From IMG/VR virus record IMGVR_UViG_3300021405_000010, positions 1 through 64,000 of that record: 64,000 nt of DNA. One strand, 5' to 3'. The number at the start of each line of letters is the position of its first letter. Position 1 is the stretch's first letter. This document shows positions 1 through 64,000 of this stretch, piece after piece. The DNA is from a virus. The notes below the pieces were generated by a model. That model was not told where the DNA came from and ran no database searches. It saw only the letters and a program-made list of their open reading frames with translations. The translations under genes and the position numbers were made by a program.

Positions 1-79
1 TCAAGCAGGCCGGTTCCTGAACTGCGTCTTGAGAGTACGCCTGATTTATTTCATCTAGCAAGAAAGAAACTTAGATTGT

Positions 80-112
80 TGACATGAAGCTGATGACATG
101 ATTGATGACATG
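80..112 (+). promoter_or_regulatory. Three TGACATG direct repeats, putative RHH operator
   Basis: TGACATG at 80-86, 94-100 and 106-112; the first overlaps a TTGACA. Confidence 0.5.
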
Positions 113-114
113 GG

Positions 115-342
115 ATGCCTATTCCAGAATTTCGTGAAAGACGAAGGGACTTGCGCTTGGCGCAAGACAGATTGCGTAAGCGGATGCGAGAATCTCAAAA
201 GTGTTACCTGCAGTTCAGGGTGAGCGAGGAAACTCATCTGAAACTGAAGCAGTATTGCCAAGACATGGATGTGACGATGACGGATGTCCTCGACAAGATC
301 GTCACTGAGTTCGTTAAAAACCTCCAGGATGACGTGTCATAA
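115..342 (+). CDS. Ribbon-helix-helix (CopG/Arc-like) DNA-binding protein
   Basis: LQFRVSEETHLKLKQYC...TMTDVLDKIVTEFV fits the RHH beta-alpha-alpha pattern; three TGACATG direct repeats lie immediately upstream. Confidence 0.7.
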   Translation: MPIPEFRERRRDLRLAQDRLRKRMRESQKCYLQFRVSEETHLKLKQYCQDMDVTMTDVLDKIVTEFVKNLQDDVS

Positions 343-343
343 G

Positions 344-404
344 GTATGCTCAACGTTGCACCTTCGGCAATTTGCCGAAAAATCGGCTGATTTCCAAGGG
401 TTTA
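344..404 (+). repeat. Composite palindromic cassette, copy 1
   Basis: ATGCTCAACGTTG-N4-TTCGGCAATTTGCCGAA-aaatcGGCTGATTT; aligns with copies at 18808, 31396 and 54007. Confidence 0.9.
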
Positions 405-1121
405 CACGAGCAAATTGGCCCTTACCAGCTCCCGGCCATGACTCGTTTTGATGCCGTGAAAGAGGGCTGGCCGGGTGCCGTTTTTGCCGATTGTGACCCA
501 ATCGCCCTGGGTCATCTCGTGCCGGTTGTAGTGCTGGTAGATCAGGTCCGAATCCCGGGATAGGATGATGTAATGATCCCGGTAGAAGAAATCCCAGCCC
601 ATGGTCGAGGGGCCGATCAGGATGTTGGGGTGGTGGTCGATGAAGCGGGTCGAGAAGACGGCATTCCCGTTCATATGGAGGGTCTCGGGGCCCCCTTGCT
701 GGTGCCAGTGCCCGAAGGCCTCTTTCCCCAGGGCCTTGGTTTTCTCCCACTCATCGCTTAGCTGGTTAATCCAATCACGCCGCAAGGGGATACAGTCGGG
801 CTCAAAGAGGAGAAAGCCGTCACTCTTAACCATCTCCGCCTGGGCCAGGATCGACATCACCATGAAAGCGGAGTGGGCCAGCATGTTGGAGCCCCCGGGC
901 CAGCCGGTCTCATGGTTGTGCGCCATCCGGGCGTAAGCATGCTTAAAGCGCATCCGGGCCAGCCCCTCGAAATACTTAGGGCATCGGATATCGCAATCCT
1001 TGCGGTAGACCAGGACGAATTCACTGTCCCGGACGACAGGCTCCAGCTCGCAGATCAGCTTGGCCAGATCCATTCCGGCATCCAGATCCCCGGGGTATAC
1101 CTGAAGGCAAAGTGCTATCAT
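402..1121 (-). CDS. Putative glycosyltransferase-like (GT-A) protein
   Basis: GWPGGSN, FLLFEPDCIPL (ExD motif), HMNGNAV and terminal FHGIK; lies in a GT cluster. Confidence 0.55.
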   Translation of the reverse strand: MIALCLQVYPGDLDAGMDLAKLICELEPVVRDSEFVLVYRKDCDIRCPKYFEGLARMRFKHAYARMAHNHETGWPGGSNMLAHSAFMVMSILAQAEMVKSDGFLLFEPDCIPLRRDWINQLSDEWEKTKALGKEAFGHWHQQGGPETLHMNGNAVFSTRFIDHHPNILIGPSTMGWDFFYRDHYIILSRDSDLIYQHYNRHEMTQGDWVTIGKNGTRPALFHGIKTSHGRELVRANLLV

Positions 1122-1128
1122 TGTGGCA

Positions 1129-1887
1129 TCACAGTTTGGAGGTTAAGAATTTCTCCACTTCGGGACTCCAATCCCCGTGGCTCCAGTAGAGCCGGAAGGG
1201 CCAGTTGGCAGGCCGGTCGGTGTTCACCCGCAGAAAATAACGCTCCGGCTGGAATCTGATCGCGCACAGGTTTAAGGCCTCGTAATCCGCGAAGGTGACG
1301 GGGTGATTGAGGAAGCTGGCAAAATGGAATGGGGTATCGCTATAGACCGCCTCGTGGAAGCCCTGGCCGGTCACCTCGACGATCCGCTGCCGCGTCTTGG
1401 AGAAGGTGTCGCGCCAGAAACAGAAGGGGGCCTGGACCATGTAATCGCGATCCAGGTCCATTCCCATGACGCGCGAGGTGGATGCCCTCCACTTACGTTC
1501 GGCCACCGGGTCGCCCCGGTGCCACTCGCAGAATTCGACAATCGGCTTGCCGTCCCGTAAGAGCAAATCCAGGCTGGCCGGTTCCAGGAGCATCAGGTCG
1601 CTGTCACAGAGCACCAGCAGCTCGGCCCTAGAGTAATCGTCACTAATCATCTTCTGGTACATCTGGAAGGCGTAGCCGTCCGGCCAAGGGCGCACGTAAC
1701 GGTAAATAACCCTCGGCCCCAGCATCCAGTCAGCGATATCGGCCCGGCAGTCATCTTCCAGGCGGACGATGATGTTCCCTGGCGTTTGCCAGTTTTTTAG
1801 CAGGAGCCGCAGGTTCAAGTAGAGCCACGTCAGGTCTTTGCGGTGGCTCACGATCACTATGTCGCAGGAAGGCATAGGGCATCGCAC
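1129..1887 (-). CDS. Glycosyltransferase-like protein (DUF6492-like GT-A fold)
   Basis: DIVIVSH N-terminus, GYxxQMYQKM and VLCDSD (DxD) motifs. Confidence 0.65.
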   Translation of the reverse strand: MRCPMPSCDIVIVSHRKDLTWLYLNLRLLLKNWQTPGNIIVRLEDDCRADIADWMLGPRVIYRYVRPWPDGYAFQMYQKMISDDYSRAELLVLCDSDLMLLEPASLDLLLRDGKPIVEFCEWHRGDPVAERKWRASTSRVMGMDLDRDYMVQAPFCFWRDTFSKTRQRIVEVTGQGFHEAVYSDTPFHFASFLNHPVTFADYEALNLCAIRFQPERYFLRVNTDRPANWPFRLYWSHGDWSPEVEKFLTSKL

Positions 1888-2567
1888 TGAGCGCCTTCAA
1901 ACCCGTCCCAGCCGCCGCCCTGGGGGTAAAACTCCACCACCCGGTAAAGGAGGTCCTCTTCCAGGACAAGCCGCAGCTCCAGGTTGGAATAGCCCTGGCG
2001 TGCCAGGGCGATCGGGTTAATCTCCATCCAGATGGCAGGCCGGTTGCGCGCAATCGTCTGGCGAGCGCCCCGCAGAGCGGCTGGCTCACAACCCTCGATA
2101 TCGATCTTCATGAAGGACACATGGCCGCCAAAGACGCAGTTCTTGTCGAGCGTTATCTGGCGGACCATGCTCCCGGGCCACTGCAGCGCGGGGTCAATCA
2201 AGTGGCTACCGGCGACCGGTCCCGGCTGATGAAAAAGCATGCTTTGCCCTTCGGTTTCGCCCACCGCATACGGCAGGCAAAGTGCTCCTGGGCAATTGCG
2301 TTTCAGGCATTCAAACTGGACCGGGTGGGGCTCAAAGGCGACCACGGTTCCGGCGATCCCGAGATAAAACAGGGTGTGGTCACCGATCGCGGCTCCAAGG
2401 TCACAAACCCAGGACCCAACCTGAATATGAGGGCGAATCTTTTCTAAGACCGGCGTGTCATGATCAAGCCGGTGACCTTGCTCAACCCATCTGGACAGAT
2501 GGGTATCGTGCTTCAGGACCCACCAGCCTTCCGGCGTCTGCATGATCTGGTCGTCGATCGTGTTCAT
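1857..2567 (-). CDS. FkbM family methyltransferase
   Basis: DLGAAIGDHT, VAFEP, ITLD and FMKIDIEGCE...LRGARQTI...P.IWMEI motifs. Confidence 0.9.
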   Translation of the reverse strand: MNTIDDQIMQTPEGWWVLKHDTHLSRWVEQGHRLDHDTPVLEKIRPHIQVGSWVCDLGAAIGDHTLFYLGIAGTVVAFEPHPVQFECLKRNCPGALCLPYAVGETEGQSMLFHQPGPVAGSHLIDPALQWPGSMVRQITLDKNCVFGGHVSFMKIDIEGCEPAALRGARQTIARNRPAIWMEINPIALARQGYSNLELRLVLEEDLLYRVVEFYPQGGGWDGFEGAQCDALCLPAT

Positions 2568-2782
2568 TTTTTCACGTCAAACGAATGGAGCCCGGCCAGC
2601 GCCGTGACCAGGGCGGTGACCGCCAGTTGCATCTCTTTCAGGTTATCCCGGGAAAAGAAAGCGGTGCTCCAGAGCTTGCCCTGGCTCGGGATCTCGGTGA
2701 TCAAAAAGGTGAAGACAGGGAAGGCGAAAAAGTAGGTAATGGCCCCCCAGCGCAAAACCTTAAGCCAGAGGGGATCTTTCAT
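2564..2782 (-). CDS. Small two-TM membrane protein, holin-like
   Basis: Two hydrophobic segments; TALV.ALAGLHSFD ending; paralogue of 38537-38800. Confidence 0.5.
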   Translation of the reverse strand: MKDPLWLKVLRWGAITYFFAFPVFTFLITEIPSQGKLWSTAFFSRDNLKEMQLAVTALVTALAGLHSFDVKK

Positions 2783-2785
2783 AGC

Positions 2786-4195
2786 TTAGAGCGCCATTAA
2801 CGACTGGGTATGCTCCGGCATGAAGGCCATATTCCCAATGTGGCCACAGACTAACTGAGTGTCGAGCCAGATCGGGATCGAGCAGGCCCGGACCCGCTGA
2901 CAGAAGGCTTCGTCCTCACCTTCGTCGGCTTCGACATGAAAGAAGCGCCAGGGCGCAAATTCCGATTGCGGGGCCAAGTTAGGGAACCTACGCTGGACCT
3001 CCAGGAATACCTCCCGATGAACCAGAGCGCACCCGAAGCCCAGCCATTCGACCGCTGCCAATCCTTGCCCCTGACCGCGACGGATCTGATTGGCCAGGAG
3101 TTTGTCTTCGTGCGACCGAGGTTTGATTTCGGGCTGGATAACCAAGCTGCCGTGATAGCGGCGGCTTGCGTACACTCCGCCCACAATGGCCTTGCGGTGA
3201 CTCATCAGCCGCTCTAGGACATCAAAGTCGCAGCTTTCGTTGGCGATCGTAGTCGAGGCGGTGATCCACCTGAACCAGTTGCCGTTGGCGATCGGCGCGG
3301 CCATGTCAGAGTCAATCCACAGGCTCCAGAGGGCCCCGCTTTTTAAGAACCGCTGAGCCAGGACGTTCCGGGAGCGGTCGATCTTGGTGTCGGCCTGGAC
3401 GTCAAAGCCCAACTCATATTTTTTGGCGAGATAGAGCATGGTCCACATAAAGGGCAGCGTTGGCCGCTCCAGGATCGGCGCACAGACCATCACGTTGGTT
3501 TTGCCGCGATTGGGGTAGCTCCAGGTGCCGCCGTCCCCGTTGACGTCGAAGTGGGGCTCCAGGATCTCGATGATGTCGTCCCGGACCTCCGGCGCTTTCT
3601 GCAAGAACTTAACGATCGCGCCCAGGGGGATATTCGCCGGGTTCTGGCACCAATTCTTCAAAGTTTGCTGGCTTCGATCGTAGAACTTCTGGCAGGCTTC
3701 TGACTTCTCCCCACCCAGCTCAAAAATATGATCCAGGATTGCCTGAGTCAGGTCCAGTTGATGGTTTCGACCGTTTTTCTGGTCTGGTTGATTTATAGCC
3801 GCATCAACTGAACCAGAATTTTCGACTGGAGCGTCAACAATCCCAGGATTGACCGGCGGCGGAGCACTGGTCATAGGGTTGGTCTTAGTCGGTTCGACAA
3901 AGGTGCCGATCGTCGTCCGATTAGCGCCCGAGGGAGGCACCACCGCCATCGACGGGGCACCTTGCTCATCCTTCTTTGGCGGGACCACCATCATCGCCGG
4001 TTGGCCCCGGCCCACAATCTGCTGGATCACCACCCCTTCAGGGACCGGGGTGCCGGTCGGGATCTGGGCCTGTTTACTCGGGACACTCCCCTTTACCCCC
4101 GGCGCGTAGAGATCGCCTATCGGGGCCGGTTGCGGTGGGGCCCCTGTCTTATTGCCAAACTTTGCCTCCAAAGCCGCTGCGTCGATGTTGATCAT
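2786..4195 (-). CDS. Fusion: Pro-rich N-terminus, putative HTH, and C-terminal GT2-like glycosyltransferase
   Basis: RSRNVLA, LWIDSDM (DxD), IVGGVY, GFGCALVHREVF, GEDEAFC and CGHIG motifs; central EACQKFYDRSQQTLKNW..NP..IP looks HTH-like. Confidence 0.75.
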   Translation of the reverse strand: MINIDAAALEAKFGNKTGAPPQPAPIGDLYAPGVKGSVPSKQAQIPTGTPVPEGVVIQQIVGRGQPAMMVVPPKKDEQGAPSMAVVPPSGANRTTIGTFVEPTKTNPMTSAPPPVNPGIVDAPVENSGSVDAAINQPDQKNGRNHQLDLTQAILDHIFELGGEKSEACQKFYDRSQQTLKNWCQNPANIPLGAIVKFLQKAPEVRDDIIEILEPHFDVNGDGGTWSYPNRGKTNVMVCAPILERPTLPFMWTMLYLAKKYELGFDVQADTKIDRSRNVLAQRFLKSGALWSLWIDSDMAAPIANGNWFRWITASTTIANESCDFDVLERLMSHRKAIVGGVYASRRYHGSLVIQPEIKPRSHEDKLLANQIRRGQGQGLAAVEWLGFGCALVHREVFLEVQRRFPNLAPQSEFAPWRFFHVEADEGEDEAFCQRVRACSIPIWLDTQLVCGHIGNMAFMPEHTQSLMAL

Positions 4196-4599
4196 GTTGT
4201 TCCTTTCAGCCGGTGGAAACGGGCTAGGGCTCGCGTTCGTTCACAGACCCGGCACCGTCGCCGGTTGCTGCTTCCATACCGCGCTGTGTTCTCCTCGTTG
4301 TAGGGATGACCGGCGGGGCAGTGTGTTTTCGTTTCGTTGCCATTGGTGTTGGGAGGATGAAGTTTGCGGTGCTCGGATCGGGTTACGGCTTCGAGATGGT
4401 CAGGACAAACACATCTCCGGTTTTCACATTTGTGGTGGATCTCTTTGCCCTCGGGGATGGGTCCATTGAAGTAGCTGTAAACGAAAGCATGCTTTCCGTA
4501 GCCGCCAGAGCCTGTCGCTCCTTCCCAGATCCAGCAGTCACCAAAGACGGTCTGTTTGGCAATCTGGCCTAGCTGTTCATCCGCAGAGAGTTTTCTCAC
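4192..4599 (-). CDS. HNH endonuclease with Zn-finger tail (homing-endonuclease type)
   Basis: CWIWEG..GYG, GPIPEG.EIHHKCENRRCV.PDHLEAVT and KTHCPAGHPY...CRVC motifs. Confidence 0.85.
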   Translation of the reverse strand: MRKLSADEQLGQIAKQTVFGDCWIWEGATGSGGYGKHAFVYSYFNGPIPEGKEIHHKCENRRCVCPDHLEAVTRSEHRKLHPPNTNGNETKTHCPAGHPYNEENTARYGSSNRRRCRVCERTRALARFHRLKGTT

Positions 4600-5918
4600 G
4601 TGGTGCCATCCCCCCAGTCGTATTTCTCGAAGGAGCGTCTGACGTCTAAATCTTTGATACTCAGCCCTCCGTTGTTCTTCGCGGAGCTGGCAGGCGGGGT
4701 GCCGGTGGTGTGACTGATCTTGCGCCGGGCCCCGGTAATTTTATCGAGTTCCGTTTTAAACTGGTCACGCTCGGCCCTGACCGTTTTTAGCTCTTTTTCC
4801 ATCTCCTTATACTCGCCCTCCAGGAGCTGGGCCCTGGTGGCTTCGACAGAGGCGCGCACCCAGGCCTTGGGCCCGTTGTTACTCAGATCTTTCATGGTGT
4901 CCTGGAAGTAGGTGTTGAGCTTAGTGAACCGCTCGTTGTGAGCCTCGATCGCTTCCCGTTCTTCCTTGGTCTTGGCTTTCTCGGGGTCGCGCGGCAGGAC
5001 CTCCTGGATCCGTTTCTCCTGGATCCCGATCTCGGTCATGATCTCTTCGTGGACCCTTTTAGCGGTAGTCTCGGTCTTCTCCTTGATCCAGTTGTCGAAC
5101 GACGATTTGTCGTTGGTCCGCCGGGTGATCTCGGTGTCGCGCTCCTTCTGCATTTTGAGCAGGTTAGTGACACTCTGGAGAAGGCTCGCCCGGTCCATCT
5201 CGTTTGGCACCTTGGCGATTACACTGTTCTGCCACCAGTTGCGGTCGAGCGAGTCCGGGGAATAGTTCTCCGCGATGTATTTGGCCCAGGCCTGGGCGGC
5301 GGCCTTGTCCGGGAGCACCTCCACCGCTTCGTTTAAAACGGATTGAAAGGTGTTGTGGACCGGCTGATGGAATTTCTGGACGAAGTCCGGGTCGCTCGCG
5401 AAATCGAACTTCCGGCGGATCGCGGCGGCGTGCTCGTAGTCCGCCTTGACCTCTGGGGTCAGGGAATTGGCGCGCGCCTCGGCCAGCTCTTTTTCCAGCT
5501 TGGTCGCGCGGTCGGCCTCGGCCTTGGCTTTAGCCCGGTCGGCCTGCCAGAGGGCTTTGATGTCCGAGAACTGCTTCTTGATCTGCGGATTGTGGGGGTC
5601 TTCCTCCAGGTCCCCCCATTTATCGATCTCCTCGTCCGAAAGCTCTTTCGTTTCAGGAACCGGCTTAACCGTCTCGGTTTTCAGGGCAGGCGTCTCGGTG
5701 CGAACCCGTTTCGTCTCAGGTTTGGCCTCTTTCGTTTCCTGGGCCGCGCCGTCGCCGGGAGCCGCCGGGGCGCTGTCACCGGCCTTGTCATCTTCCTCCT
5801 TCCAGAAGTCCTCAAACTGGGCGTTTAGACTGGCGGCGACTTCCTTGTCTACCCCAGTGTCGGTAGTGACGGTTTCAGTGACCGTGCTCGTGTTTAATGG
5901 GGGATCCTCGTCGGGCAT
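4596..5918 (-). CDS. Putative scaffolding protein (acidic, coiled-coil)
   Basis: Acidic disordered N-terminus and long helical segments; located downstream of the portal. Confidence 0.55.
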   Translation of the reverse strand: MPDEDPPLNTSTVTETVTTDTGVDKEVAASLNAQFEDFWKEEDDKAGDSAPAAPGDGAAQETKEAKPETKRVRTETPALKTETVKPVPETKELSDEEIDKWGDLEEDPHNPQIKKQFSDIKALWQADRAKAKAEADRATKLEKELAEARANSLTPEVKADYEHAAAIRRKFDFASDPDFVQKFHQPVHNTFQSVLNEAVEVLPDKAAAQAWAKYIAENYSPDSLDRNWWQNSVIAKVPNEMDRASLLQSVTNLLKMQKERDTEITRRTNDKSSFDNWIKEKTETTAKRVHEEIMTEIGIQEKRIQEVLPRDPEKAKTKEEREAIEAHNERFTKLNTYFQDTMKDLSNNGPKAWVRASVEATRAQLLEGEYKEMEKELKTVRAERDQFKTELDKITGARRKISHTTGTPPASSAKNNGGLSIKDLDVRRSFEKYDWGDGTT

Positions 5919-5921
5919 ATG

Positions 5922-6209
5922 CTAGTCTTTCGTGGGATCAATCCCTTGCACGCTCGCGGAAACGGGTTCTCGCAGAGTCGTCCGGGTGTTGGAGATCTCT
6001 TCCCAGGCTTTCTCGTAGCCTGCGACCAAGCAGCCGGTTAAGGCCGCTCTCTCAGTGCTGGATTGATCGATCTTTGGTTTACGCGCCCAGAGCACCTGGA
6101 GCCACCTGATCCCTACCGGCGTACTAAGGAACTCGTTCACCGCCGCCGCTTCGCTCGGGCTCCAATCCTTCAGGGCCCCTACGGTTGGAATAAGTGGTTG
6201 CGGTTTCAC
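5922..6209 (-). CDS. Hypothetical protein between portal and scaffold
   Basis: Coupled to the portal stop; typical position and size. Confidence 0.6.
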   Translation of the reverse strand: MKPQPLIPTVGALKDWSPSEAAAVNEFLSTPVGIRWLQVLWARKPKIDQSSTERAALTGCLVAGYEKAWEEISNTRTTLREPVSASVQGIDPTKD

Positions 6210-8731
6210 TGGCCGCCTCCTGTCTGTGCGCCAGCCATTGCCCCGGCCCCGAGCCCTGGCGGCCCCGCAGAGCCGTTACCATTGCCGCCGGGCATCCCTG
6301 CCGCGTTATTGCCCATCGGAAGCCCCATGGGGCCGTGGATCGCTCCTGGAGGCCCTCCTGGCGCTGGCGCTCCGCCGGGCCCACCCGGCACTCCGGCCAC
6401 CCCGCCGGTCTGCTGGGCTAACATCTGCATCTGAGCCTGCATCATCTCGGCCTGTTGCACTTTCTGGACCAGCTCGTTTAGCATTTTCTCCAGGTCCTTC
6501 ATCTGGAGGATCTGGGGTTTAAGCTGCCGTTTATTGGCCCCGGCCTGCATCATTGCTTGGATGTGTGCCTCGGCATGCGTTGCCCCCAGCTTGCATGCCT
6601 GAAGTAGGTCTTTAGGGATCTGAACGGGAGGCATCTGAGAAGCAATTTTAAGGTGATCAGCCACCGCCGGAATAATGGTCTGGAAGTGTTGCATGTGTGG
6701 ATCGCGCTGGCTAACCTGCACACCGATCCCGCTCCCGAGCATGGTTGACCACTCCATTTGTTGCGACCTCTGGGCTTCGATATCGCTCGTCTGACTGGGC
6801 TGGGGCACATAGATCTCCTTGCACGTTTTAAACCCGATCATCCGGTTGGCCGCCATTTCGTCGAGCTTGGATTGGTCGAAGTTGGGGTTCTGCCGGGCCA
6901 GCTGGTAGAATTGCAAGAACATCATGTCGTCCTGGGCCCCGGCGGCTGCCGTAAATTCGGTGGCCGGTTCGTGGGCCAGGATAATGATCTCCTGGATCGA
7001 GAGCCCGTCATCCATCAGGGCGATGATGGTGTTGACGCTCGCTTCGTCCGCCTGGGCCAGATCGGGAGCCGCGACAAACATCTCAGAGGTCGTCGAATCG
7101 ACCTCCATCATGGCCGAATAGAGGTCCTTAGCGATCATCGTCTTACCGGTGTCGCTCGCCTTGAGCCGGGCCTTCCTCTGCTTGAGCGCGGCTCGCAAAT
7201 TAGTCTTGGAATAGATCCGCCGCTGCATCGAGCTAATCCCCTTAGTGAACTGAACCCACCAGCGGTTCATCATCCCCTGTTTAACCTCTTCCTCCTTGAC
7301 GGCATCGATCGACTCTTTAGTGGCCGTCTGGATCATCTGGCCATTGTTAGAGATCTGCTGCTGATCGGGCAGGAACGCTCCGGCGATGATTTCCGCCGTG
7401 TTAGTCATTTTCTGGTCTAACCCGAGCCAGTTGTTAATATCGACCCGGAACTGCTGCATGAGGAGCGTAAAGCCTTCCGGGACGATCATGAAAGGCGATT
7501 TCACATGCGGTTGCAAGCGCCCGATAATCGCCTCCTCGGCCTGCCCAACTAAGAGTCCCGAAATATACATCGCATCAATAAAGCTCATCCTGGCCTTCTC
7601 GGTGGCAAGGCTAATATTGTAGAGAAGCCTGCCAATCCCCTTAGAGCCAAATAACCGGTTATTCCCAGCCTGGAAGCTGAAGAGGGTAATCGCATCATCC
7701 ATCGCGGTCGCCACCGCCTCAAAGTACCCCAGCTCATAGGGGTCATCGTCCATCGGCTTAGGCTCGTCGCCAGACGGGTCAAATTCCGGCTTGGGTTTGG
7801 GCTTGTTGCGCTTTTCGCTCCGGCTCTGGTTATTGCTTCGCTTGCTCCCGTTGCGGTTGACCCACCAGTGGTCAACCGTGTTATCGTAGCACTTCACGAA
7901 AACGTGACACGTCTCAAGCATCTTGGAGGATTTATGAAAGGAGTAATAGAGGTTACCTTCCCGGACCATGTCGGAGAGCTGACGGGGATTGTAGACAAAA
8001 CTGTCATAGGGTGGAGCGGCTTTCTCGATCGCAGTCTTGATGTTCTGGACATTGTAGCCAGCTTCCTGGGCCGTATCGGCATCCTCGATGATCGCCACCG
8101 CCTCATGGATGTAATAGTTGGCTTTGATAACGAACACCGGCAGCTTTTCAGCGAGCTGCGGAGCCTGTTCATCAAAGAGCATATCCTCCTGCCGAAACGT
8201 CTTGGGACGCCACTCGTACTCGTCCATCTGGACGGCACCTGTGTAGCCGTAGAGCACGTTCTCGGTCGCTATCTGCTCAACATGGTCGATCCACCCGTTC
8301 CAGCTTCTGATCTGCTCCGTGGTGCGCTCCCGGAACTTCTGTGTTTTGTTGGTCGCCTCGACAAAACTGGCGGGCAGTTCAGACGCAGTGAGGTACTTCA
8401 TGCCGTGTACCGCATCGGTGAGTCTTGGCGTCACTCGATCTACGAATGTGGCCAGGACGAGCGTCGAGAAATTCGCACGCCAGCCCTGCTCCTGGGTGTC
8501 CAGCTTTTTCTGGTCAAATGGGTTCCCTCCGTTGTAGGAGTCAGTGATCAGCTTGTTGCGATTGGCCCGAGCTTGGTTATCGCGCTGCAGACGAGTGAAA
8601 ACCTCGAAAGCCTGCTGGGCGGAAGTGATCGGTTTATTTACGACCTCTGTGGAGTCCTCGCCAAACTTGGGGGTATTAAAGCGGCCTAACTGCTCGCCGC
8701 CAAAGGAGTCGGTGATGTTGTCGCTGGCCAT
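6206..8731 (-). CDS. Portal protein
   Basis: 841 aa, downstream of the terminase; Q/M-rich helical C-terminus with DPH..H motif and Gly/Pro tail as in P22-like portals. Confidence 0.75.
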   Translation of the reverse strand: MASDNITDSFGGEQLGRFNTPKFGEDSTEVVNKPITSAQQAFEVFTRLQRDNQARANRNKLITDSYNGGNPFDQKKLDTQEQGWRANFSTLVLATFVDRVTPRLTDAVHGMKYLTASELPASFVEATNKTQKFRERTTEQIRSWNGWIDHVEQIATENVLYGYTGAVQMDEYEWRPKTFRQEDMLFDEQAPQLAEKLPVFVIKANYYIHEAVAIIEDADTAQEAGYNVQNIKTAIEKAAPPYDSFVYNPRQLSDMVREGNLYYSFHKSSKMLETCHVFVKCYDNTVDHWWVNRNGSKRSNNQSRSEKRNKPKPKPEFDPSGDEPKPMDDDPYELGYFEAVATAMDDAITLFSFQAGNNRLFGSKGIGRLLYNISLATEKARMSFIDAMYISGLLVGQAEEAIIGRLQPHVKSPFMIVPEGFTLLMQQFRVDINNWLGLDQKMTNTAEIIAGAFLPDQQQISNNGQMIQTATKESIDAVKEEEVKQGMMNRWWVQFTKGISSMQRRIYSKTNLRAALKQRKARLKASDTGKTMIAKDLYSAMMEVDSTTSEMFVAAPDLAQADEASVNTIIALMDDGLSIQEIIILAHEPATEFTAAAGAQDDMMFLQFYQLARQNPNFDQSKLDEMAANRMIGFKTCKEIYVPQPSQTSDIEAQRSQQMEWSTMLGSGIGVQVSQRDPHMQHFQTIIPAVADHLKIASQMPPVQIPKDLLQACKLGATHAEAHIQAMMQAGANKRQLKPQILQMKDLEKMLNELVQKVQQAEMMQAQMQMLAQQTGGVAGVPGGPGGAPAPGGPPGAIHGPMGLPMGNNAAGMPGGNGNGSAGPPGLGAGAMAGAQTGGGQ

Positions 8732-8735
8732 AAAC

Positions 8736-8975
8736 TTATTTGGTAGGGGTTGAGCTTGGCAGCACAGTGGATTTCACCCCTTGGATTTCTTTCTCCAAGA
8801 TGGCCGTCTGCTGATTGACCAGGGTGCGGATATCGGCGGCTTTCTGCTCCATCAGGTTGGCTTTGGTGCCCATTACCTTTTCGATATCGACTGACTGCAG
8901 GACGTTGACGATCTGCAGAATCACCACGGCGATTCCGCCGATCACGGCGAGGGCTTGCTTGATCTGAGTGGTCAT
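8736..8975 (-). CDS. Small membrane-anchored coiled-coil protein
   Basis: Starts MTTQIKQALAVIGGIAVVILQIV; ATGA overlap with the upstream gene. Confidence 0.55.
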   Translation of the reverse strand: MTTQIKQALAVIGGIAVVILQIVNVLQSVDIEKVMGTKANLMEQKAADIRTLVNQQTAILEKEIQGVKSTVLPSSTPTK

Positions 8976-9592
8976 GCCTTCCAACAATGGGGTGGGGGAG
9001 GTTGTTCTGAAGTGGAATGGGTATCGGTGAGCCAGACGGCGACCTCGTTTAAGTGGCCGTAGAGGCGGCACATGAAAAGCCGCCGGTCCAAGGGCGTATA
9101 GAGTGATCCCTTGGCCTGCTGGATCCGGACCAGGATGTTGTCGTTGCAGGGGGCGCACGGAGTGGACCAGCGGACGTTCTGAGGGCACTGGACGCAAACT
9201 TGAGCCCGGTGCCCGGCCAGGGCGTAATCGACATGCTCGACCCGGGCATGGCCCAGCTGGGCTATCCACGCTCCGGCCCGGTCGATGGGACGGCTGTAAT
9301 CAGGCCGGTTTCCGATCCCCGGCGTAACGGCTGGCGGGGACCAGCTGTCGGCACAGTTCTGGCGGAAGTTGGCGCACAGATAGGTCTTCAAATCCGCGCG
9401 CACCGATTGGATGTTGGCGCTCGGGGCCCCGCATAATTCCAGGTGCCGTAAGCGGAAATCGAGGATGTTGGAGAGAAGCTCCTCGAAACTGTAAGCCGTG
9501 ATCTTGACCGACTGGCCGGTGCCCAGAGCTTGGGGGTAATGCCAGCCGCCCGGCATGACCACGGACGTAACGATGCCGTACTCGACAGACAA
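8972..9592 (-). CDS. Cys-rich hypothetical protein
   Basis: PGGWHY, CVQCPQN, CAPC and terminal HCWK; in the head operon. Confidence 0.65.
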   Translation of the reverse strand: MSVEYGIVTSVVMPGGWHYPQALGTGQSVKITAYSFEELLSNILDFRLRHLELCGAPSANIQSVRADLKTYLCANFRQNCADSWSPPAVTPGIGNRPDYSRPIDRAGAWIAQLGHARVEHVDYALAGHRAQVCVQCPQNVRWSTPCAPCNDNILVRIQQAKGSLYTPLDRRLFMCRLYGHLNEVAVWLTDTHSTSEQPPPPHCWKA

Positions 9593-9599
9593 AGTGATC

Positions 9600-9863
9600 T
9601 CAGATCTTTTTCTTGCTGAATGCGGGGACCGATTTCCCGGCTTTTCCGGAGCCGCTTTTGGCTGCCGGATGAGCAGGGTTGCCCTTTGCGGTGGTCTTGG
9701 TCAGGGTGGATTTCACCGGGTAATTGGCCGCCATGTGCGGCACTGCTTTACCTTTACCGGCATTGGTTGTTTTGACGTGGTCGGTAAAACCGGAGCGGGT
9801 CTTACTGCCGGTCATGATGCCGCCGCCGGTTGGTTTTTTGCTAAAGGCTGGGATCGATTTCAT
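9600..9863 (-). CDS. Small Lys-rich basic protein
   Basis: 87 aa, starting and ending with KS[IV]PAFSKK. Confidence 0.6.
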   Translation of the reverse strand: MKSIPAFSKKPTGGGIMTGSKTRSGFTDHVKTTNAGKGKAVPHMAANYPVKSTLTKTTAKGNPAHPAAKSGSGKAGKSVPAFSKKKI

Positions 9864-9985
9864 GGAGTGGATCGGAAGGACGCTAACCCGAGCTATACCC
9901 CCAAGGCGGCGTCCGTGCCAATAACAAAGGCTCCGGGTGACACAACCCGGAGCCTTTCTTGCTGCTACTGGTTTGGGAGAGTTTT

Positions 9986-10441
9986 TTAAGCTGGCGGTTG
10001 TGCCGGGGGTTGTGCTGCTGACTGGTCGCTGGGCGTCGGCACGTTGCCTGTCGGTATCCCAACGACAATCCATCCAGTTACCGGAGTCCATGCTGTCTTC
10101 CAATCAACTGGTCGGCTATCAGGTGCTGGTAGAGTTGGAGGAAGATCGGGCGGCAAGACAATTGGATGCGACGGGATCGGAGCCTGTCCTTCAGGCGGAT
10201 TGGGCCAAATACCGATGTCTGGCCTGTAGATCGGATGCGATGGGTGAGCGCCCGAAGGAGGTTGCGGTGATGGGCCTCCGATGTCCGGATAAGGTGGGTT
10301 TGGTCCGGGCCAGATTCCTGGAGGCTGTCCGCCGGGGGCAATAGGATGCGTAGGAATTGGGCCGCCGGGCATGGGGCCGCCACCTACTCCAACGTCGGAA
10401 TAGGTGAGGACGCCTTGGAAAGTTACGGGGATAGATGCCAT
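9986..10441 (-). CDS. Proline-rich PxHPI-repeat protein
   Basis: PTHPIA, PSHPIY and PSHPIV repeats; WKTAWTPVTGW C-terminal motif. Confidence 0.7.
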   Translation of the reverse strand: MASIPVTFQGVLTYSDVGVGGGPMPGGPIPTHPIAPGGQPPGIWPGPNPPYPDIGGPSPQPPSGAHPSHPIYRPDIGIWPNPPEGQAPIPSHPIVLPPDLPPTLPAPDSRPVDWKTAWTPVTGWIVVGIPTGNVPTPSDQSAAQPPAQPPA

Positions 10442-10486
10442 TTGAGATTCTCGCTTTCTGGTTGGTTGGGTTGAAAGACAGTCCTC

Positions 10487-12304
10487 TCAGAGGTCTTGAC
10501 TGAAGTCAATATAAGCCGTGCGTTCTCGTGGTCCGATATTGCCATCCGGGCCTTTAAATCTCGGAGCCTTGTTAGAGCCCAGCATCGAGGCTTTTTCGGG
10601 CCCGTTTAAGGCCGCGCCGTGCACCATCTGGACCATGGCATCCGCGATATCCGGGCTCCAGCCCAGGCGCTTCTTAAACTCTTTCTTGGGCTCCAGGCGG
10701 ATCCGGGGCTTTCCGCTTGGGCCCTTGGGCGCTGGCTGATACCGGCGGCCCGAAAGCTCTTTAAAAAGCTGTGAGGTCTGAATCTGGGGGTGGAACGCGA
10801 TGTGACCAAACTCCAGGAATTTGCGGACCCGGGCGTACATCTCGGTATCGATCCCGTCGTAGATCTCGACCGCATAATCGTGGTCGTCGGCCAGGATCTT
10901 GCGGTTCCCGGCTTCCGCGCCCCACTGGATGCCGCGCACCGAGCCGCTCCACTGCTCCATCAAGGCGTCATGGGTGCCGGTGCCAACCCCGGTCCGGTCA
11001 CAGGTCGTCCAGTCTGGGTTAATGTTCAAGCCTTTCAACTTGTGCTCGATCGAGTTGGCCAGGGCGATCGTTTTCTCTTTGGGCATCTCGAAATACTGGT
11101 CGCACTGGATGGTGTAGCGGGGCTTCTGCCAGAGGACCGGCTTACCATTTAAGGGCTGAAAGCCGATCGCTTTCCCGTACCGGCCAACGAAGACGATGAT
11201 CCGGTCTCCCCCTTCAAAAGCCAGATCAATCCCGCCGCACCCGATGGTCCTCCCGCTAAACATAAACTGGCCGATCACCTCCTCCAGGAGGCTGTAGGGG
11301 ATTAGGGTGTTCTGGAGCGCCGTGAGCGGGTACATGCCCCTGCCAAAGGTTAGATACTTCGGGCTCTGCCCACCCAGCTCCAGGGCGAACTTCTGGTAGC
11401 CATCCCAGGTTAAAAAACCCGGGAAAACCAGTTTGCGCTCGATCACGTTTTCGCAATCGGTCCCGTCTAGGCGTAACACATTCCACCTTTCACTCGAGAC
11501 CCACTCTTTATCCTTATCCAGGTTGACGGTGGTCCAGCCGTTGACCGGTTCGGCCAGCTGGGCCAGCTTCGAGGTGACATCCCGAGGGTTAGTCGCGCAC
11601 ATGACCTTGACCGCTTCCGCGCCCCAAGCTGATGCCAGGAGGTTGCTAACGCCTTCCCAAACGCCTGAAGGAATTTCTTCCGCTTCGTCCAGTACGGCGC
11701 GTACCCGCGACATGGATCCAAAAAGAGGGTGGGCGTTGTTCCGAGGTACGGGATGAAAACCTTGTAGTACACCTCGTCCATCCTCACCTTGTGGGATGGC
11801 GACCAGTGTGATTGCCGAATGTCGATCCTTTGGATTGAGACCGACAAATCCGTCCATACTGAGACCCGGTAAGGGGATAATAGCGGCCTTATAGAGGCGT
11901 TGGAGCGTCGAAAAGCTCTGGCTCTTCGCATGGCCGCCGGTCGTACTGATGATCTTGATTTCGGTGTACTCGGGGTCGCGGATCCAGTCGAGCAGGACAT
12001 AGCAAATCAGGCTGTAGGTTTTACCCATCGCCGCCGCGCCTAAGACGATCAGGTTCTGGGTGGTCCTGGCAGTGTGGAGGAGCTGCTGGACGGCGCGGGG
12101 CCCGGCATTAAAGAGCTTGTCTCCCCAGATTAGGAGTCCCGCCAAGCCGTAACGTTCGGTGTCCAGTAACCGCTTAATCAAGAACCAGATCCAGGTCCGG
12201 GCCTGATCGGGGTGCTGGACGGAAGGGTCGTACACGCTGACCGCGCGAACGACCTCCTCGTCAGTGCCCTCCCCGCAATCACGCCTGAACTTTACGAGAT
12301 CCAC
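10487..12304 (-). CDS. terL: Terminase large subunit
   Basis: Walker A GAAAMGKT, Walker B AVLDEAEEI, motif III ATNP, RNase H-like GIDLA..GGD and SPDIADA. Confidence 0.92.
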   Translation of the reverse strand: MDLVKFRRDCGEGTDEEVVRAVSVYDPSVQHPDQARTWIWFLIKRLLDTERYGLAGLLIWGDKLFNAGPRAVQQLLHTARTTQNLIVLGAAAMGKTYSLICYVLLDWIRDPEYTEIKIISTTGGHAKSQSFSTLQRLYKAAIIPLPGLSMDGFVGLNPKDRHSAITLVAIPQGEDGRGVLQGFHPVPRNNAHPLFGSMSRVRAVLDEAEEIPSGVWEGVSNLLASAWGAEAVKVMCATNPRDVTSKLAQLAEPVNGWTTVNLDKDKEWVSSERWNVLRLDGTDCENVIERKLVFPGFLTWDGYQKFALELGGQSPKYLTFGRGMYPLTALQNTLIPYSLLEEVIGQFMFSGRTIGCGGIDLAFEGGDRIIVFVGRYGKAIGFQPLNGKPVLWQKPRYTIQCDQYFEMPKEKTIALANSIEHKLKGLNINPDWTTCDRTGVGTGTHDALMEQWSGSVRGIQWGAEAGNRKILADDHDYAVEIYDGIDTEMYARVRKFLEFGHIAFHPQIQTSQLFKELSGRRYQPAPKGPSGKPRIRLEPKKEFKKRLGWSPDIADAMVQMVHGAALNGPEKASMLGSNKAPRFKGPDGNIGPRERTAYIDFSQDL

Positions 12305-12539
12305 GGCGTTTAAGTTCCCAGGCCGCCGCGCCCACTAGGAACATCGCTCCCAGGATGAGTGCAGGGTTGGCCTCGGGTACGACCGGCGGAACTTTAGAGG
12401 TGATGTAATTACCGATCGAGCGTTCGTACTCGTAAGTACCCAGGCCCGGAGGGTAACCATGAAAGGTGAGACAATTTTGTTCGGCTTTGACCGTCATGGT
12501 CAAAACACACATTAGTGCTGCTACGGTTAGTTGCTTCAT
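12279..12539 (-). CDS. Mini PEP-CTERM-like exported protein
   Basis: Signal peptide MKQLTVAALMCVLTMTVKA; C-terminal VPEA followed by a hydrophobic helix and KRR. Confidence 0.7.
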   Translation of the reverse strand: MKQLTVAALMCVLTMTVKAEQNCLTFHGYPPGLGTYEYERSIGNYITSKVPPVVPEANPALILGAMFLVGAAAWELKRRGSRKVQA

Positions 12540-12655
12540 ACGTTGAGCATGAAATACGGATTATCAACGTTCATCTTTAGGACGAAGTGCCTCTACTACG
12601 AGCCGGGCGGCTTCCAGATCAAGAAAATAAGCCACCGTGATCCCCAGCCGGTCGA

Positions 12656-13000
12656 CTACAACATGGAGTCGCTCAAATCGATTTCGACCTCCTGGGGCTT
12701 TGACGAGGAGGGGGTCTGTTTCGTAATCTTCCACTCGCCAAGGGAGTCGGAGATCAGGCCCTGGTTGAACGCTTCTGAGACCACTCGGCGCAGGGCGATC
12801 ACCACCGCTTCCTTCAGGCAGTACCGTTGGGTCTGCCGGAGTCGTTCCACGCCGCGCCCCTGTGCGTCGAGATGCTTGGTCGTTGTGTTGATCTGATAGC
12901 ACTCGGTAAGCTCCAGCATCTCGAGTTCGTTCGCCAGGACGATCCGGATCTGATCAGCCTCCCGATAGATCGAGAGGCTTAAATTAGCGCACAGCTGGGC
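12656..13000 (-). CDS. Hypothetical protein (start uncertain)
   Basis: Open frame with protein-like composition filling the gap. Confidence 0.4.
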   Translation of the reverse strand, partial: AQLCANLSLSIYREADQIRIVLANELEMLELTECYQINTTTKHLDAQGRGVERLRQTQRYCLKEAVVIALRRVVSEAFNQGLISDSLGEWKITKQTPSSSKPQEVEIDLSDSML

Positions 13001-13002
13001 TG

Positions 13003-14541
13003 TTACTGGTCTGGGGTCGGGGGATTGGCTTTGATCCATTCGGTTTGTTTGTCCAGCCACTGCCGGTAGGTCGCCCCTGACGGAGTGGGACTCGGCGTCG
13101 GGTTTGGTGTCGGAGTGGGCGTGGGAGTTGGTTTAGGCGTTGGCGTTGGCGTCGGCGTCGGGTTTGGTGTCGGCACCGGAGTTGGAGTTGGCGGGGGTGT
13201 CGGTGTGGGTGCAGCGCCACCATTGTAAGCGTAGGCACCGATGTCCCACGGGCTTTTGCGCGTCACTCCTTCGATATCCGTCGTAAAAGAGCTTGAGAGA
13301 TCGACGCCTTTACCCACTGCCGGTGAACCCGATGTCAGATCGAAATCATTGGCACCGACAAACTTTGGATCGACGTTTTCCAGGTTGTGGTCAATCACCA
13401 GGGTGGCCGCCCCGCCCACCGTGTAAATCGTAGTCATCCAATTCCAGATGATGTTGTTGCGGATGGTCGCCGTGGTGCCGGGAATGTTGCCGGTGTACTG
13501 GCGAATGCCTAAGCCGCCCTGGGATGAGTTGGTGCAGACGATGGTGTTGTTGTAGACGTAGGGCTGGTTGCAGGAGGGGAAGATGCAGCCGTTACTCGCC
13601 CCGCCGGTCGTCGCCACGCAAAGGTTGTTGTAGATCAGCACGCCTTCCATCCCGACTGAAACGCTCCCGCTCTCATTGGCCGAGACGTAGATAAAGGCCG
13701 TCGAGTGCGCTCCGGCATCGCCGTGGACGTAGTTGTTGTAGATTCGGAGGTTAGTGACTTTCGAGCCGGGCTGGGCCGCCCAGATGTACATCCCGTTGTG
13801 ATGGTTGTTATTGGGCGGGTCATCCCAGATCGTCCCCGGCATCGAGATGTCGTTGTCGTGGATCTTGAAATTGTCGATGACAGCATTGGCACCGCCCGAG
13901 CCAGAGCCAATCCCCCAGTTGACGTCACTGATCGTGTTGTGATCCAGCTCGATGTTGGAGGAGGCCGGGGTGATTGAATAGGTGTAAAAGATACCCGCAC
14001 CCGCGCTGGCCAGGACGCAATCATGCACATGGAAATTGCTCCCGTAGGACAGACTCACCGCCGTCCCGGCGCTGTTGGCCGTATCGGCTACCGTGGTCTT
14101 CTTGTACATGTTGGTGATCTTGAGATTCTTGACCTCGAGATTATTCTGCTGCGAGACCGCGATCCCGTGCGAGCTGACTCCGCTGGTCGTATTCTGGCCG
14201 GTCGCCGTGATCAGGCCGTTCTGGCCCCCGTCGATCACCACAAAGGAGCCGCCCACTGTGATGGCGGCCTTGTTCCAGTGATCGGCGGTCATGTTGGCTC
14301 CAGGCTCAAAAAGCAAGGTAACGGGGCTCGAGCTGGATCCCGATCCGTTGATCGTGATGCTGGAGGTGATGGTGCCCACCAAGTGATTGACAGTGCCAGC
14401 TGTCCACTGAGCGCCGGAGACGGCTTTGCAGTTGCTGGCGCTGGATCCCGAACCATTCCCAGTCGCAGACTGGGCCAGATAGACATCAGCCGCGATCAAG
14501 CGGCTGGCAAAGAGGAGTAAGCAGAGAAGGGGTAATCTCAT
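13003..14541 (-). CDS. Secreted right-handed parallel beta-helix protein with PT linker
   Basis: Signal peptide; IYNN/VYNNT rungs; choice-of-anchor-Q-like SPAVGKG...DIGAY; (PT)n linker. Confidence 0.85.
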   Translation of the reverse strand: MRLPLLCLLLFASRLIAADVYLAQSATGNGSGSSASNCKAVSGAQWTAGTVNHLVGTITSSITINGSGSSSSPVTLLFEPGANMTADHWNKAAITVGGSFVVIDGGQNGLITATGQNTTSGVSSHGIAVSQQNNLEVKNLKITNMYKKTTVADTANSAGTAVSLSYGSNFHVHDCVLASAGAGIFYTYSITPASSNIELDHNTISDVNWGIGSGSGGANAVIDNFKIHDNDISMPGTIWDDPPNNNHHNGMYIWAAQPGSKVTNLRIYNNYVHGDAGAHSTAFIYVSANESGSVSVGMEGVLIYNNLCVATTGGASNGCIFPSCNQPYVYNNTIVCTNSSQGGLGIRQYTGNIPGTTATIRNNIIWNWMTTIYTVGGAATLVIDHNLENVDPKFVGANDFDLTSGSPAVGKGVDLSSSFTTDIEGVTRKSPWDIGAYAYNGGAAPTPTPPPTPTPVPTPNPTPTPTPTPKPTPTPTPTPNPTPSPTPSGATYRQWLDKQTEWIKANPPTPDQ

Positions 14542-14580
14542 TTTATGAGGTAGAGCAGATTCTCCTGGCGTTGGCCACTC

Positions 14581-14919
14581 TCATTTCTGCCACCACGCCT
14601 TGAAGCTGTTGATCTCATCGATCGAGGGGTAAGCGCCGGTAAAGAGGAAAGCCCGGTCGTCGATGTAGAGCCATGCCGGGGGCTTCGTGTTGGTGATCTG
14701 GACCACCATAGAGACTTCCGGCGGGGCATGAACTTGCAGCCATTCGTGAACCAGTTGCTCCGGCCTCGTCGTAAAGATGACTACCGCGAACCCGTGATCG
14801 AGGCATTCGTTCAGGAAGTCGATCGCGCCGGGAAGCGGCGGATCCAAGGGTGCCATCTCGCCCTTCCAGCCGGTGTAGGCTGAAAGGACTCCATCAAAAT
14901 CAATTGCCAGCGTCTTCAT
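14581..14919 (-). CDS. HAD-superfamily phosphatase/nucleotidase
   Basis: AIDFDGVL, IFTTR and KP...YIDDRA motifs. Confidence 0.8.
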   Translation of the reverse strand: MKTLAIDFDGVLSAYTGWKGEMAPLDPPLPGAIDFLNECLDHGFAVVIFTTRPEQLVHEWLQVHAPPEVSMVVQITNTKPPAWLYIDDRAFLFTGAYPSIDEINSFKAWWQK

Positions 14920-14922
14920 AAA

Positions 14923-15285
14923 TCAGAATGGTTTCGCCGGGCCCTCACTGCTGCACTTGCAGCGGCCCTCGGGGTTCCGGCTGGTGATCGGGACCTTCTT
15001 CCCGCAGTCCTCGCACTCACGCATCAGATTGCGCGCATTGGCCCAGGTGGCCCCGCAGTGGCTGCACTGGCCGTAGTAATGCCACTCATCCCCTGAGAAA
15101 GTCGGGGGGACGTTTTTGGTGATCCCGCAGGCCGGGCAGTCAAAGGAGAGGATCCGGGCCGGTATACAGAGCTTCAGGCGTCTCTCTGCTCGTTCGTCCG
15201 CTTTAAAAGCATGCTTTTTCCAGCCGTCCAGGTTCGGAGCCGCCGCCTGCGGCTCCCACCCTTCCAGGTCAAAGTCCTCACTCAT
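14923..15285 (-). CDS. Zn-finger protein
   Basis: CPAC, CSHC, CEDC and CKC motifs. Confidence 0.6.
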   Translation of the reverse strand: MSEDFDLEGWEPQAAAPNLDGWKKHAFKADERAERRLKLCIPARILSFDCPACGITKNVPPTFSGDEWHYYGQCSHCGATWANARNLMRECEDCGKKVPITSRNPEGRCKCSSEGPAKPF

Positions 15286-15740
15286 AGCTTGGCGTTCAGG
15301 AATTTGACGAATGACGTTACAAGCTTGGGCTTATCCATTGCCTCGCACCATTGCCTGAAGTCCCAGGCCGCCTTGTGGACATCGACTTTCTTGTAGGCCG
15401 GGTTCTGGGCCAGGGCCTCCAGGATCTCGTTGGTCATCAGCTCGCCCGGCTTGGGCTTGAGCGGGGCCTTCTGGCTGGGGAACCAGCCTGCCCGGGCCCA
15501 CAGGCGCACTGCTGCGGTCCAGCTGTGGATCTTGGTGCCCCTGGCCGTCTTAAAGCCCGAGACCAGCCATGTGTCGTAGAGGTACTCGGCATCGCTGTCT
15601 GGGAGCCCCAGCCGGGCTGTCTCGGCCCTGATCTCGGAAAGGGGTGGCATCCCCCGGGGCCTGTCTTCTGCCTTGGTCTCAAACTCGGTCAGGCCATCCA
15701 ACGGGCGCTGGCCTAGGTGCTTCTCTTCTTTTCTTGTCAT
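15282..15740 (-). CDS. Replication-initiator C-terminal-domain-like protein
   Basis: PPLSEI...DAEYLYD.W..SGF....KI.SW.AAVRLW resembles the C-termini of phage replication proteins. Confidence 0.5.
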   Translation of the reverse strand: MTRKEEKHLGQRPLDGLTEFETKAEDRPRGMPPLSEIRAETARLGLPDSDAEYLYDTWLVSGFKTARGTKIHSWTAAVRLWARAGWFPSQKAPLKPKPGELMTNEILEALAQNPAYKKVDVHKAAWDFRQWCEAMDKPKLVTSFVKFLNAKL

Positions 15741-15744
15741 ACGT

Positions 15745-16035
15745 CTTTTCTTAGATCCTTATCTGTCAGGAGGAATCCTCGCTTCGCTCGGAATATGTCA
15801 GGACACTGTCCTGATTAGGAAACAATAACCCCCCTACCCCCCTTGGAACTACAGAGAGGTAGCAGGGCTATTGTTTCCCAACAAGACAGACCGTCCTGCA
15901 TACGGAAATTCACGAGTACAACCCGAAACTTCCCCGTGATAAAGGACCTTCATGAAAACAAAAAGGGCTGGGCAGGTCAAACAAAGAAATCCTTTATCAG
16001 GGGAAATTTCCAAGAGGTGACCAGCCAGCCTGATT
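15745..16035. other. Inverted-repeat-rich non-coding region (candidate origin or structured RNA)
   Basis: IRs at 15798-15814, 15818-15831/15865-15878, 15925-15946/15990-16010 and 15966-15979/16018-16030. Confidence 0.5.
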
Positions 16036-16038
16036 CAT

Positions 16039-16509
16039 TTATTCGCTTTTTGGTTTAAAAGTCAAGCTCTGGACCAGCTTGATCGCTTCGTCGGCGGAGT
16101 AGACGATGAAGTAAGGGATCCCCTGATTCTCCAGCCGCTCTTTAAAATCCTTCTGGACTTCGGTCAGGGGGTTGGGGGCGCGCTTGAATTCGATCCAGAA
16201 GGTGATCGTCTCGGCACCCACCACAAAGTCGGGGCACCCCAGGCTGGCCTTGGTCTTGTGCGCGGTCGAGTGCCAGACGAAGGGGTAGAGGTGGAGCAGG
16301 CACCAGTTGGCGAACTGGCGTTGCTCCTCTCTTTCAAGCTTGTCCGTTACCGGCGGCGGGTGCGGATCAGTCTCGAAGCTGGGGCGTACTTCGGGCCCGT
16401 ATCTTTTTTGGTCTTCTTGGCTCATGCCTCCGAGGATTTCGGGGCTTAGTTGGTCTCGTCTCCAGCCCATGATCGATATTGATGTCATGCGCTTGCTTTG
16501 GCAAGGCAT
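16039..16509 (-). CDS. VRR-NUC (PD-(D/E)XK) nuclease; start may be downstream
   Basis: GCPDFVV....FWIEFKR...LT..QK.F...GIPYFIVYS motif. Confidence 0.8.
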   Translation of the reverse strand: MPCQSKRMTSISIMGWRRDQLSPEILGGMSQEDQKRYGPEVRPSFETDPHPPPVTDKLEREEQRQFANWCLLHLYPFVWHSTAHKTKASLGCPDFVVGAETITFWIEFKRAPNPLTEVQKDFKERLENQGIPYFIVYSADEAIKLVQSLTFKPKSE

Positions 16510-16727
16510 CGCGGATCTGCCTGATCCTGGTGGCCAGGATCTCGTAGTTCTCCAGCTGGCGTTGAAACGCCAGCTTGGCCTCGGTATGGGCGGCGTTCAG
16601 GGTCAGCTGGAGGTGCCAAAGGAGCGCCTCCGGGTCCTGAGCCTGGGTGATCTTCTGGTCAATCTTCCTCATGCCGTTTTTATGATGTAGATGACCAGCA
16701 CAACAAAGATGGCGAAGGCGACAAGAT

Positions 16728-18290
16728 TCATGCCGCCCTCCTGGCCCGGGCCTGCTCCCGGGTCAACGCCCAGACATCATCGCCCTCCAGCCCTGCCAGA
16801 TCACGAATTTCAGCCAGCTTTTTATAACGGCGCTTACCGATCGCCTGCATGACTTTCCGGGCCTGGGCCTCGGTCTGGACGCTGTCCGGATCGATTCCGG
16901 CATTTGAGAGCAGGGTTTTAGTGAAATTACTCGGGCGCGCACGCTTCTCCCAGGCGTAGACCGGCTGCCAGTTGACGAGTTCGTGATCGTGGATCGCCGC
17001 CGCGAAGTAGTCCGCCCGGACCATTCCGGCCCGAAAGCGAGCCGCAGCTTCAAGCTTGCGTCTAATTGCCTCCTCTCGTTGAAGCTGGATATCAAGCTGC
17101 ATCTGGCGCAAGGAATAGCTTTGCTTGTCCTTGGTGGCCTTCTCCATCTCCTCGGCCATCTCCTGGTCCGCCGCGATCAGGAATGCCGGGGAAACCAGAT
17201 CCATCTCGGAGCTGAGCCACAGAGGGTCGATAATGATGCTGTGGGGCTTGCTGGAGGCCGCAATCGCCCGGAGCCTGCCTTCTATGGTCCCGATGCCGTC
17301 GATCGTTCCTGGGGCCGTCCTGGTCGATCTGCCCACGATCTGGGTGTAGAGCACTTTGCTCTTGGTGGGCCGCAGGTTTAAGGTCGCGTCACAGATCGGC
17401 GCGTCGATACCGGTATGGAGTAAATTCGAGTTGCTTAAGAGGGTAATCCGGCCTTCCCGGAAGGCCTGGAGTTTCGCGTCCCGCAGAGGGTCTTCACCGT
17501 CCACATGAACGGCATTGATGCCCTCCGCGACACATGCCTCGACGAACTTCTGCGAGCTGGCCACCAGGGGCAGGAAGGCCAGGATATGACGGTCGTTAAA
17601 CCGGGCTTTGATCTCCTTGGCGATCTCCCGGAAATAGGGCGCAATGGCATCGGCGGCATCATTAACATCGAAGTCTTTGCCCTCCGGCGTCCGGCGGATT
17701 CGTACGTTCGCCAGACTGACTGCAGTCGAGAGCTTCTCGACGTGATCCGGATCCACCAAATAACCTTCGTCCACAAGGTCAAAGAGATCTTTCCGGTAAG
17801 CTTCGACCTCAAAGATCTCGGAGAGAGCTTTGCCGTCCGCCCGGAAAGGCGTGGCTGTGATGCCGCAGACCTTCGCCGCATCAAAGTGAGTAAAAATCCG
17901 TTTCCAGGATTCGGCCAGAGCCCCGTGTGCTTCATCGGCAAAGATGTATTGGAAGTGATCTTTAGGGAACCGCTCCAGCCGGGCCTTGCGGGTTAAGGTT
18001 TGCACCGAACCAACCACCACCTGGGCGCTTAAGGGCGCTTTGGACTCGGCCTTCTCCAGGGCGGCAATAAAGCCCTGGTCCCGGAAAGCGCCCAAAGGCT
18101 GGGTGCAGAGTTCGTTGCGGTTAGCTAAAAATAACACGCGGCCAGTCTGAACCAGGATCCTGGTCGTCCCAGCCGCAATCAGGGTTTTGCCACCACCCGT
18201 GGCAATCGTGGTAATGCACGTTTTGTGCTTGGTCCACGTAGAGAGGATCGCCTTGGAGGCGTCTTGTTGGTAATCTCGGAATTCTTTCAT
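16728..18290 (-). CDS. Superfamily 2 DEAH-box helicase
   Basis: RDYQ, TGGGKT, DEAH, TATP, TGID and QIVGR motifs. Confidence 0.92.
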   Translation of the reverse strand: MKEFRDYQQDASKAILSTWTKHKTCITTIATGGGKTLIAAGTTRILVQTGRVLFLANRNELCTQPLGAFRDQGFIAALEKAESKAPLSAQVVVGSVQTLTRKARLERFPKDHFQYIFADEAHGALAESWKRIFTHFDAAKVCGITATPFRADGKALSEIFEVEAYRKDLFDLVDEGYLVDPDHVEKLSTAVSLANVRIRRTPEGKDFDVNDAADAIAPYFREIAKEIKARFNDRHILAFLPLVASSQKFVEACVAEGINAVHVDGEDPLRDAKLQAFREGRITLLSNSNLLHTGIDAPICDATLNLRPTKSKVLYTQIVGRSTRTAPGTIDGIGTIEGRLRAIAASSKPHSIIIDPLWLSSEMDLVSPAFLIAADQEMAEEMEKATKDKQSYSLRQMQLDIQLQREEAIRRKLEAAARFRAGMVRADYFAAAIHDHELVNWQPVYAWEKRARPSNFTKTLLSNAGIDPDSVQTEAQARKVMQAIGKRRYKKLAEIRDLAGLEGDDVWALTREQARARRAA

Positions 18291-18338
18291 ACGACAGCCC
18301 TACTCTCGCCCTGGTTAATACTTTGTCAATTAGGAAAG

Positions 18339-18503
18339 TCACTTTTTCAACTTTTCCTTGCGCCAGCGTTTCTTGGCCGCCGCCTTCATCGGGCCGTGCC
18401 CCCGGGCCTTGGACTCCCCACTGGCCTTGCCCATCAGGGTGGCCCCCATCTTTTTTAACCACGCATCCTCGAGGATCTCGTTACAGAACGGGCATCGTGC
18501 CAT
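18339..18503 (-). CDS. Small basic protein (not in ORF track)
   Basis: MARCPFC...GKASGESKAR...KAAAKKRW, translated by hand. Confidence 0.55.
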   Translation of the reverse strand: MARCPFCNEILEDAWLKKMGATLMGKASGESKARGHGPMKAAAKKRWRKEKLKK

Positions 18504-18514
18504 TGGCGCTCCTT

Positions 18515-18808
18515 TTATTCGATGTCGATCTCAACCTCGGCGTTATTGGGCTTGATGATGGAGCCTTTCAGTTCTTCCAGGTCCACCCGGAAGCCCCGCC
18601 GCTCCTGGTCGCCGTTCCCCACCTCCAGGCCGGTCTTTTTCCAGAACCGCAGGACCGAATAGTTCGGCACCCGGACGATCAGCTGGCTGTCCCGCCAGCC
18701 GATCACCTCGCCCTCATAGGTCTCATTGCGCGGGGGTTCGGGCACCTTGTCGTACCAGTAAACCGCGACGTGCAAGGGGTGACCGATCTCCAGCTTCTGC
18801 TTATCCAT
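18515..18808 (-). CDS. Hypothetical protein
   Basis: ORF begins directly after cassette copy 2. Confidence 0.6.
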   Translation of the reverse strand: MDKQKLEIGHPLHVAVYWYDKVPEPPRNETYEGEVIGWRDSQLIVRVPNYSVLRFWKKTGLEVGNGDQERRGFRVDLEELKGSIIKPNNAEVEIDIE

Positions 18809-18893
18809 ATAACGTTATACTCAGGGGTATGCCCAACGTTGCACTGTCGGCAATTTGCCGAAAATTCGGCTGATTTTGAGGCACTTGCGTAAG
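18808..18893 (+). repeat. Composite palindromic cassette, copy 2
   Basis: TATAACGTTATAC-N8-ATGCCCAACGTTG-N5-TCGGCAATTTGCCGAA-aattcGGCTGATTTTGAGGCACTTGCGTAAG. Confidence 0.9.
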
Positions 18894-18938
18894 GAAAAAG
18901 GGCAAATCTAACGTTATACCAGGATTACGCATATAACG

Positions 18939-19823
18939 TTATTTCGGGGTCAGCTCGATGACGATCCTGGCCCGGTTCTCGTAGTTGATGGCGGCACTGC
19001 CCCCGCGCGCGCTAGCGATCAGGATCAGCTCATGGACATCGGTACTGTCCTCGATCGCTTTATTTTCAAACGCCACGGCTTTGTTTAAGGGCCAGTTCTT
19101 GTCGATGACGTAATAGGTCAGGTTGCGCATCATCTGGTCGTCGTACTCCGCCCAGTTGCGGATCTCGCGCTCGGTCATCGCTCGAGTGCCCTCCTCGATC
19201 GCCTGGGCGATCTGGGCCCCGCAGATTTTGCGGATCCGGTTGAGCGCGGCCTCGCCCTTCTCGGTCAGGACCAGGACGCCCTCCTGGGCTGGTGATTTCT
19301 TCCTGGCCGGTGGGCCCTGGCCATTCTCCTGGTCACCCATCTCAATCTCCACTTGGCCGCCCTCCTGGGCTTGGGCCTGGGCCGCGACCGGCTGGGCCGC
19401 CTCGGCCTGCTCGACGGCGTGCTTGACGTCTTCAGTGGTCAGGATTTTATCCTGGCCCTCGGCCCGGATAACGAGGTTATTCCAGACCGTGGCCCGAAGC
19501 TCGGGCTCCAGGCGCGACAGCTCCGCCGCCTGACTTTCATTGGCTGGCAGGGCCAGCCCCGCATCCTGGAGCTGCTGAACCGTCTGACTGACGGCAATAA
19601 TCCGCCGGTAGGTCCGCAGGTCGATCTGGAGAAACTCGGTGATGTATTCGCTGAAATCCGCCGTTTTCTCGGTGTATAATTCGTCCCGGTAAATCTTGTG
19701 CAGTTCCTTGGCGATCAAACAGGTAGCTTCCAGGCCCCTGCGAAACGCCGTCCTGATCTTAATTTCGCAATCCTCCAGCTGGGTCTTGCGAGCCGTGTCC
19801 GCCGATAAAGCTCGTGTGGTCAT
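18939..19823 (-). CDS. Helical DNA-binding protein (DUF3102/ParB-HTH-like)
   Basis: IAKEL.KI.RDELY....DFSEY...RTYRRII and LPANESQAAELSRL motifs; paralogue at 60243. Confidence 0.55.
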   Translation of the reverse strand: MTTRALSADTARKTQLEDCEIKIRTAFRRGLEATCLIAKELHKIYRDELYTEKTADFSEYITEFLQIDLRTYRRIIAVSQTVQQLQDAGLALPANESQAAELSRLEPELRATVWNNLVIRAEGQDKILTTEDVKHAVEQAEAAQPVAAQAQAQEGGQVEIEMGDQENGQGPPARKKSPAQEGVLVLTEKGEAALNRIRKICGAQIAQAIEEGTRAMTEREIRNWAEYDDQMMRNLTYYVIDKNWPLNKAVAFENKAIEDSTDVHELILIASARGGSAAINYENRARIVIELTPK

Positions 19824-19851
19824 CCCGCAACGTTAGTGAAAGCTCAGGCAT

Positions 19852-21009
19852 TTACCAAGGCTTCTCCATTTTGCTGAAAGCGATGGCCGATTCAAACGCT
19901 TCCGCGTCGGATTTCTGGGCGGAATTGACATTGTCCCAGACGGCCCTCACCTTGGGTAACCACTGGGACTCGATCGCCTGGAGTTCCGCGACCGAGAGGT
20001 CTCCCACGGTGCGGCCAACGAACTTGGGGTTTTTAAGCCCGGCGATGACGTGAAAGGCCCAGGGCTTGGCACTCTCCGCCGGGGGGCCGCCAGAAGCTTC
20101 GGCGGAAGCTTCTGGCGGGGGTTGTGCCGGTGGAATCTCACCCATGTCCAGGTCATCGGGCTCTTGGGGGGCCGGGGCCGATGCCGGGGCTGGAGGAGCG
20201 GCGGCGACAGGTTTGGGCGGTTCGGCACCAGCTGACATTTGTCCGCTGGTATCTGAGTAAGGACGGCCTTCCTTATCTTTTGGCTCAGCCGGAGCGGCGG
20301 CTTCGGCTGGAGTGGGCTTCTTGCCGGGCTTGGACTCGACGACCTTGATCCCCTTGGCGGCGGCCTGCTTTAAAAGCTCTTCTTCCTTGGCCCGGTTCTT
20401 AGTGATCTTCTCCTCGTCGTTGTACTGGTCAGCTTCCGAAACCCCGCCCTGGAGTTCCTCGGTGATGTAGAGGTTGCTGCACTGGTCCGGGAAGGCCCCT
20501 CTGAGCGCCTGGGCTTTCGCGCACTTACCCAGCATGAAATCCGGCAGGCGCTCCCAGAAATCGCTCACCTCCCAGCGGTTGGTGGCCTTGTTATAGGCCT
20601 GACCGCAGTACCCGGCCCACCGGGCGATCCCCACCTCCGGGTGGGTGCGCTCCTTGTGGAAAACGACACACTTGGCCGCCATGGGAAATTCATCCTCCAG
20701 CCACTCATCGCGCCAGACGCCGTCTTTCCCGGCCCAGGTGATCACTGACCCGTCGTAGTGGCCGGTGCGCGCGGCGATGGCCGTCAGGCCGATTACGCTG
20801 GTCACCGGCACCAGGGTGGGGACCTTATTGCCCTGCCGGTCCTTGTTGTAGCGCCTCGTGGCATAGATCTGCTTGGAAAAGGGATCCAGTAAAGTGCGCT
20901 GGCAGAGCCTGACAAAACTCTCCTGCTCATCCTCGGTGTAGCCCGAAAGCAGGGTGCGTTTAAGGACGGCGATTTCTTCGTCTGAGAGGAATGGGTTGTT
21001 GTCGTTCAT
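19852..21009 (-). CDS. bet: Single-strand annealing recombinase (Bet/RecT family)
   Basis: LDPFSKQIY, IAARTG.YDG and W...PD.MLGKCAKAQALRGAFP...LY..EE motifs. Confidence 0.88.
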   Translation of the reverse strand: MNDNNPFLSDEEIAVLKRTLLSGYTEDEQESFVRLCQRTLLDPFSKQIYATRRYNKDRQGNKVPTLVPVTSVIGLTAIAARTGHYDGSVITWAGKDGVWRDEWLEDEFPMAAKCVVFHKERTHPEVGIARWAGYCGQAYNKATNRWEVSDFWERLPDFMLGKCAKAQALRGAFPDQCSNLYITEELQGGVSEADQYNDEEKITKNRAKEEELLKQAAAKGIKVVESKPGKKPTPAEAAAPAEPKDKEGRPYSDTSGQMSAGAEPPKPVAAAPPAPASAPAPQEPDDLDMGEIPPAQPPPEASAEASGGPPAESAKPWAFHVIAGLKNPKFVGRTVGDLSVAELQAIESQWLPKVRAVWDNVNSAQKSDAEAFESAIAFSKMEKPW

Positions 21010-21839
21010 TGGATTCTTGAAGCTGCTTTGACGCTCACATTGAGTCGCTTGGTGATTTTGATGCCGGGCAAGGTAGGCTCTGCCTCGGGGTTAGATTCCA
21101 GCTGGCTTCTGACATTGTCCTGGCAGGCGCGGATGTCCAGCTCCCAGCGTAGCAAACGGTAGTGACCGGCCTGACAGACGGTCTGGACGCTGACCAACTC
21201 GAAGTCGTATTTGTGGTCAACCCGTCCGCCGGGGACAAGGCCCCTGGGCGCTTCGGCTGGCTGGCCCAGCTCTTCCACGTCCCGAGCCAGCTCCCTGGCC
21301 AGCTGCTGCTGCAAAAGCTGGTTCTCGCGCTTCGCGGCTTCTCCCTGCAAGAGGGCGCGAGCAACCTCGTCCTGGGCCTCGCGCAGCGCCTTCTGGGCCC
21401 GATCCCTCTCAGCCTCGGCTTCTCGGACCTTGCGATCGGCCTCGGCCTGGGCCAGCCGCTGACGTTCGGCTTCCTGGCGCTCTTTGGCTTTCTTGGCCGC
21501 CTCCAGCTTCGTCACGTACCCGTTTAAAAGCGCCAGGACTCGATTCTGCTCCTTTTCGACGGGCCCGGCTATCTCTTTGGCCAAATTGTTGATTGCCGCG
21601 CCCACAGCGTCAAATGGGAGCTTGGCGTGCTTCTTGGCGGCTGCGATCTCGTCCAGCATCGCTTTTAACTGCCCAGCCGCCGTGCGCGCGGCGGAAAAGG
21701 TGAGGTCGTCCTTGACCTCGGTAACGGCGCTCGTGGAGGCCACGATCGCCCTGGCCCTGGTGCGGTCATCGGGGTTGACGCGCACCTCCATGCCGGAAGC
21801 GGTGATGATTTCTTCACCAAAGAATGGCTGGATCTCCAT
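21006..21839 (-). CDS. Coiled-coil protein next to the recombinase
   Basis: K.PF...I...AKE...P pattern, ERQR coiled coil and LPGIKI C-terminus. Confidence 0.65.
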   Translation of the reverse strand: MEIQPFFGEEIITASGMEVRVNPDDRTRARAIVASTSAVTEVKDDLTFSAARTAAGQLKAMLDEIAAAKKHAKLPFDAVGAAINNLAKEIAGPVEKEQNRVLALLNGYVTKLEAAKKAKERQEAERQRLAQAEADRKVREAEAERDRAQKALREAQDEVARALLQGEAAKRENQLLQQQLARELARDVEELGQPAEAPRGLVPGGRVDHKYDFELVSVQTVCQAGHYRLLRWELDIRACQDNVRSQLESNPEAEPTLPGIKITKRLNVSVKAASRIQ

Positions 21840-21842
21840 GGA

Positions 21843-22196
21843 TTATCGGGTGGGCAGAACTTGGTCCACCATGTGCTTCAGCTCTTCCCAGTAGAAGTCG
21901 GTCGCCACTTCCAGCCGCTCGGCATTTTCCATGATGGTCTGCCGCATGTAGGGGAAGTAATCCGCGAGGTTGGCCCGGGCGTGCCGGGTGGCTCGCAAGA
22001 GGACGAGGTGCATCCGCTGGGCTTCTTTCAAGCGAAAGTATCCGCCGCCCAGGATGTTTTTCATCTTGGCCCGGTCGGGCCCCACGGCGACAGCCTTGAT
22101 GTGGTCCGCCATGGGAATCATCGCGGCACTCAAACCACTGACCTCCTCCGGGGAATGCTTATAGAAGATGTGAGCGTCGATTTTCGTTTGTATCAT
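21843..22196 (-). CDS. Hypothetical protein
   Basis: Fills the operon position. Confidence 0.55.
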   Translation of the reverse strand: MIQTKIDAHIFYKHSPEEVSGLSAAMIPMADHIKAVAVGPDRAKMKNILGGGYFRLKEAQRMHLVLLRATRHARANLADYFPYMRQTIMENAERLEVATDFYWEELKHMVDQVLPTR

Positions 22197-22259
22197 TTTC
22201 GCACCTCGTGGTCCAATAAGATGGGTATAACTATCAGGAACTACTCACATGCTCAACGT

Positions 22260-22586
22260 TTAAATTCGATAATCTTTGTCGATGACAAAACCCAGCTCCC
22301 GGGCCGCTCGGCCATGGCTCTCGATCCAGTCGTGGCACCATCGGCAGACCGGCATCCAGTAGCGTTGATCCAGGAGGAGAGCGCCTTCGCAGCCCATCTT
22401 GTGATGAACGTCAAAGGTCGGGCGGATAGTCATCGACGCTGGCCATAACGTGATACAGCACAGGCACCAGGGGTTCTGCCGCTTAAAGACCCTGACGTCG
22501 CGGCTGTACTGGGCCCTCTGCCTCGCGCGCCTGGGGGTAACTCTCCGGATCGGCTTGGACCTCCGGATCGGCTTGGACCGTTTCAT
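22260..22586 (-). CDS. HNH-like nuclease
   Basis: CLCC...DVHHK.G....W.PVCRWCHDWIE.H...ARELG motif. Confidence 0.7.
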   Translation of the reverse strand: MKRSKPIRRSKPIRRVTPRRARQRAQYSRDVRVFKRQNPWCLCCITLWPASMTIRPTFDVHHKMGCEGALLLDQRYWMPVCRWCHDWIESHGRAARELGFVIDKDYRI

Positions 22587-22731
22587 TGATTGAGACCGGC
22601 TCCCAGTCGCCTTCAAAAGTATAGCCTTCGTCGATGACGTGCTGGATGTGATCCAGGGCCACCTGTTCACTAGTCCACGGGCCGATCGGTTCCGCGTCAA
22701 CCGTAAAGACGACAGTGATCTTGTGGGTCAT
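22483..22731 (-). CDS. Hypothetical acidic protein
   Basis: ATGA-coupled to the upstream gene. Confidence 0.5.
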   Translation of the reverse strand: MTHKITVVFTVDAEPIGPWTSEQVALDHIQHVIDEGYTFEGDWEPVSINETVQADPEVQADPESYPQAREAEGPVQPRRQGL

Positions 22732-23096
22732 ACCAGGACGACTGAAGGATGGGGCAGCGGCTCATCAAGTGGAAGCCAAATATGCAGGCACCATTCGCAG
22801 TCGTTGATATAATCATCCTTGGCCGGGAAGAACTGAACACACCAGTCCTCATCGGCAAAGAAGAGATCCTTGGCCCTGGTCATGATCTCCCAGCTGGGTA
22901 TCTTTTTGTACTGGGCGTTACTGATCGAGAGATGCTTCCAGCCCAGCCCGTCGCTAATCCGGATCAGGAACAGATCCCCATCCAGGGGGACCAGGAAAGA
23001 GCCGTTCCAGCCGTCTACATCTTCGGTGGCCAGTACACCTTTCCTGATCCGCCAGCGGTTGGCCTTGATCAGTTTCTCAAGAGCTGTGCCCGGCAT
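22728..23096 (-). CDS. Conserved phage protein (DUF7694-like)
   Basis: GWKHLSIS...PSWEIM..AKDLFF...QFFP...YIN...CLHIW motif. Confidence 0.7.
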   Translation of the reverse strand: MPGTALEKLIKANRWRIRKGVLATEDVDGWNGSFLVPLDGDLFLIRISDGLGWKHLSISNAQYKKIPSWEIMTRAKDLFFADEDWCVQFFPAKDDYINDCEWCLHIWLPLDEPLPHPSVVLV

Positions 23097-23541
23097 AATG
23101 CTCCTGCACCACTTTGGTCACGCCTTCTTTAAGAGAATCTTCCCACTCCCGCTGTTTGGGGGTGAGCCGCTCGCGCCGGGCCCGTTCCTTGGCGAGGCGC
23201 TTGGCCTCCCTGGACAGGCTCCCAGCCGCGATCAGGGTGGGCACCTTCTTGCGCTTGACCAGGGTGTAGTACTCGGTGCGCTGGATCATGGCAAGGTACT
23301 GGGTGCGGGTGGGCGGCGGATAACGGTCCAGGTGCGCCTGGAGGAATTCTCCGAAGTGTTTACTGCCAGATCCGGCGCGCAACCGCTCGATTGTATCGTG
23401 CCGGAGCACGCAGGTAATTTGCCCAAAGTGCGCCTTATCGGGCTTTGGGGGCCTTCCGTGGTGAGTGTCGTTGTTGATTTTTTTTGATTTGGTCGGCATA
23501 AAAAAGTCGGGTGTAAAATGTGCGCAAAGCGGTGGGATCAA
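23077..23541 (-). CDS. Basic hypothetical protein, possibly DNA-binding
   Basis: GRPPKP followed by an RHH-like ITCVLRHDTIERL segment; start likely near 23499. Confidence 0.5.
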   Translation of the reverse strand: MIPPLCAHFTPDFFMPTKSKKINNDTHHGRPPKPDKAHFGQITCVLRHDTIERLRAGSGSKHFGEFLQAHLDRYPPPTRTQYLAMIQRTEYYTLVKRKKVPTLIAAGSLSREAKRLAKERARRERLTPKQREWEDSLKEGVTKVVQEHYAGHSS

Positions 23542-23616
23542 TTATCTCTCCAGACTGGCCATTGGCCAGCAGGAAACTTATCCCGCTGGCTCGTGCGCCT
23601 TCAAGCGAGCGCCAGT

Positions 23617-24123
23617 CTAGCGCGCCGTGGCGGACGTAGTTGCCCATTCGACTGACTCCAGGACTTCCAGCAGTTTCTCGATGGTCTCGTGGCCGTTGAT
23701 CCGGATCGAGTTGGTGTACTCGGAATTAAACGGGTCATGATAGCTGCGGCCAGTGGCCGGTGCGGCGAGGCCGGTGATCTCGTAGAGCTTGGCTTGGAGC
23801 CGCGCCTGGACGGCCTCCTCGTGGGCCTGGGTCTCTTTGCGGATCCTGTCCGCCTCTTCCTGCTTGGCCTTCAGCTCGGCGTGCTCCTGGTAGGGACTGA
23901 TCACGGCCTCGGGGCTAACTGAGCGGGTGCGATCCTCGTCGGTGCCCGGCATGTCGCCTTCCGCGATTATTCCGATGATCGTGTTGGTGGTATCGCCCGG
24001 GCTGCCCTTCTTCTGGGTGCGGCGTGTCACGCTCTGGATCTCTGTCACCTTGAACCGGACGGTGCCGTGGTTGGGCGTGTTAACGGCGTAGAGGTCGCCA
24101 ATGACGATCTTGGATGTTTGCAT
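23617..24123 (-). CDS. Hypothetical early protein
   Basis: ORF in the early minus-strand block. Confidence 0.6.
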   Translation of the reverse strand: MQTSKIVIGDLYAVNTPNHGTVRFKVTEIQSVTRRTQKKGSPGDTTNTIIGIIAEGDMPGTDEDRTRSVSPEAVISPYQEHAELKAKQEEADRIRKETQAHEEAVQARLQAKLYEITGLAAPATGRSYHDPFNSEYTNSIRINGHETIEKLLEVLESVEWATTSATAR

Positions 24124-24326
24124 TAGGCGACTGCTCCCGGTTGCTGCAACAGTGCGGCGATGTTGTATTCGGCTTTGGCTATCCTGCGGGTAGCTTCCAC
24201 TCGTGCTTCAGGACATTTCGTACACCCGTATTGATCACGGTTAGCGTCGATGATGGCGATCCGGGCGGTTTCTTCCGCGATGATGCGGATATTCTTGGCA
24301 ATTGCTTTGGCGAATTTAGCTTGCAT
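24123..24326 (-). CDS. Hypothetical early protein
   Basis: Coupled ORF. Confidence 0.55.
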   Translation of the reverse strand: MQAKFAKAIAKNIRIIAEETARIAIIDANRDQYGCTKCPEARVEATRRIAKAEYNIAALLQQPGAVA

Positions 24327-24362
24327 AAAAAAAGGTTAGCCGGAGGGATAGAACCTCCGGCT
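24327..24362 (-). terminator. Intrinsic terminator-like hairpin
   Basis: AGCCGGAGG/CCTCCGGCT 9-bp stem followed by a U7 tract on the minus strand. Confidence 0.55.
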
Positions 24363-24379
24363 GGTGTAAAGCATGCTTT

Positions 24380-25180
24380 TTAGTTTTTGCTGAACAGCTC
24401 AGCGCACTCCCAGAGCTGGGTGTTGATCCGCGCTGACTCGGTGATCGACTTGATCGCCCGGGCCTTGCGTGCGCTCGACCACTCGGTGCCGTTCTGGACC
24501 AGCCGGTAGATCGGGTAGCCGCCCCGCAGGAGCCACTCCTGGGCCCGGTTAAACACGCGCCAGAGGTCAGCGCCGTCATCCTCGTACCGCTGGCTGGCGA
24601 GGATGTCCTCGATCGCTACAGTGCCGTCTGGCTCGTCGCCGTGCCGGATCTGGATGGCTTGGCGGACGAACTCGGTGGCGGCGGCTGGGGACATCTCGGT
24701 CTCCTTGAACTTGCGGATATGGGTGGCGATCTGGTCCACGTTCTCGCGGTAGGACTGAGCGACCAGGACGATCTCCTCGATCGTCTTATTGCCCCGGTGC
24801 GGGATCGTGACGGATTGGACCAAGCCCTCGGGCACTCGCATGCCATTCTTGCAGATCAGGCGTTCCAGCCCGGCCTGCATCCGGAAGGCTCCAGAGCCAT
24901 CGTGGGCGTTGCCCAGGTAGAACTGGGGTTTGACATCCCCCACGTTCTTCATCTGGATCGCCGGATCGCTCAAGGTGATCTCGTGCCGGGCGAAGAGCGG
25001 ATTGCGTGACCGGCTGTAGGATTGTTTGGCATCGACGACTGCCCAGTTGTCCTTGACCAGGACTTCGAGCACGTCGCGGGTGGAGATGAAGTTGTACGAC
25101 TCGGAAGTCGTAATAATGTTGCGCGCGGTCGCTAAAGCGGCTGGCGCGCGTCGGAGTAGGTTGGTATCTAGAACTTGCAT
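24380..25180 (-). CDS. DUF932/DUF945 family protein
   Basis: NAHDGSGAFRMQAGL.RLIC.NG and R.EDD..DLWRVFNRAQE motifs. Confidence 0.85.
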   Translation of the reverse strand: MQVLDTNLLRRAPAALATARNIITTSESYNFISTRDVLEVLVKDNWAVVDAKQSYSRSRNPLFARHEITLSDPAIQMKNVGDVKPQFYLGNAHDGSGAFRMQAGLERLICKNGMRVPEGLVQSVTIPHRGNKTIEEIVLVAQSYRENVDQIATHIRKFKETEMSPAAATEFVRQAIQIRHGDEPDGTVAIEDILASQRYEDDGADLWRVFNRAQEWLLRGGYPIYRLVQNGTEWSSARKARAIKSITESARINTQLWECAELFSKN

Positions 25181-25186
25181 ACGGGT

Positions 25187-25215
25187 ATTCTCAATTAGGA
25201 AATGATGTTTGTCAA
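25187..25215 (-). promoter_or_regulatory. sigma70-like promoter TTGACA-N17-GAGAAT, 6 nt before ATG
   Basis: Read from the reverse complement; spacer contains TTTCCTAATT (box C half-site). Confidence 0.65.
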
Positions 25216-25225
25216 GTGGGAAAGT

Positions 25226-25510
25226 TTATTGCCGTTTGCTGGCTTCGTATTCGGCTATTTCGGCGGCAATGCCGAGAGTCGGGGCCGAGCCAAGCGGATC
25301 CGGCCACCAGGGAGTGGCAGGCCCGATGCGCCAGAGGTCATGATAATAAAACTTCCCATCCATCTGGGAGACGCCCATTCCGATGCGCTCAAAGAGCCAG
25401 CGGGGGATCTGTCGCTTCCCCGGCTTTCTCGCAACGCGGCTCCGCTCTCTCTTGGCCTTGGTTTTCCCCGATATCTTGACTGTCGGGATTTTGGCGATCA
25501 GGGCGCTCAA
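25226..25510 (-). CDS. Hypothetical basic protein
   Basis: ORF in the early block; start uncertain. Confidence 0.45.
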   Translation of the reverse strand: MSALIAKIPTVKISGKTKAKRERSRVARKPGKRQIPRWLFERIGMGVSQMDGKFYYHDLWRIGPATPWWPDPLGSAPTLGIAAEIAEYEASKRQ

Positions 25511-25563
25511 CTGTACGCCGTTGATCCTCGACTCTTTTCCATTCTGGATTCATAAGTATGTTT

Positions 25564-26091
25564 TTACGCGAAGACCAGGATAACGCCCTCGGTCTCAAGG
25601 GTGATCACTATCTTGATTTTTCGGTTGGCTCGGATCTCTTCAATCACGTCCCGGTGCCGGATCCGGTTGCAGATCCTGGCAATGAAAACACCGCCCGGCT
25701 CCAGGTAGGGCTCCAGGCGTTTGAGCAGGGCTGGAACGCTCCTGGCGTAGTAGATCGATTCCCGGAAGAGGATCACGTCGTATTTGCGCGTCGGCAGGTA
25801 GCCATCCATGTCCGCAACCTGGAACTGGTGTTGAGGATTTCTGGCCATGGCTTTAGCAATAGCCTCTTTGGCGAAGTCCACTCCGGTGTAGGTGGTGAAC
25901 GCCATCTCGGCAGGCGTGCGGCCCGAGCCGCATCCGATCTCCAGGACTGAGCCAGGGTATCTCTGGAGCACTGGATAGATAGGGTCACCCTTGGTCTCCT
26001 GGTCCCAGGCGTCAGTCTTAAACTCCTGGTTCCAGGCGGTGGCCTTGGCCCCCAATGTTTTCAGTATTCTGCTGATCAACTTCATAAGCAT
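25564..26091 (-). CDS. Class I SAM-dependent methyltransferase
   Basis: SVLEIGCGSG, YTGVDF, YDVILFRESIYY and LEPGGVFI motifs. Confidence 0.85.
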   Translation of the reverse strand: MLMKLISRILKTLGAKATAWNQEFKTDAWDQETKGDPIYPVLQRYPGSVLEIGCGSGRTPAEMAFTTYTGVDFAKEAIAKAMARNPQHQFQVADMDGYLPTRKYDVILFRESIYYARSVPALLKRLEPYLEPGGVFIARICNRIRHRDVIEEIRANRKIKIVITLETEGVILVFA

Positions 26092-26096
26092 GCTTT

Positions 26097-26294
26097 TTAC
26101 AGGCTCCTCCAATTCCTCTTGCACCGTTGGAGCCAGTTCTCCCGGGCGATGGCAGCGCGCTCAGCGTCTTCCTGGTCTTCCCTGGCGCGTTGCGCGGGGC
26201 CTAGACCCTGTCGCCGGATCTGTTCCAGCAGTTCGTTAGTCTCCTCCTGCTGTGCGCGAATGCTCCGCAGTTGGAAAAATTCAATCAGGCTCAT
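26097..26294 (-). CDS. Small helical protein
   Basis: QEETNELL...PAQRARE motif shared with 60851-61048. Confidence 0.5.
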   Translation of the reverse strand: MSLIEFFQLRSIRAQQEETNELLEQIRRQGLGPAQRAREDQEDAERAAIARENWLQRCKRNWRSL

Positions 26295-26559
26295 AAATCA
26301 GGTATTTTGATCGTAGCTGCGTTCGTCCTCGTAATCGACCTGGGAGTCGAGCTGCATCCAGGCTTCTTTGAGGGCATGGCTGATGTTGGGGTACTGGCCT
26401 TCTTGGTCGTCGATCAGGTCGATCGCCTCTTGGACCAGCTGGGCCGCGCGTTCAAGGCGTTCAAAGTTGGTGATCATAGGTTGACGATGTCGTCAAAGAT
26501 TTGCTTGATCGCCCGGTAGGCGATGTAGAAGAAGAGGAGGACGAGAATAGACATATGAT

Positions 26560-26588
26560 ATTATACGGTTGTTTCCTGATTAGGTAAA
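26560..26588 (-). promoter_or_regulatory. sigma70-like promoter TTTACC-N17-TATAAT, 5 nt before ATG
   Basis: Overlaps palindromic box C (CCTAATCAGG). Confidence 0.65.
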
Positions 26589-26773
26589 GCGATGTGTTTA
26601 GTCTCCCGGTGATTCTTCTGGCGGCAGGCGTCAGAGCAGAACCACCGATCGATCCGCGAGCCCGGCGGTAAGGGGCCATTGCACTGCAGGCATTCTCGTG
26701 GGTTCTCGGTCTCAAATTCGGCGCGTTTAGCCGCGCGCCATCGGCGTTTGTATTCGGCCCGGCGGCGAGCCAT
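26561..26773 (-). CDS. Small Zn-finger protein
   Basis: CLQC...FCSDACRQ motif. Confidence 0.6.
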   Translation of the reverse strand: MARRRAEYKRRWRAAKRAEFETENPRECLQCNGPLPPGSRIDRWFCSDACRQKNHRETKHIALPNQETTV

Positions 26774-26777
26774 TACT

Positions 26778-27026
26778 TTAGTCCGCTTGGTAGTTGAAGT
26801 AGAAGCGCGGCATGTGCTGGAATTCCAAGCTGCCCTTCTGGCCGGTCACCTTGTCTCTGACAACCACGTAGGGAGCCATAAAGCCGATCACCTCATACTG
26901 AGAGGCGCGCAGCTCGTCGGTGCTCCATACTTGGCCGTAGAGGGCTTCCAGCTCGGCCCGTGGGCCAGCTTCACTGTTCAGCTCGGCTTGGCGAGCACGT
27001 CGGATTGATTCGGTTTCGTCTTGCAT
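26778..27026 (-). CDS. Conserved hypothetical protein
   Basis: YGQVWSTDEL...GFMAPYVVVR...GSLEFQH.PRFYF. Confidence 0.65.
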   Translation of the reverse strand: MQDETESIRRARQAELNSEAGPRAELEALYGQVWSTDELRASQYEVIGFMAPYVVVRDKVTGQKGSLEFQHMPRFYFNYQAD

Positions 27027-27040
27027 ACGTTCCTTTTGGT

Positions 27041-27358
27041 TTACTTGGTTTTGGCCCACTGATCGAGGGCATCGCAGCAGGTGCGAAGCTGCGATCCGCG
27101 CCCGTACTTGGCCTGATACTTCACACCCAGGTGATCACAGATCTGCATGGCCAGATCATGGGCATCGGCTCCCCTGGCGCTTTTGGCACCGTCATGGAGA
27201 GTCAGGCCCTTGGGTTCATTCGGGCTGGCGTAGGCGATGTAGGTGACAGGCGTGAGCCCGAAAGGCTCGGCCAGCTTTTGCGCGCCTTCCTCAGAGAGGA
27301 AAGCGTGGTCGTATTGGCGAAGCTCGTCGATCGCCTTGGTGAGTTTGTCGTTTGGCAT
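27041..27358 (-). CDS. Hypothetical early protein
   Basis: ORF in the early block. Confidence 0.6.
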   Translation of the reverse strand: MPNDKLTKAIDELRQYDHAFLSEEGAQKLAEPFGLTPVTYIAYASPNEPKGLTLHDGAKSARGADAHDLAMQICDHLGVKYQAKYGRGSQLRTCCDALDQWAKTK

Positions 27359-27437
27359 TTGGTTGGTTTGGCGGCTGGGTTGAAGTCGCGCCTAGCAGCC
27401 CCGCTGGCGTGCCTGTGGGGCTGCTGTGGCGCGTTTG

Positions 27438-27710
27438 TCAGGCATTCTTGAGGATTGTCCTGACGTGAACCGGCTTGATGACTCCTGGGCCGCCGTAGGC
27501 CTCCGCGAGGTAGTCAAGGGTGCGCGGCATGAAATGATTGGAATAGACGGCTGTGGTGAGCGGCCTGATCGCCTTATAGTGGACTCGGTCCTGGGCGTTG
27601 AGGGCCGCCACCATTGTATAGTGACGGCTGATGACGGCTCCCAGCCATCCGGGCCCACGCGGAGCGTAGTCAGGGTTGATCAGGATGTAGTAGGTTTTCA
27701 TGGAAGGCAT
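27438..27710 (-). CDS. Hypothetical early protein
   Basis: ORF flanked by hairpins. Confidence 0.55.
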   Translation of the reverse strand: MPSMKTYYILINPDYAPRGPGWLGAVISRHYTMVAALNAQDRVHYKAIRPLTTAVYSNHFMPRTLDYLAEAYGGPGVIKPVHVRTILKNA

Positions 27711-27754
27711 GCTTTTGGTTGTGGGGCCCGGTTGCCCGGGCCCGTGTTACGGCT

Positions 27755-28198
27755 CTACAGGTCCAGCCCCATCAGCTCGCGGCAATATTGGCCCAGGCCG
27801 GAGTCAATCGACTCAGGGACAGTCAGCGTGCGGCCACAGCGTCCACAGCGGCCTTCATGGCGGATCACCAGCTGAGCCGGGATTGCATCGCCATGGTCGA
27901 AGTTCCAGAAGTAGTTGAAGGCCTTCCAGCTGGGGGCATCGATGCTGACTCGTGAGTTCTTGGTCAGCATGAAACGGCCATCGCGGATCAGGCCCAGGTA
28001 GCGGAAATCGTTCTCGTTGTCGGGCCCGGAGAGGAGGTTGACGAAGTGGACCGTGTCGCGGCCTTCCTCGGATTTCTCGCGCACCTTGAAGGTGAAATGC
28101 GCGCCGGTTTTCAGGCTCTCCAGCGTGATGGTGGCGTTGCCTGCCAGCGTGAACGTCTTGGCGTCAGCGATGCTGGCGAAGTGGTGGTTGACTTGCAT
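27755..28198 (-). CDS. DUF6011-type protein
   Basis: AGNATITL.S.KTG.HFTFKV, GPDNE.D..YLG and HEGRCGRCGRTLTVPESI.SG.G..C motifs. Confidence 0.8.
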   Translation of the reverse strand: MQVNHHFASIADAKTFTLAGNATITLESLKTGAHFTFKVREKSEEGRDTVHFVNLLSGPDNENDFRYLGLIRDGRFMLTKNSRVSIDAPSWKAFNYFWNFDHGDAIPAQLVIRHEGRCGRCGRTLTVPESIDSGLGQYCRELMGLDL

Positions 28199-28248
28199 AC
28201 GATTTTGGGGTGGGTTTGGGGCCCCCTCGGAGAGCCCCGGTTAAAAGT

Positions 28249-28482
28249 TTAGGAGTGAAAACCGGCGGCGTTCAGCGCGCTATTGGTGCGGAGCAGGAAG
28301 GTCGCGGCGGACTTGAGATTCTTGCGGGATTGCTCCAGCCAGTACCGCCGGTCAGCGTTCAGCTCGTGGGCGATCGCGACATTGAGCAGATGCACCATGC
28401 CGTCCAGGGCTTCCTGGGCGGTGGTGTTGGGGGTTTGCCAGTCAGTGACTAGGCTTTCGTAGTTGGAAACAGGAACTTGCAT
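28249..28482 (-). CDS. Hypothetical early protein
   Basis: ATG 6 nt after a box-C-containing promoter-like element. Confidence 0.55.
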   Translation of the reverse strand: MQVPVSNYESLVTDWQTPNTTAQEALDGMVHLLNVAIAHELNADRRYWLEQSRKNLKSAATFLLRTNSALNAAGFHS

Positions 28483-28521
28483 ACGGGTATATAACGACAC
28501 TTTCCTAATTAGGTAAAGCGA

Positions 28522-28707
28522 TTATTTGTGATGGAGCAAAGATATTTGATGGGTGGCCTTGGAGATGGCGACAATGGCCAGCTCGAAGGCTTTCAGGCCA
28601 GCGTCCTCTTCCCCCATCAGAAAACAGTCACGAGCAGTCTGGGCCCGATCGATTAGCACCACCAGGGCCGCGTCAAGCATCTCGGGATCAAATTGATCAG
28701 CTTTCAT
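28522..28707 (-). CDS. Hypothetical protein
   Basis: ATGA-coupled to the acyltransferase. Confidence 0.5.
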   Translation of the reverse strand: MKADQFDPEMLDAALVVLIDRAQTARDCFLMGEEDAGLKAFELAIVAISKATHQISLLHHK

Positions 28708-29639
28708 TTGCCGCCCCCGCTGAGCCGTTTACCCAAGCTAATCCCAGGCCGCTCGACCAGGGCGTAAAGCACAAGCGAGAGGCCGTAAACGACCGGCACA
28801 CAGATCACCAAAGTAAGACCGGCTCTCTCAATCGTGGACCAGTTGCGCGGGATAACCCTAGTAATCAGGGCCAGCACCGGGTAATGGATCAGGTAGGTTG
28901 AGTAACTGATCTCACCCAGACGCACGAGCCAGGGCGCATAGTGGTACATCGTGGTAGGCCGGTTCTTGGTCGAGAAGAGATAGATCAGCGCCCCGGCCAA
29001 AAAGAAAAAGAACTTCTGCGGCAAAAAGCCGCCGGAGCCCAGCCAGTAGATACTGACGCGCGAGGCCACCGGAGCCATCAGGAAAACGGCGCTGGGGACG
29101 CCAACAAGTAAGGCACCTTTTAAGCCCGTTCTGGACAGCCACCAGATGAGTAGCGGTGCGACGAGGTAGAGCTGGAATTCGAGACTGATACTCCAGGCTG
29201 GGACCAGGAAGGCGTACTGGCTCATCGGCAGCCAGATAGTGGGGATAAGGCCATGGAGCAACACCGCATGAGCCGCCAAGTGCCACCAGAAGAAATGGTT
29301 CTCACTCTGTTCAATCAGGGGGTTAGTGGGCGACTGGATCGCGCCCACGGTCAAGGGGCGAACGGCCAGTGAGATGAGCAGACAGACCAGGAAGACGGGA
29401 AAGAGCCGCATGAAGCGGCGGAAGATAAAGACGCCGTAGCTCTCGCGCTTGGTCAGGATCAATTGCGTGATGACAAAGCCTGAGAGGATGATAAAGCCCT
29501 CGACAGCTGACTCGCCAATTCTCCTCTGGGTTTCGCCCTGGATTCCACTGACCCAGGCGACGTGGACCATGACGACGGCCCAGGCCAGGATGCCTCGCAG
29601 GACATCGAGGGTGTAATTGCGGTTGGATTGATTTTGCAT
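28704..29639 (-). CDS. Acyltransferase family 3 (OafA-like) membrane O-acyltransferase
   Basis: LDVLRGILA..V..H, VEGFIILSGFVI, RRFMRLFP, WSISLEFQLY, LGEISYSTYLIH and YALVERP motifs. Confidence 0.92.
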   Translation of the reverse strand: MQNQSNRNYTLDVLRGILAWAVVMVHVAWVSGIQGETQRRIGESAVEGFIILSGFVITQLILTKRESYGVFIFRRFMRLFPVFLVCLLISLAVRPLTVGAIQSPTNPLIEQSENHFFWWHLAAHAVLLHGLIPTIWLPMSQYAFLVPAWSISLEFQLYLVAPLLIWWLSRTGLKGALLVGVPSAVFLMAPVASRVSIYWLGSGGFLPQKFFFFLAGALIYLFSTKNRPTTMYHYAPWLVRLGEISYSTYLIHYPVLALITRVIPRNWSTIERAGLTLVICVPVVYGLSLVLYALVERPGISLGKRLSGGGK

Positions 29640-29939
29640 GTTGTTAAACGTTGAGCATGAGTGACTTATATTGTTTATAATTTCTAACAAAAACGGCCCT
29701 TTTTCGCCCGGCCACAAAGGCCCCTAATCGCCTCGCTGGCGCGTCGGAGCAACGTTGTGATAGATTGGACGTCTTTTATGCCCAACGTTTGTACGGGGCT
29801 CCTGGAGCGTTTAAAGGCCATATCGACTTTTAGCAAATTTGGGCAGTTTAGCCCCACCATTTGGTCCAGAGAATGACGCCCACGAGCGGCCCCAGGAGCA
29901 GCAGCAGCAGGGGCACCACGGCGTGAAGGAATTGGCTCA

Positions 29940-30113
29940 TCATAGCGGCCCAGTGGCCCAGGTTAAAAAATAGACTGCCCCCAGGATCAGGAAGCCCCAC
30001 AGGATCGGCCAGCGGAGCCACCACATGACTTGGAGCATGCAGCCCAGGACCAGAGCAACACCGGCCAGGAACAAGCCAGAAAGCAGAAAGGTAAGCAGGT
30101 CGGGGTGGTTCAT
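29940..30113 (-). CDS. Small two-TM membrane protein
   Basis: Hydrophobic; coupled to the upstream ORF. Confidence 0.5.
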   Translation of the reverse strand: MNHPDLLTFLLSGLFLAGVALVLGCMLQVMWWLRWPILWGFLILGAVYFLTWATGPL

Positions 30114-30394
30114 TTGTAGCCGCCCTCCTGGCCGAAGCACCGCTTGCAGCGATGCACTCTATATTTAGGCAGCTCGGCGTGTTCACTCTGGTAAGCGCCC
30201 ATCTTGCGGCCTGTGCATTTGGCGACGTAGTAGACCCAGGCGATCAGGTGCGAGCGTTCGTAGCGCACCTCCTTGCGCACGCCCAGGTGATAAACGCCCC
30301 GGTCAGAGTAGAGGAAGGCGGTGGCCGGTTTGGCGTCTTCACGCGCATGCTTGGCCAGCTTCTCCGGCGTGACGGTTTCCAGTGGCTCGTTCAT
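30110..30394 (-). CDS. Hypothetical protein
   Basis: Coupled ORF with H/C..CKRC. Confidence 0.55.
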   Translation of the reverse strand: MNEPLETVTPEKLAKHAREDAKPATAFLYSDRGVYHLGVRKEVRYERSHLIAWVYYVAKCTGRKMGAYQSEHAELPKYRVHRCKRCFGQEGGYK

Positions 30395-30597
30395 CGCTTG
30401 ATGCTCCGAAGCTCGTTGTACTTGTCCCGGGCAGCTTCCCAGGAGCGGAAATGGACGCCGGTATTGTAATAGCCGATGAAGTAGATCTCTTTATCGGTGT
30501 AAAGCCGCTGGAGGCTCTTATAGGAACAGGAAGCGATCACGCCAGCCTCGGGGGCTGGCGTGTAGTCATTCGGAATTTGTTTCTTGAACATTGGCAT
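30391..30597 (-). CDS. Hypothetical protein
   Basis: Coupled ORF. Confidence 0.5.
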   Translation of the reverse strand: MPMFKKQIPNDYTPAPEAGVIASCSYKSLQRLYTDKEIYFIGYYNTGVHFRSWEAARDKYNELRSIKR

Positions 30598-30612
30598 ACG
30601 ATTTGAAGCGAG

Positions 30613-30885
30613 TTACTTATCCTCCATCCGCGCCCGGTAGATCATGCAGGCCGGGCCTATGATCTCGGTGACGATCTCGCGGTAGAGTGCCTGGGCGGCG
30701 GAACGCTGGCCGTTCCAGTCGTTGGCCGGGCCGTACTCGCCCAGCTCGCACAGGGCGACCCAGGCGGCCTGATCCTGCAGCGTACCGGCCCACATGCAGT
30801 TGGCAAAGAGGCCGATCGAGTATTCCTTATCGGCCAGGAGCGAGGCGGCGGTTTTGTGAGGCTCGATTGTGTAGGTGGTGGTCAT
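30613..30885 (-). CDS. Hypothetical protein
   Basis: ORF in the early block. Confidence 0.55.
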   Translation of the reverse strand: MTTTYTIEPHKTAASLLADKEYSIGLFANCMWAGTLQDQAAWVALCELGEYGPANDWNGQRSAAQALYREIVTEIIGPACMIYRARMEDK

Positions 30886-30887
30886 GA

Positions 30888-31148
30888 TTAGCGAACCTCC
30901 ATGCGACCTTTGTACGGCTCGGGGTTGGTTTTGCTGAGTTTGAGGTTCTCAGGGCTGGCGTGATACTCAGCCGGGGTGATGCGCTGCAGCTGGTCCCAGC
31001 TGTATTCGCTGGCCCAATCGACGCCGTAGGTGGTGCGCCAAGTGCCGGTATCGCGGTCGTCGTTATGGTAGATGCCACCCAGGCGGCCAACGAGGCCGCT
31101 CTCGATGATGCGGATGTAACAGTTGATTCGGAGTGATTTGTTTTGCAT
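30888..31148 (-). CDS. Hypothetical protein
   Basis: CGTATGCAA start context shared with neighbouring genes. Confidence 0.55.
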   Translation of the reverse strand: MQNKSLRINCYIRIIESGLVGRLGGIYHNDDRDTGTWRTTYGVDWASEYSWDQLQRITPAEYHASPENLKLSKTNPEPYKGRMEVR

Positions 31149-31158
31149 ACGGAGTTGG

Positions 31159-31287
31159 TTACTTGCGGTTCAGCCAAGCCAGAGCGAGCGAGCGGCTGTC
31201 AAAGCGGCCACTCAAAGGGGTTTGATGTGAGCCGCGAACGACATACCATCCGCCGAGCAATTTGTTGTAAACGACTTTAGCTTTCAT
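31159..31287 (-). CDS. 42-aa phage protein (not in ORF track)
   Basis: MKAKVVYNKLLGGWYVVRGSHQTPLSGRFDSRSLALAWLNRK; first gene after a strong promoter. Confidence 0.65.
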   Translation of the reverse strand: MKAKVVYNKLLGGWYVVRGSHQTPLSGRFDSRSLALAWLNRK

Positions 31288-31295
31288 GTACGCTC

Positions 31296-31324
31296 AGATT
31301 ATATGACGTTATACACCTTGTCAA
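31296..31324 (-). promoter_or_regulatory. Near-consensus sigma70 promoter TTGACA-N17-TAATCT
   Basis: Box B (TATAACGTCATA) in the spacer; box C (CCTAATTAGG) just upstream of -35. Confidence 0.75.
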
Positions 31325-31395
31325 ATCCTAATTAGGAAAGTCGATAAAATGCCTGTGAAAATGTGGGCATATGACGTTATAAACACGCCCTCCAA

Positions 31396-31461
31396 CTTAC
31401 GCAAGTGCCTGCAAATCAGCCGAATTTTCGGCAAATTGCCGAAGTGCCAACGTTGAGCATA
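31396..31461 (-). repeat. Composite palindromic cassette, copy 3 (inverted)
   Basis: Reverse complement matches copies 1 and 2. Confidence 0.9.
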
Positions 31462-31468
31462 AAGGTGG

Positions 31469-31891
31469 CTATGATGCCAGTTTATACACCCTCATCATTT
31501 GAGGTATAACGTTATCAATCGCGATCCTGGTGCGCCAGGGCTCAAACATTAAAGCGTGGGCCAAGCGTTCCAGGGGAATCGCGCAATCAAGCATCGCGCC
31601 CTGGTCATCCAGGCCAGTGATAATGCCGTACCCGGCCAAAGGATGGCCGCCGTTGGCCGATTCCATGACCCAGTAGGGATAGACGAAAGGCTGCCTCAAA
31701 AGCCCCTCCTCGTCGACCCAGGCGACGTGGGCTACGCCGTGGGCCATGACGTTTAAGCTTGTCATCTGGACAAACTCACAGTCGAGTAAGAGGCCCAAGC
31801 TGAGCCGGTCGTTGCGGTCCACCCGGATGGGGTAGATTTCCAGCTGGAAGGGATCGATCAGGATGGCCTTGATCTGCGAGGCGTTTTTCAT
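31469..31891 (-). CDS. DUF3846-like protein
   Basis: KAILIDPF...WVDEEGLL...PLAG.GII.G.D..G motif. Confidence 0.7.
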   Translation of the reverse strand: MKNASQIKAILIDPFQLEIYPIRVDRNDRLSLGLLLDCEFVQMTSLNVMAHGVAHVAWVDEEGLLRQPFVYPYWVMESANGGHPLAGYGIITGLDDQGAMLDCAIPLERLAHALMFEPWRTRIAIDNVIPQMMRVYKLAS

Positions 31892-31908
31892 TTACTTCTA
31901 CTCTCGGA

Positions 31909-32508
31909 ATGGATGACTTGAGTGACAATGACTGGGATCGGCTGGAGAATGCCGTACCTAAGCCAAAACACAAACGCAAAGCGCAAAACAAGCCAGCGCC
32001 TATGCACGATGCTGATAAGCGCACTCCACTCGATCCACAAGCCCCGGCCCCGCGTTTAAACGGTGTTCTGGCACACAGAGGCCAGGAACCCACAGAACGA
32101 GCTGTGTCAGCCTGGAACGCGCGTGTGCAGGGTATGCCCATGGTCGACATCGCCCACGAACTGGGTGTTTCCATTGAGTTAGCCAAGGAACTGATCAAGG
32201 AAGTCCACACGGCTATAAGGGACGACCTTAAAGACACTTTGGATCTCAACCGCCAATTAGACCTGGAACGGGTCGACGGGCTCTTAAACACCTTTTATCC
32301 GGTAGCGCGAGCCGGTGACACAGACTCGGCCACAATTGTGATCCGCGCGCTGCAGCACCGAGCGAAATTGACCGGCATCGAGCCCCTGCCCGATCCTGGG
32401 CGCTCGCACCCGACAAACGTGCTCGTCTGGATCCAGAACCAGATGGGCGGAATCAATAAACTGGTTGACTCTCTGCCACTGGAATTGCCACCATCTGCCC
32501 CATCGTGA
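31909..32508 (+). CDS. HTH protein, putative terminase small subunit
   Basis: RVQGMPMVDIAHELGVS HTH followed by LERVD.L....A..GD...A...I....RAKLTG. Confidence 0.6.
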   Translation: MDDLSDNDWDRLENAVPKPKHKRKAQNKPAPMHDADKRTPLDPQAPAPRLNGVLAHRGQEPTERAVSAWNARVQGMPMVDIAHELGVSIELAKELIKEVHTAIRDDLKDTLDLNRQLDLERVDGLLNTFYPVARAGDTDSATIVIRALQHRAKLTGIEPLPDPGRSHPTNVLVWIQNQMGGINKLVDSLPLELPPSAPS

Positions 32509-32720
32509 GTGAGGAAAACACACAGCTCGTAGAGAAGATCACCTCGATGATCAAACGGCGAGCGCCATTCATCAGCTGGGTGATTACGCGGGAAGAAGTG
32601 GAGAATCCAACCTGTGAGGCGCATGAGCTGGGAAAAGAGATCGAGCGCATTCTGAAACTGCGTGTGCCCTTCGAGTTTACCTTGAGTGCTTCGGAGCTGG
32701 AGCGAGTAACAAAACCGTGA
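32505..32720 (+). CDS. Hypothetical protein
   Basis: GTGA-coupled. Confidence 0.55.
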   Translation: MSEENTQLVEKITSMIKRRAPFISWVITREEVENPTCEAHELGKEIERILKLRVPFEFTLSASELERVTKP

Positions 32721-32926
32721 GCGACGAAAAAGAAATGGGCTTGCATATCTTAAGGGGTAAGCGAATCGAGGAATTCTCTATCGAGGACTTGAACCATTTG
32801 CGCACCCAGATCGAGAATGAATTGCCGCAAGAATTGCCCGATGAGATGAATGACCTAAGCTCCGCAGATCACAAGCGTTTACTGGAACTGGATTTAATCG
32901 ATGAGGAACTCGAGAGACGCAGTTAA
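32717..32926 (+). CDS. Hypothetical acidic protein
   Basis: GTGA-coupled. Confidence 0.55.
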   Translation: MSDEKEMGLHILRGKRIEEFSIEDLNHLRTQIENELPQELPDEMNDLSSADHKRLLELDLIDEELERRS

Positions 32927-33107
32927 GGGAGAGATACTCAAGGTGATCAGGACCGAAGCCTTTCAAGCGGTGACTTTTTACGATGAAGCTCAGAAGCGCC
33001 AGCTGGTTTTGTTGTACAGTTTAGGTGAGGACGGAATCATTCGGGAGTACAACGGCCAGGACGGCTGGAGGGCGTACCCCGTTCAAGTTAAGGAAGAGCT
33101 AAAATGA
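32901..33107 (+). CDS. Hypothetical protein
   Basis: LYSLGEDGIIREY; coupled to the next gene. Confidence 0.5.
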   Translation: MRNSRDAVKGEILKVIRTEAFQAVTFYDEAQKRQLVLLYSLGEDGIIREYNGQDGWRAYPVQVKEELK

Positions 33108-33367
33108 CTGACCAAACGATGTTTGATCCGAAAGAACGTGAGCACGTCAAGCCGGATATCGACCTGGATGTGCTCTTCACCTATCACGCGCCCAAGGGTG
33201 ATCAGGCGGACAGATACCAGGAGATTCGCGCGGCGGCCAAAACCTTTGCCCAATTGATCTGTGACGAGAGCCCGGCCTCTCGCGAACGCTCTCACGCGAT
33301 CAATAAGATTCAGGAGGCCGTGATGTGGGCCAACGCGGGAATAGCGAGGAACGAAAGCCATGAGTAA
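33104..33367 (+). CDS. Acb2/Tad1-like helical-hairpin protein (putative nucleotide-signal sponge)
   Basis: FTYHAP...RY.EIR....FA.LI...P.SRERS.A..K.QEAVMWANA.IARN motif. Confidence 0.7.
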   Translation: MTDQTMFDPKEREHVKPDIDLDVLFTYHAPKGDQADRYQEIRAAAKTFAQLICDESPASRERSHAINKIQEAVMWANAGIARNESHE

Positions 33368-33635
33368 CCACGAGATCCCCAAAGAGCCGATGCTTGAAAC
33401 TGACCCGGAGGTGAGCGCCAAACGAACGGCTGAGATGCAAGCCCTGGCCCAGCCGTATAACCCGCCACCATTCAAGGGTAACCTGACGATCATCTGGGAG
33501 TCAGAGAAACAGCAGCTCTTAGGCCGCCAGGAGTACTTGGAAAAGCGCATCTATGATTGTGAGGAACGTTTGAGAGTCCTGGAGGCCTGGGCCCTGCAGT
33601 TGAAACGAGAGCCCACGTTCTTTACCAAGGTATAA
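33360..33635 (+). CDS. Hypothetical coiled-coil protein
   Basis: Coupled ORF. Confidence 0.55.
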   Translation: MSNHEIPKEPMLETDPEVSAKRTAEMQALAQPYNPPPFKGNLTIIWESEKQQLLGRQEYLEKRIYDCEERLRVLEAWALQLKREPTFFTKV

Positions 33636-33639
33636 CGTT

Positions 33640-33792
33640 ATGCTACCCGATGGCCTTTATCAAGTGACGACTCGCTATCTGTGCGCCGGATTCATCGTGG
33701 AGCGAGGCAAGGTGACGCGATGCGCTCCGATCCTCAAGCGCGCCCTGGCGTTCTACGCACGGCGCGCGATCCGTATCCGAATGGTGTTTTAA
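33640..33792 (+). CDS. 50-aa phage protein (not in ORF track)
   Basis: MLPDGLYQVTTRYLCAGFIVERGKVTRCAPILKR...; ATG abuts box B. Confidence 0.6.
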   Translation: MLPDGLYQVTTRYLCAGFIVERGKVTRCAPILKRALAFYARRAIRIRMVF

Positions 33793-33825
33793 TCCCGTCA
33801 AGCGTCCCGCCAGGGACCACCCCAA

Positions 33826-34005
33826 ATGCCAGTCGGCACACTCCACATGCACTGCCCAGCCTGCGGGAGACCATTCAGCCGCTTCAGGTCACGAGCGAAG
33901 CGAGTGAACTTCTGCAGCCGCAAGTGTTACGCTCTGACTCTGCGGAACCTGCTCGCAGCGTATTATGATGACAAGTCGCGGCAGTCTGTATCCGAAGCTG
34001 CTTGA
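33826..34005 (+). CDS. Small Zn-finger protein (not in ORF track)
   Basis: CPACGRPF...FCSRKC motif. Confidence 0.55.
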   Translation: MPVGTLHMHCPACGRPFSRFRSRAKRVNFCSRKCYALTLRNLLAAYYDDKSRQSVSEAA

Positions 34006-34369
34006 TCTTCGTTCGGTGGCCGGGCCCGGCGCGCGCTGACGTCAGTCAGCTCCCGCAGCGCCAGCCGCTGACCCTCGATGGCTAGGGTCGCACGGCGGAT
34101 GTCATCCATCCATGGTATAACGTTAGGACTATTCGACTGTGGTGTGGAACACATACGCAAGTGCCTCAGAATCAACGTTTCCTATTTTATACTACGCTGA
34201 TTGTATGATGTTATCCCAGGGAAGCCCTGGCCATGCGTTACGCCCTGGTCCCAGGGAGAGGGCCACCCTCCCTGCATTAAACGCGCCGTGCGCGACCCCG
34301 GGGTATTGCCTCCTTGCGGGTCCCATCTGAGCATTGCGCCACCCACTCAAGTCCTCTGTTCACTTTTTC

Positions 34370-34398
34370 TTGCACCCCTCATTCTAACGTCATAACCT
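34370..34398 (+). promoter_or_regulatory. sigma70-like promoter TTGCAC-N17-TAACCT
   Basis: Box B variant TAACGTCATA overlaps the spacer and -10. Confidence 0.55.
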
Positions 34399-34407
34399 GC
34401 CAAGGCA

Positions 34408-34863
34408 ATGACAAACGCGGAGCGGCAGGCGGCCTGGAGGAAGAGGCACCCATTCACGGCGAAGGCCGGGGTGAGGGAAAGAATGCGCCGTCTACGGGAT
34501 ACCGGGAAAGAGCCCGATGTGCGTAACGTGCGTAACGAAACCCCGAATGTGCGTAACGTGTCCGTGACGCCCTGGAATGGACAGGAGACGTACTACACGG
34601 ACTCGATGGATGACGTCGAGGGTGATCCGAAGGTCATGGAAGCTCACAGGTCCAGATTGACGTTACGGACGGGGGTGGGTGGATGGAGGTCGATGGAACC
34701 AAAACCAGAGGTGGTCGTACCTGACGTTATACAAGAGAGCCCCCAGGACCGGCGGAAGCGGTTCGACCAGCTCAAAGCCGGTTTAGGTAAAAAAATCGTT
34801 CGGGCTGCGCCCGAAACAAATCCCATCGCTACTGATTCGGGGATTGAAGTTCCCTGGGAATGA
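34408..34863 (+). CDS. Basic N-terminal (TNAERQ..WR) putative DNA-binding protein
   Basis: MTNAERQAAWRKRH, RERMRRLR and internal VRN repeats. Confidence 0.6.
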   Translation: MTNAERQAAWRKRHPFTAKAGVRERMRRLRDTGKEPDVRNVRNETPNVRNVSVTPWNGQETYYTDSMDDVEGDPKVMEAHRSRLTLRTGVGGWRSMEPKPEVVVPDVIQESPQDRRKRFDQLKAGLGKKIVRAAPETNPIATDSGIEVPWE

Positions 34864-35192
34864 CGTTATAAGGACAAACATGAGTGATCCCTACCGCAAG
34901 GTGACAGTCTGTGACTCCTGTCTCCAGGCCAGTTGCTGGCAGGGGGCTTTTTACTGCGACCGGTACATGGAATCCGGGACAGTCGATCTCCCCTTGTGGG
35001 CGTTAGAAACCCTTGCCCTGGAGGCCCCCTCCTATTGGGAGGAAAATACCCCATGCCCAGAAAACCATTAAAGACCGTCGAGGAACTCAGGGCCGGAAAT
35101 AGGGAACGGCAGAAACGCTATCAGGCCCGGCTCCGGGCCAAGCGTGAAAAGGAACGCCAAAAAGAATCGGTCGAAATCGAAATGGAAAGCGT

Positions 35193-35735
35193 ATGACAAA
35201 AGAGGAAATCCCCCGCCGCTTTACTCTGGAGGGCCTGTCCCTCGGATTCTGGTTTGATCCCTTTGACCGGCTGATCCAGATCCCCGCCGGGTGGGACAAA
35301 AGCTGGATCGGTAAATCCCTCGGGGAAGTGACGAGCTGGGCCCAAGAGAATAATTGCCTTCTGGCTGAGGACAATCGCTTGGCAGATTCAAGCTTTGACC
35401 CGCGCGCCAAGGCCCGGGATACCGATCCCCCTACCGCCAAAAACGCGGCTTTCCAGAACCTGCCCACGAAAAACACCCAGAGGTGGATCATCCTGAAGGT
35501 TCATTTTAATCACCCTTTGGGCCTGACCAATCACGAGTTGGAGGCTCTCATCAATCGCGACCGCATCGTGATCATCAATGACAGCCTGACCACCCGGGTT
35601 AGCGAACTAGAGCAAGGCGGCTGGCTCTTGAACACCGGCTTAAAAAGGATGGGCAATAACGGGATCGAAATCGCCGTCTGGCGCATCACGGCCAAGGGCC
35701 TTGCCGAATTTGGGATCGAGGTCCCGTGGGATTAA
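35193..35735 (+). CDS. Protein with C-terminal winged-helix domain
   Basis: GLTNHEL...SLTTRVSEL..GGWL.NTG.KR...AVWRIT motif. Confidence 0.65.
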   Translation: MTKEEIPRRFTLEGLSLGFWFDPFDRLIQIPAGWDKSWIGKSLGEVTSWAQENNCLLAEDNRLADSSFDPRAKARDTDPPTAKNAAFQNLPTKNTQRWIILKVHFNHPLGLTNHELEALINRDRIVIINDSLTTRVSELEQGGWLLNTGLKRMGNNGIEIAVWRITAKGLAEFGIEVPWD

Positions 35736-35756
35736 AAAGAGTCGAAAGAAAAACGT

Positions 35757-35942
35757 ATGCAAAAAGACAAACCCAAAGTGACCAGAAAACAGAGAGAGAA
35801 GGAATTAATCAGGCTGCAGGAGTCAATCGACCACTGGGCGTCTAAGGAGAAAAGGGCCGCTCTGAAAAGAGAGGAGCTGGAAGAGCGCCTGGAAGCCCAG
35901 ATAAGAGCGGCCAAAGAGGAGGAGGCTCCAGAAGCGGCATGA
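35757..35942 (+). CDS. Small coiled-coil protein
   Basis: CGTATGCAA start context. Confidence 0.55.
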   Translation: MQKDKPKVTRKQREKELIRLQESIDHWASKEKRAALKREELEERLEAQIRAAKEEEAPEAA

Positions 35943-36205
35943 CCAACTTTAAGATGAAGGGGATCCTTTCCAAATCCCACGCGGAGATTATCCGGGGGGC
36001 CTGGAATGGCTTGGGCGAAGAGGGGCAGCGGCTGATCAATTCCTCGATCCTGGAGGCCTTAAAGGATATCCACCCGGGTGAGGAAAAACCCCGTTACTCC
36101 GAGATCGTTAAGGCCGCCTGGAGCTTAGGCTTTGATTACGCGATGTACGCCGTTGAACAGGGGGTCTTAATCAAGGCCGGGCCGATCAGGCCGGAAGAGA
36201 ATTAG
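35939..36205 (+). CDS. Hypothetical protein
   Basis: ATGA-coupled. Confidence 0.55.
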   Translation: MTNFKMKGILSKSHAEIIRGAWNGLGEEGQRLINSSILEALKDIHPGEEKPRYSEIVKAAWSLGFDYAMYAVEQGVLIKAGPIRPEEN

Positions 36206-36206
36206 G

Positions 36207-36674
36207 GTGGCCACCTTCTGCCAGATCTGCCGCCACCCCAGTGATGAACCGCCGGGGCACGAGCCTGGGTGCCCGGTCTTAACAGGGGAACCCGTGCGAG
36301 GGTACGACGCCTTTGGGCCGATAGAGATCAATCAGCAGGACCTCTCACCCCTAAACCAGATGCAGCAGGCCCAAGGGGGCATGATGGCCGCTGGGGCCGC
36401 CTATGAGCCAGAGCATCCCTTCCCCGGAAGTGCCGCTGACTTCTACGAACGTAACCAGAAGCTGATAGAAGAGAACGCCCGGTTGAAGTCGGACCTGGAG
36501 AAGCACAAGGCCGCCTTAGAGGACATCGACGACCATGGCCGGGCGCTTCACTTTATCGAGGCTCTCCGGGCCGCCGATAAACGCTTAAGTCAGCTGACCC
36601 AGGAACTAATCACGGTCAAAGCGGAGCGCGACCGGCTGAAAAACGCTGACGGCGGAGAAAGAATGATCTTTTGA
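36207..36674 (+). CDS. Hypothetical protein with Zn motif and coiled coil
   Basis: CQIC...H..GCP N-terminus. Confidence 0.55.
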   Translation: MATFCQICRHPSDEPPGHEPGCPVLTGEPVRGYDAFGPIEINQQDLSPLNQMQQAQGGMMAAGAAYEPEHPFPGSAADFYERNQKLIEENARLKSDLEKHKAALEDIDDHGRALHFIEALRAADKRLSQLTQELITVKAERDRLKNADGGERMIF

Positions 36675-36934
36675 GCAGGGCTCTCTTAGCGATCGGGGTC
36701 TTAGCTCTAAGCGGGTGTGCGAGCTTGGCGATGGTCGCCTCTCATCCCCTGACTCACCAGTTAGTCCACCATGCCGTCCAGCACATCGCTAAACACTACG
36801 CCAAATGAACCTATGACGATCGCTGAATTCAGGGAGCTGGCCGAGTCGGGGAAATACCCCGATGACACGATCCTCTACGCCTTTGACGGGGATGAAGGCG
36901 AAAGCCGTCCGGTCACCGGACTTCTCTACTTCGA

Positions 36935-37405
36935 GTGTTCTATTCACGGACCCACCCTCGAATTCCAGACGGACATCCCATGACCGAGACTGAACTCTAT
37001 GAGATCTACGCGAAGTGGACCGGGGAGTTACACTTCTGGTGCGTCCGGGAGCTGGACCGCCACATCGATGTAGAGTTTTTCCCTAGCGCGTACGAGTTCA
37101 AACTTTACTCCGGCTACGCGGAAGAATATTCCACTTCTTCAGGGATCCCGGGGTTGCAGAGGCCCCCGGGAGAGAGAACTGAAACCGTCCGGCTCCTGCG
37201 GCCCGAACAGAGCCCAACCCAAAAGCAACTGGAAACCCTCTTTAAAGATATTTGTCTGGCCGCCGCGCGGGTCTTAGACGTTCGGGTCGGGAGGGCCCGG
37301 CTGGAGGACCGAAAGCAAGATTCATGGACGGAAGAACAGACCAGACTAGAAGTGAGGGCCTGGAAGACTCTTGGCCTGCCAGAGGATGGAACCCGTGGGG
37401 AGTAG
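36935..37405 (+). CDS. Hypothetical protein (start likely 36980)
   Basis: ORF in the plus-strand block. Confidence 0.5.
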   Translation: MFYSRTHPRIPDGHPMTETELYEIYAKWTGELHFWCVRELDRHIDVEFFPSAYEFKLYSGYAEEYSTSSGIPGLQRPPGERTETVRLLRPEQSPTQKQLETLFKDICLAAARVLDVRVGRARLEDRKQDSWTEEQTRLEVRAWKTLGLPEDGTRGE

Positions 37406-37935
37406 TCCTGGTTTTCAGCTTCCTTCAGATCGTGATCCTGGCCGTTGAATGGTATTATCTGGGGGCCTATTTCCTGGGGCGGTAAAAGAGGATGAGTATC
37501 AGGATCCAGCACAACGGGGTGTGGAAGGAAACGTGGCGGGACCCTTACGCGCGAGTCCCCTCACTTACCCCGCCAGCCGTCCCGCCCCGGCATTGGAGAC
37601 CGAATAATCGGCGTTGTCGTACCAGGGGTTCCTGGAAGTCATGGGTCCGGCGGTGCTTGGGCCTTGACAAACCTTGAAGCTGGTCCTGGGAACCACCGGG
37701 CAGGCCCGTAGCTGGAAGGGCTGGCAGCCCCGCACGGCCTTCCCAATTGGATTCCGGGCTCTGAACCCTGGCCGGTAGGCATCAACGCACCCCCGGGGCG
37801 CTAATGAACGCCCCGGGGGTGGATAGGCCGAGGGCGGCGGACCCTGGCAGGGGTCTTTCGGCCAGCCGGAGAAGTTCCGACAGCCCGAATACGGACTCTT
37901 GAACAAGACCGATTGCAAAAGCTCCATGTGGAACT

Positions 37936-38190
37936 TTACTCTTCCTTGGCGGTCGCGCTGGCCCCGGTACGCGGCTGGGGCGTCTTAGCCTCTTCGGGCT
38001 CTGGCTCCTCCAGGTGCACCTTGGCGTCGGGATAATTGTGGAGGCTGGCGCTTGAGGCCTGGACGATGTTGCCCTCTTCTGCCTCGGCCTCTTCCCGGGC
38101 CACCTTCTCTTCCTGGTCGGCCTTGGCTTGCTGGGCGGCTTCTTCCTCGGAAACTCCGGGGACCTCTGATTGCTTTTTGGTGATTGGCAT
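37936..38190 (-). CDS. Small acidic protein
   Basis: Glu-rich 84-aa ORF. Confidence 0.55.
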   Translation of the reverse strand: MPITKKQSEVPGVSEEEAAQQAKADQEEKVAREEAEAEEGNIVQASSASLHNYPDAKVHLEEPEPEEAKTPQPRTGASATAKEE

Positions 38191-38371
38191 AACAATGGAA
38201 GAGTTCGCGCGCCGAGCCTTACCTGGAGACAGGCTCCCCTCCCGCACCCACGGGAGGGGATTAATGGGATGTTATTCGTGTAACCGTGTCAACTTTGAGG
38301 CCGGTGTTAGCGGCCCTGGGGCTGTTGGCCCCATATCCACTGTCATTCCAGACGAAAGGATCCTATGGCAA

Positions 38372-38530
38372 CTAGATGACGTGCATCAAGATCAGAATGA
38401 TCACGATGATAAAAATCAGGCCGATTCCGCCCACCGGCCCGTAGCCCCAGTTGGCCGAATACCCCCAGCGGGGCAGCGCCCCGATTAAAAAGAGGATCAG
38501 GAGAATGATCAGAATGGTTGAGACGCTCAT
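38372..38530 (-). CDS. DUF3309-like small membrane protein (not in ORF track)
   Basis: MSVSTILIILLILFLIGALPRWGYSANWGYGPVGGIGLIFIIVIILILMHVI. Confidence 0.75.
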   Translation of the reverse strand: MSVSTILIILLILFLIGALPRWGYSANWGYGPVGGIGLIFIIVIILILMHVI

Positions 38531-38536
38531 ACTGTT

Positions 38537-38800
38537 TTATTCCTTTCTCGTGTCCGAGCCTTTGCCGTTGCGGGTTTCCACGTAGCGGTCCACCGTGCGC
38601 AGGCCTGCGAGGCCAAAGACCAGGGCGGTAATCGACTGGTAGAAATTGCCGAGGAACTTGTACTCCTTGATGTGCTGCTCGAATTCGGTCCAGCCGAATT
38701 CGCGGGAGGCCAGCGCCATCGCAAAAATAGTCAAGGGCAGGGTCAAAAAGGTCAGCACCGTGCCCCAGCACAAAAGCACTTTCCATCGCGGTTCACTCAT
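38537..38800 (-). CDS. Two-TM holin-like protein
   Basis: TALVFGLAGLRTVD motif and charged tail; paralogue of 2564-2782. Confidence 0.55.
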   Translation of the reverse strand: MSEPRWKVLLCWGTVLTFLTLPLTIFAMALASREFGWTEFEQHIKEYKFLGNFYQSITALVFGLAGLRTVDRYVETRNGKGSDTRKE

Positions 38801-38807
38801 ACACTCT

Positions 38808-41800
38808 TTATAAAGGCCAAGTCTGCATCGCCGCCCAGAGATCCGTTTTCTGGACCGGCGGAGGGACAAATGCGGTCCCTCCCTGTTCGCCTCCCGGGTA
38901 CAAATTGGCGTAGGGCGGCATCACCCAGGGGCCTTCTTCCCGCTCGGCTTCCCGGTAGGCGATTCTGGCCGGAACCTGGATCTGGGTCTGCTGGTTTGAC
39001 CCCGAATAAGAGGGGACAATCAGGGGAGCGTGGAAGTGGTCATTCTCCCAGCCCAGGGCCGTGACGGTCGAAGTGCTCGTGACTGAGAACGGGAAATCCT
39101 GGACCGGCAGACTCCAGAGGAGCCGGGTGACAGTGGAAGTGCTGGCAACCGTAAACCCAAATCCGGCCCGTTGAACCTCCAGGCCCAGGGCGGTGACAGT
39201 CGAGGTACTGGCAACCGTGAGCGCGAAATGCCGTGCGACCTCGTAACCCAGGGCGGTGACGGTCGAATTGCTGTGCACCGAGACCGGGAAATGAAGGAGG
39301 AGGGTCTGATGAAACGCTAAGGCCGTGACGCTCGAGGTCGAGGCGACGGTGAAGGGGAAGCGTTTAGCGGTCTCAAACCCTAAGGCCGTGACGCTTGAAG
39401 TAGAGGCGACTGAGAAGGGGAACCGGCGTTGCACCCTTAAGCCCAAAGCCGTCACGGTGGAAGTACTGGCGATCGCGAAGGGAAAGCGCCGTCCGGTCTC
39501 AAACCCAAGCTTGGTCACCGTGGAAACACTGGCCACCGTAAAGGGGAAATGTTTCCCGATCGTCTGCTGCCACAGGGCGGTGACGGTCGAAGTAGAGGCG
39601 ACCGTTAAGGGGAAATGCTGGGCCGCTCCGGCGGTTTCAAAGTTGAGGGCCGTGACGGTGGAGGTGCTCTGCACCGTGAACGGGAAATGGCGCGCGGTTT
39701 CGTAGCCGAGGCGGGTGACGGTCGAGGTCGACGTTACCGTGAACGGGAAGTTCTGCACCGTGGGCCCCACCAGGGTGGCGTAGATCGAGATCTGGTAAGG
39801 GCCGCCAGCGGTGCCGGAGGTGTAGGGATTAATCAGGGTCCCGGTATAAGGGACGCTGGTGTCAAAGAGGGCATTACCAACCGGGGTATCGTAATAACCG
39901 GCGAAGGGATTCTGGGCCTGCTGGGCCAGCCAGTAATTGCCCGGCGCTAAGGTGGGCCCGTTGGCAATCGGCACCGTGATTAACCCGGTCGAGGAAGTGG
40001 GGGTGACCGCCGTCGAGGCGAGGAGCGCCCCAGGGACATTGCCTGCGTCGGCGTAGACCCCGAGCAAGAGATTGTTCGGGGTGGCGTCGGCGCTGAAAAT
40101 CGAGATCGAGCGCAAAATCCCGGCCTGGGTCAGGGTGACCTGGGAGGCCCCGATCCCGGGCTGGCTGGCCACATTAGCCCCCGGGCTGGTTGGCCCCATG
40201 GTGAAAGTCGCCACATTGGCCCCGTGGAACGAGAGGGCCGTCACCGTGGATGTGCTGGCCACCGTCAAGGGGAAATGCTGGACCACGATCGGCGCGAAGG
40301 TGGCGTAGACGCTAAAGAGATACTGCCCCGAAGCGGTGCCGCTGGTCGGGAAGGTCGAGGGAAGGGTCCCCGTCCAGGACTGGCCGTTATTAAATAGCCC
40401 TACCGCGCCCGAGGGTTGATCGTAGTATCCGCCTACCGCGCCCTGGACCTGGAACCCCAGGTAATAGGTCCCGGCGGCCAGGACTGGCCCGTTGGCGATC
40501 GGGAGGGTGTTCGTGCCAACCGTCGAAACCCCTACGGCGGTCGAGGCGAGTAAGTTTTTGTTAGTGGTCGAGTCGTAGATCCCCAGGATGTAACTAACCC
40601 CGGCGGTGCTCCAGAACATCGACATCGAGCTGATCTTGCCCGGCTGGGTCAGGGTGACCTGGGTAGCGCCGATCCCCGTGTAGGTCCCGGTCTGTGATCC
40701 GGGGCTAGTCGGGCCCACCGTGAATCCAGCCGCGCTGGACCCGTGGAAGTTGAGAGCGGTGACGGTCGAGGTGCTGGCCACCGTGAAGGGGAAATGCCGG
40801 ATGATCGTCGCCCCGTGGAACGTCAGGGCGGTGACCGTCGAGGTGCTCGCGACCTGAATCGGGAAAGTCGGGACCACCGCCGCGTACTGGAACCCGCCAG
40901 CGTCCCAGGCCGTCGTCCCGCCGGGCCGCAGAACCCCGTTAAAGTCGCTCGTAAAGACGCTAGATTTATTGAGGGCGGCATTACGCGCACCGCTGGAGCT
41001 GATGATCCGGAAATTCTGGGCGCTCGAGGTGCTGGCGTCAGTGGTCCCGTTAACAAACGTGGAGAGCGTCGTGTCCACGTTATGATCCATGGTCAGGGTG
41101 GCAACACCACCGACATTGTAATTGTCGGTCGCCATATTGGCGAAGATGTTGTTCTGGATCGTCCCTTTGGAATTCGCGACAGAGCCAGTGTAACTGCGGG
41201 TCCCAAACCCTTGCACGTCAATCGAGGCTAGGGTGTTATTGTAGATAAAGAACCCGTCCAGAGAACAAAAGATGTTCCCGCCCGTGGGGTTGTTAGTCCC
41301 GGTGGCGACAATGACGTTGTTGTAGACTAGGACCCCATTTAAGCCTTGAGCCAGCTTCCCGGTCGCGCCCGGGGTTCCATTGGCGGACAAATAGATAAAC
41401 GAGGTGGTGTTCGCACCCGGGTCGCCGTGGATGTAGTTATTGTAGATCTGGAGGCCCGTGATCGTGGAGCCGTCGTGCTCGGCCCAGATATAGATCCCGT
41501 TATGATGGTTCTGATCCTGGGGATCGTCCCAGATCGTCCCGGGCATCGTGATATCGTTGCCGTAGATCTGGTAGTTGCTAAAGATGCTCGTCCCATCAAT
41601 GTCGCCCGACTGGATGCACCAGTTGGCGTCTTTAAGCGTGTTGTTGTAGATCTGGCAGCCGGAAAAGTTGCCGGTGTCGCGCACGGTGGTGATGCACGCC
41701 CCGGCAGAGGTGACGACATTGTTGTGGATTAAGGTGTTATTGCGCTGCCGGTAGATATTGATTCCCGCTCCGGCATTGTTAACCAGATCGGCTTGAGTCT

Positions 41801-42275
41801 GCTTTTTATAGATGTTAAGGATCGTCAGGTTCCTGACCTCGATCCCGTTGCCGTAACTAAACTGGACGCCGTCCGAATAGAGCCCCGAGGCAGTGTTCTG
41901 GTTAGTCGCATTGATCTGGCCGTTGGTTCCCCCATCCACCGTGATGTAGTCAACGACGTAGCCGTTAATCGCCGCTCCCAGGCCCACCGCACCCGTGGAG
42001 GGATTTAGGGGCCAGCTGGCCGCGCTCATCACGGCATTGGGCTCGAAAAAGATGGTGACCGGGTTCCCGGAAGCACCCGAGCCCTGGACGGTCAGGGGCG
42101 TAGAGATGGTCCCGCACAAATGGACGGTCGTCCCGGGCCCGATCTGGATGCCGGTCGGGGTGCCGCTCGTCCAGTTGGAGCCGGTATTGAAGTAGGTTAC
42201 CGCCTTGGCATCGGCAGCATCCAGGCCGCTGCCGGTCCCCTGCTGGGTCTGGGCGATGTAGACGGCGTTAGGCAC
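38808..42275 (-). CDS. Large tail-cluster protein: beta-helix, two beta-sandwich domains and 14 FPFTVASTSTVTAL repeats
   Basis: N-terminus aligns with the mature 13003 protein but has no signal peptide; follows tail genes. Confidence 0.75.
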   Translation of the reverse strand: MPNAVYIAQTQQGTGSGLDAADAKAVTYFNTGSNWTSGTPTGIQIGPGTTVHLCGTISTPLTVQGSGASGNPVTIFFEPNAVMSAASWPLNPSTGAVGLGAAINGYVVDYITVDGGTNGQINATNQNTASGLYSDGVQFSYGNGIEVRNLTILNIYKKQTQADLVNNAGAGINIYRQRNNTLIHNNVVTSAGACITTVRDTGNFSGCQIYNNTLKDANWCIQSGDIDGTSIFSNYQIYGNDITMPGTIWDDPQDQNHHNGIYIWAEHDGSTITGLQIYNNYIHGDPGANTTSFIYLSANGTPGATGKLAQGLNGVLVYNNVIVATGTNNPTGGNIFCSLDGFFIYNNTLASIDVQGFGTRSYTGSVANSKGTIQNNIFANMATDNYNVGGVATLTMDHNVDTTLSTFVNGTTDASTSSAQNFRIISSSGARNAALNKSSVFTSDFNGVLRPGGTTAWDAGGFQYAAVVPTFPIQVASTSTVTALTFHGATIIRHFPFTVASTSTVTALNFHGSSAAGFTVGPTSPGSQTGTYTGIGATQVTLTQPGKISSMSMFWSTAGVSYILGIYDSTTNKNLLASTAVGVSTVGTNTLPIANGPVLAAGTYYLGFQVQGAVGGYYDQPSGAVGLFNNGQSWTGTLPSTFPTSGTASGQYLFSVYATFAPIVVQHFPLTVASTSTVTALSFHGANVATFTMGPTSPGANVASQPGIGASQVTLTQAGILRSISIFSADATPNNLLLGVYADAGNVPGALLASTAVTPTSSTGLITVPIANGPTLAPGNYWLAQQAQNPFAGYYDTPVGNALFDTSVPYTGTLINPYTSGTAGGPYQISIYATLVGPTVQNFPFTVTSTSTVTRLGYETARHFPFTVQSTSTVTALNFETAGAAQHFPLTVASTSTVTALWQQTIGKHFPFTVASVSTVTKLGFETGRRFPFAIASTSTVTALGLRVQRRFPFSVASTSSVTALGFETAKRFPFTVASTSSVTALAFHQTLLLHFPVSVHSNSTVTALGYEVARHFALTVASTSTVTALGLEVQRAGFGFTVASTSTVTRLLWSLPVQDFPFSVTSTSTVTALGWENDHFHAPLIVPSYSGSNQQTQIQVPARIAYREAEREEGPWVMPPYANLYPGGEQGGTAFVPPPVQKTDLWAAMQTWPL
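39045..39755 (-). repeat. Coding tandem repeat, 11 units of ~63-72 bp
   Basis: Encodes xFP[FL]TVASTSTVTALxx; three further units lie at ~40230-40870. Confidence 0.85.
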
Positions 42276-42288
42276 ACCCTAGGACTCT

Positions 42289-42714
42289 TTAATCGATGCG
42301 GAAACTGAAGTCGGCAGCGTTAAACGTGATGTTGTTCCCGTTGGCGATCGACTGCTGGCTGCCTGCCGGGATGTCGTTGAGCAGGATCAGGTTCCCGCCG
42401 CTAGACGCATCACGCAGGCCGGTCGCGACAATCGGGCCCAGGGACCCCGTCGCAGTGAACCAGGAGAGCGGGAAGCTCGCCCCGGAGCACACCTTGGCCC
42501 GGTTGGCCGCTGCGGCAAAGAAGGCGGCGGAATTAGTGATCGCCAGCCGCACGTAACCGGCTCCGGTGACTTCCACGCCCCCGGAATCCGCGAGGCCGGG
42601 GCTGGTCGTAAACATGCAGACGTACCATGTCCCGGGAATAGTTGGGGTGACGAGTTTTCCAAACCACTGGTCTTCCAGCAGATGGACGAAGTAGGTGGCT
42701 AGTTCTTGGGGCAT
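42289..42714 (-). CDS. Phage tail-associated protein (phiTE_251-like)
   Basis: YVCMFTTSP...GGVEVTG.GY.R.AI and G.RDASSGGNL...F.A motifs. Confidence 0.75.
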   Translation of the reverse strand: MPQELATYFVHLLEDQWFGKLVTPTIPGTWYVCMFTTSPGLADSGGVEVTGAGYVRLAITNSAAFFAAAANRAKVCSGASFPLSWFTATGSLGPIVATGLRDASSGGNLILLNDIPAGSQQSIANGNNITFNAADFSFRID

Positions 42715-42721
42715 AATTTTT

Positions 42722-43519
42722 TTATCCGAATAGGGTGGCGTAACCGACAAACTGAAAAGCTCCATTACCGGCACTGGAAAAGCTTGCGGGAAGGGCCCCG
42801 GTCCAGGTCGTTCCATTGTTCCAGGCCCCCAGTCCCACTCCGTTATTGTAGGTGCCGTTGATGGGGGCTTGATTCTGCCAAGCAACCCAGTAGGTCCCGG
42901 CTGGAATGGTGGGGCCGTTCGCCACCGGCACAGTCTGCAAGCCAGCGTTGATGGTGGGTACGACTGCGGTCGAAGTGCCAGCGATCAGGGTTCCGGGGAG
43001 GTTTGCGGCATCGGTATAGAGCCCCATGATCAGATTGATCCCGGAAGTGCCGCTGGTTAGATAGGTAGAGAACGATTTCAGGACCCCGCTTTTTGGGTTA
43101 ACAACCTGAACCCCGGTTATTCCGCTGAAACTTCCGTTGCTGGTTCCTTGCGCGGTAGGTCCAACATTGAAGTTGGACCCAGGAGGAGCAACGGGCCCGA
43201 TCGAACCGGCCAGCTTCGCTTCCAGGGAAAACTCCGTATCGCTGGGATTAACCGCGCCTGCCAGCGCCTGGACCTGTTTTGCCAGCAGAGAAAACACTGT
43301 GTCATTCGAGCTAACTGTGCCGCCCAGGGCCTGCAGCTCTTTTACGAGCAGGGAAAAGACCGTGTCGTTTGAATTGATCGTGCCGCCGAGGGCCTGGACC
43401 TGTTTTACCAGCAGAGAGAATGCCGTGTCGGTGGAAGTCGCTGTGCCGCCCAGGGCCTGCAGCTGCTTCACCATGAGCCAGAATACTGAGTCGCCTATCG
43501 CTGCTGGTTGAGCACTCAT
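42722..43519 (-). CDS. Putative virion protein with 21-aa helical repeats and a beta-sandwich C-terminus
   Basis: DTVFSLLVKQVQALGG x~5; C-terminal domain homologous to the two inserted domains of the 38808 protein. Confidence 0.7.
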   Translation of the reverse strand: MSAQPAAIGDSVFWLMVKQLQALGGTATSTDTAFSLLVKQVQALGGTINSNDTVFSLLVKELQALGGTVSSNDTVFSLLAKQVQALAGAVNPSDTEFSLEAKLAGSIGPVAPPGSNFNVGPTAQGTSNGSFSGITGVQVVNPKSGVLKSFSTYLTSGTSGINLIMGLYTDAANLPGTLIAGTSTAVVPTINAGLQTVPVANGPTIPAGTYWVAWQNQAPINGTYNNGVGLGAWNNGTTWTGALPASFSSAGNGAFQFVGYATLFG

Positions 43520-43520
43520 T

Positions 43521-44012
43521 TCAAGTCCACTTGCCGTAGGTCAGGTTGACCGATTTACCGGCATTGGGGCCGCTTGACTGGCTAACCACCAGATCCCCTC
43601 CGTTAACGACCTGCAGACTGATCTGGCTCGCGGAATCGGGCGATTTCATCGAGACTGGCGGTGCCGTAGCTTCCACCCAGCCAGCATCCTGCCGGGCATA
43701 AGGCGTCCCGTCACTGGGCGCGTCAGCGGTGATTACCCCAGGCGCTCCGGGCGCACCAGCTGTCCCGGGATCTCCCTGGTCGCCCTTGGGCCCCGTTGCT
43801 CCGGGCTCGCCCTGTGGTCCCTGTTCACCCGCTGGCCCGGGCTCGCCCTGTGGTCCTTCAGGTCCCGCTGGTCCCGCAGCGGAATCGCTCGAAAGGTCGG
43901 CAATCCTGAACCGGCCTCCGGTCTGCAGCTCACGGGCGTACAGGCATCCGTCACTGCCGATGTACCAGCTCAACTGGGCTGGCGCTCCTCCGAGATCTTG
44001 TGGAATTGGCAT
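43521..44012 (-). CDS. Short collagen-repeat fibre protein
   Basis: GXY repeats and DAPSDG.PYARQD..W motif. Confidence 0.75.
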
Positions 44013-44018
44013 AAGTTT

Positions 44019-45833
44019 TTACCAGCCGGTGTCTGCTGTGAAATGCCATTGGTAATTGGCGTTGCTGGCATTTTGAGTTGTCGTAGAAAAACCACCAAAT
44101 CCTCGCACCCCAACTACCTGTGCGGCGGCAATGGCCCGACTGGTGGTTGCCGTGGCATCATAGAGAGCGTTAATTGCCCCGGTGTTACCGTTGTAGCCTG
44201 TCATCGTCGGTGTTTTCGCCATTATTTTTGGAAACGAAATCGGCAAAATTGGGTTAGCACCTCCTACGATAAGATGATAGATCATCCCTGGACTGCTAAC
44301 CGTACCGGGAGCAACATTGTAGTCATAGCTTTTGCAGTAATACCGCAGACACTCGTCGAGATTCTGGGAGAACGGCCTGTCGATAAAGGGTGAACAAACC
44401 GGCCCAGGTTCATGCTGAGCGGCATAAAACCCCCACGAATTACCAACGGTAGCTAGCGAGTTTAAATTATTCGCAACTCTTTGATCGCCGGTCACCCACT
44501 GGTTAGGAGTTGCCGTGTTGTAAGTAGAGCCTGCCCCAAAGCAAAAGCCCAAAATGTATCCGGTTGTTCCCGGCTGATTGGCGAAGGCCATGCTGCTCGG
44601 CCAAACGGGGATATTTGGGAAAGTGAAGACGGTCAGCGTGTTGGCCACCGGAGCAACAGGGATGACGTAAGAATTCGCTCTCCCGGAATCCTGCAAATAA
44701 ATGCAAAATGGAACGCCTGCCCCACTAATCATGGTGACCGAGAGCGAGGTCGCTCCTCCGCTGATCGGGCGGTACATCGGCCCTTCGATATACTGCTCAA
44801 CGCAATAATAATCTCCTGCAGCCAAGCTCGCTTGAGCCGTCGAAACCGACATTTGCAACGAATTGCGGGTGAAAACGTAGGTCGTTCCAGGAATGCTCGC
44901 TTTCGTATTGGACTGGGACCCATTGACCACTGCGGTTAACCCCGCCGATCTGACCGCAAACCATCGATCAAGAATACGTCCAGCCGTTCCGAGAGGATTA
45001 GCCGCAAACAGAGCTGTCTGGGTTACTTCAAAATTCGGGTTCCCCACGGCGTTGACGGTATTCAGCCGAAGAGTCCAGATAGAAGATCGCGGCACCAGAA
45101 CCTGGGAATCTGAACCAAGGATGGCGATATTACCCACATCGGTACTGACAGCAGTAGGACCAGGGGTCCCTTGAGGTCCAGTGGGTCCAGCAGGTCCTTG
45201 CGATCCGGTTGCGCCGGGAGTGCCTTGCGGTCCACTGGAGCCTGCAGGTCCTTGTGGTCCTGCAGCGCCGGTATTGCCTTGTGGCCCTTGTGGACCGGTC
45301 GCGCCGGGCGTTCCCTGTGGTCCGCTGGCACCCGTATTGCCCGTGGGTCCTGCGGGTCCTGCGGGTCCGGGGACTGTACTGGCCGCTCCCTGTGGTCCAG
45401 GAGGTCCCTCTGGCCCTTGTGGCCCCTGAATCTGGCCGATATCCACCCATGCGGTGCCGTTCCAGACCCAGGCGTGTCCGGTATCCAGTGCAGTGTAGCA
45501 ATCGTTAGGCGAATTGCCGCTCGCAGGAAGACTGGCGGCGGTTGGCACCGTGCCTTTCATGTTGAGACCAGTCCCGGCTGGTCCCTGTGGCCCCTGGGCC
45601 CCTGGTGGCCCTTGAATACCTTGGGGACCGGTGCCTCCCTGTGGTCCGGCTAGTCCCTGCGGCCCCTCCGGCCCAACTGCTCCCTGTGGCCCCTGGATGG
45701 AGAATTTCTCGATATCCTCGTAGATCGTGAACAGGCAGTTAGTCTGCAGTTCGTGCGCGTAAAGGTTCTCGTCCTGGCCGATGTACCACGTCAGCTGGGC
45801 AGGACCGCCGATCACGTCTACTGGGAGCGGCAT
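44019..45833 (-). CDS. Collagen-repeat tail fibre protein
   Basis: GPQ repeats; C-terminal N.NFEV.Q...DRW...CLRYY...TADTGW domain. Confidence 0.8.
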
Positions 45834-45834
45834 A

Positions 45835-46068
45835 TCAAGGGATTTTGCTGTAGCCAGTGGCCGCGCCTGGGAGCGTGCATTTCGCTGGCGGAACAGTGTT
45901 TGAGATGGGGTTAGCAGCGTTGATCCGGGCCACCTGATCCTGGCCGTTGTAGCGGACCGGGATCCCGCTATTGGCCGGGTTAACGTAGGGGCCAGGGCCA
46001 TCTTCCCAGGCTATCGTGGTGGGTGGGCCTTTGGGGAAGGTGACCGGCATGAAGGGGTTATTATTCAT
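45835..46068 (-). CDS. Small Pro/Asn-rich protein ending SKIP
   Basis: ATGA-coupled. Confidence 0.6.
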
Positions 46069-46205
46069 GGCAGTTTAGAAAGCGTTGGATTGGCTATCTT
46101 TGGGCCTGATTCTAACAGGGTTGACGGAGCGCCTCCGCTCGGCGGCGGCCAGACCGGGAAGGGCGGCAACCCTGGCTGGCCGCCCGGTGGATGGAGAACA
46201 ATCAT
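46065..46205 (-). CDS. 46-aa Pro-rich protein ending SKLP (not in ORF track)
   Basis: MIVLHPPGGQPGLPPFPVWPPPSGGAP...TLSKLP; ATGA overlaps at both ends. Confidence 0.65.
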   Translation of the reverse strand: MIVLHPPGGQPGLPPFPVWPPPSGGAPSTLLESGPKIANPTLSKLP

Positions 46206-46534
46206 GGCAGTTTAGATAGGGATGGCGAGGCCTTATCCGGCAGCACGCAAAACTTCGAGTGCGGCCACGCAGGCAGTTGCTGCTGCTGGTTCTGGCCGGT
46301 GGCTCCGGATGGCATCTTGGTAGGAAAGAAGGTCGCCTTCCAAACGCCCCCGGGCGGATAAGGATTGGCCGTCGAGATATTGGCCGTTTGCCCTCCTCCA
46401 TAAGGGAAGGGGTTAGTGATCGGCCCCAGTTCCGGGGCCGTAACCGGCGCGCCACCAGAGGGCGGGGGCCACGTCGGGAAGGGTGGCAGGCCGGGTTGGC
46501 CAGCCAATGCTCCAATTTGTGGGTTATCGCTCAT
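46202..46534 (-). CDS. Pro-rich protein ending SKLP
   Basis: GQPGLPPFPTWPPPSGGAP shared with the next gene. Confidence 0.65.
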   Translation of the reverse strand: MSDNPQIGALAGQPGLPPFPTWPPPSGGAPVTAPELGPITNPFPYGGGQTANISTANPYPPGGVWKATFFPTKMPSGATGQNQQQQLPAWPHSKFCVLPDKASPSLSKLP

Positions 46535-46537
46535 AAA

Positions 46538-49105
46538 TTACCATCCAGTGTCGGCGGTGTAGTGGAATTCGCATCGTCCGACTGCTTGAGCTGCGGAAAA
46601 TCCAATGCTGCTTACCGCCAGCGCATTGGACCCATAACTGAGAATGGCGACGGGTGAGCCGTTAATATTGGCAGTAGCGGCAGCACCGCTGGACGGACTA
46701 TAGATCGTCGCCGTTGGATTCACCGCCAAAGGTCTGGGGTAGGGCGCATAGCCGTAAAAGGCCGCCAAGCTGGTCGGACTGATGAAGGCCGGGCCGCCAG
46801 AGATCACCGTTCCAGCCTTGGTCCCGTAGATATACGATTTGGCGAAATAGCGCAAACACTCGTGGTAGTTCTGGTCGAATGGCTTATCAATCGGCATTGA
46901 ACAGACCGGTCCCGGTTCCCATTGGATGAATCCGATGTCGAAGCTCGAGGTGGTGATGGGGCTTGAGGCAAAATTGTCCTGGCCATGCGCCCCAAAAAAG
47001 TTGCCGGTCACCCAGGTGTCGTTCGCGCCCGTGGTGAGGGTTGTGCCTGCGGCTAAACAGATCCTCAACAACTGTCCCGCCGCTCCGGGAGCGGTCGACC
47101 AGTTGCCTCCTCCTAAAGAAGTGGGAGACGGAATATTCGGGAACTGGAAAAGCGTCCAGGCATTAGCCGTATTAATCGTGAAAAGCTTGGAGAGGCATTG
47201 GGTGGGCGGATTGTCAGAGATGACAAGGCCAAGCTGGATCGGAGCAACGCTCGAGCGCACGAGGATCGAGATCGAAGAAACATCAAGGAAGATCTCCCTG
47301 AACTGCGGTCCCTCCAGGTACTGGCCGATCGTCAGGTTATCGCTCGCTCCCAAGGTTGATTGAGCCGTGGTCAACTGGACGCGCGGGGTAGCTCGAGAGA
47401 TCAGGTAGCTAGTGCCAGGGAGAGTGGCCAGTTGCCCGGGGGCTTGCCCTATCTTGATGGCCATGGTGCCAACTTTAGTCTGCCACCACCGATCCTGCCA
47501 AAGGAGGCCGGTGGCGGGACTAGTCAGCGTTGTGCCAACGTTCCTTTGATCCACCTCGAAGTTGGGGTTGCCGATGGCGTTGTAGCTCCGCAGGCGCACG
47601 TTCCAGATTGCAGAAACCGGGACACTGATCAGGCTGTCTGAACCCAGGACTGCGAGGTTACCTGCATCGGTGCTAACTCCTGAAGTTCCGGCAGGCCCCT
47701 GGGGCCCGGCTGGACCTTGCGCTCCTGGTGCTCCGGTAGTTCCCTGCGGCCCAGTAGGCCCCTGCGGCCCAGTGGGGCCGGTCGCGCCCGTATCGCCCCT
47801 GGGGACGGTGAAGTTAAAAACCGCCGCAGAAGTGGTGCCGGAATTTGTGACGCTGGCAAAGGATCCCGCAGCGCCGGTAACCGTGGACCCAACGGCGACA
47901 GTGGCCGCCGCTCCGCTTGCGCCCGTATTTCCCTGCACCCCTTGCGCCCCTTGAGGACCCGTAGCTCCCGTAGGTCCGGCTGCTCCGGTGTTACCAATCG
48001 GACCCTGGGCACCGGCTGGACCCACTGCTCCCTGTGGCCCCTGGGCTCCGGCGATCCCTTGCGGCACCGTAAAATTTAAGACGGCGGCTGAACTGGACCC
48101 GCTGTTTGCAACCGCTGCGTTGGAACCTGCCGCGCCCGTAGTGGTGGTGCCCACGGCGACCGTAGCGGCACTCCCCGCCGGTCCTGTGGATCCGGCAGGC
48201 CCAGTGGGGCCGGTGGGTCCTTGAATCGGCCCGATATCAACCCAGGCGGGGCCCGGTGTGCTCCAGACCCAGCCGTGGCCGGTATTAGCCGCGATCCACA
48301 GATCACCCAAAGTGTTGCCGGTAGCCGGGAGATTAGCCGAGGTCGGGACTGTGCCTTTGATGACCACGCTCGTGCCATCGTTGCCCTTGGGCCCCGTTGG
48401 CCCTGTCGCGCCCGTAGGTCCGGTGGACCCGGCGGCTCCGGTTGGCCCCTGGTTACCTTGCGGCCCCTGGTTGCCGATCGGGCCTTGCACCCCCTGATTA
48501 CCCTGGGCTCCGATTGGTCCCTGGGGTCCGGCGGGACCGGTGGCACCAGCCGGGCCGGTTGGCCCCTGGAATGGGCCCAGGTCAAGCCAGGAACCCGTCC
48601 AGACATAGGCGTGCCCATCGGAGAGGGAGACCCATAGATCGTTGATCGCGTTGCCGCTGCCCGGAAGGTTAGCCGGAGTAGCGACGGTGCCCTTGACGGT
48701 AAGGGGCAGCCCCGGTGGTCCTGCAATACCCGCTGGCCCGGTTGGCCCCGCTGGGCCGGTGCCGCCCGGAGGGCCGGGTAGACTGGTCGTCGTCACCTTG
48801 CCCGGCTTAATCCCGGTTCCCGGCGGCTGATTAAGACTGGTCCCAAGGTTCTGGACCGTCATCCGGTTCAGGGCGTCGGTCGAAACAACCGTGTAATAGC
48901 CGCCATTCTCGATCACCACCGTCATCCCGGCGACGAACCCTTGAGCGTTGGCCACCACCAGGGTGACATTACCCAAAACCGGCGGCTGCACCCACGGATC
49001 CAGGACGGTTGTAAAAACGTAGACGAAGGTGATCCCGTCGTAGTCCGGCGGATCCTGCGGCCTGACTCCGGGGATCCGAGGCGCGATGGTGTATTCCTGG
49101 TACAT
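46538..49105 (-). CDS. Collagen-repeat tail fibre protein
   Basis: GXY tracts, KGTV..LP..GN..D.W knob modules, two [24 protein letters not shown] modules; C-terminus paralogous to 44019. Confidence 0.82.
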
Positions 49106-50734
49106 TTACGCTTTGATGATGAAGTTCACGGCCTTGTAGGGTGGTAGGGTACTAAATGGTGTGCCGCTGCCGATGCTACTGGTTGTGCCAGCGCCTGCGG
49201 CACCTGTGGTCAGATCCCTGTCCGCTCCGGCGGTAGTTGACGCTAAGCTTCGATCAGATGCCCCCGTGCCTCCGGCTGGCAGGGTAGCGGCGGAAACGGT
49301 GATGGGACCGATACCGGCGGCGGCTGTCCCGTCCGCTGTGGGTCCGCCTGAGTTTATCAGGTTGCCAGGAGCCCCGCTTCCCGATGCTGCCCCGCTTCGG
49401 CTAAAGACGGTGTGTGAGTGGGTCCCGGCGCTGGCACCGTGGGCGTGATTAAACTGGCCCGTGGGAATAGGGTGGGTGTGATCGACCCCGGTAAAGGCGT
49501 GTAAGTGATTGACCCCTGGGTGAGTGTGGTTACCCACGGTGTGAGTGTGAGCGGCCATTTCCGCGAGCGCCAAGGTATGAGTGGCCGCACCGCCTGCGGA
49601 AACCAGGGGATAAGTGGCATTTGCCCCGATCGGGAAAGACCCTCGCATGTCGGGGAGATTAAAGGTCGAGCTGCCGTCTCCAGCTCCCCAGGAAGTTGAG
49701 AGAATCGCGAAGAGCGCCGGAAACTGGGTCCGGGACACTGCGGAGCCGTCACAGGTGAGCCAGCCGCCTGGGGGTGTCACGGCTGGCCACATCGCCATCG
49801 TGCCGGTCATGGCGACTCCCTGAAGTCCTTGTGCTCCCTGAATTCCCTGTGGGCCCTGTGGGCCTTGCGGCCCTTGAGGGCCGGTCCCGGAGATCGTGTT
49901 GCCAACCGGGATAACCGTTCCCGGCGGCTGGCCGCCCGGGTAATTCTGGTTGACCAGGGTCAGTGTATCGGCAACCGGGTCAGTCGCCTGGACACTGAAA
50001 TACTCCCCGCCTTCCACGTAGACGATCTGGCCAGCGGCAAATGAGCTGGCATCCTCGACAAAGGCGATGCCGGTAGTGACCGGGATCGAGAACTGCTGTT
50101 TAAGGGTCGTATAAACGCTGGTGCCGCTGACTCCCTGCGGCCCCGGCGGCCCAGCTGGCCCGGCTGGACCCTGCGGCCCCAAAGGGCCTCGCGCGTTGGC
50201 CGGGCTGATCATTGTCCCGGCCCCGATCATCGTCCCGGGGGCGGCGTTATTGGGGTCGCCGGAGTTGACCAGATTGACGGTGTTGGCGCTCGGAGGCGAC
50301 CCGATCACCGTGAAGGTTCCCGCACCCGGAATGTAGACTAAAAGCCCTGGGGTCATCCAGGAAGTGTCGCTGACGCTGGTCAGCACCGGCACCGAGCTGC
50401 TCGGATCCGGGACCCGGAAAACGAGCGAGAGATAACTGAAAGAGGTGCGCCCCGGCGGCCCTTGTGGTCCCGGCGAGCCGTTACGTCCTTGAGGGCCGAG
50501 CTGCCCCTGGGGCCCGGGCAGGCCTACTCCGGGAGGGCCCTGGGGCCCTGGGCCGCCGCGCAGGGTGTCGATAAACAACCACTGGGCTAGAGCACCGGGA
50601 GGGGCCGATGGTTGTTTGGCGATCCAGTAGCCGCCGTCATCCAGTGTATACGCCGAATCATTCGGAAAGACCGAGCTGTTGTCGATCGCCGGAAGCTGGC
50701 TGTAACTTGGGAATTGACCTAGGAAGTGTGACAA
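49106..50734 (-). CDS. Tail fibre protein with phage tail-collar domain
   Basis: GT.AMW...PP.GWL.CDGSAVSR..FP.LFA.....GAGDGS.TFNLPDMRG, H.H repeats and PPY.AVNFIIK. Confidence 0.88.
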   Translation of the reverse strand: MSHFLGQFPSYSQLPAIDNSSVFPNDSAYTLDDGGYWIAKQPSAPPGALAQWLFIDTLRGGPGPQGPPGVGLPGPQGQLGPQGRNGSPGPQGPPGRTSFSYLSLVFRVPDPSSSVPVLTSVSDTSWMTPGLLVYIPGAGTFTVIGSPPSANTVNLVNSGDPNNAAPGTMIGAGTMISPANARGPLGPQGPAGPAGPPGPQGVSGTSVYTTLKQQFSIPVTTGIAFVEDASSFAAGQIVYVEGGEYFSVQATDPVADTLTLVNQNYPGGQPPGTVIPVGNTISGTGPQGPQGPQGPQGIQGAQGLQGVAMTGTMAMWPAVTPPGGWLTCDGSAVSRTQFPALFAILSTSWGAGDGSSTFNLPDMRGSFPIGANATYPLVSAGGAATHTLALAEMAAHTHTVGNHTHPGVNHLHAFTGVDHTHPIPTGQFNHAHGASAGTHSHTVFSRSGAASGSGAPGNLINSGGPTADGTAAAGIGPITVSAATLPAGGTGASDRSLASTTAGADRDLTTGAAGAGTTSSIGSGTPFSTLPPYKAVNFIIKA

Positions 50735-50737
50735 GCC

Positions 50738-51079
50738 GTGGATTCCCCACGGAGAAACCAGACGCTCTTCAAGTCCGTGAAATTAACTCGCCTCCAACCA
50801 AGTGAACAGCTAAAAATGCACATCGATCTGGAACTCAAATATCCGCTCCACCTGAAGCGTTTCCTGAAAGAAGAACGGATCGCCATCGTCGACTCGGCTG
50901 GAACCCCGGTCGCCCAGGCGGTCAACTACGTGCACGCTTACGAAATTGTCAGGCTGGCCAATTGCGCCTATAACCTCGTAAGCGACCTTTCACAGAAGAA
51001 GCCATATGAGAACCCTGCAAAGCCTCCTGACGATCCTGGACGGCCAGAAGCTGGCCCCGGGATACCTGACCCCGCCTAA
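50738..51079 (+). CDS. Hypothetical protein (start likely 50816)
   Basis: First ORF of the plus-strand block. Confidence 0.45.
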   Translation: MDSPRRNQTLFKSVKLTRLQPSEQLKMHIDLELKYPLHLKRFLKEERIAIVDSAGTPVAQAVNYVHAYEIVRLANCAYNLVSDLSQKKPYENPAKPPDDPGRPEAGPGIPDPA

Positions 51080-51299
51080 ACCGACAGCCCTCGAATGCGC
51101 GATTGACCTTAAACGGCAGCTCGACACGGTCACGATCAACGGCGGAGCTTACCAGCCTCAAGGGACCCTGCTCTTCGCGGAAGCCTGGGTTGGCAGCTTG
51201 AGGGCCGGGGTAGACGCCATCTGGCTTAATGACGTGGACGGCAATCTCGACCTGAGTCACGGCAAGGGACCCGCCTACATTTTCCAGCAGCCGGTATGA
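51006..51299 (+). CDS. Hypothetical protein
   Basis: ORF coupled to the next gene. Confidence 0.55.
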   Translation: MRTLQSLLTILDGQKLAPGYLTPPKPTALECAIDLKRQLDTVTINGGAYQPQGTLLFAEAWVGSLRAGVDAIWLNDVDGNLDLSHGKGPAYIFQQPV

Positions 51300-51407
51300 G
51301 GTGGGATGAAATCCTGATTGCGGTTTTCGTCTACCTTTCTTTGTCCGTGTCAATGATTTTTATCGCAGTTGGCGGCTACTTCATGACATGGTGCGCTTAC
51401 GAGATTT

Positions 51408-51551
51408 ATGCCGCTCACCAAAAAGGGAAAAAAGATCAAAGCCGCTATGGAGAAGACCTACGGTTCTCAGAAGAAGGCTGAACAGGTCCTCTACGCCTCC
51501 AAGAACGCTGGCAAGATCAGTGGCATCGACAAGGCAAAGAAGAAAAAGTGA
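51408..51551 (+). CDS. Small basic phage protein (not in ORF track)
   Basis: MPLTKKGKKIKAAMEKTYGSQKKAEQVLYASKNAGKISGIDK. Confidence 0.7.
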   Translation: MPLTKKGKKIKAAMEKTYGSQKKAEQVLYASKNAGKISGIDKAKKKK

Positions 51552-51555
51552 TTTT

Positions 51556-51726
51556 ATGGCCAAGAAAAAGGCACCTCCCGCAAAGAAAACGGCTCCTCAG
51601 AAACCGATGGCCAAGGGTAAGCCGATGAAGAAGGTCGCCAAGGGCAAGCCCAAATCGAAGTTGCCAACTCTGGGCGGAGGGTTGATGGGGCTGGGCGGGA
51701 CCGGCGCTTCGGGCATGATCCCGTAA
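51556..51726 (+). CDS. Small Lys-rich histone-H1-like protein
   Basis: MAKKKAPPAKKTAPQKPMAKGKP... Confidence 0.6.
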   Translation: MAKKKAPPAKKTAPQKPMAKGKPMKKVAKGKPKSKLPTLGGGLMGLGGTGASGMIP

Positions 51727-51955
51727 GCTCAAAACGTCCCATCGGGAGATCTGATGAGGTCCGGGGATAACTGCAGTAAGACCGGGTGCCAATAAGCAGG
51801 GGCACCGATGGGAGGTTCTGAGCTTGTTTTTATCACGCCGAAATAATGGCAATGATAAACCTATGCCTCGGGGGACGCCCCGGGCTCTGTGCGTGGCCCC
51901 CGGGCACGGTCAGGCAGAGTAGAGCCGAGAAGGCGAATCTGACCGGGGGCATCTG
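51725..51955. ncRNA. Candidate structured non-coding RNA(s)
   Basis: 19/21-bp closing stem (51725-51745/51805-51825) enclosing three short hairpins; second multi-stem element at ~51863-51952. Confidence 0.4.
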
Positions 51956-51958
51956 ATT

Positions 51959-52201
51959 ATGGAATGGGTTCTTCTTGCACTGTTCTTGGGCTACTCCGGC
52001 CAATGCGCCCACGAGAAACGGCAGCGCAAATGGGAACGGGAAGAACGCCGCTTCCAGCGGTGGCAGGAACAGGAGCTGAAAGAGTTCGTCGCTTCCTTGG
52101 AAGGTCTCTCCGAGGAGGAAAAAGCGGAACGCTGGAAAGCGCGTGGAGTCGCAATTCGTGCGGCCATTGTGTGCGCGGCAGCCGCCGCTTGCATCTTCTA
52201 A
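51959..52201 (+). CDS. Small membrane protein
   Basis: Hydrophobic N- and C-termini around a charged helix. Confidence 0.55.
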   Translation: MEWVLLALFLGYSGQCAHEKRQRKWEREERRFQRWQEQELKEFVASLEGLSEEEKAERWKARGVAIRAAIVCAAAAACIF

Positions 52202-52259
52202 AAAGCGTTGGGCATAACCACTTGACCCACAACAGCCCACAGGTCTATGGTGGGCGATT

Positions 52260-52451
52260 GTGCCAAGTTTAACGAACATCACGTTCCCCGATGAACTGTC
52301 TCCCGCTTTGCGCGAAGCGGTTGAGCACTACGGCTTTGAGAGTCTGGCCGCGTACTTCCGAATCTGCGGCCACGTCCTTCTTCAGCACCGCAAGCGGGAC
52401 GAGTCCCTGACTCTTCCGCTCACCTTTTTATGCAAGCCAAAACAAAAGTAA
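52260..52451 (+). CDS. RHH-like small regulator
   Basis: TNITFPDEL...LREAV..YGFESLAAYFR; upstream TTGACC-N18-TATGGT at 52222-52251. Confidence 0.55.
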   Translation: MPSLTNITFPDELSPALREAVEHYGFESLAAYFRICGHVLLQHRKRDESLTLPLTFLCKPKQK

Positions 52452-52945
52452 GAGACCGCAAATTCATGGGCATCCCGGTGCGTGAGGCACGGGCCGCGAT
52501 GCACGTCCAACCCAATAAAGATGACATCAAAGGTGCCACCAAAGAGGACCCCGAAAACTGTGCCTACGCGCGCTGCCTGAAACGGACACTGGACTGTCAG
52601 AATGTCTTTGTTTTCAGGTCAGTCGCCTATGTGGAAACCCTGGACGAACAGGGCAACCGGCTGATGGAACGCTACATGGTCAGAAAGCACGCCAAGGACT
52701 ACCTCTTGAAGTTCGACGGGGGTGAAAGGGTTGGGCCCGGAGGCTTTGTCTTCCATGTGCCCCAACACGCCAAAACGCTTGATTACAAGATATCAGACTA
52801 CCAAAGGCGAAAGAAGGCCGGTAAACCAACCAGCGGCCCCAAGAACACCGGGGCAAGGTTAGCTAAGCCCAAGTCCTACAATCTCAGGGACGGTAAAGGA
52901 GCCGTCCATTTCATCACCGCTGAACTGATCAGGGTCCACCGATGA
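52430..52945 (+). CDS. Hypothetical protein
   Basis: DP.NCAYAR motif. Confidence 0.6.
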   Translation: MQAKTKVRDRKFMGIPVREARAAMHVQPNKDDIKGATKEDPENCAYARCLKRTLDCQNVFVFRSVAYVETLDEQGNRLMERYMVRKHAKDYLLKFDGGERVGPGGFVFHVPQHAKTLDYKISDYQRRKKAGKPTSGPKNTGARLAKPKSYNLRDGKGAVHFITAELIRVHR

Positions 52946-53056
52946 GTGAACCCAACTATTTCGGCCAGCTGATCGGCATTCTTCACGTTGAGGAATTACT
53001 CCGCTTGCAAAAGCGATGCCGGATGCAGAAGAAAGTCGTCCTGGCGGCGATCCTGA

Positions 53057-53407
53057 ATGATGAAATCGAGGAGCGGGAGGGTATGGCTAGTGATGGAAAA
53101 GCATGACGCATTTAGCCAGCTCAACTCCGAAGACCAGAAGGCGGCAATCGATGTGGCGGTTGCCGCTGTCCTGATCGGCCTGCGGATCCCCTCTACGGGA
53201 AAACCCCTCTACGACTGGATGGCGACCGAATTCTCCAGCACCCGCACCCTGCCGCCCAACGTCGTTAAATACGCTCTGCGGAGCCTGGGGCAGGCCCTCT
53301 TCCGGCAGAACTGGACCCTGGTGATCGAGAAGGATAAAGACGGCATCATCACCAAATTCACGCCGGAATGGAAGGAGGGAGACGATGGCGACCAAATCCT
53401 ACAATAG
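53057..53407 (+). CDS. Hypothetical protein
   Basis: ORF; start uncertain. Confidence 0.5.
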   Translation: MMKSRSGRVWLVMEKHDAFSQLNSEDQKAAIDVAVAAVLIGLRIPSTGKPLYDWMATEFSSTRTLPPNVVKYALRSLGQALFRQNWTLVIEKDKDGIITKFTPEWKEGDDGDQILQ

Positions 53408-53684
53408 CCGCGACATGCCGGTGATGGCCAAGCAGTGCTCGACCTGTGTGTTTGCCAAAAAGGAGGACGGTAAATGGTTAAACCCGGAGCTGGCCGAGAT
53501 GGTGGAGGAGCGGATGCTCAGGGTCTCCCAGATCTGCCATCACCCGGCGCTCAAGGGTAAAAAGCAGACTCACCTTTGCCGAGGCACCCGCGACCGGCAG
53601 ATCGAGTACTTCTACCGGATCGGGTTCCTGCCGGAGTGCACCGATGAAGCTTGGCAGGCCAAGCGGAAGGAGCTGGGTTGTTGA
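53385..53684 (+). CDS. Cys/His-rich phage protein
   Basis: PVM.KQCSTC.F...ICHH...LCRG.RD motif. Confidence 0.65.
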   Translation: MATKSYNSRDMPVMAKQCSTCVFAKKEDGKWLNPELAEMVEERMLRVSQICHHPALKGKKQTHLCRGTRDRQIEYFYRIGFLPECTDEAWQAKRKELGC

Positions 53685-53840
53685 AGGACTGGACCACCCG
53701 CGACTGGACCAGCGTCATCTGCGGCTGGATCGGCGGGATGATTGCCGTCGAGGTCATCCCGGAGAGCGGGTACAAGCTGGTCCTGGTCTTTTTCGCCGGG
53801 TTCTGCGTAGCCTGGGCCATACGCGGCCTGATCCCGCGCT

Positions 53841-53880
53841 AAACGAAGAAGCCGTCCAGGATTCCGAGGCCCTGGACGGC
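53841..53880 (-). terminator. Hairpin between convergent gene blocks
   Basis: GCCGTCCAGG/CCTGGACGGC 10-bp stem with a U-rich tail on the minus strand. Confidence 0.55.
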
Positions 53881-54006
53881 AAGTCGTATGCAAGTCAAAT
53901 AAACAAACCGTAGTTGTTCCCGATAGGAACTAAACAGATTCACTCATTATACCCGGTTGAAAGACTCGCATTCGGTAGAGGGAAAATCAAGAAAAGAGTG
54001 TTTTTG

Positions 54007-54091
54007 CTTACGCAAGTGCCTCAAAATCAGCGTTTTTTTCGGCAAATTGCCGAACCTGCAACGTTGAGCATGCCCACGGGTATAACGTTAT
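54007..54091 (-). repeat. Composite palindromic cassette, copy 4 (inverted)
   Basis: Reverse complement contains all sub-boxes with the same N8 spacing as copy 2. Confidence 0.9.
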
Positions 54092-54618
54092 GGATCGACC
54101 CAGCCAACGGTCGAACTGCCAGCCGTGACCGGAGCCAGGACCCAGCAGTGTCCGTCATTCATGGTGTACCACATATCGCCCAGGTTGGCCCCGTAGGTAG
54201 GCAGGCTGCCAGCCCCCGATAGCTCACCCATGTAGCGGGTGGTGAGGATCCGGCCATCGGGCATCGTGTCGTTCTCATAAGTGCCGATCGGGCGGATATG
54301 GAGCAGCTTGGCTCGAGGTGCCGATGCCGTGGCCGGTATCGGCAGCGCCCGGCGCACAGGCACAGGATCTGGCAAGGGCGGAGCGGGTGTGGGATTAACC
54401 AGGATCGCGCCTGGGTATGGCGCTGGGCTCGCTGCCGGAGTCCGGGGCTTAAAGGAGGACATAATCCCCATCACGGTGAGCCCCAGGAGGACGCCCGTGG
54501 ATAGATAACCCAGGAACGCCACGAACTCCGGCTTCTGCGGCTTTTTGGACTTCGGGCGGACCTGGAAACGCTCCTCTTTGGGGAGCGTGGTTTCAAAACG
54601 ATCTGAATAGATTTGCAT
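54088..54618 (-). CDS. Single-pass membrane protein with Pro-rich linker and a tail-fibre-like C-terminal module
   Basis: TM FVAFLGYLSTGVLLGLTVMGIM; VRRALP; MGEL....SLP..GAN.GDMW...DGH.WV...WVD. Confidence 0.7.
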   Translation of the reverse strand: MQIYSDRFETTLPKEERFQVRPKSKKPQKPEFVAFLGYLSTGVLLGLTVMGIMSSFKPRTPAASPAPYPGAILVNPTPAPPLPDPVPVRRALPIPATASAPRAKLLHIRPIGTYENDTMPDGRILTTRYMGELSGAGSLPTYGANLGDMWYTMNDGHCWVLAPVTAGSSTVGWVDP

Positions 54619-54626
54619 ACGTTGCC

Positions 54627-54655
54627 ATCCTACCCCGGCAACGTTGGGCATGCAA
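54627..54655 (-). promoter_or_regulatory. sigma70-like promoter TTGCAT-N17-TAGGAT with box A in the spacer
   Basis: 8 nt upstream of the ATG at 54618. Confidence 0.6.
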
Positions 54656-54657
54656 CT

Positions 54658-55140
54658 TTATTGCGGCCACTGGGTGGCCGGGTCCGATTCGTCCCCCTCG
54701 CCCTCGGGCGGCGGCTGGGCCGGAGGAGCTGTCTGAGATGGCGCTGGGGCGTTGCCAGGACCTCCCACAGCGCCTTTCTGGGCCGGGAAGGGTATGGTAG
54801 CTCCTTGAGGCCCGGTGGGGGCTGCTGGGGCGTTTATGGGAGCCTGGGTGCTTTGAGCCTGCTGGGCCTCTGCGGCACCCTGGGTGTCGGCCTGTTTCTG
54901 GATAGCGCCCCGCTGTTTAATCGCGGCAGTATCGATGTCGCTGGGCCCCAGGCCCTCGCTGCCGCCGGTCTGCGCGGCTTGCATCTTACCGGCGCTGGCC
55001 TCGCGCGCGGCCTGGAGCTTGTCCAGCTCCTTTTCCACCTCGGCGCTGAAATCGGTGCCGCCCAGCTGAGCGGCTCCATGGCGCTTCATCTGCTCCATCT
55101 CTTCGTCACTGAACTGATCTGGGATCGATTGTTTTGGCAT
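54658..55140 (-). CDS. Low-complexity Gln/Ala/Pro-rich protein
   Basis: ORF with its own promoter-like element. Confidence 0.6.
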   Translation of the reverse strand: MPKQSIPDQFSDEEMEQMKRHGAAQLGGTDFSAEVEKELDKLQAAREASAGKMQAAQTGGSEGLGPSDIDTAAIKQRGAIQKQADTQGAAEAQQAQSTQAPINAPAAPTGPQGATIPFPAQKGAVGGPGNAPAPSQTAPPAQPPPEGEGDESDPATQWPQ

Positions 55141-55145
55141 ATGAC

Positions 55146-55175
55146 ATTATAGCTCAACGTTGGGCATAAGATCAA
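55146..55175 (-). promoter_or_regulatory. sigma70-like promoter TTGATC-N18-TATAAT with near-palindromic box A as spacer
   Basis: 5 nt upstream of the ATG at 55140. Confidence 0.65.
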
Positions 55176-58100
55176 GCCGCTTCCTCTAATCCGGGCGCGG
55201 CGGGAGCTTCCAGGTGCTCGCGGGAGAGGCCGTGCTTACCCAGAAACTCGTCGGCATACCGCTTGAGGTATTTATCGATCTTCTCCTCGCTCTCGCCGCC
55301 GGTCCTCTTCTTGGCCAGGGTGGTGCGGAGGGCGTCGAGCTTGTCGTCGCGCGCTTTCTCGTCCTGGTAGTGCTGCTGGAGTTCTTTAGAGGTCATCGCC
55401 TTACCCTCGGTCGGGAAGGCTTTATCCCAGGTCTCGTCAAAGCTCCCTTTTTCGGCTCCCTGGCCGCCGGTCCAGCCCTGCTTTTCCCAGTGATGCTTTT
55501 CCGCGTACCAGAGGATAGCCTGGAGATCGTCGGGGTTAATCCCGATCTTGTCCGCCGCGTGTTTCATCGCGTCCTGGCTGAAGGCGAAGTCGAGGCTATT
55601 AACTCCCGGCTCGGCTGCTGACTGCGGTCGCCAGCCTTTCTTTTCGCCAGCGTGCTCGTGACCCAGCCGGTGCAAGTGCCGGGCCGCCCAGACGTCGATC
55701 GTGGCTGCGAGCGTCCTACCGGTCAGGTTCCCGGCGAAATTGGGAGTCTTGGGTGCGCCCACCTCGTCGAGCCACTTCCCGGCCAGGACTTTTAAGACCT
55801 GTTCCGAATTGGAGTTGTACTTGGCCCCGTTCTGCTTCTTGGGAATGATGTCATGGTGGTCGATCCAGCGCGCCATCGCTGCCGCGTCAGTCTTTGGTGC
55901 CTCCTCGCCTTCTTTTAAGATCCCCTGCTCGCGCATCTTCTGGTTGAGGGCCTCGTAACCCCCATCCTGCATCGCGGAATAGGCTTCCTTGTACTTCTCG
56001 ACGTGCCGGTCGAACTTCCCGGCCTTGTGCTGCTCAAAAGCGTCCAGGGCCTGGATAAAGTTATCCCTGACCGGCGTCTTGGCCGAGGTGGCTCCCAGGA
56101 GCTGGGCGAATAACTCGTGATCCTCGCTGGCCTTACCCTCTTCACCGGCCCCGAAGACCTTGGCCATCTTGTCCCGCATCCGGCTGTACCAGCCCTTCCC
56201 GGCGGCGATATCGGGCTGATCCTTGATTGCCTGATAGCTCTCGTGGATCTTGTCGCCCATCGTCTTAACCGCGCTGGCTTTTCGCATCGCGGAGAGCCTC
56301 CGGCGCTCGGTCTGGTTCAGGTGCTTGTGCTCGTCCTCGCCTAGTGTGTCCTCGTGCTTGTCCGCTCCTTCCAGCTGGCCAAGAGCCTTCTTTTTCTTCT
56401 GCAGGAAGGGGAGGTTCGCGACGTCGTAATCGGTCTTTTCCCAGACCGGGTTCAGGCCCGGATCGTGCTGCACGCCGCCAGCCTCGTTGCGCTGGACTTT
56501 AAGCGGGATCGCGGATGGATGAGCGTTCTGGCGTCCGATCGAGGCGGCCACCCGCTTCTCCAGATACGACTGCCGCTCGGCCTCGTTCTTGGGATCCTTC
56601 ATCCACGCCTTGTCAGCGGCCCCGGCGGGTTTAGTCAGCTTCTCTTCAGCTTCCGGCTCGGGTGCCGGAGCTGGTTTGGCCGCTTTGGGTTTCTTGACCA
56701 CGGTTGGTAACGGCTCATCGGGACCCGGAGGTGCAGCCGGTGGTTCTTCAGGAGCCACCTCTGGCTTTACCACAGGCTCTGGGGGCGCTTTTGGCACCGG
56801 TTTTGGCTTAGGAGCCTTGGGAACCGGCGTGGGCGCGGCTACGGGCGTTTCTGGCGTATCGGGCTCACTTTCGGGCTCTGCGGCAGGCTGTGGTGCTGGT
56901 GTGGCCGCCGCTGGCTTGGACGGCTTGGAGGGCAGCGGCACCTCGGCGGCTTTTTTGCGGTAGTCGTCCACGTTCAGCTTCCCACCCACCCACTGCTTGC
57001 GCAGGTTGTCACGCATCTGCGTATGCTCTTCGGGCGTGAGGGATTCTGGATCATCCTCGTAAGGTGTAATCAGGCCGCCCGAGCCGCCAATAAAGCGGTA
57101 ATCACCTGGATCTTCACCCAGGTCTTTTAACCGGCCCCGGGCTTCCAGCTCGGTAATCCGGTGCTCGGAGAAGTCGCGCTCAATCTCGTTAATCGTTTTA
57201 TTGTCCAAGAAGGTGTGGTGGAGGCTGGCGGCGATCGGGATATCGGGTCGCCCCCGCTCGCTCGTCCTGGCAATCGACTTGGTCAGCTCCTGGAACTCTT
57301 TCCCGGGCCGGATCGTCTCGGGCATGTGCTCTTCGCCAGGGTGGATCTCGTGGATCAGGCCGGTCTTAAAACTCCTGATACTGGGCTCAAGGACCCGCTC
57401 GCGCCAGCCGGGCTCGTGCTCCTCGATATCGTGCCGCATCCGGTTGGTCTCGCCCTTCTCAGTGATCAGGCTTCCGTTGATCCTGGCCAGCTCCCGGATC
57501 GCCTTGGCGTCCCCGTGTTTGGCGAAAGCGGCGGTGTTGTTAATCACCGTCCCGATGAAGTCCGCTTCCTTCCTGCTGAGCTTGTAGGGCACATGCTCCC
57601 GGTCGGGCTCATTGGGATGCTCTGCGGTGCCGGTCACGTAACCCCGGCCCGTCGCGGTATGACCGGCCAGCAAGTTGTGGTAATAGCCTTCCAGGTCGTT
57701 GTAGAACTTGGCTCCCAGCTTCTGGTAAGGGGTTTTACGCCCCATGGCGGCCAGCTTGTCGTTGGTGTGCTGGAAGTTGTTAGCCAGGATATTAGTCGAG
57801 ATCCCCTGGATGTAGCTGTCGTGCGATTCCCCTTTTTTGCCGGGGAGCTTAATCCCCACGCTCAGCGGAATCATGCTGTGGCCCACCAGCTGCCCTTCGG
57901 TTGTCCCCATCAGGCGCGCTTCGGGGCTGTGCTCGTCGTACTGGATCTTACGCGTATCGCGGGTGGGGAACTTGGCCGCTTCCTTGGGCGCGGAGATGTA
58001 GCTGATGTGCATCGGGCTCTTATCCGCGATCGCCGTCTCGGCTTGGCCCAGGAGCTGGCGCTGTCGTCCCTGCCTGCCATGGGGCAGTCCTTGCAGGAGG

Positions 58101-60241
58101 TCGTTGTGAAGCACGTCCCCTTCGACAAAATGCTCGCCCTTGATGTAGCCATCGGCCTGTTTTTTGACCCTGGGGTCATCCGGCGAGAGCCCTGCGGCGT
58201 GCGCTTTTAAAGCCTGCGGCAACGTCATGCCTGCGAAGGCATCGGGCCCCTGCGGGTTCGGGTCGCCATGGGTGCTGCCTGCCGGGCGGCCCGTGAATTC
58301 GGTTGGCTCGGGCTGTGCCTTGGGCCTGGGAGGCGGCTGATCCTTGGGCGGTGGCGCTGGCTTGGGTGGTGCCTGGGCGGCTTGAGGCTGCCGGGTCGGT
58401 GCCTGCTGGGAAGGCGTAACCGTAACCGGAACCTTCGCGCTGGGCGCGGGAGGAGGTGGCGCTTGCTGAGCGGGTGGCCCTGCAAGCTGCGGCTGGGGGC
58501 GTCCTGGTGCCGCCGGAGGGGCTTTAGCGCCCGGGGTGATCTTGGGATATTTCCCGGGCATCAGTTGCTTCGCGGAGACGGGCGTAAAGGGAACCTTGGC
58601 CAGCTGGATGGTTTGACCGCTTGGCGCTGGCGGTGCCGTCGTTTGGAGCGGCCCAAGGCCCTTGCCGGGCGCTACATTCTGACTGCTTTGAGCGAAATTG
58701 ACGGCTTCTTGACGGGTAAAGCCCCGCTTCATCATCGCCGCGACCAGGGGATTTTCCGGCTCTGGGGCCGCGCCCTCTTGCGGCTGCCGCTGGCCGCCGC
58801 CGCGCAATACAGAGGCGAGCGCACCTCCGACTAAACCACTAAGATCTGCTCCTCCGCCTGATGGCGCTGGAGGGCCTTCGTTTGAGATGTGACCTCCGCC
58901 GCCGCCGGAGATTGGCGGGGGTGGTGTTGGCGGAGGAGCTGCGGAGCCGCCGCTTCCCGTGGGTATTGAGAATAGCGGCTGGCCTGCCAGTGCTCCTCCC
59001 GGGGATGGGGATACTGGTGTTGTCGGGCCGCCGCCTTTCGGTGCTCCGCCTGACTGGCCACCGCCGCCGCTAGAAACAAGGTCCTTGCCGCTGCCTCCGG
59101 CGGCAACCTTTTGGGCACCGGCAATATATTGCCCTGCCTCATTAGGACGCCTGATTGAGCCGAAGGTTTCCCCCATGTTGGCTACGCTGCCTTTGTTAGC
59201 TAAAAAATGTTCAACGGACCTGACGAAGGCATCCGCCGAGGCTTGTGGATTAAATTGATCGCTGCCGTTGGTATAGGCCGTTTGACCTTGCCCAAATTGG
59301 AAAAGACCCGCTGAACCTCCAGGATCGGCGGCGTTATAGGATCTGGTATTAAGATCAGATTCCTGTTTGGCAACGGCTAGGCCAAAGGCAGCCCATTCGG
59401 CGGCGGATCCGGTTTTTATCCCCCACCTTGCGCCATCGGGAGGCACATAGTTAACAAGGGGCGAATGAGAAAACTTGCCCAGAAGATAGCTGTACAAGGC
59501 TACGGGATCGACGGCATTGTTCTTTCCGGCCTGAAGCGTATTTACTGGCGCTGGCGGCTTCTGTGGTTGCGCGGGTTGCGGGGAGGGTTGAAGCGCGGCT
59601 GACTTGGGCGCTGGCGTCTTTCCAGTCACCGTTGTCGGCTGCTGGCCATTAACGATGGCTTGAGCTTCGCCCGGGCTTTTGCCTTGGGTGATCAGAGCGT
59701 TGACCTGAGTCTGTGGATCCGGTTGATCCTCGGCGATCGTCGGGTAAGTGGTGGGCTGCGGCTGGGGTGGTGCCTGTGGCTGCTGGAACTGAGATGGTAG
59801 TTGCGATTGCGGCGGCTGCTCTTTGATTACCGGATCTGGAGGCTGCCACTGAGATTGGGTTGCAGGCTGCTCTTTGATCAATGGATCTGGCGGCGTCCAT
59901 CCCTTTGCAGTGTCGGCCTTGGCGGCGGGTTCTTTAATTAAAGGGTCTGGCGGTTTCCATCCTTGTCCGTTCTGCGAGGGAGCCGGATCAACGATCTGTC
60001 CTGATCCTACCCGTTGTTGGGGGTTTTCTTGGAGGGCGGCAGTCTGGGCAGGAGTTAGCTGGGGTCCAGCCGTGGAGGCTTCGGGAGCGGCGGCTGCCGG
60101 AGCGATGAATCCCTGCTTGGGATCCAGTCCTACGTCTTGAGCGTTTTCCGGTGTTAAGACGTTCGGGAGACCAGCGTATTGACCAGCCTGCTGCAAAGCT
60201 GCACCAATCTGTTCCTTCGTAGGAGGGGCAGCGGCGGCCAT
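55172..60241 (-). CDS. Giant internal-virion/ejection-type protein with a lysozyme-like domain and a C-terminal DUF7178/HhH-like domain
   Basis: AVAKQES.LN...SAGLFQF; GWY...GATS..T.V..N...K.PNF..NL.G...TIDVWAAR...QAILW; Pro-rich linkers. Confidence 0.72.
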   Translation of the reverse strand: MAAAAPPTKEQIGAALQQAGQYAGLPNVLTPENAQDVGLDPKQGFIAPAAAAPEASTAGPQLTPAQTAALQENPQQRVGSGQIVDPAPSQNGQGWKPPDPLIKEPAAKADTAKGWTPPDPLIKEQPATQSQWQPPDPVIKEQPPQSQLPSQFQQPQAPPQPQPTTYPTIAEDQPDPQTQVNALITQGKSPGEAQAIVNGQQPTTVTGKTPAPKSAALQPSPQPAQPQKPPAPVNTLQAGKNNAVDPVALYSYLLGKFSHSPLVNYVPPDGARWGIKTGSAAEWAAFGLAVAKQESDLNTRSYNAADPGGSAGLFQFGQGQTAYTNGSDQFNPQASADAFVRSVEHFLANKGSVANMGETFGSIRRPNEAGQYIAGAQKVAAGGSGKDLVSSGGGGQSGGAPKGGGPTTPVSPSPGGALAGQPLFSIPTGSGGSAAPPPTPPPPISGGGGGHISNEGPPAPSGGGADLSGLVGGALASVLRGGGQRQPQEGAAPEPENPLVAAMMKRGFTRQEAVNFAQSSQNVAPGKGLGPLQTTAPPAPSGQTIQLAKVPFTPVSAKQLMPGKYPKITPGAKAPPAAPGRPQPQLAGPPAQQAPPPPAPSAKVPVTVTPSQQAPTRQPQAAQAPPKPAPPPKDQPPPRPKAQPEPTEFTGRPAGSTHGDPNPQGPDAFAGMTLPQALKAHAAGLSPDDPRVKKQADGYIKGEHFVEGDVLHNDLLQGLPHGRQGRQRQLLGQAETAIADKSPMHISYISAPKEAAKFPTRDTRKIQYDEHSPEARLMGTTEGQLVGHSMIPLSVGIKLPGKKGESHDSYIQGISTNILANNFQHTNDKLAAMGRKTPYQKLGAKFYNDLEGYYHNLLAGHTATGRGYVTGTAEHPNEPDREHVPYKLSRKEADFIGTVINNTAAFAKHGDAKAIRELARINGSLITEKGETNRMRHDIEEHEPGWRERVLEPSIRSFKTGLIHEIHPGEEHMPETIRPGKEFQELTKSIARTSERGRPDIPIAASLHHTFLDNKTINEIERDFSEHRITELEARGRLKDLGEDPGDYRFIGGSGGLITPYEDDPESLTPEEHTQMRDNLRKQWVGGKLNVDDYRKKAAEVPLPSKPSKPAAATPAPQPAAEPESEPDTPETPVAAPTPVPKAPKPKPVPKAPPEPVVKPEVAPEEPPAAPPGPDEPLPTVVKKPKAAKPAPAPEPEAEEKLTKPAGAADKAWMKDPKNEAERQSYLEKRVAASIGRQNAHPSAIPLKVQRNEAGGVQHDPGLNPVWEKTDYDVANLPFLQKKKKALGQLEGADKHEDTLGEDEHKHLNQTERRRLSAMRKASAVKTMGDKIHESYQAIKDQPDIAAGKGWYSRMRDKMAKVFGAGEEGKASEDHELFAQLLGATSAKTPVRDNFIQALDAFEQHKAGKFDRHVEKYKEAYSAMQDGGYEALNQKMREQGILKEGEEAPKTDAAAMARWIDHHDIIPKKQNGAKYNSNSEQVLKVLAGKWLDEVGAPKTPNFAGNLTGRTLAATIDVWAARHLHRLGHEHAGEKKGWRPQSAAEPGVNSLDFAFSQDAMKHAADKIGINPDDLQAILWYAEKHHWEKQGWTGGQGAEKGSFDETWDKAFPTEGKAMTSKELQQHYQDEKARDDKLDALRTTLAKKRTGGESEEKIDKYLKRYADEFLGKHGLSREHLEAPAAPGLEEAA

Positions 60242-60242
60242 T

Positions 60243-60860
60243 TTACAACCCCCAATCCTCCAGCATTCGCTCCACCGCTTCCAAGAGACCTTCTTCGTCC
60301 TTGTTCTGGGCCGCACGCAATTTGGTCATGGCTTGAGACCAGCGTTTCGTGCGTTCGTCCTCTTCAGGCACTTCGATTATAGGCATCTCGATTTCCTTTG
60401 GTTTTGGCGACTTGGGAGTTCTGGCCAGCTTGCGTAAATCCTTGACGTACTTTTTACCTTGATGTGAAGTGAATTTGCCCGTGACTGGACTTAAGTCCTT
60501 CTCCGACAGGATGGGTTTGTCTATTCCTGTGGACGTTTTCTGCAGCTCTTTGTGGATTTCGAGCATTTTAAGTTGCTCGTAAACAGCGTTTACGCTTCGA
60601 CTCAGGCGCTGCTCGCAATACTCTTTGAAGGTCTCGGCGTAAACGAGGTACAGCTTGTCGTCGCGGATCTCTCTAAGCGCCTCGGCGGCCTTGAAGAAGT
60701 TCTGATTGATCTGGCTTTCCAGTTCTTCCAGCCGATTCCTTGGTTGAGACTTGCTTACACCGTAATCGCCAAATAGATTCTTTTTGGATATCAACATGGC
60801 CCCATCGTAGGAAAACCTGCGGTGGGGCTCAATCGTTTTCAGGGTGGTCGTCATTGGCAA
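60243..60860 (-). CDS. Helical DNA-binding protein (DUF3102-like), paralogue of 18939
   Basis: LE.LE..I...FFK.AEALREIRDDKLY....TFKEYCEQR motif. Confidence 0.6.
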   Translation of the reverse strand: MPMTTTLKTIEPHRRFSYDGAMLISKKNLFGDYGVSKSQPRNRLEELESQINQNFFKAAEALREIRDDKLYLVYAETFKEYCEQRLSRSVNAVYEQLKMLEIHKELQKTSTGIDKPILSEKDLSPVTGKFTSHQGKKYVKDLRKLARTPKSPKPKEIEMPIIEVPEEDERTKRWSQAMTKLRAAQNKDEEGLLEAVERMLEDWGL

Positions 60861-61048
60861 AACAGGAGATAAGACAGCAGGATCACGAGAAGAAGAACGA
60901 TGACCGTCACGAGAATTGCGATCTGTTGTTGTTCTTCAGTTCTTCTCTGGGTGTTCTCTCTGGCGAGTTGAGCCGGTGTCATTCGCAGGAGACGGTTGGT
61001 TTCGTCCTGCTTGTCCACGATGGCCCACAAGATGAGGAAGGTGATCAT
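60851..61048 (-). CDS. Small membrane protein
   Basis: Hydrophobic termini; ATG directly follows TATGCTCAACGT. Confidence 0.6.
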   Translation of the reverse strand: MITFLILWAIVDKQDETNRLLRMTPAQLARENTQRRTEEQQQIAILVTVIVLLLVILLSYLLFCQ

Positions 61049-61086
61049 ACGTTGAGCATACGGACGATTTCTCAATTTATAAAGTA

Positions 61087-62835
61087 TTACTTCTGCGGCT
61101 TTTGATGGAGTCCCCCGTTTTGGTCACGGTAGTAAGCGCCGGGCCCTAACGCATCATATCCAGCTTGGTCGGTAATCACTCTTTCCGGTGTCGGAGAGGC
61201 GCTCGCTGGGGCCGGGGTCGGAGTCGGAGTCGGGGTCGGAGTCGGAGTCGCGCCGGAGGTCGCTGGAAGTTGTCTTCGCATTTGCTCCAGCTGCTCATTC
61301 ATTTGCGCTATCCTAGCGTTGGCGTCTGAGACGCTCGTAAAGTTTGAACGCTGCAAGTTGTGATCTTTGTAATCATTGCGCGGATCAGGAAGCTGCTGCC
61401 CGTTATCCAATCTCGACATGTTCGCTGCATGCCGGGGATCAACGCGCTGCCACTGCTCCTGTGCTCCGTTAACCAAGTTTTTGTAGCGAGCGTCAACGGA
61501 TTTCTGCAAGCTGCTCAGAGCCTTTAATCTGGTTCCTGCATCCTGCCCCGAAAAGGCGTCCGAAAGGACATTGGATGACGGTATATTTGCTAACTCTAGA
61601 TTGAGCGCCGATCCGTGGATGTTGGGAGTTTCCTGCCCTCCGCCTTGGCCGGGATCTAAGATTGCTAGTGCCGGATTAGACTTCAGTAATTTCTGTGCAT
61701 GGTCAACTTCTTGGTCCAAGGCTTTGATGGCCGCAGCGGTGTCTCTATCCATTCCGCCTGCCTCACCCAGAATTGCACCTGTACTACTTCCAACTCGCTG
61801 CAGAGCCCCCTGCTCATTCCAAGGCCTATGTGATTCTAACGATACCGCTGCATTCTCTGCTGCGGCCCTCATTCTATCCGTTGTGCTTAAGTTTGAGTAC
61901 CCAGCCTTATCCAATGTTTGGTTGAGGTCCGCAATCCGCTGAAGGCTATTGTGTAACTCCTCCGATGTATCAAGGGTTAGGTTGGTGCCCTGATCTATAG
62001 GACTCCTAGCCATGTTGTTATTGTACCAAGCCTGCTTCGCCCATGGTTTCAACTGCTCATTGGACATGTGAGCAATCTCATCTCGCGATGGTCCCTGGCC
62101 AGTTTGGGTCCAGTAGTCTGAGACATATTGCCGCATCTGGGATTCTGGCAGCTCATAGGTGTCGTACCCGGTCGAACCCAAATACCAGCGTTGCTGTTTA
62201 AAGTAGTCTCCGGCCTTTGGGGGCAGCACCGTGTAAACGCGCCCGTAGCTGGGCGAAGTGACATCATCGTTGCGGTAATAAGTGTACGGGCCTGCAGTGC
62301 CGGGCACTATCTGATCGCCCTTATAAGGGCCGGTAGGCTTCGGCATCGATTTGGCCTGGGTCTGGACCGCATCTTGATCCGCTGGAGCAACCGTGGTGTT
62401 AGAAGGTAGTGGTGCCGGTGGCTGGGCTGGCTGTCCCCCGGGTGCGGTTTGAGCAGTGAGCTGATCTGGGGTTAAGCCGCCTTTGGATGCGACGTTAGTA
62501 TAAGCCGAAAGCGGAACCCCGTTGACATCCGTTATCCCTGGAGCCGCTGGTGGGCCTGCTGGCGCTGGAATGCCTTGTGGAGCGCCTGCGCCCGTGCCGG
62601 AGGGCATCGCGCCCGGCGCTGGCGGTGGGCCGCCCTGGGCGATCTGGGGTGCGGTTTGATCCGGCGGTGCCGCGACAGGCTGCGGGGCTCCTGCCCCAGT
62701 GCCGGATGGCATGCCTCCGCTCAGCTGATCGCTTTTACTTAAAACAGCGGAGGTGTTCTGGGCCGCCACCATAGGGCCAGCTCCCTTCTGGATCATCTGG
62801 GAGATAGGAACGGTGTTAATCCCTCCGCCCTTCAT
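61087..62835 (-). CDS. Putative internal virion/ejection protein
   Basis: Low-complexity P/A/G/Q N-terminus, helical core, terminal Y.AL.PGAYY.D..G..H.K motif. Confidence 0.6.
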   Translation of the reverse strand: MKGGGINTVPISQMIQKGAGPMVAAQNTSAVLSKSDQLSGGMPSGTGAGAPQPVAAPPDQTAPQIAQGGPPPAPGAMPSGTGAGAPQGIPAPAGPPAAPGITDVNGVPLSAYTNVASKGGLTPDQLTAQTAPGGQPAQPPAPLPSNTTVAPADQDAVQTQAKSMPKPTGPYKGDQIVPGTAGPYTYYRNDDVTSPSYGRVYTVLPPKAGDYFKQQRWYLGSTGYDTYELPESQMRQYVSDYWTQTGQGPSRDEIAHMSNEQLKPWAKQAWYNNNMARSPIDQGTNLTLDTSEELHNSLQRIADLNQTLDKAGYSNLSTTDRMRAAAENAAVSLESHRPWNEQGALQRVGSSTGAILGEAGGMDRDTAAAIKALDQEVDHAQKLLKSNPALAILDPGQGGGQETPNIHGSALNLELANIPSSNVLSDAFSGQDAGTRLKALSSLQKSVDARYKNLVNGAQEQWQRVDPRHAANMSRLDNGQQLPDPRNDYKDHNLQRSNFTSVSDANARIAQMNEQLEQMRRQLPATSGATPTPTPTPTPTPAPASASPTPERVITDQAGYDALGPGAYYRDQNGGLHQKPQK

Positions 62836-62853
62836 ATGGAAGGCGTAGGCCGG

Positions 62854-63816
62854 TTACCCGTTGGGGCCGCCATTCGGCAAATAGGTGGCGTCCTGGGCCA
62901 GGGTGGTCTGGGTCTTCATCCAGGCCAGGGCATCCTGGCTGGACATCACCGGATGGGCGTTCTGGGCCTGCCACTGAGCCATGGCCGCCTGATCAGTTTG
63001 TGTGGCAGCGGCTGGAGTCTGAGCTTGTGCTGGCGGCCCTGTTGGCGCTGCCGGTGCCGGTGCTCCTCTCGAAGCGAATACGCTGGGCGCGTCTGTCTTC
63101 AGGGGCTCGACGTTACCCGTGGCGGGGTTAACATACGTCATGCCTGCCGGGGTGCCCTCCTGGGCCGCGTCTGAGCCGCCCAGACCGGCAGCTTGACGCT
63201 CCTGCATCATCCGGCGAAGAAGAAAATCGTTATCGGTGCTGGCCGATTTACCCAGCTCCCCCGTGGAGGGCGGCCCCTTCGGCTGCTGGGGTTGTGAAGA
63301 CCCACCGGCATTTTTTTCCTCTAACCCTCCATAGGCACTACTCGGCGGATTCTGCTGATTCCCGGCGGACGGGTTATTAACCGGGGGAGGCCCTCCCTTA
63401 TTGTCGCCGCCGGGGCCTGCGCCTATCTTGGGGCCAACACTCGCTGCCTCCATGAAGCGTGCCGCCATCGTCGGATCAGCAATAGACGCCGGAGCGCCCA
63501 TGCTTGCGCCCTGCGGTCCTGTTTGGGTCAGCATGTGGCCCATTGGGCCCAGCGACTTCATGTAGGCGATCTGATCCTGGGCTTGCTTGTATTGGGCCTG
63601 TTGGTAGTCCTGCTGCGCGGCAAACGCCGGATTGAGGCGCGAATTCTGGAGCATGCTCCCAACTTGACTAGCCGCACTCAGCGCCGTCTGACCCACTTGG
63701 GCCCAGAGTGCCCCCGCCCCTGTCGGCACATTGATTGGTTGCGGATGGTATTCGGTGGGCTGGTAACCCGTGGCCTGAATACTGGCTGGCTGGAACTGGG
63801 TAGCGGGATCGGCCAT
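62854..63816 (-). CDS. Putative internal virion protein
   Basis: Q/A/G/P-rich ORF in the ejection-protein cluster. Confidence 0.55.
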   Translation of the reverse strand: MADPATQFQPASIQATGYQPTEYHPQPINVPTGAGALWAQVGQTALSAASQVGSMLQNSRLNPAFAAQQDYQQAQYKQAQDQIAYMKSLGPMGHMLTQTGPQGASMGAPASIADPTMAARFMEAASVGPKIGAGPGGDNKGGPPPVNNPSAGNQQNPPSSAYGGLEEKNAGGSSQPQQPKGPPSTGELGKSASTDNDFLLRRMMQERQAAGLGGSDAAQEGTPAGMTYVNPATGNVEPLKTDAPSVFASRGAPAPAAPTGPPAQAQTPAAATQTDQAAMAQWQAQNAHPVMSSQDALAWMKTQTTLAQDATYLPNGGPNG

Positions 63817-64000
63817 AAATTAGCTTTGGTAAGGGTTGTAGCCGTACTGCGCCGTGAGCATTGGGTTCTGCTTCTTCTTCTGCTGGTCCACGTCGTCCTG
63901 GGTAAATTGGGCAGCGGGTGCGGACGGGGCGCTGGGGGCGTGAAATTCCTGCGGCTCCGTCTTCCAGCTTCCGATCGATTTGGCATAGGTATTCATGGCG

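Follow-up and report, generated by a model that had tools for sequence, protein, structure and literature searches.

A composite palindromic cassette recurs at transcription-unit junctions in a clade of soil phages

Why does a phage carry, at four dispersed gene boundaries, the same set of short DNA boxes arranged around a palindrome? The question is raised by the window, a 64-kb stretch that is the first part of the 77,711-bp circularly assembled genome of an uncultured soil phage (g0). The initial annotation had described the cassette and proposed for it functions ranging from a multi-protein DNA-binding platform to a parS-like centromere. The genome was compared with six fetched relatives, whose proteins are ~30-97% identical to those of g0. 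The assemblies are circularly permuted and have the appearance of a lytic headful-packaging phage. Neither ParA, a ParB N-domain, an integrase, a sigma factor nor a T7-type RNA polymerase was detected in g0; no lysogeny module and no other marker of a plasmid or prophage lifestyle was found, and none of the RNA runs searched contained this phage. Judging from sequence, the cassette is most likely a docking site for DNA-binding regulators of the phage, among them a ParB/KorB-like protein. The more specific reading, to which we give about even chances, is that it is a KorB-operator-like regulatory platform at the junctions of transcription units.

Anatomy of the cassette

The four copies and the fragment at 34154 were all confirmed in the window, in the orientations + + - - and with box 1 attached in copies 2 and 4 only (Table 1). 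An apparent fifth copy, at genome positions 77610-77711, is the copy 1 locus because the contig ends overlap. On the circular genome copy 1 lies upstream of the promoter and leader of the capsid-like gene; its last box has diverged because it shares sequence with the 3' end of the gene at 402-1121(-), stop codon included. In copy 4, box 1 contains the TAA stop of the ORF at 54088-54651(-). Copy 3 is followed downstream by TTGCGT-17-TATAAC-GTCAT-ATG. The fragment is located within a small-gene region, which also has three ATAACGTTAT sites.

Table 1. Positions of the cassette copies, stand-alone boxes and neighbouring genes in the window
Feature	Position	Strand	Composition, site or remark
Copy 1	344-410	+	Box 2, 17-bp palindrome, diverged last box; between Arc-like gene 115-342(+) and stop of gene 402-1121(-)
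Copy 2	18808-18893	+	Box 1, box 2, palindrome (1 mismatch), last box; fills gap between 294-aa gene and start codon of 97-aa gene
Copy 3	31396-31461	-	Box 2, palindrome, last box; starts 8 nt past stop of DUF3846-like gene 31469-31891(-)
Copy 4	54007-54091	-	Box 1, box 2, palindrome, last box; convergent junction with + block 52260-53913
Fragment	34154-34185	-	AAACGTTG joined directly to last box (34154-34176; 2 mismatches); palindrome absent
97-aa gene	18515-18808	-	Conserved; where relatives have a cassette here, it touches or contains the start codon
294-aa protein	18939-19823	-	ParB/KorB/SopB-like DNA-binding domain, residues ~8-153 (model)
199-aa protein	31909-32508	+	Sigma region-4-like helix-turn-helix, then 46-residue helix
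Stand-alone full box-2 palindrome	55150-55167		In spacer of TTGATC-18-TATAAT-GTCAT-ATG
Other stand-alone box-2 sites	12541-50(-), 22249-58(+), 29649-58(-), 29778-87(+), 52206-15(-), 54642-51(-), 61050-59(-)		
ATAACGTTAT-type sites beside copy 2	18908-18917, 18933-18942		
Other ATAACGTTAT sites	31303-12, 31371-80, 31506-15, 33632-41, 34117-26, 34860-69		
Late-operon promoter region, orthologue of g1/g2	52203-52262	+	CCACTTGAC..., sigma-70-like

The spacer between boxes 1 and 2 is 8 nt long in both copies that have it and differs in sequence. The spacers from box 2 to the palindrome (4 nt) and from the palindrome to the last box (5 nt) are kept exactly in length and vary in sequence. The copies are 86-93% identical to each other over 48-91 bp in a self-BLAST comparison. 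The original argument against a recent duplication stands, and the element is a selected one: boxes and spacing are kept while the spacers vary.

All cassette copies and the fragment are far above chance frequency. In the window, the 17-bp palindrome TTCGGCAATTTGCCGAA, with dyad halves TTCGGCAA-T-TTGCCGAA, is found at four loci with 0-1 mismatch (9 strand-matches versus 0.23 expected). Its sole other match, at 15295, is unrelated and has 3 mismatches; as first observed, the full palindrome was seen only in the cassette. The last box, GCTGATTT-NN-AGGCACTTGCGTA, has 4 matches, in three cassettes and the fragment (0.00 expected). Box 1, ATAACGTTAT, has 12 sites with at most 1 mismatch (0.39 expected), and box 2, searched as ATGCBCAACG, also has 12 (0.52 expected).

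The cassette is built as a mosaic: its motifs are independent, and boxes 1 and 2 also occur outside it. Box 2, ATGCYCAACG, is half of an 18-bp palindrome, ATGCGCAACGTTGCGCAT; its sites in the window are often at promoters or gene starts, and 8 of the 12 stand alone. The one stand-alone site that has the full palindrome lies in the promoter-like start of the gene at 54658-55140(-). Box 1 coincides in part with -10-like hexamers and with start or stop codons; the ATAACGTTAT-type site at 18933-18942 contains the stop codon of the 294-aa gene. The last box is conserved in the clade, is rich in T/A tracts and has at its end a -35-like CACTTGCG, similar to the CACTTGAC promoters of the clade. Its supposed likeness to an IHF site was not borne out: the relaxed pattern WATCAR-N4-TTR has 4 matches in the window and 0 in the cassettes.

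A mosaic palindromic layout, in intergenic positions and both orientations, is also what a host-derived selfish repeat of the REP/BIME or MITE type, having no phage function, would look like. Such an origin is extremely improbable. The 25-nt core is absent from the genomes of 185,579 species, in which matches to the 17-mer are scattered, one per stretch bar a single tandem pair. No transposase was seen, and the cassettes hold syntenic positions across phages with 30-60% protein identity. The ordinary host repeat for which the initial annotation had allowed was thus not detectable in the genomes of these species.

Conservation in related phages

Each of the six relatives has 2-5 dispersed cassette copies of its own. 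In the six genomes with both junction kinds, cassettes occupy the same syntenic places: between the 294-aa and 97-aa genes, upstream of the capsid-like gene (itself 97%-conserved, 20 loci), adjoining the 199-aa gene, and where the late operon begins or ends. The cassette beside the 294-aa gene is missing in g3, L206 and L216. In g1 and g2, copies immediately precede the late promoter and are also found 25-60 bp ahead of the capsid promoter. Related phages have an equivalent cassette at the same junctions, each with its own palindrome, but the identical sequence is absent from them.

The central palindrome differs from phage to phage and is homogeneous within a genome. Between g0 and g3, the central 30 nt are 87% identical in paralogues and 62% in orthologues, compared to 71% and 72%, respectively, for the last box. 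The spacing, whose conservation in homologues had been named as a test, holds inside each genome; between distant relatives it is not conserved.

The orientation of the cassette is not fixed. The whole cassette is flipped in L218 at an orthologous junction, the copy-3-type site has different orientations in g5 and g3, and the overall patterns are + - + + in g3 and - + + - in g5. Furthermore, the stems are as short as 4 bp in L214 and L218. The flips at orthologous junctions, the 4-bp stems and the presence of terminator-like features in just 4 of 28 copies argue for recognition of the cassette as double-stranded DNA, and not as RNA. The proposal of a multi-protein platform is upheld in this form, as double-stranded DNA that several factors would recognize.

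A function in RNA is improbable, whether as a nut-like antitermination site, as a hairpin for RNase processing or stabilization, or as an attenuator whose 14-codon ORF opens with the ATG of box 2 and closes at the TGA in GCTGATTT. A conserved box next to a phage-specific hairpin does recall boxA/boxB. Each of the four copies in g0 keeps the 14-codon frame, as do two in g3 and one in g4, and in g0 and g3 two hairpins could form, each excluding the other, with TGATTTT after the second. However, g5 lacks the ORF, and three of the four copies there are without a hairpin. In g4 (relative to the dyad) and in L070, box 2 is inverted together with its ATG. Orientation relative to local transcription is inconstant, both within g0 and at orthologous junctions; copies 1 and 2 lie antisense to the genes beside them and copies 3 and 4 in the sense direction, contrary to what a nut-like site would require. 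The fold z-scores of copies 2-4 range from -1.3 to +0.1, and there is no Rfam match.

The positions of the cassettes recall the PeSLs (promoter-early stem-loops) of the T4-type phages RB49 and phi1. These are short repeated intergenic cassettes that extend from stop to start codon, combine a consensus sigma-70 promoter with an effective terminator stem, are linked to module rearrangement, and are present in ~50 copies, mostly in hyperplastic regions (PMC2839356). The cassette could likewise be a mobile element of transcription punctuation, made of a stem-loop attenuator and promoter parts, spread and homogenized by recombination and serving as a substrate for module shuffling. We consider this unlikely. 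In its favor, the cassettes fill intercistronic gaps from stop to start codon, the last box is similar to the CACTTGAC -35 regions of the clade, a promoter-like TTGCGT-17-TATAAC-5-ATG follows copy 3, copies are homogenized within a genome, and the PeSLs are a precedent for such a cassette (PMC2839356). There may also be a tie to rearrangement. A large inversion of the late block distinguishes g0 from g1 and g2, with copy 4 at one breakpoint; in g3 cassettes lie at breakpoints at 5688 and 44275. A cassette is present at three of four inversion junctions in g0 and g3, and at none of the corresponding g1 junctions.

Unlike PeSLs, however, the cassettes have no complete conserved promoter: a -35/-10 pair is not conserved across copies in either orientation, and a consensus scan gave no promoter in copies 2-4, where only copy 3 has the TTGCGT-17-TATAAC. 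Most are not terminator-like, the criteria of a hairpin plus T-run applying to 4 of 28 copies and to 0 inside the cassette on the opposite strand. What is conserved is sequence, the dyad itself being kept within a genome, and not structure. The cassettes number 2-5 per genome and lie at core junctions. The only g0 copy to qualify as an intrinsic terminator is copy 2, by a weak second hairpin.

Candidate binding proteins

The 294-aa gene, 45 bp from the 17-bp dyad, has more than 40 homologues. The neighbor of copy 2 had been described as DUF3102/ParB-HTH-like. Its AlphaFold model (pLDDT 79) does show a helix-turn-helix resembling the ParB/KorB type, but the Pfam ParB_N and DUF3102 profiles miss the protein and a Pfam scan is empty. 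Superposition with VIA-align gave a Z score of 8.7 with Spo0J (rmsd 2.9 over 108 residues), 8.7 with the ParB-parS complex, 6.9 with KorB-operator and 5.8 with SopB-DNA, values at which helical domains can superpose through a shared arrangement of helices; the score with Raf1 is higher still (Z 9.5). Foldseek E-values exceed 0.1.

The predicted recognition helix varies together with the dyad. DLRTYRR (g0) and DIRTYRR (L215) go with CGGCAA-N-TTGCCG in both phages, NIVTYRR (L214) with AACCAA-A-TTGGTT, RR[NS]VKAAMA (g5 and L219) with CGAT-ATCG, and [DE]PRS..R (L217 and g3) with TCGGC[AG]-NNN-[TC]GCCGA, in a correlation over 12 phages that is confounded by relatedness. The 294-aa protein is the most likely candidate to bind the phage-specific palindrome.

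This does not make the cassette a plasmid-type centromere. The ParA profile (PF13614) has no match in five genomes (G000-G003 and G005), while 14 of 14 control genomes respond. The ParB N-domain (PF02195) has none in g0, g1, g2 and g3, and in g5 only a sub-threshold match to an unrelated 415-aa ORF. No plasmid or prophage marker was found either, and the parS-like centromere suggested at first is not supported. A looser version, in which a ParB-like protein at four dyads segregates, positions or compacts the genome, has a precedent in the phage-plasmid N15, which has SopA/SopB, a plasmid prophage state and four dispersed SopB centromere inverted repeats, IR1-4 (PMC7205306). The phage resembles N15 in its four dispersed palindromes and its modelled ParB/SopB-like DNA-binding fold, with binding predicted, and differs in the same missing partners and plasmid-maintenance signs; the permuted assemblies, moreover, fit lytic growth. 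Genome organization of this kind is quite improbable, slightly more so than a function in RNA.

The 199-aa protein is kept in 7 of 7 genomes and is near a copy-3-type cassette in 6 of 7. Its structural matches include sigma region 4 and helix-turn-helix domains of the KorA type (Z 6.4-7.4), and it may be the binder of a clade-conserved box. Its helix-turn-helix and long helix also resemble small terminases (G20C TerS, Z 5.9). If it were one, the cassettes could be pac sites; alternatively, they could be primosome-type hairpins oriented with replication forks, and the + + - - pattern is compatible with two replichores. Packaging or replication signals are nevertheless very improbable. There are four sites and not one, the sigma region-4 matches dominate, the 199-aa gene never adjoins the large terminase, TerL is always preceded by a 112-aa gene, and the orientation patterns of the relatives differ.

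A proposed regulatory platform

We return to the reading of the cassette as a KorB-operator-like platform. In plasmid RK2 (IncP), the ParB-family protein KorB binds a ~16-bp palindromic operator (OB) at dispersed sites, beside or far from promoters. Some of these adjoin the operator (OA) of a second small helix-turn-helix regulator, KorA, and together the two exert global control of replication and transfer-type modules (PMC11790492). The phage likewise has several dispersed copies of one palindrome, the putative operator, as four dyads at unit junctions. Boxes 2 and 1, which are set at constant spacings of 4 nt and 8 nt and are found alone as well, may correspond to the second operator. Unlike RK2, it is a phage with only about four sites, a phage-specific dyad set in a fixed multi-box cassette, predicted binding, no ParA/IncC partner and no CTPase N-domain. 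The long-range action of KorB requires its N-terminal CTPase domain.

The cassette would be a composite, orientation-independent protein-binding DNA platform that marks the main transcription-unit junctions in the clade. The dyad is most likely the operator of the adjacent 294-aa protein, boxes 2 and 1 would be independent sites flanking it, and the last box may bind the 199-aa protein or RNA polymerase. Proteins bound there would serve as repressors, insulators or timers of transcription at the junctions, which include the capsid gene, the replication block, the early region and the late operon at its beginning or end. The anatomy with its statistics, the conservation at syntenic junctions throughout the clade, the genome-specific dyad, the flips of orientation and the similarity of fold are observed; the pairing of boxes with proteins and the repressive effect are what we infer from them. 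Against the platform speak the junctions of g3, L206 and L216 that lack a cassette beside the 294-aa gene, and the dyads of some relatives, which precede T-runs in the fashion of terminators.

A further parallel is provided by the stoperators of the cluster A mycobacteriophages (L5/Bxb1). These are many dispersed intergenic operators, besides promoter-proximal ones; each is an asymmetric 13-mer, oriented with transcription, to which the immunity repressor of these temperate phages binds as a monomer (PMC9283540). The dispersed copies of ATAACGTTAT (extended, GGTATAACGTTAT) and of box 2 are somewhat stoperator-like, but the cassettes contain dyads in free orientation, and the phage has neither an integrase nor a lysogeny module that could be detected.

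A broader picture is tentative. A lytic soil-phage clade may run its temporal programme through a small plasmid-style operator network, in which a CTPase-less ParB-fold protein and a free-standing sigma region-4-like protein co-occupy about four invertible, portable cassettes that insulate or silence entire blocks of genes. Changes of specificity (helix plus dyad) and cassette-mediated inversion of the whole structural block would then drive diversification of the clade. Inversion between opposed copies, as once suggested, was not seen in contigs of the source sample. At the late-operon promoter, g1 and g2 have a full cassette upstream, and g0 keeps just box 2.

Anatomy of the cassette

The four copies of the cassette and the fragment described in the initial annotation are all present on re-reading of the sequence (see table). 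The copies are 86-93% identical to each other over 48-91 bp. The cassette consists of box 1 (ATAACGTTAT-type), box 2 (ATGCBCAACG), a 17-bp palindrome (the dyad) and the last box. The spacing was also correctly described: the boxes lie exactly 8, 4 and 5 nt apart, and the spacer letters vary among copies. In the window, the palindrome (3 mismatches or fewer) has 9 strand-matches against 0.23 expected (four loci at 0-1 mismatch, one unrelated), and the last box has 4, three in cassettes and one in the fragment, against 0.00. ATAACGTTAT (one mismatch at most) and box 2 are each matched 12 times, with 0.39 and 0.52 expected. The dyad and the last box are the only parts limited to the cassette.

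Box 2 makes up one half of a palindrome of 18 bp, whose full form, ATGCGCAACGTTGCGCAT, is found in relatives. Eight more box 2 sites stand alone in the window, mostly no further than about 30 nt from a start codon; one of them, a full palindrome, is situated inside the spacer of TTGATC-18-TATAAT-GTCAT-ATG. The ATAACGTTAT sites are grouped at copies 2-4 and across a small-gene region. They overlap -10-like hexamers at two starts that look leaderless (18808, TATAAC-GTTAT-ATG; 31371, TATAAC-GTCAT-ATG), and also two stop codons. Restriction avoidance or methylation of AACGTT was rejected, its count being close to that expected (27 compared to 20.4).

Coordinates of the cassettes and associated features (window numbering unless a locus is named)
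Feature	Coordinates	Strand	Remark
Copy 1	344-410	+	
Copy 2	18808-18893	+	
Copy 3	31396-31461	-	
Copy 4	54007-54091	-	
Fragment	near 34154		
97-aa gene	18515-18808	-	flanks copy 2
294-aa gene	18939-19823	-	flanks copy 2
199-aa gene	31909-32508	+	near copy 3
Box 2 palindrome	55150-55167		
Small-gene region	33.6-34.9 kb		ATAACGTTAT sites
Apparently leaderless genes	55140, 25180, 18808, 31371		
Overlap of contig ends	1-68 = 77517-77584; 328-444 = 77596-77711		genome positions
"Fifth" copy	77610-77711		genome positions
273-bp segment	69-342		Arc-like gene
Capsid-like gene	76166-77341 equivalent; L039:16166-17407		
Capsid 5' leader	1-68 and L039:17342-17560 = genome 77342-77560	-	
Inverted block	402-12902 and 54658-64000, on to genome 77341		
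First late genes	52260-53913		
Phage-specific genes	13003-15285		
Region with diverged relative	18738-18840		contig of run X2
Cassette of g3	L074, 44200-44275		

Conservation in related phages

The cassette is a real, clade-wide element. Relatives were found by two queries, the helicase and the capsid-like protein. Six near-complete genomes (g1, g2 and so on) were fetched whole, and scans of IMG/VR and JGI added eight further junctions to the comparison. Every one of the six relatives contains dispersed cassettes, with 2-5 copies of its own. ORF orthology shows them at the same four places: the gap that separates the 294-aa gene from the 97-aa gene, the region upstream of the capsid-like gene, the neighborhood of the 199-aa gene, and the start or the end of the late operon.

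All six relatives keep the last box (GCTGATTT..RSCACTTRCG), and most of them keep box 2. The central dyad is phage-specific, the types in relatives being TCGGCG-CGC-CGCCGA, TTCCGT-T-ACGGAA, CCTCCGAT-ATCGGAGG, ACCCCAA-T-TTGGGGT, AGTCGGCA-TTC-TGCCGACT, GAGGCAA-T-TTGCCTC and CTTAAGAATTC types. Between the present phage (g0) and g3, the central 30 nt are 87% identical in paralogues compared to 62% in orthologues; for the last box the values are 71% and 72%. The contrast is absent from the closer pair, g1 and g2, which have a common dyad type.

Exact pieces of the cassette (a 17-mer and a 15-mer) gave only chance matches with unrelated flanks in IMG/VR, and megablast of the copy 2 region against phage and plasmid collections gave no match. 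A diverged relative is also present in another soil metagenome, unrelated to the first (run X2, 2021); its contig aligns up to box 1, and the unaligned part beyond runs through a box-2-like motif and departs from the window at about that point.

Most relatives share 93-97% identity in the capsid-like protein, and a more distant group of five shares 67-71%. Other proteins of the relatives are 30-80% identical. The capsid-like gene apparently starts with TTG or ATT here and with ATG in relatives.

Recognition as DNA or RNA

The available comparisons point to recognition of the cassette as double-stranded DNA, because its orientation is flipped, box 2 is inverted, stems are short or absent, terminators are few, and RNA fold and Rfam searches are null. 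Copies 1 and 2 run antisense to the genes that flank them, copies 3 and 4 sense. In the locus L218 the orthologous junction has the whole cassette flipped, which places the 97-aa gene's start codon within the last box. Orientations at the copy-3-type site differ between g5 and g3, and in g4 and the locus L070 box 2 faces the other way with respect to the dyad. The dyad arms are AT-rich and as short as 4 bp in the loci L214 and L218, and in g5 three copies out of four form no hairpin.

An intrinsic terminator, with a hairpin and a T-run, could be recognized in only 4 of 28 copies. Structured RNA is rejected as well: the folds of copies 2-4 have no significant z-scores, and Rfam has no match. 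A 14-codon frame between box 2 and the TGA of GCTGATTT could be read as a leader peptide; it is kept in this phage, in part in g3, and in a single g4 copy. This reading was rejected, since g5 has no such ORF and box 2 is inverted in g4 and L070. The frame is best regarded as a by-product of the fixed spacing.

The 3' end of the last box carries a -35-like CACTTGCG, resembling the CACTTGAC promoters of the clade. The cassette as a promoter was rejected, since neither models nor sequence reading gave a consistent -10 in either orientation. A promoter for a phage RNA polymerase or sigma factor was also rejected; sigma region 2 (PF04542) was not found, and T7-type RNA polymerase (PF00940) had no match in a search that also missed its own controls. 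The idea that cassettes follow replichore orientation was rejected, their patterns being inconsistent among relatives.

Candidate binding proteins

The 294-aa protein, whose gene adjoins copy 2, has no Pfam match. It gives a good model, with a pLDDT of 79, and residues 8-153 align with the Spo0J DNA-binding domain with a Z of 8.7 and an rmsd of 2.9 over 108 residues (VIA-align). The Z scores are 8.7 for ParB-parS, 6.9 for KorB-operator and 5.8 for SopB-DNA, although Raf1 outscores them at 9.5 and a common helical arrangement alone can give such values. The protein is a candidate binder, with a putative ParB/KorB fold. Few of the conserved proteins are as diverged (31-38% identity). A search gave more than 40 homologs, among them some of 60-73% identity on contigs of about 75 kb.

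The predicted recognition helix varies in step with the neighboring dyad in 12 phages, kinship being ignored. This phage and L215 have a common helix, RTYRR, and a common dyad, CGGCAA-N-TTGCCG. L214 is closer overall (70% identity), yet the first Arg is replaced by Val and its dyad is AACCAA-A-TTGGTT. This co-variation, uncorrected for relatedness, is suggestive.

All seven genomes encode the 199-aa protein, six of them near a cassette. Its domain resembles sigma region 4 and helix-turn-helix domains of the KorA type (Z 6.4-7.4), and the recognition helix is conserved, which makes the protein a candidate binder of one of the clade-conserved boxes.

Relation to known systems

A parS-type site, as initially suggested, is not borne out as a class: ParA was not found in five genomes, nor was a ParB N-domain in this phage. 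The IHF consensus, to which the last part was loosely likened, occurs in no cassette. The closest functional analog is the KorB (OB) and KorA (OA) network of RK2 (PMC11790492). Among phages the closest structural analog is the PeSL cassette (PMC2839356), a class that fails because the cassette lacks a complete promoter. Stoperators (PMC9283540) and N15 IR1-4 (PMC7205306) have only the idea of dispersed sites in common with it.

The proposed mechanism, a KorB-operator-like regulatory platform, has about an even chance of being correct. If it is, ParB-fold operator networks, hitherto a plasmid feature, would extend to lytic phages, and the clade would provide a worked case of regulator-site co-evolution. 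If the cassettes are mere punctuation, the finding is ordinary. The clade is a compact, testable system: each genome has about four sites and encodes the candidate binder beside one of these, and nature supplies both specificity variants (such as Arg to Val in the helix with CGG to AAC in the dyad) and orientation flips.

To our knowledge, almost nothing is known of how transcription is organized in uncultured soil phages without recognizable regulators. Few proteins of this phage have PHROG or Pfam matches; those that can be named are tail fibers, a helicase, a RecT-like protein and an O-acetyltransferase. A tyrosine integrase was not found, and a look-up of RNA runs listed none that contains the phage.

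Genome context and rearrangement

The source record is a 77,711-bp IMG/VR virus, of which the window is bases 1-64000. Its ends overlap, giving a circular assembly in which the "fifth" copy is copy 1. One contig end contains the 273-bp segment, whose Arc-like ribbon-helix-helix gene (phrog_3180) lies between TGACATGTCA-type repeats; the other end has 24 nt in its place. The source soil sample yields contigs of either form, at similar depths (about 6 and 7), which indicates that this insertion between copy 1 and the capsid promoter is polymorphic in the population.

The cassette at the capsid-like gene lies 25-60 bp upstream of a sigma-70-like promoter, cTTGCnn-17-TAnnnC, and the structured leader downstream of that promoter, both conserved. 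Pairing in the leader helices GCAG..CUGC and GCCY..RGGC is kept by compensatory changes in 11 phages; the leader has no Rfam family. In g1 and g2 the cassette directly abuts the late promoter TTGACG-17-TAGGGT, where the present phage has box 2 only. The apparently leaderless genes have a -10 hexamer 5-6 nt before ATG and no Shine-Dalgarno sequence, as in TATAAT-GTCAT-ATG and CACTTGACA-17-GAGAAT-6-ATG; such starts may bear on host identity.

The whole structural and late block is inverted in this phage and g3 relative to g1, g2 and g5, and the new junctions carry copy 4 and two g3 copies. Inversion between opposed copies was looked for in the source-sample contigs, which gave only cross-alignment of the repeats; a 39.4-kb contig keeps the reference order. 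The inversion parts the first late genes from the terminase genes, and genes specific to this phage are located at one junction. In g3, a cassette at the end of the late block abuts the 3' end of a putative tRNA (GGTTCGAATCC, read by eye).
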